Of a stretch of DNA of 64,000 nt, positions 1 to 64,000 are shown one piece after another (within the stretch, counting starts at the first letter, position 1; each line of letters starts with the position of its first letter). Origin of the DNA: Stegostoma tigrinum (lineage: Eukaryota); the NCBI RefSeq assembly GCF_030684315.1, contig NC_081396.1:2790001-2854000 (forward strand). Reading direction: 5' to 3'. A program made the translations under genes and the position numbers. The notes under the pieces were generated by a model. The model was not told where the DNA came from. It was given only the letters and a program-made list of their open reading frames with translations, and searched no databases.

Positions 1-1084
1 TGTAACATATTTTCACAGTTTCCTTTCCTTTGACTTCCACTATTCTTTCCTTTCTCTCCTATTTCCTCTGTTTCAAAAAAAAAACCCCTTGCACGTTCTG
101 GACTTCTTGAGAGCTTGTATTGCTTTGAGTCATCAGTATTTAACATAAGCCCACCATTTTTGTTATCTTCATCGAGCTACTTTATGTCCTTTGAAGTCCA
201 GAGCTCACTGCATGTTTGACCCCACGCTGTGTCTTAATCGCAACATGTTGTCCCTTGGCTATTCCTATTCCTTTCTTGAATATGTTCTACTGCTGTAACT
301 CTGGGTAATCAATACATTTCGTCTTCCAGCGCAGTCTGGTCAAATCATACGAGACCTTATTAAAATTGGCATTCCCCTTTCCAGATCTTTGGTTCAGGCC
401 CATTCCTGTCCATTTCCAGAAAAATCTGGAATCTAACAGTTTTATGATCGCTGTCTGGAAAATGCTACATCAGTGATATTTTAACCAGTTGTTCAAGATC
501 ATGACCTAAAGTTAATTCCAGGATCACACTTTTCTTGCAAGTTCTGTGTGAAAAAGTGTTGTATTAAATACATTGTCAATTTAGAAGCTCTGTTGGGAGC
601 ATTTTCAGAATTCTGCTCCCTCTAAATTTTTGACATGATCAATGACGGAGCTGATTTTGAAGAAGTTAAAATCCTCTTTCATCATTCCCCAATTAATTTA
701 CACTTCTCTGAAATTTGCTTGTGTATCTGCACTTATCGATCTTACGGACATGTGGTGGAATCCATATAACTCACCCAGTCGCATGTTTGGTTTTTTTCGG
801 TTTTTAATTACTATCTGTTTGCCCTCATTTGGGGATGTGCCCATGATTTAGTTCCTCTTCACAACTGAAAGTACCAGAATCAGCATTGTGACAGACGCCT
901 GATCCCATTTCACGTATTCCCCTGTCTCGCCTGAAGGCTGTATATTCTGGAATTATGAACCACCAATCCCTTCCCCTCTCAATATTTCTCCGTGATATCA
1001 ATGGCACCATTGCCTCATTTCTACCACCAACTCGTTTACTTGTTAGTCAAACTACTTCCCTTAAAACGAATAGCATCCAACTTT
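1..1084 (-). mobile_element. Decayed CR1 LINE fragment (endonuclease region) in Ig intron
   Basis: Minus strand near 445-510 reads HFPDSDH plus an ELTLGHDLEQ-like motif, matching EHFGDSDH and LDLVLGNEPGQ of the intact CR1 ORF2 at 10336-13344. Many stops. Confidence 0.6.
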
Positions 1085-1099
1085 GCTATCTCCATTTTG

Positions 1100-1632
1100 G
1101 ATGTGAGTTTGCTCGCTGAGCTGGAAGGTTCGTTTTCAGACGTTTCGTCACCATTCTAGGTAACATCGTCAGTGAGCCTCCGATGAAGCGCTGGTGTTAT
1201 GTCCCGCTTTCTATGTTGATGAACATCAACGAGCCACAAAACGACATGACCCACTATCACTCGTATCCTTACATACAGATAAGGAAGGACACCACTTTGA
1301 TTGGGACAACACATTCTTCCGAAGACAAGCCAAACAGAGACATGCACGAGAATTCCTAGAAGCATGGCATTCCAACTGGAATTCCATCAACAAACACATT
1401 GACTTGGAGCCAATCTACCATCCCCTGAGAAAAAGAACAGGATATGACATTACCCACGCAAGGAAACCTAACCAGATAAATAGAAATCGGGACATAACAC
1501 CAGCGCTTCGTCGGAGGCTCACTGATGATGTTATCTAGAATGGTGACGAAACGTCTGAAAACGAACCTTCCAGCTCAGCGAGCAAACTCACATCCAGAAC
1601 CTCAACCTGAGCTACAAATCTTCTCAAAACTC
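1100..1632 (+). mobile_element. Penelope-like element remnant with inverted pseudo-LTR arms and a C-terminal endonuclease fragment
   Basis: Arms ~1099-1214 and ~1479-1595 are inverted copies. Internal ORF 1194-1538 contains EHQRATKRHDPLSLVSLH...REFLEAWHS. A 15-bp TSD GCTATCTCCATTTTG lies at 1085-1099 and 1633-1647. Confidence 0.85.
1516..1560 (+). ncRNA. Minimal type I hammerhead ribozyme motif in Penelope pLTR
   Basis: TCA-CTGATGA-T-GTTATC/TAGAAT/GGTGAC-GAAACGTC-TGA. An antisense copy with CTGACGA lies at ~1136-1178. Confidence 0.7.
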
Positions 1633-1888
1633 GCTATCTCCATTTTGATTAAACTGATCTATAATTTATATGTGTTCATGACTTCCTTGCTGTATTTTGC
1701 AATTTTGGCCCTTCACACCATCCTGTTGATCTTTCTGTGTCGCTCATAGCTTCTGTCACAAACGTTGCATTATGACCATTGTAATCTTAAAGATCATATC
1801 TATAAACTACAAATAAACTTGATTTAGAAGAACTAATTACATTTGTTATCAAATTCGTCAGATAATTTGTACAATGTGTTTCTTTAAG

Positions 1889-2200
1889 GTCGAGATATTT
1901 TACATCCAACTCTTCTTCTAACTGTGAGTTCAAGCGAAGAAATCGAGAGAACCAAAATTGCAACCCTCGTCTGTTCAATCACAGAATTCCATCCTAAGCA
2001 AATTTCCGTGACTTGGTTGAAGAATGGACAAACCATAGATTCTGGTATCTTCACCTCTCCCGTGTGCGAAACCAGCGGGAACTTCTCTTCGACTAGTCAG
2101 CTAAGAGTCCCTTATAGTGAATGGTTCAACAGTGCAGTCTATACGTGCAAAGCCATGCACGAAGAGGTCATTCAAAGTCGAAACATCACCGGACCACAGG
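1889..2200 (+). CDS. Ig heavy-chain constant exon (IgW CH4 / IgNAR C3 equivalent)
   Basis: Acceptor tctttaag ends at 1888 and donor GTAAGA starts at 2201. 312 nt, phase 1/1. [46 protein letters not shown]...[11 protein letters not shown] has the C1-set Cys/Trp/Cys pattern. Confidence 0.93.
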
Positions 2201-2489
2201 GTAAGAAACATTAACCAAGACAACTAAAAATCACTCTGAACTTGATGTACACCAAACACACGAATTTATCAGGTTTTGTAAACAGCACAGAACAAGTTCT
2301 AATTAACTATCATGCCTCGTGTGTCTCATTCAGTGTGAATGTGATGTCAGCTCTGCTCACAATTCAGATTAGAGAAAAGAAAACCATCGTTCCCTCAATG
2401 TTGCTGCCACGTAGACAGTTAGATGGATTCGTTTGTTGGCTGATTGTTTGTTGGAGAGAGGTGGGAGAGCAGAATCCATTACTGGTAAC

Positions 2490-2880
2490 AGCTTCCTGAT
2501 AACTTCGTTCAACGAGTGATCTCATTGAAACTTAGAAAATACTGGGAGATCGAGGTAGAGTGGAAGTGAAGAAGATGTCTTCACCAGTAGTGGAGACAAT
2601 GACACGAGGGCACAGCCCAGTTTCAACGCGGCAACCATTTAGAACTTAGATGAATAGGAATATCTTTAGTCAGACAGTGATGAACCTGAGGATCTCATTG
2701 CCACAGAGAGCTGTGAAGGCCAAGTTGTTGCAAGTATTTAAAACACAGACAGACTGACTCGTGCTTGTGTGGGCAGAAGGAAGGAGAATGAGCTTGAGAA
2801 ACATGTCACACGTGATTGAGTGGCAGAGCAGAAGTAATTGGCCAAAAACGTGAAAGCCAATCTCTTGTGGTCTAAAGGTG
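2490..2880 (+). mobile_element. Old CR1 3' fragment in Ig intron (also present at ~32105-32460)
   Basis: GATCTCATTGAAAC (DLIE motif) plus a CR1-like 3' tail. It sits at the same intronic position in both Ig copies. Confidence 0.6.
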
Positions 2881-4122
2881 ACATTGTTAAATATGAAGTG
2901 ACCATGTTTTTAAAAATAAAGCAAAACACATTCACTACTTCATTCCAAGATCAGAAATTATCTGTTGGTCTTGGGCATTGTACAATGTAGACTTTAAATG
3001 TTTTGGGGCTCTTTAACTTCAATCATGACAAAAGACCACACACCAAATGGTTATCATATTTGATTAACACGTATAAACGTGATCTAATCGAGACTCTTTT
3101 AGACGTTCTCTGTAATTACTGGATGTAGCAGGAGAGCGAGGTCAGGTGGGAGTGCCACAATAGGGCTGAATGAACCAGGAATTAGAGGCAGGCTGTTTAA
3201 CCCTGGTTTCAGAATGGGGATGTTCATTCAGTGAGTAACAAAAGCCTGAATTTCACGAGCGCAAATGTCTGTTGATTTTGTACTGAGTTGAAAACACTCA
3301 TGCGTGATTTTTTTTTCTTTTTTGTTTTCGTTCTGCGAAGAAATTAAAGTTGCAGATCAGTCAATCAAATGAAAGTAGAGACCAATCATTAACTAACGGA
3401 ATGGAGGGAAAGGCTTGAGGTGATGAGTGTCCTTTCGCATTCCGATGCTGAACTCAGCGTCATACTTTCAGGTCTATTCCAATTTCGGCACGAGGAATGA
3501 TATCTCACAACATATTTTCGACAACAATCTCACACCAATAATGCAAATTGCTTTCAATCAGATTAAATTATGTGGAATATAAATTCGGTGGCCATTCAAT
3601 GTTTCTGTACAACATTAAAATCTCTTTAAAAACATGATGAATAAGAGAATAATTACGTTTGATTACAGTTGGCCCCAAATTCGGGATTTGATTTGGCACT
3701 CAGCATAACCAGCAACATTGCATGTATGGTTCATGAATGTAGAAATCTAGTCATGATATTGACCGCAGATTAGTGTTGTCACAAATATCATTCGATGATC
3801 TTAGGTGACAGAAGAACTCAGAAAGGATGATTACTCTGTGGGTTAAGTGAAGATACCTTTGGTGATATTTTTTGTTTCACAGTTTTCAGTTGTGGTGAAG
3901 CCAGTGTTCTTTAGGAATAATTGCGCCAGTCATGTTATAGGTAATCATGAATGTTTTCATGAATCAAAATATATGAATAGGAGTAAATATTGTTTCAGCA
4001 TTTGTTTGAAGTCACCAATTCGAATATGATTTCTTTACTTTGCAGGAAGTAGTCTGAAGACGTGTTTTGATCCGAAAGAGCCAGTTTTCATTGATTCCGA
4101 TTTCTTTTCATTGCCGTTGCAG

Positions 4123-4422
4123 AGCGTGGTGATCACACAATTAAAATACTACCACCACCGGTAGAACAGGTCTTACTGGAGGAGACAGTGACGTTAACCT
4201 GCGTTGTGTACAGTCTTCCTTTTGGAGTCAACGTCACCTGGACACAAGGAAGGAAGCCTTTGAAATCAGAGATTACTGAGCAAGCAGGAGACGACCCCGA
4301 CAGTGTGATCAGCAAATTAGACATTTCTACTGAAGCCTGGCTGAGTGGGGATTATTTCTACTGCGTGGTGAACCATCAGTATCTACAAACTCCTTTGACA
4401 GCTTCCATCCACAAGGAGCAAG
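4123..4422 (+). CDS. Ig heavy-chain constant exon (IgW CH5 / IgNAR C4 equivalent)
   Basis: Acceptor ttgcag ends at 4122 and donor GTGAGG starts at 4423. 300 nt. (E)[28 protein letters not shown]...VNVTWTQG...[29 protein letters not shown]. Confidence 0.93.
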
Positions 4423-4880
4423 GTGAGGGATGAGACTAAAGCACTAAGTATCCTATGAGTAATTTAGAGCCAATGATATCAATAGCATGCGTTGTTTGTA
4501 ATGGACTAACACCGTTGGCAGCAATAATGGTGCATTTTACGACTGGAAAGTGAAGTTTCTATTAAATAAAAGATTAAAGGATCGTCTCTTGTGATTATGA
4601 TTAACTCAAACAAGGTGAGAAGAAGCCTGGAGGTTTGTGATGAAAACACCAGTTACGAAAAACAGACAGAATATTCTACTTCTGGGCTGAAAACATGGAG
4701 GTGACTTTCAAACCAAACTGGGTAGTTTTCATTGAATAGAATGGATACTACTCTGTTTCTTGACAAGTTGAAAGTGAATCAATTCCAAATTAAAAATGGA
4801 ATGCTTTAATACTTAGCAAAATATCAATATTGATTGCGCATTTTAATGATTCATTTATAATTGTTTCAAATATTCTGCAG

Positions 4881-5293
4881 CGAAAAATCCACTGGAACCG
4901 TCAGTGTCTGTCCTCCTGCCACTGGCAGAAGAAATCTCCGCTCAGAGGTTTGTCTCCCTCACCTGTTTAGTTAGAGGATTCTCCCCCAGAGAGATGATCG
5001 TCAAATGGACAACCAATGACAAGCCGGTGAATCCCAGTAACTACAAGAACACCGAGGTGATGGCAGAGAATGACAACACCTCCTTCTTCATGTATAGCCT
5101 GTTATCCATTACAGCGGAGGAGTGGGCCGGCGGTGCTTCTTACTCCTGTGTGGTGGGACATGAAGCGATTCCATTGAAGATCATCAACAGAACAGTTGAT
5201 AAATCCAGCGGTAAACCGAGTTTTGTGAATATTTCGCCGGCACTGATGGACACCATCAACTCATGCCAATGTAAATCTCAAGGTCTGCTTTAA
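4881..5293 (+). CDS. Last Ig constant exon (IgW CH6 / IgNAR C5 equivalent) plus secretory tailpiece
   Basis: Acceptor ttctgcag ends at 4880. (A)[13 protein letters not shown]...[12 protein letters not shown]...[23 protein letters not shown]. Internal donor G|GTAAAC at 5210/5211 serves the membrane form. The tail reads [27 protein letters not shown]. Confidence 0.93.
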
Positions 5294-5299
5294 GAATTC

Positions 5300-5305
5300 A
5301 ATAAA
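5300..5305 (+). terminator. Polyadenylation signal of the secreted Ig transcript
   Basis: AATAAA begins 7 nt after the stop codon and is followed by T-rich sequence. Confidence 0.75.
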
Positions 5306-6479
5306 AGTAATAACGCGTTTCTTTCCTCAAATTGTGATTTAAATACACAATATTTTAATTAATTTTGTTTCCCAGTTTTACTAATATTTCATCCTTTGAG
5401 TTAAAATTGATTATTCGCAGCTCTCTGGCACATGTCAGGTGCAGTTAATGCTCCCTACTCAGGCACACTATGGTTCGGTCAGAGACAGATTAAAGCACAC
5501 ACATTGTAGGATTCTGCAAAATACCTCGTCCACCTTAAATCCCACTGAGAATAAATCTAACAATTTCTGTTTTACGACAAATGAACATGCATTTTGATCT
5601 TGCTGTTTCTGAGCCCCACTTGCCTACTCCTTTAAAGTTCACGTCAGCATAGCATGAATTGGGGACATAAACTTAAGACACTCCGAAAATAATTTTTGAT
5701 TGCAAGTTACAAACAGGAAAGAGAAGCTATGGGTACCAATCACAAAGAGTGGAAAGTAACTTGAATTTAACCTGTGTCTGGGAAACTAGAAGGGATCTCG
5801 CACCATGGCAATGGCTGACAGAATGCACCTTCACTTCTACACTAGTGAGAAACAGATGAAAAAAATGTTATTGCGGAGCACAGAGGAAAGAGAGGGAACA
5901 ATTAATGGGCTGCTTTCTTACTGCTGTACATAGTTTTTTTACGACAGAGGCCGTTTGTAATGTGAGCTCATTGCAGACAGGAGCAGTTATTCTCTTGCTT
6001 AATGTCTAGCTTTCTTTCGGAAAATGTAAAGTTTCCATGCAAAGTTATAACTCTGAAGCATTTCGGATGCACTTGTCCACCTTGATCACCTCCGAACATT
6101 GATTACCCACAATCGAAGCCTAAACCGATGATTGCAATAATCCTGTTGGTATTCCACATTTTGTGGGACACATGAGATCAATTCTGGTATTTGAGCACCT
6201 TAAGTCATTTGTTTCGAGTATAGAGCACTTGTAGATATTTTCCAGTGAACATCTTCGGAAATGTTCTCTGGAGCTGTGGGAATCTGAACTCAGGCCTCTG
6301 GTCTCAAAGACAGAATTCATTGACAAGACACTTATCTTTTCACAATAACCAGTAATGTGCCCTACACCATCCAGGTCAGACCACATTGTTGGCAATCGAT
6401 TAAAATTAAATCAGGAATAAAAATATTCATTGTCTACTGTAAGAGCAGAAATGTGCATCGATACTAAAACACGCTCGCA

Positions 6480-7570
6480 AAAGCAGCCAAAAGAACATAG
6501 ACACAGTCTCAACTGAAGACACAAGATGAATGCACACATAGAAAGGCGCATTCAATTTCGTTGAGACACAAATACGTACAAAACATTAGCATTCGCACAA
6601 ACACTCACACAAATGCACACACATAGAAAGAAAGAAACAAACATACAATTGTGAACAGGAGTTCCTGCATAACGAGGAAAAACATTTTCACACGTTGAGT
6701 CACAACTGGGCACGAAGGTATGTACATTTGTTTACCATAATACCTCCAGACACACATGCGTAAACAACAGGTACACATCCGAAATATCCTCCCGCGTCTA
6801 CACTCAGAAGGGATATATGAGCACAGAGATCAATATTAATCGCATTACTACCCCACTTTAAAACACTTGGGCACATGTGGAGAGAGGTAGCTCAATTATT
6901 TATTGTAAAACTACACTGATTGGCACATGTACATGGTCACGTCACACACACATGCAAACACGCAAGTGCTCAGATCAACAAATAGTGGAACATTCGCAAA
7001 ACGAGGATTATGACACAAGCATCAGCATATATCCACACACAAAAACACAACTAAGCATATCAGAAGACGTTTTACTCTGCATTGATGCACAAACAGGCAT
7101 CATCACACAAATATTAACATGCATCACAACATGAAGTTGCATACTAACTTAACACACTTCTGGCGCACAAACATGAATGTATCCTTCTGTACGTAGGATC
7201 TGAAAGGAACACACAAGAACAGATTTTAGTTGGCACACAATAATAAAGCTTTCAAAAAGTCATTAAAAGATAAACGTAAGCACCAACGAACGAAGTGGCA
7301 TGTTAACACAATTCAAATTTTGAAATGAACAACATTTACATACACAAGCACGGTCATGTAAATGAACAAACAAGCAGTAAAGGAACATGAACACGTTCAT
7401 TGATGCACAAACTTCAAGAAGGATATGTGCGAAGTAAGAGGCACTCATAACCATAAAGACAAGTGTTACAGGAAAAACAGATACTCGAAGCTATAGGTAA
7501 AAATAAATGAAGAGACACAAGACAAAAAAAGACTCCTGATGCATGCAGAACATACAATCAAAAGCATGAA
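6480..7570. repeat. Decayed CA-rich low-complexity tract (paralogous tract ~34280-35440)
   Basis: Dense ACACA/CACAT motifs between the secretory and TM exons in both Ig copies. Confidence 0.6.
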
Positions 7571-8050
7571 GCAATACTCTTACAGTGGATCTAAATTATG
7601 TGCATGATTTGCCAAGAAATTGGGAAAAAAAACATTCTTGAAACAAATGAGCAATTACGTTTGAACTCCGATTCAGTGATGGCCATAAATTTTCCCCTAA
7701 ATAGTTGTCACAGCCTATATTTAAAGTAAAGCAAGGTAATTAATATGATAATTCCCACTCAGTATTCCTTGAATTATAATGATTATTATATTTTCCAATA
7801 ATAGATTAAATGACGTAATAATTCAAAATGTCTTGATACGGATAATAAAGCAAACAGATTGCAGCCAGTACTGGTTAGTTATTGCTGAGAATCACAAACA
7901 CAATGATAGATGCAGATAAGATCCAAATTTGCGGTCACCCTGGCTGTTTGTAGAAAATGTTAATGTCCCTGATGGCTTTGCATATACGCAAAAACATCCG
8001 ACTTGATCAATGAGCAATCTAAATACATTCTATTGACGTTATATTCACAG

Positions 8051-8178
8051 ATACTATAGATCACACCAGGATTGAAGACAATGAGGATGATAATGGAAAC
8101 ATGTGGACGACTGCTTCCACATTCATCACCCTGTTCTTCCTGAGTATTTTCTACAGTGCTGCAGTCACTCTGGTGAAG
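8051..8178 (+). CDS. Ig transmembrane exon TM1
   Basis: Acceptor ttcacag ends at 8050 and donor GTGAGA starts at 8179. (D)TIDHTRIEDNEDDNGNMWTTASTFITLFFLSIFYSAAVTLVK has the acidic spacer and the conserved antigen-receptor TM motif. Confidence 0.93.
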
Positions 8179-8316
8179 GTGAGAACAATCAAAACATTAA
8201 CACTTCAAACAGACGAATATGGTTTGTCAGATCTTTAAGTGTGTCACTGAATAAAAAGTAAAACGCAAATGTCCCTGATCATAAACATGTGCATCAATAA
8301 TTTTCGCTCTTTCTAG

Positions 8317-8325
8317 GTCACGTGA
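8317..8325 (+). CDS. Ig TM2 exon (VT-stop)
   Basis: Acceptor ctctttctag ends at 8316, followed by GTC ACG TGA. A candidate AATAAA lies at 9113-9118. Confidence 0.85.
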   Translation, partial: VT

Positions 8326-10335
8326 ATGAATTTTGAACACCCTGGAGCTTCCTGATCAATTTATTGAGTCCTTTGAATTCCAAATCTACAGTCGGATCTG
8401 TTGTTGACTTTAACTTTGAGGTGACTTCAGTTCATCAGTATGCAACACAGAAAACAAATGATGCCTTTTCACTTGTCTCTTGTTTGAGGAGTCGAGATAA
8501 TTATGGTTTCAATGATTTGTAACTTCCCATTTGTTTGAAGTCCATTTTAAATTGTTGCTGTTATTGTTGTTCTTATTCAGAATAGTTGTTTCGCCTTTAT
8601 GCTGAGCCCATATTTTCTCTCTCCGGTGATTGTTTCAGTTGGAGATAAAATTCACCCCGCAGAGCACATGTGTCGCATTTCAATGTGGCATCCAGTCATT
8701 ATATTCACTTCTGTTAAATTTACCATCAACTTTTCTAAAACTGATTTCTGAAGTAGTTCATAAATCTTGAAGGAATTTTTACTAAACTTAAGTTTGCTCA
8801 ATTCTTTCTTCAATGCCCATCTGTTATGTTACATTTTACACACTCATGCACCCTACTCTGTGCAAAGTCAAATGCTTTTCACTGACGTCTGTGTTTCATC
8901 CAGTAATTGAGAATAACGCAGTGGGACCTTGCGGCCTACTAATGTTAATCTGTCTTTCACTCGGTCCGTCTGATGGAAATCTCCAGAGGCAGAATGATAA
9001 GAGTGCAATGGGCCTTCCATGTTTCTTTTTATGCACGAAAGTTCACTGCTTCAAGTTAAGTAATTTTAAAATTAAGGCAAATTGTTCCACCAGAAGCCCA
9101 TAAAAGGCAGGAAATAAAGTTAGAAAGCTTACTGTCCTCTCACTAAAATCCAAATAATTTTGCATGTCCAAATACCTTCATCATTCATTTGCCAAAACCG
9201 TTATCGTTCAGACAGGAAAAAAACACCGAGACAAAGCAAAAGCTGATTATTACAACTGATTTTTTTGCACATATAATCCTCATGCAACACAAATCTTGGA
9301 ATCTATTTGAAATAGCATAATGGCCAAATCCCAGGGAATAAGGTTCTGATCTATGTGATACAGGGGTATCACGAAATAGCACCAATCAAAATCGTAAATC
9401 AAAGTTGAAATGCGATCAGGCAAGGCAGGGGTCAAGAGTATTGGAAATGTTCAGCAATTGGGACTGATGTGGCGAAAGACAGATTTCAGCACCAATAATA
9501 ACAGCCATACTAAGAGTCTGGAACCTATCCAGTCTAGAGATGCTGAAACCTTTTCCACTGGTTAATGTTTATTTATTCTGGGAGCTACATACATAATATG
9601 AAACCCTTATGAAAAACAAAAATGCTGACGTTTCAAAAAAAAACATCAGTTCAGATTTTCCTTGGCTAAACCTTATATATTAGTCAAATATCAGATTCAG
9701 CAATTGGTAATTATTTGAGGCATCATAGCCAAAACCAGGCTTTCTCCCATTTACCTTCATTTACTATTTAACCGTTAAACATGAACGTGATACCTCACCA
9801 AGAGATGAACGCTCAACTTAAATATCTTCGAAAATACCGCATATGTAAATACTCCAAATTTAAATGAATTGGTCACTGAATGTACGTAGGCACACACAGA
9901 GACTATCTGGAAACCTTTTCAGCAAGAGTCGCATATTTTCATTACAGCTCGAATTGTTAGATGTGCAAAATGTCAAACAAACACAGAGGCAGATCGAAGG
10001 AGTGGAAGTGAAAACGATGATTGCAGTGATAGTTTGCAAAACATTAAATATGAACTGACAATAGAAATTGTGCAGTGCTCCTAAATGTGGGATATGCTTG
10101 AAAAGATTTTTATGTTTACTGTTTTACAAGCACTCACATCGTTGCAGATCAATCACAACTGCTCTTTCAAAGCATTACGCCAGCCTAAATGCTCACAAAC
10201 TTTTGAATGTCACGATTATTTCCGAATCCACTGCACACTTTAGAACATAGAACATAGAACATAGAACAGTACAGCACAGAACAGGCCCTTCAGCCCACAA
10301 TGTTGTGCCGACCATTGATCCTCATGTATGCACCC

Positions 10336-13300
10336 TCAAATTTCTGTGACCATATACATGTCCAGCAGTCTCTTAAATGACCCCAATGACCTTGCTTCCA
10401 CAACTGCTGCTGGCAACGCATTCCATGCTCTCACAACTCTCTGCGTAAAGAACCTGCCTCTGACATCCCCTCGATACTTCCCACCAACCAGCTTAAAACT
10501 ATGACCCCTCGTGCTAGCCATTTCTGCCCTGGGAAATAGTCTCTGGCTATCAACTCTATCCATGCCTCTCATTATCTTGTATACCTCAATTAGGTCCCCT
10601 CTCCTCCTCCTTTTCTCCAATGAAAAGAGACCGAGCTCAGTCAACCTCTCTTCATAAGATAAGCCCTCCAGTCCAGGCAGCATCCTGGTAAACCTCCTCT
10701 GAACCCTCTCCAAAGCATCCACATCTTTCCTATAATAGGGCGCCCAGAACTGGACGCAGTATTCCAAGTGCGGTCTAACCAAAGTTTTATAGAGCTGCAA
10801 CAAGATCTCTCGACTCTTAAACTCAATCCCCCTGTTAATGAAAGCCAAAACACCATATGCTTTCTTAACAACCCTGTCCACTTGGGTGGCCATTTTAAGG
10901 GATCTATGTATCTGCACACCAAGATCCCTCTGTTCCTCCACGCTGCCAAGAATCCTATCCTTAATCCTGTGCTCAGCTTTCAAATTCGACCTTCCAAAAT
11001 GCATCACCTCGCATTTATCCAGGTTGAACTCCATCTGCCACGTCTCAGCCCATCTCTGCATCCTGTCAATGTCCCGCTGCAGCCTACAACAGCCCTCTAC
11101 ACTGTCAACGACACCTCCGACCTTTGTGTCGTCTGCAAACTTGCTGACCCATCCTTCAATTCCCTCGTCCAAGTAATTTATAAAAATTACAAACAGTAGA
11201 GGCCCAAGGACAGAGCCCTGTGGAACCCCACTCACCACTGACTTCCAGGCAGAATATTTTCCTTCTACTACCACTCGCTGTCTTCTGTTGGCCAGCCAAT
11301 TCTGTATCCAACCAGCTAAGTTCCCCTGTATCCCATTCCTCCTGACCTTCTGAATGAGCCTACCATGGGGAACCTTATCAAATGCCTTACTGAAGTCCAT
11401 ATACACCACATCCACAGCTCGACCCTCATCAACTTTTCTAGTCACATCCTCAAAAAACTCGATAAGGTTTGTAAGGCATGACCTACCCCTCACAAAGCCG
11501 TGTTGACTGTATTTTATCAAGCCATGCTCTTCCAGATGGTCATAAATCTTATCCCTCAGAATCCTTTCTAACACTTTGCAGACGACAGACGTGAGACTTA
11601 CCGGTCTATAATTGCCGGGGATTTCCCTATTTCCTTTCTTGAAGAGAGGAATTACATTTGCCTCTCTCCAGTCCTCAGGTACGACTCCAGTGGAGAGCGA
11701 GGATGCAAAGATCTTCGCAAGTGGCGAAGCAATTGCATTTCTCGCTTCCCAAAGCAGCTGAGGACAAATCTGATCCGGGCCTGGCGACTTGTCAATCTTA
11801 ATGTTTGACAAAATTTTCAGCACATCAGCTTCGTCTATCTCTATCCATTCCAGCATGCACACCTGCTCTTCAAAGGTTTCATTCACTACAAAGTTGGTTT
11901 CTTTTGTAAAGACAGAAGCAAAAAACTCATTTAGGGCTTCCCCTACCTCCTCAGGCTCCACACACAAGTTCCCTATGCTATCCCTGATCGGCCCTACTCT
12001 TCCTTTGATCATTCTCTTATTCCTCACGTAAGTGTAAAATGCCTTTGTGTTTTCCCGGATTCCTTCTGCCAAGCCTTTCTCGTGCCCCCTCCTGGCTCTC
12101 CGCAGACCATTTTTGAGCTCCTTCCTTGCCTGCATGTAATCCTCTCTAGCTGAACTTGACCCTAGCTTCCTCCACCTTATGTAAGCTACCTTCTTCCTTT
12201 TCACAAGAAGCTCCACCGCTCTCGTCATCCAAGGTTCCTTAATCTTACCCCTTCTTGCCTGTCTCAGAGGGACATATTTACTCATCACTCCCAACAACTG
12301 TTCCTTAAACCGTCTCCACATGTCTATAGTTCCCTTACCATGGAACAACTGCTCCCAGTCCATGCTTCCTAACTCATGTCTAATCGCATCATAGTTTCCT
12401 CTTCCCCAATTAAATATCCTCCCATTTTGCCTAATCCTCTCCTTCTCCATAGCTATGTAGAATGTGAGGCAGTTATGGTCACTATCACCAAAATGCTCTC
12501 CCACCACAAGATCTGATACCTGCCCCGGCTCGTTTCCGAGCACCAAGTCTAGAATGGCCTCTCCCCTCGTCGGCCTGTCAACGTACTGCGTTAGGAAACC
12601 CTCCTGAACACACCTTACAAAAACAGCTCCATTCAAATCTTCTGCTCGAAGGCGGTTCCAATCAATATTAGGAAAGTTAAAGTCACCCATTACAACAACC
12701 CTACTGCGTGCACATTTTTCCAAAATCTGTCGACCTCTGCTTTCTTCAATCTCCCTGCTGCTATTGGGGGGCCTGTAGTAAACCCCTAACGAGGTGACTA
12801 CTCCCTTGCTGTTCCCAATTTCCACCCACACTGACTCAGTAGGCAGATCTTCCTCGACAAAGGAAGCTTCTGTAGCTGTGATACCCTCTCTGATTAGTAG
12901 TGCTACACCCCCTCCTCTTTTTCCCCCCTCCCTATTCTTTTTAAATGTTCTAAACCCTGGAACATCCAGCAACCATTCCTGCCCCTGAGAAACCCATGTC
13001 TCTGTTATGGCCACAACATCATAGCACCAGGTACTGATCCATGCTCTAAGTTCATCACTTTTATTCCTGATACTCCTTGCATTAAAGCAAACACACTTTA
13101 ACCGATCCCTTGGTTCCTTCCCAGGAAAATCCTTCCCACTAGCTGGTCTACCTCTTGCTACTGCCTCACCTGCATCAACGCTCACCTCTGGTATACAGCT
13201 CAGGTTCCCACCCCCCTGCCATACTAGTTTAAACCCTCTCAAACTACTCGAGCAAACCTTCCACCCAGGACATTGGTCCCCTTCCAGTTCAGATGCAACC

Positions 13301-24259: not shown

Positions 24260-27075
24260 TCGTATGAACGTTGATCTTATACAGAAGCATTTCTCGCTGC
24301 GACTTCTGAAAGACACACTCACTGCAATGCGCCGGCAGCTTCAAATACTACAACCAAGCCTACCCCAACTCAGAGCCTCTCTCTCCCAGGCCTGCAAAGG
24401 ACCTCTCCTGTTTGTTTATATCCTTGGTAAGAGCCACAACCTGAACTCTCAATTTTACTCAGCTTTATCAGACACTAAAAACCGAAAACACTGTAAACTC
24501 ACTGATGCTTGCTACCACAAGCCAAAACCTTCCCCACCATGTTCCCGCCGCCATTGGCCACGTGGTCACCTTCGGCGCACCGACGGTTTCCACGGATGAC
24601 ATCACATTCACGGTCACCCGGTACGCCACTTCCGGTACAAACGACGCCATCAACACCGCTGCTGAAGCCGCCACCTCCGTTTCGGAGGCGAACAAAGACA
24701 TCGAAGACGCCGCTGCCGCCAACATCATCCATTTCCCGACCGACGTCCCTCCACCCACATCCGACGTCGCTCCGCCCACCGCCGACATCGCCCCGCCCCC
24801 CCCCCGCCCACCACCGACGTCGCTCCGCACACCTCCTTCATGGCCAGCATCTCCCCAGACAAGACACTAACACCCAGCCCTGCCGAGCCTTCACCATCCC
24901 TCCAGACCTCCCCCTTACTGAGGATAAACGGTCAGTCCTCAATAAAGGACTCACCTTTGTCACCCTCCACCCACACATCGACGAATACAACTCTCGTTTG
25001 GACTTTGAGTAGTTTTTCCGCCGGTTCCGCCTCCTCACTTAATTCTTTAATGGTGAGCCTAACCCTCGCTCTACTGACCTCTTGTCCCGCCTCCAACGTT
25101 CCCCGTCCTCCTGGACATCACCCCAAGGCCTTCTATCATCCCTTGACCTCTTCATCTCTAATTGTCTTCGAGACATCGATCGCCTCCACCTCGCCACCCC
25201 TCTCACCGACTCCAACCTCTCCCCGGCAGAATGTGGAGCGCTCTGCTCCCAACACTCCAATCCCAACCTCACCATCAAACCCGCAGACAAGGGAGGCACA
25301 GTTGTAGTCTGGTGCATTGACCTCTACATCATCGAGACCAGGTGTCAACTCACTGACCCCTCCTCCAATTTCCCCCTTGATTATGATCCCAGCCACACAA
25401 TCATCTCCCAACCCATCCACAATCTCATCACCTCAGGTGACTTCCCACCCACAGCATCTAACCTCACTACTCCCCAACACTGCACCACCCGCTTCGATCT
25501 CCTTCCCAAAATACACAGACGTGACTGCCCTGGTTGACTAATTGTCTCCACCTCCTCCTGCCCCCTAAACCTATCTGCACTTCACTGGACTCATTTTTTC
25601 CCCATTGGTCCAGCAACTCCCTACCGACATCTGTGACACCACCCACGCTCTCCACCTCCTCCAGAACTTCCAATTCCCTGGTCTCCAACACATCACTTTG
25701 ACTATGGACATCCAGTCCCTATACAGCTGCATTCCCCATGCAGATGGCCTAAAGGCCCTCCACTTCTTCCTGTCCCGCAGTCCTGACCAGCGCCCCCCCT
25801 TGACTGACACCCTCATCCACTCATCCGAACTCGTCCTCACCCTCAATAACTTCTCCTTCAATTCCTCACACTTCTCTGCATCCAAAGGGGGTGGACATGG
25901 GCCCAATCTTTGCCTGCCTCTTTGTAGGATACGTGGAACAATCCCTCTTCCAAAGCTATACTGGCCATATACCCCCTCTCTTTCTCCATTACATTGATGA
26001 ATGTTTCAGCGCGGACTCGTGTTCCCACAAGGAGCTCGAACAGTTCATCCACTTCAATAACACCTCCGACCTCAACGTTGATTACCTGGACCACGTCTGA
26101 CACCTCTCTCTCCTTCCTGGACCCCTCTGTCTCCATCTCTGGTATTCACCTTGAACCCGATATCCATTTTGAACCTAGCGACTCCCACATCTACCCAGAA
26201 TACTCCTCCTCTCACCCACCTTCCTGAAAAAAGGCCAGCCCCGTTCTCCATTCTTTCGCCTCCGTAGCAGCTGCTCCCAAGATGAGGCATTCTTCTCCAG
26301 AAAATCCCAGATATCCTCTTTTTTCAAGGACTGCAACTTCCCCTCCTCAGTGATCAAAAATGCCCTCAAACGTGTCTCCTGCATTTCCTACAACTCGTCC
26401 CTCACACCTCCTGTCCTCAATAATAACCAAAACAGAGTCCCCCTCATCCTCATGTACCAATCCACCAACCTTAAAATCCAATGCATCATCCTCCAACATT
26501 TCCGCCATCTGCAAACTGACCCCATTGCCAAAGACATTTTTCCCTCCCCACCCTTATGCGCATTCTGGAGGGACCACTCTCTCCATGGTTCCCATGAACG
26601 CTCCACACTTCAGCCCCAGCACGTCCAACACATTTCCCTGCAACCGAAACAAGTGTTACACCCGCCCCTATAACTCCTCCCTCACCGCCATCCCTGGCCC
26701 GAAAAAGACTTTCCACATCAAACAGATGCTCACCTGCACATCTGTTAATGTGATGTACTGAATCTACGATTCCCGTTGTGGCTTCCTCTACATTGGGGAA
26801 ACCAAGCGGAGGTTTGGGGACCGCTTTGCAGAACACCTTCACTCAGTTCACAACAAACAACTGCACCTCCCAGTCGCAAACCATTTCAACACCACCCCCA
26901 CTCCTTTACCACGCCACGACTCCTCGGATGACATCAACCTGGGTCTCCTGCAGTGCCACGATGACGCCATCCAAAAGATGCAGGAACAGCACCTCATATT
27001 TCGCTTGGGAACCCTGCAGCCCAAGGGTGTCAATGTGGACTTCACCAGCTTCAAAATGTCCTCTCTCCCGACCAA
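24260..27075 (+). mobile_element. Decayed Penelope-like retroelement (RT plus GIY-YIG endonuclease)
   Basis: Frameshifted segments SVLNKGLTF, IKPADKGG, LLPKIH, TMDIQSLY, LTLNNFSFNS, MGPIFACLFVGYVE, YIDEC and GFLYIGETKR. Confidence 0.9.
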
Positions 27076-27431
27076 GTCTAAATAAAGCTGCCTTCCTTAT
27101 AACTGATGGAAGAATCTGTGCCTTGATGTTTATAGTTCAAGACCGAGACTTTCAGACAGACAGCTGATCACACAGTCAGTTCGATCAATTGGCCTTCACA
27201 TTAAATATTTATCACAGATTCACACTACCATGTAGTGATAACTTCTGGAAATTGCGGGTTAAATTTTCTCAAGACAAATTAAATTCACTCCATCGTGCCC
27301 AATCGCAACGGATGTATCCTTCTTCCCGGTACGACATTGTTATCCGGGGATATCCTGAACTTTGCCTTCAACGACAACAACCAATGATTTCAGAATATTT
27401 TCTTCACGCATTTGAAAGGACACTGTAAATA

Positions 27432-27502
27432 TCAATGGTCTTCTAATGGTTCGGACTCTGAGCTTTCATCGCCCAGGCCTCGATACAACTTCTGTCAGGA
27501 AA
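27432..27502 (+). pseudogene. tRNA-Glu(TTC)-derived pseudogene
   Basis: TCAATGGTCTTCTAATGGTTCGGACTCTGAGCTTTCATCGCCCAGGCCTCGATACAACTTCTGTCAGGAAA aligns along the full length of vertebrate tRNA-Glu. Confidence 0.65.
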
Positions 27503-28368
27503 CTCGGATTTATTTATCAGAATCAAGTCTATTGAAGGTTGCTTTCCATCTAGATATATAACATTAGCAGATACATGATAAAACTGCGGCCCACAGGTTC
27601 CCCTGTAAGCCACTGACCATCCCCTGTTGCAAATATTTTGCTGTCCCTTCAGCCTCGCGAGGCCTAAATCCTAGCACTGCTTCCCTGACGGCATCATGGT
27701 TTCACATACGTGTAAATTAGTTCGTGTTCAAACAAATAATCATCACCTTCATCTTTGTCAAAATTAGGGATAGACCGTGAACTCCATCCAAGTGATTGAA
27801 GTCCATGCACCAGAAATCAGCTTATAAAATTTTCCGTTTCTATACAGCGACCTGCAATCGGTCGGGAACAAGTTCAGACGTCGAGACGGAGTCACAATAA
27901 AACGGTGAAAAGCAATGATGACGGGGAGGCACGAGGCATGAAGTGAGTGAGTATCTCCTGTCGCAATGCTCAGGGGGAGTGCTAATAGGTCAGATTTTAG
28001 TGTCCATTGTTCAGACTGGCTCTCGCCCCTCTTCTGCTTAATTCACTACCAACATCTTGTGAGGTTCCTTCTGTGTGTATGAATGCGGCGTGTATTAACG
28101 TGCCCTGAGAATGAACGCACCCAGTTTCACTTCTAGTTCGAGCAGTGAAGGTATCAGTTTTAGAACAATGTAAGAGGGGAGGGGTTCGTTCTGGGCGTTT
28201 CCAGTGCAAAATGCTCAACTCTGAACAGTTCGGGTTTTTGTTTTTGGTTTGGAAATGCAGGAGGTGATTGCAACTTTTAAACAGACTTAAATAAAAAACA
28301 ACACCCATTTGAGTGATCGAGTGGTTCAGGAAAATACCATATCGATGTGCAGAAACTCACTCCGGCAT

Positions 28369-28412
28369 GGTGCCGTGGATTAGTTGGTTAAAGCACCTGT
28401 CAAAGAAATAAT
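28369..28412 (+). pseudogene. tRNA-Thr 5' half
   Basis: GGTGCCGTGGATTAGTTGGTTAAAGCACCTGTC versus GGCGCCGTGGCTTAGTTGGTTAAAGCGCCTGTC. Confidence 0.75.
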
Positions 28413-28976
28413 GGCTTCTCGCACCCTCAGACGGTAAGTAAAAATTTTAAGCGGAAGCCAGCTTTCGGCTCGTTACTATGGCAGAAGCATTTGATTGTTA
28501 CCAAGTATATAGGCTGACATTTCAAAAGCTGTGGACAGCCTCAGGCTGTTTTTCCTCCCCTTTGCTGAGCCCGTCTCCCAACTTTTAACTTCTGAAGCTT
28601 ACACAGAGGAACTGGAGAATGGAGGCGGTGAGTACGAGTCCAGGGCGGTATGGGAGACGAGACGGAAACCGTACAGGCAGCGACAGTGAGAGGTTGAGCC
28701 TGGTGCGGGAAACAGTCCGAGTGCAGGCCAGCCTGGAAGAAGAATCCTGATGGCGAAGTCGTGAGCCAGAGCCTGGAGTGGGAGGCAGTGCAAGCCCGGG
28801 CTGGCCCAGGGAGACGAGTCGTCCAACGCTATAAGGCAGCGATGCCTGAATTTCTGAAGAGTGGTAGAGCAGACTCAGTGAAAACGACTGCAATTTCATT
28901 AGTTTTTAAAGATACTCATTCTTATTCTGGACTTTCAGTAATTCGATTTTTTTTAAAAGTGTATTCCTATGCGACA

Positions 28977-29117
28977 GAAATAATGAGAACTGCAGATGCT
29001 GGAGAATCCAAGATAACAAAGTGTGAAGCTGGATGAACACAGCAGGCCAAGCACCATCTCAGGAGCGATCCTGAGATGCTGCTTGGCCTGCTGTGTTCAT
29101 CCAGCATCACACTTTGT
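28977..29117 (-). mobile_element. Fold-back Penelope pLTR derivative with collapsed centre
   Basis: Palindrome centred at ~29066. 15-bp TSD TATTCCTATGCGACA at 28962-28976 and 29118-29132. No hammerhead core. Confidence 0.85.
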
Positions 29118-29272
29118 TATTCCTATGCGACACTTTTGTTTTTAATTCTTTCAATTATGTAACAAAGTAAACATAACTTGCCATTCCATACCTCAGATGG
29201 CGCCAAATCAACGACATTACCAAATTTTCAAAGCACTCATTGGAGTGCATGTGAAAAATCTGTTCTTCTATT

Positions 29273-29318
29273 CTATTCATTAAGCGAGAGATGCTGGGTT
29301 CAAATCCCACCAGTACCT
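29273..29318 (+). pseudogene. tRNA-Thr 3' half
   Basis: GAGATGCTGGGTTCAAATCCCACCAGTACCT versus GAGATCCTGGGTTCGAATCCCAGCGGTGCCT. Confidence 0.7.
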
Positions 29319-30840
29319 GCAGGTGTTTTAACAGTTCTTCGTTTAAACTCCTCGTTCGTGATGTGGAAGGAAACAACTGTTCACGGAACATTCTTCTTGT
29401 GTTTGAACTAAACCTGTTATTATTCTCAGTCCCTTGGCCCGGTGTTGGCAGGAAACGTTGGTTCTTGTTACTTCATGAAACGTAGTAAATGATTTATCCT
29501 CCAGTTCCTTTCCTCTGTTTCACAAAGGCACATGCCTCCTTCTTGCCTTTTTTCTCCTCACTCTTCCTTCCGACTTCGGCAGGAATAACGAGGAGAGGCA
29601 GGATTATCTGCCGAGTGACTGTGGAATATCTGTTAATGATACAAACTACACGGACTAATCACCGTTTTTTTCTGCTATGACCATTCATTAATATTCCACC
29701 GACTGTAAAGACGTCACCATAAATCTTGTAATTGTGGTGACTTGTTTATTTTTCTGATGGATTAGAGCTTCTCTTTAGAATAGTCAAGACTCACAACCCT
29801 TGGAGGGAAGAAATATCTCCTCACCTTCGGCCTATGTGACAGACACATGATCCAGAGAATTTGAGCCCAGTTCTAGACACTTCGGCCAGGGGGATAAGCG
29901 AAGCTCTCTCAGCAGCTCCACCCTCAAACTGTCTCCGAATTTCAGACTTATGAAGAAACAGAAATGGGAAATGAGAGTGATGGACACGTGGCTTATCTGA
30001 CAAGGGCAGCGAGGTTATTATGGAGATGCCTTGACTTTGGTTAGGCAACAGCTGGAATACTGTGCGCAATTCTTGTTACCACACTGCATGAAAGATATAA
30101 AGGCAGCGGAGGAGGTGCAGATAAGATTCACCACAATGTTGCTGGGTTTGGGTGCTTTTGAGATGCAAAGTTTTTTTTTGTTTGTTTGTTTGAAGCAGAG
30201 ACTGAAGAACTCTGAGCAATTGCAATAGGATGAGGTGGATACAGAGAAGTACAGAGAAACAGATAGAGACACATAGTGAGGCAGACTTTGGAAGGACCAA
30301 TTCTCCATTCAAAATGGCTGCTCACTGTCAGAAAAATTGATAAAAAGAAACTGATCAGGCAGCGACTTTCACCACTTCATCGCAATGAAAGGAGCATTTG
30401 AGCTGATGCTGTAAAGTTGACTGTCATAATCTGTTAAGAGATGGATTTGAAGAAAAAGGTTGTTTGGAAAAATAAACCAGATATTTCCCTTTAACATTTT
30501 AAAGGAGGTGTCTAATAAATTTGGTTCTGAAGGACGGTTATTGGATCTGAAATATTAACATTACTTTCTTTTCAAAGAACTGTTCAACATGTTGAGGTTG
30601 TGCTGCAAATGTTGATTTTGTTTCAAATTCCAGCATCTACAGTTCCTTCTTTTCTATTAACTTTAATAAACTTTGTCATGATAAAGATTGTTGTGACTTA
30701 TTTCCTGTTTCTGAAATCACGTAGAAATGTTATAGCCCTGTCAAATTAGCAGAACACATGAACTCATATTCTTTGACCAGGAATCAAATGCATATTGTTG
30801 CAGTGAAAGCACCAAAGCCTAAACAGTAGATCACCAGGGA
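29280..30840 (+). repeat. Left arm of an old inverted duplication (Thr-Glu tRNA cassette); partner at 37481-38824
   Basis: Collinear reverse-complement similarity, visible even in the ORF track (HFEWRIGPSKV versus HVEWRIGPFNV; RRQFEGGAAER versus LRQFESGAGER). The left arm carries an extra CR1 fragment at ~29980-30160. Confidence 0.85.
30769..30840 (-). pseudogene. tRNA-Glu(TTC)-derived pseudogene
   Basis: 72-nt reverse complement TCCCTGGTGATCTACTGTTTAGGCTTTGGTGCTTTCACTGCAACAATATGCATTTGATTCCTGGTCAAAGAA aligns without gaps to tRNA-Glu. Confidence 0.8.
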
Positions 30841-31468
30841 TCAGTTTTGCTGCATTTCACTTTCCTCCCGGCATCGAGTTTTATAGCATGGAAAAGGAAC
30901 ATTGTTTTATTGCTAGTTGTCAAACATTGCTCGTCGTGTTTGCTGTATCTTGGATTAAAGTCCTTTTCAGTTGCCTTCATTTGAGAAGGTATGTACAATT
31001 TCATTCCTCTTTACTGCTGAAAACATCCTGCTCAATTTTACGATGGGACCCCCCCTCCATGATTTTACATTATTCCCTGTCTCACCTGAAGACCATATAT
31101 CCTGGAATGATGAATCCTGCCCCTCTTTCAAAGTATCTCTGTGTGTTGTCACCTGCGTCCTTTCCTCATCTCTGCCCTCAACTCATCTGTCTTGCTCGTC
31201 AGAATCCTTTCATTAAACGAATACCATTCAACATTGCTGCCGTGCTTTTGATTTATCTGACGTATAATTTCTGCACCTTATTTTTCTCCTGCTCTTCTAA
31301 CTTTGGCATTTCATATCGCCCTGTTGGCCCTTCTGTCTGGATTCCACCTTCTGTAGATATTTGCATAATTATGTTCGCTTTATTTAGGTTAGTATCTACT
31401 AATCACAAAGAACTCACTGTGTTTGTTCTCCAAGACATCACTTAATTTACACTATGTGTTTTCTTAAG

Positions 31469-31782
31469 GTTCAATAAATGGTGCCCACCCAACTGTTCTC
31501 CACGCTGTCAGTTCCAGTGAAGAAATCACAAGCAGCAAAGTTGCGACCATCGTCTGTTCAATCGTCGATTTCCATCCGAAGGAAATCTCCGTGAGTTGGT
31601 TGAAGAATGGGCAACACACGGATTCTGGCTTCTTCACCTCTCCGGTGTGTGAAGTGAAAGGGAACTTCTCAGTGACCAGCTGGCTGAGAGTCCCTATGGT
31701 GAATGGTTCAACTGTGCAGTCTATAAGTGTCTGGTCACTCATGAGGGGGTCATTCAAAGTCGAAACATCATCGGACCCCAGA
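31469..31782 (+). pseudogene. Ig constant pseudo-exon (paralogue of 1889-2200)
   Basis: [48 protein letters not shown] 1-nt deletion at ~31695 (CCT-ATGGT versus CCTTATAGT) shifts the frame before the second Cys. Splice sites are retained. Confidence 0.9.
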
Positions 31783-33702
31783 GTAAGAGACACACACCAG
31801 GAGAAATACAAATCATTCTGAATTTGAGTGCAAATCAATTACATGAATTTATCAGACTGAGTAAATAGCACAGAGCAAATTGTAATTTACATTCATGCCG
31901 CGTGCGTCTCATTTCAATGTGAGTGTTATGCCACCATCGTTCATAATTCAAATCAGAGGCAAAAAAAATGCCTTCCTCTACGTTGAAGACACGTAGACAG
32001 TTCGCAGGTTTTGTTTGTTGGTTGACCATACATAGCGAGGGATTCGGAGTGCAGACTCCATTACAGGTAACGGCCTCAAACACAAGGGGTTTGGGGGTTG
32101 AGGAGGGATCTCGTTCGAACTTCGGAAATACTGAGATTTCAAGATAGAGTAGAAGTGGAGAAGATGATATCAGTAGCAGGCGACTCTAGGACCCGAGGGC
32201 GCAGCCTCAGAGTCAAAGGGAGGACCACTTAGAATTCAGATGAAGAGAAATTTCTTCAGCGAGATAGTGGTGAGTCTGTGAATTTCTTTGCCACGGAGGG
32301 CTGTCGAAGCCAAGTTATTGCATATATTTAAGACACAGAAAGATAGATTCGTGTTTACTAAGGGGAGTAGACAGAAGAATGGAGTTGAGAAACATACCAG
32401 CCATGATCGAATGGCAGAGCAAAATTATTGGGCCAAATTCTGAAACTATTTCTTATGTTCTTGTGACCTGAAGATGATATTGTAAACTATGAAGTGACCC
32501 TTTCTTGAAAATAAAACAAAATGTGTTCAATCTTTGCTCCAAGGTCAGGAATTATTGGTTGGCCTTGGGAATTGTATCATAGAATCTACATGGTAATGGG
32601 CTCTTTAACGCCATTCATGACAACCAAACAGACCAAAGGGGTACCGTATTCGATTGACAGGGATAAAAGTGATCTAATAGAGATTCTTTTAGAGGTTCTC
32701 TGTAATTAGAGGATGTGGCAGCAGAATAAAGTCCGATGGTAAAGCTAGAACAAGGGTGAATGCACGAGAAATTAGAGCCAGGCTGTTTAAAGCTGGTTTC
32801 AGGATCGAAATGTTCAATCAGTGAATAGTGGAAATCTGAGTTTCACTGGCACAAATTACCGTTGCGTTTGTACATTAATTTAAAACGCTCCTGATTGACT
32901 ATTTTTCATTTCATAAAGACATCAAGAATAGCAGATTGGTAAATAAAATGAAAGTAGATACCAGTCATTAACTATCTGAAGAGAGGAAAAGGGTTGAGGT
33001 GATGGTGTTCTACTCTATTTCCGATGCTGTGCTCTGTGCCACGTTTAAAAATCTACTCCAAATTCGGTACGTGAGGAATAATATCTCATGGCATATTTTA
33101 GAGAAAGATTTCGCAACAATAATGCAAATTATTTTCGATCATGTGAAATCACTGTGACTACAATTCCCGTGGCCGTTCACCACTCCTCTAACGCATGAAA
33201 TATCTGCAAATACATGAGGAATAAGATAATAGTTATGTTTGATTACAGTTTTCCAGAAATCCTGGATTTGATGTACACTCAGCATGACCGACAGCATTTG
33301 CACGTATGGCTTAAGAATGTAAAGATGTAGTCATTATATTGAGGGGAGGTTAGTTTTGTCACAAATATCAACAGATATTCTTAAGTGAGAGAAGAACTCC
33401 AAAAGGAAGGTTATTCCATGGGTTACGTTAAGGTACATCTGTTGATTGTCTTTCACTGGTATAACTTGATGCATAGTCAGTGCTCTTCAGGAATAATTAC
33501 ATTAGTCATGTCTTAGGCGATCACGAATATTTTCACAAATTAAAATATATAAAAAACAGTAAGTACCGCTTCAAAAATATTTGAAAGTTACCATCTCGAA
33601 TTTGGTTTCTTTGCCTTGTGAAGAAATAGCCTGACGACTGATGTTTTGATTCTGAAAGGGCATCTTTCATTGATTCTGATTTCTACTTCATTGAAGTTAC
33701 GG

Positions 33703-33980
33703 AGTGCCACGATTATGCCGTTAAAATGCTACCGCCGCCAGTCGAACAGGTCTCACTGGAGGCGACGGTGATGTCAACCTGCGTTGTTTCTAATCTTTCT
33801 TTTGGAGTCAACGTCACCTGAACACAAGGGAAGAAACCTCTGAAATCACAGATTGCTGACCAAGTCGGAGAGGAACCCGGCAGCGTGATCAGCAAATTAG
33901 ACATTTCTACTGAAGCCTGGCTGATTGGGCATAATTTCGAATGCGTGGTGAAACATCAGTATCTACCGACTCCTCTGAGA
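33703..33980 (+). pseudogene. Ig constant pseudo-exon (paralogue of 4123-4422)
   Basis: Acceptor AG is mutated to GG at 33701-33702, the core Trp is replaced by TGA at 33819-33821, and the 3' end is lost in a deletion. Confidence 0.9.
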
Positions 33981-35667
33981 AAGTGTTGACTTCGTTTTCT
34001 GAAGCACATAGGATCAATTCTCGTATTCGAACACCTGAAGCCGTTTTATTTCACATACAGAGCAATGGAAGATATTTCCTAATCAATTTTATTATACATC
34101 TCTCGAGTCGTGGGGATTTCAACTCAGGCCTCTTGTCTCAGAGGCAGAAATTTCATCACTACAACAAAAGAAGTCGTTCACAAAGCATTTATCTACCAAG
34201 GCCGCGAGAAATGTTCCCGACATCATCAGAGTCACACCTAACGGTTGGCAATCGACTAAAATTAGAACAACAATAAGAATGAATGAATGATACAAGTGCA
34301 TAAACACACGCAGATACAGACAAATGCTCACAAATGCACACAAGACACACATATACAGGATCTCACCTCAAAGGACATGCATATGCACACACATAATTGT
34401 ACATACAGATAAACAGTGACACGCACACACAGGCAGAGACACACATGCGTATGATACATGACCGCTCATGTGAACACTCACAAAAACGTACGTACACAGA
34501 AAGAAATGCACATACACACAAATGAACAAGGGCACCCACACATAACCATTAAAAACATAGACACACGTTAACACACAAATCACCATGAATACATGCACAA
34601 GCTTATTCCATAAATGTACAGACATACATGTATAGACACACATACAACATCTGAGAAATGTCCTCCGACACATACAAACAAACAGACATATAAGAGCACG
34701 GAGATAAGCACTAATCTCATTATTATCCAACTTTCGCAAACATAGATATGTAAGCAGAAAGGCAGCTTACTTATTTATTTTTAAACCACATCGATTAGCA
34801 CGTAAACCCTGGCAAGCATACAAACAATTTACGTGTTGCAAACATGCAAGTGCATATATCAACAAACAGTGTGTCATATCAAAACAATGGGACTCTCACA
34901 CAAGCGTCAGCAAACATCCAAATGCGATAACACAAGTAAGCACATCGCGAGATGGTTTAGGATACACTGACACACAAATAGACATCATCACATTAATATA
35001 AACATCTATGATAAAAATGAATTTGCAAACTAACATAACACATTTATGGAGCACAACATGAAGATAACCTAACATGGGTAGGATCTGAAATGGACACATA
35101 TTTCAGGTAGCACTAACGCAAAGAAAATCACAAATACATTAAAAGACAAACATAGGTATCAAGAAATGAAATGACATATTAACACAGTGCTTCTTACACG
35201 TTGTGAAATGAGCAACATTTACGTACTAAAGCACAACCAAGTAAATGAAAGCGCCAGCACCAAAGGAGTATGAATATGTTTATTCATGCACAATCTCCAA
35301 AATCAACGCGGAGAATAACCACATACACAAATATGAAAGGAAAACCCTGCGCACCATGCTGTATACAAAAGTAACTCGAGGGACACGTGCACAACAAGTT
35401 ATTCCTAACACATACAGATTCGGCAAGCAGAAATATGAAGCAATGTTCTCACTATAGATCTAGTTTATGCTCATGATTTGCCCAGCAATTAATCACAAAT
35501 AAGTGAAGAAGATGAACAATCACATTTGAAGTCTTATCGAGTGATGGCCACAATTTTCAACCAAACAGTTGTCACAGCCTAAATCGAAAATAAAATGATA
35601 TATTTAATGTAATCGTTCCCATTGAATGCTCCTCAAATGGTAACAATGATTATATGAAAAATGTTGT

Positions 35668-36235
35668 GGATGTGAGTTTGCTCGCTGAGCTGGAAGTTTC
35701 GTTTTCAAACGTTTCATCACCATTCTAGGTAATATCATCAGTGAGCCTCCGGTGAAGCGCTGGCGTTATGTCCCGCTTTCTGTTTGTGTTTAGGTTTCTT
35801 TGGGTTGGTGATGTCATTTCCTGTGTTGCTGATGTCATTTCCTGGTCTTTTTCTCAGAGGGTAGTAGATGGGCTCCAAATCAATGTGTTTGTTGATGGAA
35901 TTCCGGTTGGAATGCCATGCTTCTAGGAATTCTCGTGCATGTCTCTGTTTGGCTTGTCCTAAGGTGGATGTGTTGTCCCAATCAAAGTGGTGTCCTTCCT
36001 TATCTGTATGTAAGGATACGAGTGATAGTGGGTCATGTCTTTTTGTGGCTAGTTGATGTTCATGTATCCTGGTCACTAGCTTTAAATAGAAAGCGGGACA
36101 TAACACCAGCGCTTCACCAGAGGCTCACTGATGATGTTATCTAGAATGGTGACGAAACGTCTGAAAACTAACCTTCCAGCTCAGCGAGCAAACTTACATC
36201 CAGAACCTCAACCTGAGCTACAAATCTCACAAATC
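35668..36235. mobile_element. Penelope-like remnant with inverted pLTR arms (same family as 1100-1632)
   Basis: Arms at ~35668-35781 and ~36086-36201. Internal endonuclease fragment on the minus strand (ORF 35738-36106). Hammerhead core at 36128-36161. Confidence 0.85.
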
Positions 36236-36484
36236 GTTAGCTCAATGTTATGTTAAATGTTGAAACAGTTCAAAATGATATGACAGAGATAATAAAGGAA
36301 GAACAGCTGCAGTTAATATTAGCAAGTTATTGCTGACAGTCACTAACTCAATAATAGATATAGATCGAGAGTCAAATTTTACAACAACCTGATGGCTTCA
36401 AGAAGATGTAATGGTGACTTATTTAGATACAGATAGATCAGACTGGATCAATCTAAATACATTCCCTCAGCTTTCTATTCATAG

Positions 36485-36612
36485 ATTCAAGAGATTGCAC
36501 TGAAATTGAAGACTATGAGGATGATAACGGCAACATCTAGACAACTGTTTCCACGTTTATCACCCTGTTCTTCCTGGGTATTTTCTATAGTGCTGCCGTC
36601 ACTCTGGTGAAG
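36485..36612 (+). pseudogene. Ig TM1 pseudo-exon
   Basis: (D)SRDCTEIEDYEDDNGNI*TTVSTFITLFFLGIFYSAAVTLVK, with TAG at 36538-36540. 128 nt, the same length as 8051-8178. Confidence 0.9.
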
Positions 36613-36751
36613 GTAAGAATAATCAAATTGCTCACACTTCAAATAGACCAGTATGGTCTGTGAAAGCTCTTACTCTGCCATTGAATAAAAATTAAAACCT
36701 GAATGCCATGATTACAAACATCTACATCATTATTTTATTCTTCTTTTCCAG

Positions 36752-36760
36752 GCCAAGTGA
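36752..36760 (+). pseudogene. Ig TM2 pseudo-exon (AK-stop)
   Basis: ttttccag|GCC AAG TGA, followed by a 3' UTR similar to 8326-8790. Confidence 0.8.
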
Positions 36761-37480
36761 ATGAATTTCGGACTTCATCAATTTTCCTCATCTGGTTATC
36801 GAGGCCTTTGAATTCCAAGACTGCAATTTGCCCCGTCGTTAACTCGAGCAGTGAGATGACTTCGGTTTTTGAGTGCCTAGCTGTGAATATAATTGATGGC
36901 TTTTATGTTTTACTTTGTTTGACATAGTTCAGATCATTATGGTTGCAATAATATGCAGCTTCCCAATTGTTTGAAGTCCTTTTATTGGTGTTCTTGTTCC
37001 TTATTCAGATTGGTTGCCTATCCTTCATGTTGAGCCCATATTTTCTCTTTCTGGTGACTCTTCCAGGCGTGCACAAAATTCACAGCTCACAGCGCATGCG
37101 TTCTCATCCCAAAGTGACATTGGGTCATTATATTCACTTCTGTTAACTTTAACATAAAAGTTTCATTAAAAATGCTGTCAAAATAGTTAATTAATCTTGA
37201 ATGAATATGAACGAACTTTGAGTTTGCTGAATTATTTGAATTTACAGGGAAAATCTCATTGAGATGAGTACTTGAAACATCAGAGCCCACAAGACTATGG
37301 GCCAGGTCCTGGAAACTGGTGTTAGTGTAGATGGATGTTTAGTGACTCACACTGACGGGATGGTCCGAAGGGTCTTTTTCCCACACTGTGAAAATTCGAT
37401 GACAGGGAGAGATTGATCTGCAGAGAAAATGATCGCAAATGCAATGTCATTAAGATAAGGCAGGAGTGCGTTCCACAGTT

Positions 37481-49860: not shown

Positions 49861-50247
49861 AGGACTTATGCACTTGTTCGTAACTATTCCGACAGATGGA
49901 AGGGCAGGGCATGAAAATGTGTATGGTATTCAGTTGTAGATCTATAAATTGTCTTGGCTTCATGTCTGTCATTCTCACCTCTACCTCTTTCTGTAGTTTT
50001 GTACAAATGCTTACGGATTCGCTTTCCTGAAGAGCTGTATGAGTCAATTCAGTTTTAATGATAATCCAGTAGTTTTCTTCAGTGTCATCTCCACAACTGA
50101 CCAGATTAATTGCTCTGTGTTCTTCTGGTTTCTCCTAACACATTTTGCTTCCTGTTTGAAAAGCTTTTTTTATTTAGAAACATCAAATTAAATCAAATCC
50201 AGATCTACCAGTCACTCTGTTTCTCATAACCTATTTATCTCAGGATT

Positions 50248-51489
50248 ATGAATGTTGAAGGAGAAAGCACCATTCATATCAAGGAGAAAAATGTACCATC
50301 TGTATGTGGAAGAGTCTGTGAAGATTCATCTGAAATGTCCAAACATCAGGAGAGTCACACTGGGGAGACACTGTGGATATGTGGTGATTGTGGAAAGGAA
50401 TTATTTTCCCCATCCAAGCTGGAAATTCACCAATGCAGTGACAGCGGGGAGAAGCCGTTCACTTGTTCTGATTGTGGGATGAGATTCGCTCAGGCATCCA
50501 GCCTGCTGATACATGAGAGAGTTCACACTGGAGAGAGACCATTCACCTGCTCCAAATGGGGAAACTCATTCACTCACTCATCCAACCTGCTGAGACCCCA
50601 GCGAGTTCACCCTGGTGAGAGACCATTCACATGTTCTGAATGTGGAAAAGGATTCATGCGGTCATCCAGTCTCCAGATACACCAGCGAGTTCACACTGGA
50701 GAGAGACCGTTCACCTGCTCCGATTGTGGAAAGGGATTCACCTGGTCAGCCAGCCTGCAGATGCACCAGCGGGTTCACACTGGAGAGAGACCGTTCACCT
50801 GCTCCGATTGTGGAAAGGGATTCACTCGCTCATCCATCCTGCAGATACACCAGCGAGGTCACACTGGGGAGAGACCATTCACCTGCTCTGATTGTGGAAA
50901 GGCGTTCTATTCATCATCCAGCCTACAGATACACCATCGTGTTCACACTGGAGAGAGACCATTCACCTGCTCCGATTGTGGAAAGGGATTCTCTTCGTCA
51001 TCCAACCTGCAGATACACCAGCGAATTCACACTGGGGAGAGACCATTCACCTGCTCCATGTGTGGGAAAGGATTCACTCAGTCATCTAAACTTCTGGAAC
51101 ATCAGGGAATTCACACTGGAGAGAGACCATTCAATTGCTCCCAGTGTGGGAAAGGATTCACTTCCTCATCCAGCCTGCTGAAACACCAGCGAATTCATAC
51201 TGGGGAGAGACCATTCACCTGTTCTGATTGTGGAAAAGGATTCATTTGCTCATCTAAACTATTGCAACACCAGCGAGTTCACACTGGGGCGAGACCATTC
51301 ACTTGTTCTGAATGTGGAAAAGGGTTCACTTCATCATCCAACCTGCTGGAACACCAGCGAATTCACACAGGGGAGAGACCATTCACCTGCTCTGATTGTG
51401 GGAAGGGATTTACCAAGTCATCCCACCTGCGCAGACACCAGCGAGTTCACACTCGGGAGAAACCTTCACTCAGTCTACTCACCTGCTGA
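50248..51489 (+). CDS. Tandem C2H2 zinc-finger protein (413 aa, 11 intact fingers)
   Basis: CxxC-12-HxxxH repeats with TGERPF linkers. Three degenerate fingers lie near the N-terminus. Candidate acceptors end at 50177 or 50243, and AATAAA lies at 52051. Confidence 0.92.
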   Translation: MNVEGESTIHIKEKNVPSVCGRVCEDSSEMSKHQESHTGETLWICGDCGKELFSPSKLEIHQCSDSGEKPFTCSDCGMRFAQASSLLIHERVHTGERPFTCSKWGNSFTHSSNLLRPQRVHPGERPFTCSECGKGFMRSSSLQIHQRVHTGERPFTCSDCGKGFTWSASLQMHQRVHTGERPFTCSDCGKGFTRSSILQIHQRGHTGERPFTCSDCGKAFYSSSSLQIHHRVHTGERPFTCSDCGKGFSSSSNLQIHQRIHTGERPFTCSMCGKGFTQSSKLLEHQGIHTGERPFNCSQCGKGFTSSSSLLKHQRIHTGERPFTCSDCGKGFICSSKLLQHQRVHTGARPFTCSECGKGFTSSSNLLEHQRIHTGERPFTCSDCGKGFTKSSHLRRHQRVHTREKPSLSLLTC

Positions 51490-52149
51490 TACTCCAGCTG
51501 TTCACGCTATGGCAAGGCTGTTGACTTGTTCCATATGTGAGAAGGGATTCATTCTGTCCAAATTGTTAACACACCAGTGAAATGACAAAGGGCGGATCCC
51601 ATTCACCTGCTGTGTTTGTGGACAAGGCTTTGCTGTTTGTTAATATACCAGCAAATTTACAAAGAACCACAGTGATGGGTTTTGCATTTATTCACACCAA
51701 GGAATGAGCCTTTATCACGAGAATGTTTGTATTGCTGTTACCAAATTAAGCCCTTTTGAAAGGTGCTAACGTTATAGATAAAATGTTGATAAGATTGTGT
51801 ATCTAGGATAGGTTTTTGAAATGATCACAATGTCATTGTACATCAACGCATTTATAGTGGGTAGAGACTGTCCACCTACACTGTGTTTGTAAAGTTATTT
51901 TGTAGCTCACGTGGAGTAGTTAAACAACAATGAGCTACCCGTAACTGTCAGTGTTGGATTTTGATGCTATTGTCATCTATATTCAAATCTTGGCTTCTGT
52001 ACCTGTTTCTGATGATACTTGTAAATACTTCGGTTCAATGACCTATCTGGAATAAAGATAATCCAAATCATCTTTTTGTTAAATTTATGTTGCATCAAGA
52101 CTTTGTTTTATTCTCAGTGCCTTTGAGATAAGCTGATCAGTACCTTTCT

Positions 52150-52850
52150 TCATATGAACAATTGGGAGAAGGAACATCCTGCAGTGAGGTACAGCCTGTC
52201 ATGCTGGAAATTTAGATAAATGTGCAGATGGGGTGCTTGTAACTTCGCTTGGCAAGGGATCCAGAGAGAACATCCAAAAGAGTGAGAAGAATCAATGTGA
52301 CAGGCCAGTTCAGGTACAACAGAGTTTAATATGATTCTGTGGCATTGATTTTAATGTTGCGAGTTTGTCAAACGAAGCAGATGAGCGAGGGATATGAATT
52401 CAAATAATTGGGTACGATGACATTGCTGTCATTGAAACACGCTTGACAGTAAGGAAAGGATTGGAAGCTTAATACTTCAGCGTACAAGGTCTTCATGCGA
52501 GACAGCAAAGGAGTCAAAGGAAGTGAATGTGTCACAGTTATGTTTCAGGAATTTATTACAGTAATAAGGAGAGATGACATCTTAGAAAATTCCTTAAATA
52601 AATGTTTATGGGTGGAACAAGTAGAGCTAGTAAGGAGGTAGATTTCAGGAATGTGTAAAAGTAATAGGGTCGTGACAGTGCGGGATTTCAATTTTCACAA
52701 CATTCACTATAGTCGTCATTATGTGAAAGGCTTTGAGAAACTTTTAAAAGAGATCCAGGACAGCTTTTGTAGGTAGCATGTAAAATCAAAACCAGGAAAC
52801 GGGAGGCTCTAGACTTAATTTTAGGTAGTAAATACCGACATGTGGTTGAA
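52150..52850 (+). mobile_element. Old CR1 endonuclease fragment
   Basis: YDDIAVIET and NRVVTVRDFNF motifs. Confidence 0.65.
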
Positions 52851-52899
52851 GTTATCCCCTGTTAGCCAGAACGTTGGTGGTTGGTAGACCAGCCAGGGA

Positions 52900-54400
52900 T
52901 GGAAGCCGATTTCTTTTTGTTTTTCCGTCAGCATACTCCGTGACACCGTCGTGGATTGTCAGTGGGGATTTTGGCTGCAAGACAATTTTGCCTAATGTGC
53001 CCTCCACGATTAGACCTCGAATGACGGCTTCTAATGCATAGTGCTGCGAATTATGAAGAAAGACTCTTGCTGCAATGACTCTTAGAAGCACTATCTATGA
53101 TCTTTCCCCTTGAGTCAAGAACTCTCAACAGGAAATTGCTTACAGTAAAATTATGAACTTTTGTTCAATCTTAATTCAATCCTTGGAACAAAATTTACAA
53201 TTGAATTTCTGAAAGGTTCCACTGATGAACATTGCAAGTGAAAAATAAACCATTGATGATGATTCTGACTGACTTGCATGTTCACCCACATTTTCAGCTA
53301 CATTATGAAATTACTCAGGAAGATGAAACAGTAAAATATTTTACAAGGTTCATCAATAAAAGTTTCTTGAATCAAAATTTGTATTGATGAAATTTAGAAG
53401 TCATTGAATCAAATTATTTATGACACTATAGCAACAACATGTGGGAAAGGCAGAAGCCATAACAAAGACTAGTTTGAGGCCCAATGAGCAGAGATGATGT
53501 CTATCACTGAAGCAAAAAAAAATGAAGCCAATCAGATATGCAACATAAATCCAACAGCTAGAACACTGCACGACACGGAAGCAGCTAAGACAATTATGTA
53601 AAAGACAAGGAGATTGTGTGCAAATAAAGGCTGGGTGATCCCACACAGGGACCAAGTGAGATTTTTTAAAAAAATATGTAATGGATTGAAGGGTGTAGGA
53701 GAACACGGCAGGAAAGTGGACTTGAGGCCAGGATGAGGTCAGCCAAGATTGTATTAAGTGGTGGAATAGGCTCAAGGTACTGGGGATTACTTCTGCTCCT
53801 CATTCTTATGTGTTTATGTGGAAGAAATTCACACTGCCTGTACCAGTGGAAATCTATGGGCTTTTTGGGATGAACGAAGAGGGCATTTGGTCCAACCATC
53901 ACTGAAGTTACCCTCCTGAAATCAGACAGCAACATTTTCACTGGCAGAAGAAAGTAGATGCCCTGCTGGGTTAAACACGACTATGAGCAGTACTCCCATT
54001 AGTTGGACATCTTCCCATCTCCATATGATGCTCTCATACAGCTTCCAGTCATCATTAAGTTGGATCAGGAATACGAAAGATTCAAAAGGAGTTAATAGCT
54101 TACCAAACAGCAAGGCCACGTAGGATGGTGGAATTTGCCTGCATTTTTGAGGTTTGAAAATTCACAAGAACTGCTGCACTTTCATGACCTCCTATTCCCG
54201 AGGATGTGACAGATGGAAAAATTACTACAATTTATGAAACCCAATGCCTCTAGATGAGATTACAACAACCACAGGAATATCTCATTCACCATCACGAGGA
54301 AAGCCTTCTGTGGGGCCATATTTAAAAAGCCTTCATCTGCCTCCGGACTAACTGTACCCAGAAGTATACCTGTGATACAAAGTCATATAAGGTATGGACT
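52900..54400 (+). mobile_element. Highly decayed RTE-clade LINE remnant, interrupted by a CR1 tail (~53680-53820)
   Basis: Frameshifted ALIQLPVIIKLD, LPNSKAT, DGKITTIY, YNNHRNIS and RKAFCGAIFK resemble the RTE segment KIITLYK..NNYRGISLL..GKAFARVIL as recalled. Confidence 0.5.
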
Positions 54401-54829
54401 AAGTGATGGAAAATGAGAGATGAATAGTGAGGAGGTTGTTTTCGACTGATGCAGACTCAATTAGCTGAATGGCCTTTTTTTGATGTACACGTCTGTGACC
54501 CACTCCTTTCAAACCATAATCCATGTATTGTACCATCTGACAGTATGACATTTGACATTTTCTGTGTGAGCAATGGAGTGAAACATATGCCAACAGCAAA
54601 GTCAAAAACCCACAACAACTCCTGATAAATCTGAATCGTAATAATTTCTCTCGGAGATAGGGCAAGGAGATATATTTTGAATGAAGAGACGAGGAAATAA
54701 AGGCCAATAAGCGATTCTATTAAAACACTGCTTTCCAAAACATTTCCTGATGTGACCCCAGAGTAAGGTTTTTTGAGGCGGTGTTCTAAGTTTTACCATG
54801 GAATGGGGAAAGGGAAGATAGTTGGGGGT

Positions 54830-55370
54830 TTATTAATAGATTCATCATGCAGTTGGACATGTTATTAATGTAATAAGATCTGTATTATTCATGTTTAAAA
54901 AATACAGGAATGACTTTGATATAATGCAGTCATAACGATTGATGGAACAGAAATATGATTATTAATTGAAATAATTCTAAATAGATTTGAATTAGAATCG
55001 TGATTATTGGTGCAATAAGTTTATGCTTATTGATGGAGTATGCAACAGGAACTGTGTAAATCATCAGATAATGATTAATGTAATAGAATCCTGACTGTTA
55101 ATGTAATAGGGCACTGATTATTGGCAGGCACCAGACTATTAATGTAATTTTGTCCCAATAATTAATGTGTTCATCTCATGAAAGATGGAGTAACAGGATT
55201 CTGAGAATGGATGTAATAGAAAACTGATTTTTCATGTAGTTGGACTGTAAACATTGATGTAACAAGATCCTCATTAATGACACAACAGGATTCTGATTAT
55301 TAGTGTAACTGAATCGTAATTATTAATACATTATGATACTGAATTTTGATGTAACATTTTCCTGTAATAA
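54830..55370. repeat. Degenerate AT-rich minisatellite (~22 bp unit)
   Basis: Recurrent CTGATTATTAATGTAATAGGAT-like unit. Confidence 0.7.
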
Positions 55371-58012
55371 GAATCAAATACCTACCCTTTCACAGGCTTG
55401 TTTCAGTGCAGTGAAGCCCCAGGGGGCAGTCCAAAAGGTCACAAGGGGATTTAAAGGGACCTTGCAGCTGTCAGACATCAGTATGAGCACCACAGCAGCC
55501 ATTGCTGACTGGGAACTCGTAAATCCAAACAGCAGATTCTTACCAGCAGCATTAAACAGGAGACGGGGGGAAGCATCGAGGAAGGGCTTGAGCAGCAGAG
55601 TTTCAAATCATCTCACAGTTCCAGGCGACGGTGGGCTGAATGTCAGAGGCTGGTCAGGAAGGCACTGGAATTCTCAAGTCTAAAAGAAACACTGGCATTG
55701 GTCAGGGTTTCAGCAACCAATGAGCTGGAAGTGAAATGTGTGGTGTCAGCAATACTCTGCATTTGTGGTCAGAAGCCAATCTTAGGGTTAAATGTCCGTG
55801 TGGGATTATGAACAGCATGGTTAAGCCCCATGCAGTTGAAAGGGAGAGGGATGGAAATGAGGTAGAGTTGGGAGTTATGAGTACTTGACTGAAAACTAAC
55901 GCTGTACTTCTGAATGATATCACCCTGGGGCAGCATGGAGATGAGAAATAGAAGCGGCCAAGCATGGATCTTTGGGGAAGCCAAGTCCAAGCAACTTGGA
56001 GACGAAAAGAAGATTGGAGACGAGGGCAGTCGTTTGCAAGGAAAATGATTTCAAGGGTTTTTTTCTCCCGATGTGTGATGACAATGGAAGTAAACGTGAG
56101 AAGGATAACTCTGGGTAACTCTATTTCAGACAACACAACCATAATGGGCCAAATGGCCTTGATCTGTAGTGTAACTTCCTATTTTTATTCTGATACTTAG
56201 AGTTCAATTCTGATGTTAATAACCTCTCAAATTGTACTGGAGTGTAATATTCTCAAATGTATCTCTGTAGATTGTTGTATTTCTCCCCTGAGGGTTTAAT
56301 ATCACCTGGAGCTCAGAAAGGGCAATCTCTGCAGAGGATCATATGGCAGCAGCAGAACTTCAGCCTGGACACATCTTTCAGGGTCACACTGAGGGGACAA
56401 ATAGCACTTTGGGTGTTTCACGTCTCTGTTCTCTGACAGCAAAGCCCCAGTTTGGGTTAAACCATGAGGCACATACAAAATGTGTCCCAGCCACTGTCTT
56501 CCATGTGTCAGAGCTCCAAGACATGGAGCAGAATCTCATTTACAACTGGGCTTAGAGTCAGAGAAAAAAACAGTGGTGAATGCTGGTAATGTGTTTGAAA
56601 TCAAAAATTAGTGAAAAACTCTGATCTGTTCTTGACTAGAAGTGAACTGTCCGGTTTAAATTTCCCCTACATTGGTAAAGATAAAACTGTTAAACCTACA
56701 ACATGGAGATCAAAAGCACATGAACAGGGCTATGAGCAGCCTGTCTCAATCTCTGCTGAAACCACACAGGATGCACCAGGCAAAAGTGAGAGAAAGATCA
56801 GAGTCAAAATTATACTTAACAAAATTATACCAAAAGTGTGGACATGGGAGGGTTGAAAAAAAAGTTAACTTTCAGTTTTCAATAACCACAAGTAACAGTT
56901 ATTGGTCAGGAAGAAATGTAACAGGGGTTAGTGCTGGCAGTGAGAAGCATTTTCTCTGAAGGAGTTTTATCTGAGACTTCATCAATTTCTGAGGATGCGT
57001 AACCTGCTATGAATGTCCTCAAGACGTGTATTTTTCCCCCCACTTTGATATAATTTCCCATCTTGCCTACCTTTCATTCATTTGTCCTATCCAGTCATTC
57101 ACTTTGTGGACAGTTTCATCTGACAATGTTTGATTTTATTTCAGAAGCCTTTACAAAATGCTTGACACCATCCAACACAAATCAGCCCTCTCGATTCGCA
57201 CTCAAACTAACTCCATGTACATTGGTAATATATACTGCTGGGCTGATACAGTGCATCAGGGGTGAAGGGAGTCAATAAGATGCACTGCAATGACTCAGCG
57301 AGGCTCCCCCAACAGCACATTCCCAATTTGCAACCTTTACGATCTAGAAGCACAAGATCAGCAGTCATACATGAATACCACCAACTGCTTGACCCCCTCC
57401 AGCCCACATGCCATCCTGACTAGGAAATATTTCATGCCCTTTGAAGTTGTTTGGCCGAAATCCTGGCAGTCCTTCCCTAACGGCACCACAAGTCCACTGA
57501 AACACATCGACTGCAGCGGCTCAAGAAGGCAGCCTACAAAAGCAGTCATTAAAGTCACCACCGATACATCAGAAATTAGGTCACAATTTCAGAGCAGTCA
57601 AACCTAATTGATCGTGGTCTGCTGTGTTCTTCCAGCTCCACACTTTGTTATCTCTGACTCCAGAATCTGTAGATCTTGCAATCTTAGGGAATTGTCCACG
57701 TTGCTTGTAAAACAAAAAGTGCTAAACTTCCATTTTAACCGCGCAAGGCAAAAACATTTGATTTGACCACAATACACAGGAAAGGCCTCCAGTAAGAATA
57801 CAGCTGCTTTGAGCAGGAAGATATGGCCGTAGTTTCTCTGAAAAACCTACACTATCAACACTTCTTTTGCAACCAAACGAGACTGTGTTTCCAAGTGGGG
57901 GGTCAAGTCCCAGGACTTCTGAGTCAGAAATGAAAATGCTGTCATTGAATCAAGGCTACAATATAGCATTGACTTCCATATTTGGTGTAACTACACCAAA
58001 CTTTTAACAAGA

Positions 58013-59745
58013 GGAGATAATGGGAACTGCAGATGCTGGAGAATTCCAAGATAATAAAATGTGAGGCTGGATGAACACAGCAGGCCAAGCAGCATCTCAG
58101 GAGCACAAAAGCTGACGTTTCGGGCCTAGACCCTTCATCAGAGAGGGGGAGGTGGACCGAAGATGGAGAGTAAAGAAGATAGGTGGAGAGAGTGTAGGTG
58201 GGGAGGTAGGGAGGGGATAGGTCAGTCCAGGGAAGACGGACAGGTCAAGGAGGTGGGATGAGGTTAGTAGGTAGCTGGGGGTGCGGCTTGGGGTGGGAGG
58301 AAGGGATGGGTGAGAGGAAGAACCGGTTAGGGAGGCAGAGACAGGTTGGACTGGTTTTGGGATGCAGTGGGTGGGGGGGAGGAGCTGGGCTGGTTGTGTG
58401 GTGCAGTGGGGGGAGGGGACGAACTGGGCTGGTTTTGGGATGCAGTAGGGGAAGGGGAGATTTTGAAACTGGTGAAGTCCACATTGATACCATATGGCTG
58501 CAGGGTTCCCAGGCGGAATATGAGTTGCTGTTCCTGCAACCTTCGGGTGGCATCATTGTGGCAATGCAGGAGGCCCATGATGGACATGTCATCTAGAGAA
58601 TGGGAGGGGGAGTGGAAATGGTTTGCGACTGGGAGGTGCAGTTGTTTGTTGTGAACTGAGCGGAGGTGTTCTGCAAAGCGGTCCCCAAGCCTCCGCTTGG
58701 TTTCCCCAATGTAGAGGAAGCCGCACCGGGTACAGCAACTCATATTCCGCCTGGGAACCCTGCAGGAGTGTCCTCCGACACTTCCGCCATTTACAATCCA
58801 ACCCCACCACCCAAGACATTTTTCCATCCCCACCCCTGTCTGCTTTCCGGAGAGACCACTCTCTCCGTGACTCCCTTGTTTGCTCCACACTGCCCTCCAA
58901 CCCCACCACACCCGGCACCTTCCCCTGCAACCGCAGGAAATGCTACACTTGTCCCCATACCTCCTCCCTCACCCCCATCCCAGGCCCCAAGATGACATTC
59001 CACATTAAGCAGAGGTTCACCTGCACATCTGCCAATGTGGTATACTGCATCCACTGTACCCGGTGCGGCTTCCTCTACATTGGGGAAACCAAGCGGAGGC
59101 TTGGGGACCGCTTTGCAGAACACCTCCGCTCAGTTCGCAACAAACAACTGCACCTCCCAGTCGCAAACCATTTCCACTCCCCCTCCCATTCTCTAGATGA
59201 CATGTCCATCATGGGCCTCCTGCACTGCCACAATGATGCCACCCGAAGGTTGCAGGAACAGCAACTCATATTCCGCCTGGGAACCCTGCAGCCATATGGT
59301 ATCAATGTGGACTTCACCAGTTTCAAAATATCCCCTTCCTCTACTGCATCCCTAAACCAGCCCAGTTCGTCCCCTCCCCCCACTGCACCACACAACCAGC
59401 CCAGCTCTTCCCCCCCACCCTGTCTCTGCCTCCCTAACCGGTTCTTCCTTTCACCCATCCCTTCCTCCCACCCCAAGCCGCACCCCCAGCTACCTACTAA
59501 CCTCATCCCACCTCCTTGACCTGTCCGTCTTCCCTGGACTGACCTATCCCCTCCCCACCTATACTCTCCTGTCCACCTATCTTCTTTTCTCTCCATCTTC
59601 GGTCCGCCTCCCCCTCTCTCCCTAATTATTCCAGAACCCTCACCCCATCCCCCTCTCTGATGAAGGGTCTAGGCCCGAAACGTCAGCTCTTGTGCTCCTG
59701 AGATGCTGCTTGGCCTGCTGTGTTCATCCAGCTTCACATTTTATA
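58013..59745. mobile_element. Young Penelope-like 3' portion arranged as a ~700-bp inverted duplication
   Basis: Left arm 58013-58731 is antisense and right arm ~58763-59745 is sense. Hammerhead cores at 58114-58141 (-) and 59657-59684 (+). Confidence 0.9.
58623..59519 (+). CDS. Penelope GIY-YIG endonuclease domain (5'-truncated, chimeric N-terminus)
   Basis: CNRRKCYTC linker and NVVYCIHCTRCGFLYIGETKRRLGDRFAEHL...EQQLIFRLGTLQPYGIN. Confidence 0.8.
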   Translation: MRLGGAVVCCELSGGVLQSGPQASAWFPQCRGSRTGYSNSYSAWEPCRSVLRHFRHLQSNPTTQDIFPSPPLSAFRRDHSLRDSLVCSTLPSNPTTPGTFPCNRRKCYTCPHTSSLTPIPGPKMTFHIKQRFTCTSANVVYCIHCTRCGFLYIGETKRRLGDRFAEHLRSVRNKQLHLPVANHFHSPSHSLDDMSIMGLLHCHNDATRRLQEQQLIFRLGTLQPYGINVDFTSFKISPSSTASLNQPSSSPPPTAPHNQPSSSPPPCLCLPNRFFLSPIPSSHPKPHPQLPTNLIPPP

Positions 59746-59839
59746 TTCTATTGGAGAACTGTTCAGTAGGTGTCCAGGGTGTAAGCTGTGCATGTACCTG
59801 CAATTCATAAGAACATCCTTGGATAAGCAGATGGATAAT

Positions 59840-59941
59840 GATGGGATAGTGTAGGGGGAGGGTCTTAGATTAGTTCACAGGTCGGCGCAACATCGAGGGC
59901 TGAAGGGCCTGTTCTGCGCTGTATTGTTCTATGTCCTATGT
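59840..59941 (+). mobile_element. CR1 3' tail
   Basis: GGTCGGCGCAACATCGAGGGCTGAAGGGCCTGTTCTGCGCTGTATTGTTCTATG matches the reverse complement of 10245-10313. Confidence 0.75.
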
Positions 59942-60159
59942 CTCTTCTTGTCCTGCACAGACTCTGCTCCCTCGCTTCCTTTCCTCTCAGTTGCTGCAAG
60001 TAAATGATTTTATTTAAAAAAAATAAATTTGGGGAAATTGTTTGCTCATAAATGTCGGAAGCTTCAGAACGAGTGAAGCTCAATCTTCATTCAGAGAGAC
60101 AGTGTCAGCAACAGCAGTAGCTTTGCTTGGCTAAAAATGAACAGCTTCATTAACCCTTT

Positions 60160-60560
60160 GCTGCACGTCCGCACTCAGACAATAGGAGAGCTCCAATTGG
60201 CTGGAGGTCCAGCGTGTTTCCAGTCTTCCCCTCTTCCCATTGGTTATAATACCAAACTTTATGACGGATTGGGGCGGGACAAAGATCACGTGTGGATGCG
60301 GCGTCAATGACATCATGACCTATAAACATGCAGGCAATACATTGAGAGGGTGCGGTGAACACTAGCCAATCATAAAGCAGAGACTGTTCCCGCCCCAGGC
60401 ACATCCCGGCACACGAGCATATCCCGGCTCTCCCTTGCGCGGAATATGTCACGTGACCCGCGGCAACAGGAATTGTGGGGTTTGGAGTTCCCATTGAAGT
60501 CACTGGAGCGCTGTCTGGAAAGTGGACGTGAAGTGTGGGGCGGAGGGTGGTGGGCACTGG
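60160..60560. promoter_or_regulatory. Second CpG-rich promoter-like region
   Basis: Several CCAAT/ATTGG boxes, GGGGCGGG, TCACGTG twice and ATGACATCA. Shares a GCTGGWCCTCCARCCAAT motif (minus strand) with 46080-46097. Confidence 0.6.
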
Positions 60561-60829
60561 ATGCCCATTCAGACACACAGGGATATGTGGACTATCACTG
60601 GAATTCACTGAAACACCCCACCCTCCTTCCACATGGCCCAACAGCTATCTGACATGAGGTATAAAAACTAAGGGACATGGGTAACAGCTTTTGGGGAAGC
60701 ATCGTAATAGGTTTAATGTGACAGGGAACACCAGCAGTATCTCCAGGTAAGGAGATGTGGACTAAAGTCAAGGAGATCATCAGATGAATTGTGTTCCAAA
60801 CTAAGGTAAAGAATTTTGGGCAGATTGAC

Positions 60830-61231
60830 ATTTCTATCTTTTGACTGAGAAGTGCATTCACATTATCCAAAATAATGTATTCTGAATGCCTATCCTGTAA
60901 TTACAAGACCTTTTCTAAGGCCATATTCTTCTTCTTGACCAACCACCTTGGATCGCTGATAATTTTCTTCCATTTTAGTGTTGTGGGTCTTGAGTTTGTT
61001 AAATAGTTCAATATTGAATCCACAATAAATTCCACACATTGCGCAGGTGATATTTGCCGATAGGAGTGTGTATGATGCTCGAATTCTCACATGCTTATTC
61101 TACTGTTAATGTTCATTCTTGGTCAAGAAGAAGAATATAGCCTTACGAAAGGTATTGTAATTACAGGATAGACATTCAGAATGCATTATTCTGGATGGTG
61201 TGAATATACTTCGCAGTCAAAAGGTAGAAAT
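60830..61231. repeat. Fold-back element with ~113-bp imperfect terminal inverted repeats
   Basis: 60830-60942 is the reverse complement of 61119-61231, with a ~176-bp spacer. Confidence 0.85.
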
Positions 61232-61289
61232 CTCTATGATCCCCATACTCTTTTTGTTTGTTCTTCAGCTGGCCCTGTTGTCCTGGTTC

Positions 61290-64000
61290 ATGGTGACCAG
61301 ATATCCTAAATTAATCTAGTCCTATTTGACAGCATTTGGCCCATATTTCTCTGAACATTTCCTATTCATGTACCCATCCAGATGCCTTTTAAATGTTTTA
61401 ATTGTTCCCACCTTCAGCACTTCCTCTGGCAGCTCATTCCATTAAGGTTCCACCCTCTGCATGAAAAAGTTGACCCTTAGGTCCTATTTATTTCTTTCCT
61501 CTCTCACCTTAAACCCATATCCTCTAGTTTTGGTCTACCCTACCCTGGGAAAAAGATCTCGGCTATTCACCCTTGCATAATTTCATAAACCTTTATAAAT
61601 TCACCCCTCAGCCTCTGCCATTTCAGGGAAAATAGCCTCAGCCTATTCAGCTTTTCCCTATAGCTCAAACCCTCCAACCCCAGCAACATGCTTGTAAATT
61701 GCTTCAGAACACTGAAATTTATCAACACTTTCCTACAGCAGGGAGACTAGTATTAAACGTAGTATGCAAAATTTTGTCCAACTAATGTCCTGTACAGCTG
61801 CAACATGGCATCCCAACTCCTGTACTCAATGCAATGACCAATGAAGGAAAGCATACCAAATGCCTTCTTCACTACCCTGTCTACCTGCGACTCCACCTTC
61901 AAGAAACTATGAACCCACATCAAAGATCTCTTTGCTTGGCAGCACTCCCCAGGACCTTGCCATTAAGTGTATTTAGTCCTGCCATGATTTGCCTCATCAA
62001 AATGCAACACCTCACATTTATCTATATTAAACTACATCTCCTCAGCCTATCAGCATATCTGATCAAGGTCCCATTGTACACTGAGATAGCCTTCTTTACT
62101 GTCCACTGTACAGTCAATTTTGGTGTTACCTGCAAACTTATCTGCAAACATTCCTTCTACATTCATGCTGAAATCATTTATATAAATGACAAAAATCCGT
62201 GGATCCAGCACTGATCCTTGCGGCACAGCACGGGTCACAGGCCTCCGCTCTAAACAGCATCCGTCCACCAGCATCCTGTCTCCTCCCTTCAAGTAAATTG
62301 TGTATCAAATAGCTAGCTCTCCCGGGATTCCACATGATCTTGTCGAACTGAAGTCCCTATTGACAACGTCCATGGTTGTACCTTCAGCAATCTTCTTTGT
62401 CACTTCTTCAAAAAGTTCAATCAAGCTTGTGAGACATGATTTCCGATACACAAAGCCATTAATCAGTCCTTGCCTTCCAAAAACACACAGTTGCTGTCCC
62501 TCAGAATCCCCTCCAACAACTCATCCACCACTGGTGCCAGGCTCACCGGTCTATAGTTCCGACCTTTCCTAACCACCTTTCTGAAATAATGGCACCACAT
62601 TAACCATTCTCCAGCCTTCCAGTACCTCATCCACGGTTATTGAAGATACAAATATCTCAGCAAGGGGCCCAGCAATCATTTCCCAATGATTTATCCATCT
62701 GTTTGCATTTAAGACATCCAGCACTTACTTCTCTGTAAATATGAACACTTGTCAAGATATCACTGCTTATTTCTCCAATTTATCTAGCTTCCATATCCTT
62801 CTCCTCATTTAGTATCTCACGCGGGTCCTTTGGTTCTACACATAGACGGCCTTGTTAACATTTCGGAGCCCAAATTCTCTCCCTAGTTACCATTTTCCAT
62901 TAATGTATTTGTAGAATCTCTTTGGATTCTCCATTTGCTGGAGCTATCTTTTGTCCCATTTTTGCCCTCTTGAGTATACTCCACCTGGACTTATAATTCT
63001 TGATGAATTCACTCAATCCCAATGGTCTTTACCTGCCATATACCTCCCACTTTTTCTTGATCTGAGCCTCAATTTCCCCAGTCTTGCAAAATTCCTCGCA
63101 CTTACCAGCTTTACCCTTCACACTACTAGGAACATATTGCCTCTGGACTCTCATTATCTCATTTTTGAAGAACTCCCACTTTCCAACTGCCCCTTTACTT
63201 GCCAATAGCCTTTCCCAATCAGCTTTTGAAACTTCTTGCCCAATAACATCAAAAATTGGCCTTACTCCAATTTAAGACTATAATTTTTAGTTCAGGTCTA
63301 TCCTTTTCCATATCTGTTTTAAACCTAATAGAATTATATTCACTGGCCTCACACTATTCTCCCACTGACATCTCAGTCACTTGCCCTGCCTTATTTCCCA
63401 AGAGAAGGTCAAATTTTGCTCCTTCTCTAGTAGGTTCATCCACATACTGAATAAGATATTTTTTCCTGTACACACTTAACAAATTCCTCTCCATCCAATC
63501 CTTTAACACTACAGCAGTCCCAGTCTATGTTTGGCAAGTTAAAATCCCCAACCATTACAACCCTCTCATTTCTACATATATCTGAGATATCCTTATAATT
63601 GCAGGGGCCTACAGTACAGTTCCAATAAGAAGACAGTCCTTTTCTTACTTCACAGTTCCACCCAAATAACTTCCCTGAATGTACCCCCAGGAACATCCTC
63701 TCTAAGTACAGCTGTAATGTTATCCCTAACAAAAAACACCCCTCCCCCTCCTCTCTTGCAACCCCCCTCCTTTCTATCCTTCCTGTAGTATCTACATGCT
63801 GGAACATTAATCTGCCAGTCCCACTCTTCCCTGAGCAACATTTCCATCATTGCTATGATATACCAGTCCCATGTTCCCAACCATGCCCTGATTTAATCTG
63901 CCTTACCTGTAAGGCCTCTTGTGTTGAAATAAATGCAGTTGAATTTATTCATCTTACCTCATTCTCTGCCTCGCTGTTGCCTGCCTTGACTGTTTGACTT
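61290..64000 (-). mobile_element. Decayed CR1 LINE ORF2
   Basis: AVPQGSVLDPRIFVIYIND, KFAGNTK and RVVMVGDFNLPNIDW. It runs off the end of the window. Confidence 0.88.

Follow-up and report, generated by a model that had tools for sequence, protein, structure and literature searches.

What are the palindromic insertions that recur in this part of the Stegostoma tigrinum genome, and how does one insertion come to hold two copies of the same end? The window analyzed here (64,000 nucleotides of contig NC_081396.1) contains examples of two families, A and B. They had been taken in an initial annotation for products of retrotransposition rather than of a DNA transposase, and the larger sample bears this out, as the arms come from the 3' ends of elements that encode a reverse transcriptase (RT) and a GIY-YIG endonuclease, and range in length from <20 nt to 3.4 kb. 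Our preferred reading, to which we assign a probability of roughly 0.7, is that they are one-off head-to-head insertions of two Penelope-like 3' ends, in which both nicked target strands, ~14 nt apart, primed cDNA on one RNA.

Insertions in the window

The following features were located.

1085..1647, family A head-to-head insertion; arm without tail at 1095-1214 (minus), arm with tail at 1219-1632 (plus) containing the end of the endonuclease; exact 15-bp duplication 1085-1099 / 1633-1647
1522..1555 (+), family A minimal hammerhead core; 6-bp stem II, ACGT stem III, 3-bp stem I; cleavage predicted to follow 1555
1172-1139 (minus), second family A core of the same insertion
14120..14633 (+), family B single tailed arm (14132-14621), solo and with no fold-back; exact 15-bp duplication 14120-14134 / 14619-14633
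14458..14464 (+), TATA-like TATTTAT; the predicted RNA start, 14488 (position -3), lies 30 nt further downstream
14492..14519 (+), family B minimal hammerhead core; 4-bp stem II, ACGT stem III, 2-bp stem I; cleavage predicted to follow 14519
23055..23297, older family B hairpin, 75-83% identity, one degenerate core; exact 13-bp duplication 23055-23067 / 23285-23297
24282..27069 (+), 2.8-kb body, of greater age, from a relative of family B (75% identity), with RT and endonuclease region; new to the list
28962..29132, family B hairpin with no hammerhead core, arms starting at +38 and +40; exact 15-bp duplication 28962-28976 / 29118-29132
35653..36262, family A head-to-head insertion; a long arm with no tail at 35663-36083 (minus) and a short one with a tail at 36083-36227 (plus); duplication of 14 bp, decayed, with two mismatches, 35653-35666 / 36249-36262
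45544..45796, family B near-perfect hairpin, both arms beginning at position 0, left arm tailed; 14-bp duplication with one mismatch, 45544-45557 / 45783-45796
46667..46737 (minus), old arm fragment of a family B relative
57615-57675 (plus), second such fragment, likewise from a family B relative
58014..59744, family B head-to-head insertion; arm with tail at 58014-58735 (minus), arm without tail, holding the GIY-YIG endonuclease, at 58771-59744 (plus)

The six hammerhead cores reported earlier are all in place (1522, 36128, 14492, 45687, 58141-58114 on the minus strand, and 59657), and further cores lie on the minus strand at 1172, 35741 and 45684. The five long duplications noted before (15, 15, 13, 15 and an imperfect 14 bp) can be read from the sequence, and the decayed one at 35653-35666/36249-36262, previously overlooked, is a sixth. 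An old paralogous region near 7790 lacks the insertion at 35653..36262. The mismatched base in the right copy at 45783-45796 is the element's own, template-matching base. A target duplication was looked for at 58014-59744 and was not found. The series that had been drawn from endonuclease-bearing elements down to pure hairpins holds as a single size series. The hairpin at 28977 has no core and that at 23068 one degenerate core.

Two families of Penelope-like elements

Insertions of these ends number on the order of 100,000 in the genome, and head-to-head insertions are found in both families. The sampled stretches come mostly from contig ends and C1. Family B (>100,000 arms) has an open frame of 1,078 codons in one copy (L216), with DKG and YIDD motifs and with Pfam matches to RVT_1 (E 3e-5) and GIY-YIG (E 0.008) that are both below the curated cut-offs. 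A CxxC between the two core endonuclease motifs, with downstream histidines, is present in both families, the comparison for family A resting on the C-terminal part of the protein; this is a feature of endonuclease-bearing Penelope-like elements (passages of PMC8557442). A 3,591-bp unit with direct and inverted repeats has the architecture of such elements (partial tandem, inverted 5'-truncated copy and optional 30-40 nt tail). The families belong to the endonuclease-bearing Penelope-like elements by RT and GIY-YIG domains (found in family B), by CxxC and histidines, and by pLTR, inversion and tail.

The vertebrate clades of Penelope are Neptune and Poseidon, according to the part of bioRxiv 10.64898/2026.07.22.740005 consulted. 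The linker of family B has a C-x4-C-xx-C motif ~35 residues ahead of the endonuclease core, which fits the CX2-5CxxC motif of Neptune. This motif is common to Neptune and Nematis. The linker zinc finger is absent from the ~150 residues before the endonuclease core in family A (L288), matching the Penelope/Poseidon clade. By presence or absence of the linker motif, family B is probably of the Neptune type and family A of the Penelope/Poseidon type.

Target duplications and arm ends

An exact duplication of at least 10 bp flanks 74 of 94 two-armed insertions, compared to 0 of 300 mismatched flank pairs, and the duplications are therefore not due to chance. Of the 74 exact ones, 60 are 13-16 bp long, with a mode of 14, and the stagger, earlier put at ~15 nt, is measured at ~14 nt. 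The flanks are symmetric, having A at -3 in 43/74 and T at the mirror position in 38/74.

Arm positions are given in a frame in which +1 is the C of CTGATGA; the family A reference sequence reached only to -544, and arm measurement for this family is bounded there. The 3' ends are bimodal in both families, at +90-97 and +125-130 in family B (with a minor site near +143-150) and at +74-82 and +108-111 in family A. The longer ends carry the tail, of ~33-37 nt (20-40 in the initial annotation). Among 106 two-armed insertions, 104 have one tail, two have none and none has two, and one tail is found in 38 of the 39 two-armed insertions from untargeted 10-kb stretches. In some single arms, 7-15 nt from the other start site survive in inverted orientation.

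The two arms of an insertion are related in length and in sequence. Arm lengths are coupled (Spearman 0.69, n=42; six long-long pairs, one mixed and 35 with both arms short), and the partners of very long arms run past the 5' hot spot in 13/13 cases, compared to 44/153 arms overall. Subfamily variants are common to both arms in 65% of cases against 23% after shuffling (maximum 32.5%), and rare variants are common to both in 12 cases against 0.5. Wrap-around junctions, where a copy would pass from the 5' to the 3' end of a short RNA, are common to both arms in 11 of 13 informative insertions (nine with the same joint, two off by 1-2 nt). Shared variants and junctions are also expected under copy-back synthesis or later conversion between arms.

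Copy-back is the alternative that survives best, though we consider it unlikely. A single cDNA would fold back and be copied into the second arm, which a short second cDNA or repair would then complete. A similar idea, self-priming on an antisense template, has been proposed (passages of PMC3846280), and snap-back junctions are reported for R2 insertions (passages of PMC11371274). Copy-back predicts the shared variants, the shared junctions and the similar arm lengths, and short self-complementarity is present at many centres. However, among 42 pairs the untailed arm reaches further toward the 5' end in 23, the tailed arm in 14, and five are ties. Neither arm usually contains the other, and because in those 23 pairs the untailed arm extends beyond its partner at the 5' end and falls short of it at the 3' end, neither is a plain copy of the other. 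Moreover, the arms may differ by >1 kb (L225, L228), and both outer ends lie at fixed start sites.

Somewhat less probable again is that the two strands primed on different RNA molecules, which would usually share a source locus or subfamily. Two discordant insertions (L222, L262), in which one arm wraps and its partner continues into upstream sequence, would fit it, as would pairs of mixed length such as L008 (no duplication) and L124 (with duplication), and the 35% of common variant calls that are unshared within an insertion, part of which is covered by later mutation. On the other hand, the wrap junctions mostly vary among insertions and yet agree between arms, the arm lengths are coupled, and independent RNAs alone do not explain why there is one tail.

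The 5' ends of arms and the predicted RNA start

Of 115 arms that reach +11, 67 end between -7 and +11. A TATTTAT stands upstream of the predicted start, at -33. An extra G is found ahead of -3 in 16 of 21 true ends (9/14 once ambiguous cases are removed), and an untemplated G occurs in wrap junctions at four loci. We infer that the main arm-stop site is the transcription start, just 5' of the hammerhead and often with a cap-like extra G; a promoter role for TATTTAT is likewise suggested by the peak of 5' stops together with this G.

Splicing was rejected as the source of the peak, as the ends range from -6 to +11 and a constant upstream exon is absent. The ribozyme cut was also rejected as the source of the main peak, which precedes the cut by ~30 nt. 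Most copies that continue through the upstream repeat do not end at -3, and a single linear mRNA does not account for them. In family A the 5' ends are spread (n=33, with five at -16/-15 and seven at -44 to -39), with no single predicted start.

The hammerhead and its predicted cut site

Both families have the conserved core with stem II, a palindromic stem III and stem I, and the stem sequences differ between them. The hammerhead is recognized by this motif; an Rfam scan for hammerheads at E up to 5, as the initial annotation had suggested, gave none. Rfam matches to a norovirus UTR and to microRNAs were rejected as generic hairpin matches below threshold. Folding with an energy model, as monomer or as two strands, did not produce the active form; in the transcript of a hairpin, the arms are expected to base-pair with each other across the core.

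The starts of family B arms number 3,982 at +29, the base after the predicted cut, compared to 545 at +28 and 514 at +30. Among four-base self-complementary centres, AGCT at the predicted cut accounts for 682, ACGT for 47 and GGCC for 21. After manual removal of palindromes, microhomology joins and SNP-like matches among the first 100 matches listed, the excess at +29 is ~2-3-fold. A LINE is also known to insert in the hammerhead. In family A, 136 arms start at the predicted cut base and 31 at the next, the one neighbor compared, and about half of the family A matches listed look like SNPs. The pile-up of arm ends at the predicted cut base suggests that the ribozyme may cut in the living animal.

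Hairpins and tandem arrays

The hairpins had also been proposed to form a non-autonomous, ribozyme-bearing family. Such a family, transcribed, cut by its ribozyme and re-inserted whole, is largely refuted and now appears very improbable. The genome has 8,616 hairpins with centres adjoining the core, and a few centres recur, as such a family might show. However, 81 of 94 centres are distinct, just one centre with inserted bases recurs, and the recurrent centres lie at RNA ends or at short self-complementary words. The short hairpins begin downstream of the TATA-like box, many are coreless, and in size they belong to a single series that extends to 3-kb arms. MITEs mobilized by a DNA transposase, which would also be short, numerous, inverted and duplication-flanked, can be dismissed, as the insertions have unequal termini rather than fixed equal terminal inverted repeats, 13-16 bp duplications of variable length rather than a fixed short one, variable centres, and arms identical to the 3' ends of elements that encode an RT.

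Tandem arrays resembling retrozymes make up a minority of the insertions, with units mostly of 260-500 nt and a hammerhead in each. Direct tandem units of this kind characterize retrozymes; the hairpins are inverted, single and in some cases coreless. Most arrays have their own junction and are located inside two-armed insertions. They look like new by-products rather than an established family, and the short arrays, not the hairpins, are the better candidates for a non-autonomous ribozyme element. Back-splicing was rejected as the origin of the wrap junctions, the acceptor sides being without AG.

Proposed mechanism

In the preferred reading, with two cDNAs on one RNA, the element protein, probably acting as a dimer, would nick both DNA strands symmetrically, ~14 nt apart. 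Each free DNA end would start a separate cDNA on a common RNA template, with one end using the inner start site and the other the outer. The two cDNAs would extend toward the RNA 5' end and be joined head to head, possibly blunt or through a few complementary bases. For hairpins of ~230 bp the template would end early, most often at the capped start, ~3 nt 5' of the hammerhead, and in some cases at the ribozyme cut site. A tandem array would result where the enzyme, on reaching the 5' end of a short RNA, continues at its 3' end, by a jump or on a circle. The two classes of 3' end and their one-to-one combination in an insertion, the length of the duplications, the arm coupling and the arm-stop positions are read directly from the insertions.

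We are evenly divided on a fuller account, in which a dimer cuts 14 nt apart and copies one RNA stretch twice from two fixed sites, and the genome records the capped start, hammerhead cleavage in vivo, and the end-to-end wrapping of short RNAs that gives retrozyme-like arrays. If true, a symmetric, Penelope-specific scheme would explain inverted pLTRs, tails and tandems together.

Comparison with known systems

In LINE-1 twin priming, both nicked strands prime on one RNA, giving an inversion inside a single target duplication, and the two cDNAs copy different parts of the RNA. The shark insertions would differ, as both cDNAs are proposed to copy the same stretch from two fixed sites. Twin priming of LINE-1 is the subject of PMC2837659.

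The basic anatomy of such insertions is already published, and the addition here is mechanistic. Adineta Pen2a and D. virilis Penelope, as described in passages of PMC3846280, PMC8557442 and PMC2377424, are alike in their head-to-head inverted repeat, 30-40 nt tail at one end, target duplication, partial tandems, and RT followed by GIY-YIG. In contrast to those descriptions, many shark insertions consist of two short ends only, and their duplications are 13-16 bp, compared to 8-10 bp in Adineta (passages of PMC3846280). The single tail, the arm coupling and the stop sites are quantified here, whereas the same passages leave the mechanism open or propose antisense self-priming; a passage of PMC8557442 counts the origin of the inverted repeats, tails and tandems among the questions still to be answered. 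In the literature searched, two cDNAs from one RNA, the cap G and ends at the cut site were not described for Penelope insertions; older reviews, Repbase and supplements, outside this scope, may contain duplication lengths or earlier accounts of the hairpins.

The protein of PAc (Poseidon of Anolis) cuts and extends both target strands in vitro from two adjacent internal start sites, and is a predicted dimer with a protein-assisted hammerhead; no RNA reads end at the cut site, and cleavage is not needed in vitro (PMC11167929). The shark families are similar in having two adjacent internal start sites that bound the tail and, in the proposed mechanism, in the cutting and extension of both target strands. 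In the PAc study, start-site use is equal between strands and the two products are not linked into one insertion, whereas a shark insertion combines the two kinds of site, one each, and arm ends accumulate at the predicted cut base.

The shark motif agrees with the minimal hammerheads of metazoan Penelope elements (PMC4209133) in its CUGANGA, one unpaired base, stem II, GAAA, palindromic 15.2-16.2 and short stem I. Motif pairs 100-700 bp apart on opposite strands were noted in that study. Stem II of family B has 4 bp and stem I just 2 bp, both shorter than in Schistosoma (7-8 and 4-5 bp; PMC4209133). In vivo cleavage by minimal Penelope hammerheads is not demonstrated in PMC4209133 or PMC11167929. 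Non-LTR retrozymes resemble the shark arrays in their hammerhead-bearing units from a Penelope end (part of bioRxiv 10.64898/2026.07.22.740005); the shark hairpins are not retrozymes, and most shark arrays carry their own junction within two-armed insertions.

Exact predictions follow from the insertions for the stagger, for the use of a single start site by each strand and of a single RNA by each insertion, and for where the cap and the cut base fall; they are testable in the existing in vitro system. For annotation, such palindromes belong under Penelope ends, not under MITEs or microRNA precursors.

Two families of Penelope-like elements

The insertions belong to two families, and each two-armed insertion consists of head-to-head copies of the 3′ end. 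The family B unit is 3,591 bp long, with a frame of 1,078 codons that has matches, both weak, to RT and GIY-YIG and contains a linker zinc finger. As judged from the clade features in the accessible text of PMC8557442, the linker finger and the RT/GIY-YIG features fit assignment to Neptune. Family A has the endonuclease and lacks the linker finger, which would fit Poseidon. In the 3.2-Gb genome, exact 22–23-mers of family B are found 117,275 times for the core and 78,757 times for the tail (9,266 and 10,482 for family A). A minisatellite of about 50 bp, from +46 to +82 of an older family B end, is present at four other loci of this genome (L098, L105, L043 and L066).

Positions are numbered relative to the hammerhead, with the C of CTGATGA as +1 and the preceding base as 0. 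In family B, stem II has 4 bp and stem I has 2 bp; the family A stems have 6 and 3 bp. The core motif of both families agrees with the minimal hammerhead described in PMC4209133. All six cores of the initial annotation were found at their stated positions, and the minus strand of the window has a further three. Hairpin 23068 has one degenerate core and hairpin 28977 has none. An Rfam scan of the window did not report the hammerhead. An isolated CTGATGA-GAAAC match (19928–19954), outside any family context, is probably due to chance or a very old copy.

Two start sites and one tail per insertion

Arm 3′ ends fall into two narrow classes in each family (185 loci and the window). Tailed arms end at the outer start site and untailed arms at the inner one; a minor outer site is located at about +143–150. 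The number of tails per two-armed insertion is one in 104 of 106 cases, zero in two and never two; part of the loci were selected by the tail pattern, which could not conceal two-tailed insertions. One tail is present in 38 of 39 two-armed insertions from untargeted stretches, and in 93 of 94 in a stricter set from all loci, which overlaps the first. The exception is hairpin 45558 of the window, where the short arm continues into a duplication resembling the template. Single arms are frequent (208 vs 106 pairs, including arms truncated at locus edges and old fragments), and some bear an inverted remnant of the other start site, 7–15 nt long.

The inverted repeat, one-sided tail and duplication are already described in the accessible text of PMC3846280, PMC8557442 and PMC2377424, and PMC11167929 demonstrated the two start sites in vitro, with both strands extended. 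The pattern is real and ordinary in kind, and the insertions are useful as a mechanistic record. A literature search, covering sources other than older reviews and supplements, found no paper on both arms arising from one RNA, on the cap G or on cut-site ends.

Target cut and duplications

The five target duplications claimed for the window are real, and a sixth, decayed one surrounds the 35.7-kb element. None was found in the flanks of the 58-kb element. An exact duplication of at least 10 bp flanks 74 of 94 insertions, compared to 0 of 300 mismatched flank pairs. Of these 74 duplications, 60 are 13–16 bp long (mode 14). Since chance matches lengthen a duplication by an average of less than one base, the cut is staggered by about 14 nt. 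The insertion flanks show mirror symmetry, which suggests the involvement of two endonuclease domains. The target often matches the template by one or two bases at each start.

Three local features accompany these sites.

1828–8807 / 31408–37237: old segmental duplication (66–74% identity), which contains the unoccupied counterpart of the 35.7-kb insertion site
13902–14095 and 14618–14810: 195-bp direct repeat (95%) flanking the 14.1-kb insertion, whose 15-bp duplication is itself almost a palindrome
22915–23055, minus strand: U4 snRNA copy (over the Rfam threshold at 50.7 bits), its 5′ end adjoining the duplication of hairpin 23068

A probable single RNA for both arms

Both cut strands probably prime their own cDNA on a single RNA, from two neighbouring start sites. 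Arm lengths correlate (Spearman 0.69) in an unselected set of 42 pairs flanked by a duplication, of which 35 are short-short, six long-long and one mixed. Arms picked because they are very long have partners that extend beyond the main stop zone in 13 of 13 cases (44 of 153 for arms overall). Subfamily and rare variants are common to the arms of one insertion, far above shuffled pairs.

A search pattern for arms that continue beyond the tail gave 2,199 genome matches. Among the 81 distinct loci from the first 100 matches listed, 32 show a wrap junction, where the element body is joined back to sequence upstream of the start sites; two of these are long internal deletions. Most wrap junctions define units of 260–500 nt, and at L323 the unit recurs up to seven times, always with the same joint. 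Both arms have the same junction in 11 of 13 informative insertions, which include two extra wrap loci from the very-long-arm sample; in the other two, the partner arm continues without it. Identical junctions are also expected from plain copy-back, with the second arm as a copy of the first. Copy-back, however, requires one arm to lie within the other, and this is violated in 23 of the 42 pairs.

At L222 (1192–6242), segment −123 to +241 is absent from one arm and triplicated in the other, a reciprocal arrangement. The centre of L344 (1459–1728) has about nine repeats of a 28-nt piece from about +216 to +243, like enzyme slippage at the RNA 3′ end.

Arm ends at the predicted ribozyme cut

The first base 3′ of the predicted cut is +29. 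Arms with two upstream mismatches begin exactly there in 3,982 cases (545 at +28 and 514 at +30). A hand count of the first 100 listed at +29 gave 55 palindromic joins, nine with microhomology, eight SNP-like and 28 others, leaving an excess of about 2–3-fold without the palindromes. Among palindromic joins at words of equal length (four bases), 682 are located at the cut, 47 immediately before it and 21 after it. One wrap junction, at L243, has its entry at +29. Family A has 136 arm starts at the predicted cut base vs 31 at the next base; its first 100 listed include 47 SNP-like cases and seven blunt joins at the cut. These counts are indirect support for ribozyme cleavage in a small fraction of the templates. 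The RNA reads of PMC11167929 have no ends at the cut site.

At three of 30 loci (L278, L282 and L283), family A arms start at about +18 to +21, directly 3′ of an A-rich end common to these loci. A family A insertion at L155 (9482–9750) has telomere-like repeats at its centre.

Arm stops and the extra G

Stops between −7 and +11 account for 67 of 115 arms reaching +11, at least five times the rate of neighbouring zones. TATTTAT is located at −33, which predicts an RNA start near −3. A G precedes arms beginning at −3 in 11 of 15 unselected cases and in 71 of the first 100 listed of 12,119 genome matches (hand count), although it may derive from the partner arm. A stricter test used 30 loci from a pattern barring the simplest partner-arm join. 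Nine are SNPs in longer arms; the other 21 have G in 16 cases, or nine of 14 without seven ambiguous ones (p 0.005).

An untemplated G before −3 is found in wrap junctions at four loci, in both arms at L337, and six other wrap-junction loci have C instead. The accessible text of PMC3287187 ascribes a comparable extra G in L1 and SVA to cap copying. Because a cap would prevent ligation of the RNA, at least the wraps with the extra G are likely enzyme jumps, which the available part of PMC11371274 reports for R2. Copies extending through the upstream repeat mostly read past −3, which would require tandem, circular or jumped forms of the long templates.

Hairpins and tandem arrays

The hairpins had been proposed as a non-autonomous ribozyme-bearing family. 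This is contradicted by their centres: 81 of 94 differ, and a single one with inserted bases recurs. A genome pattern search for family B hairpins whose centre adjoins the core gave 8,616 matches; the reversed pattern gave 15. The TATA-like box is missing from hairpins that begin at −3, and in the predicted fold the arms pair across the core. The hairpins look like dead ends. In tandem arrays every unit retains the box, core and start sites, and the arrays resemble retrozymes as far as the available text on these describes them.

Other features of the window

40276–40603 and 50326–51621: C2H2 zinc-finger repeat arrays (84 bp), partly decayed
60799–61262: unrelated inverted repeat, arms of 144 nt (83%), with no clear duplication
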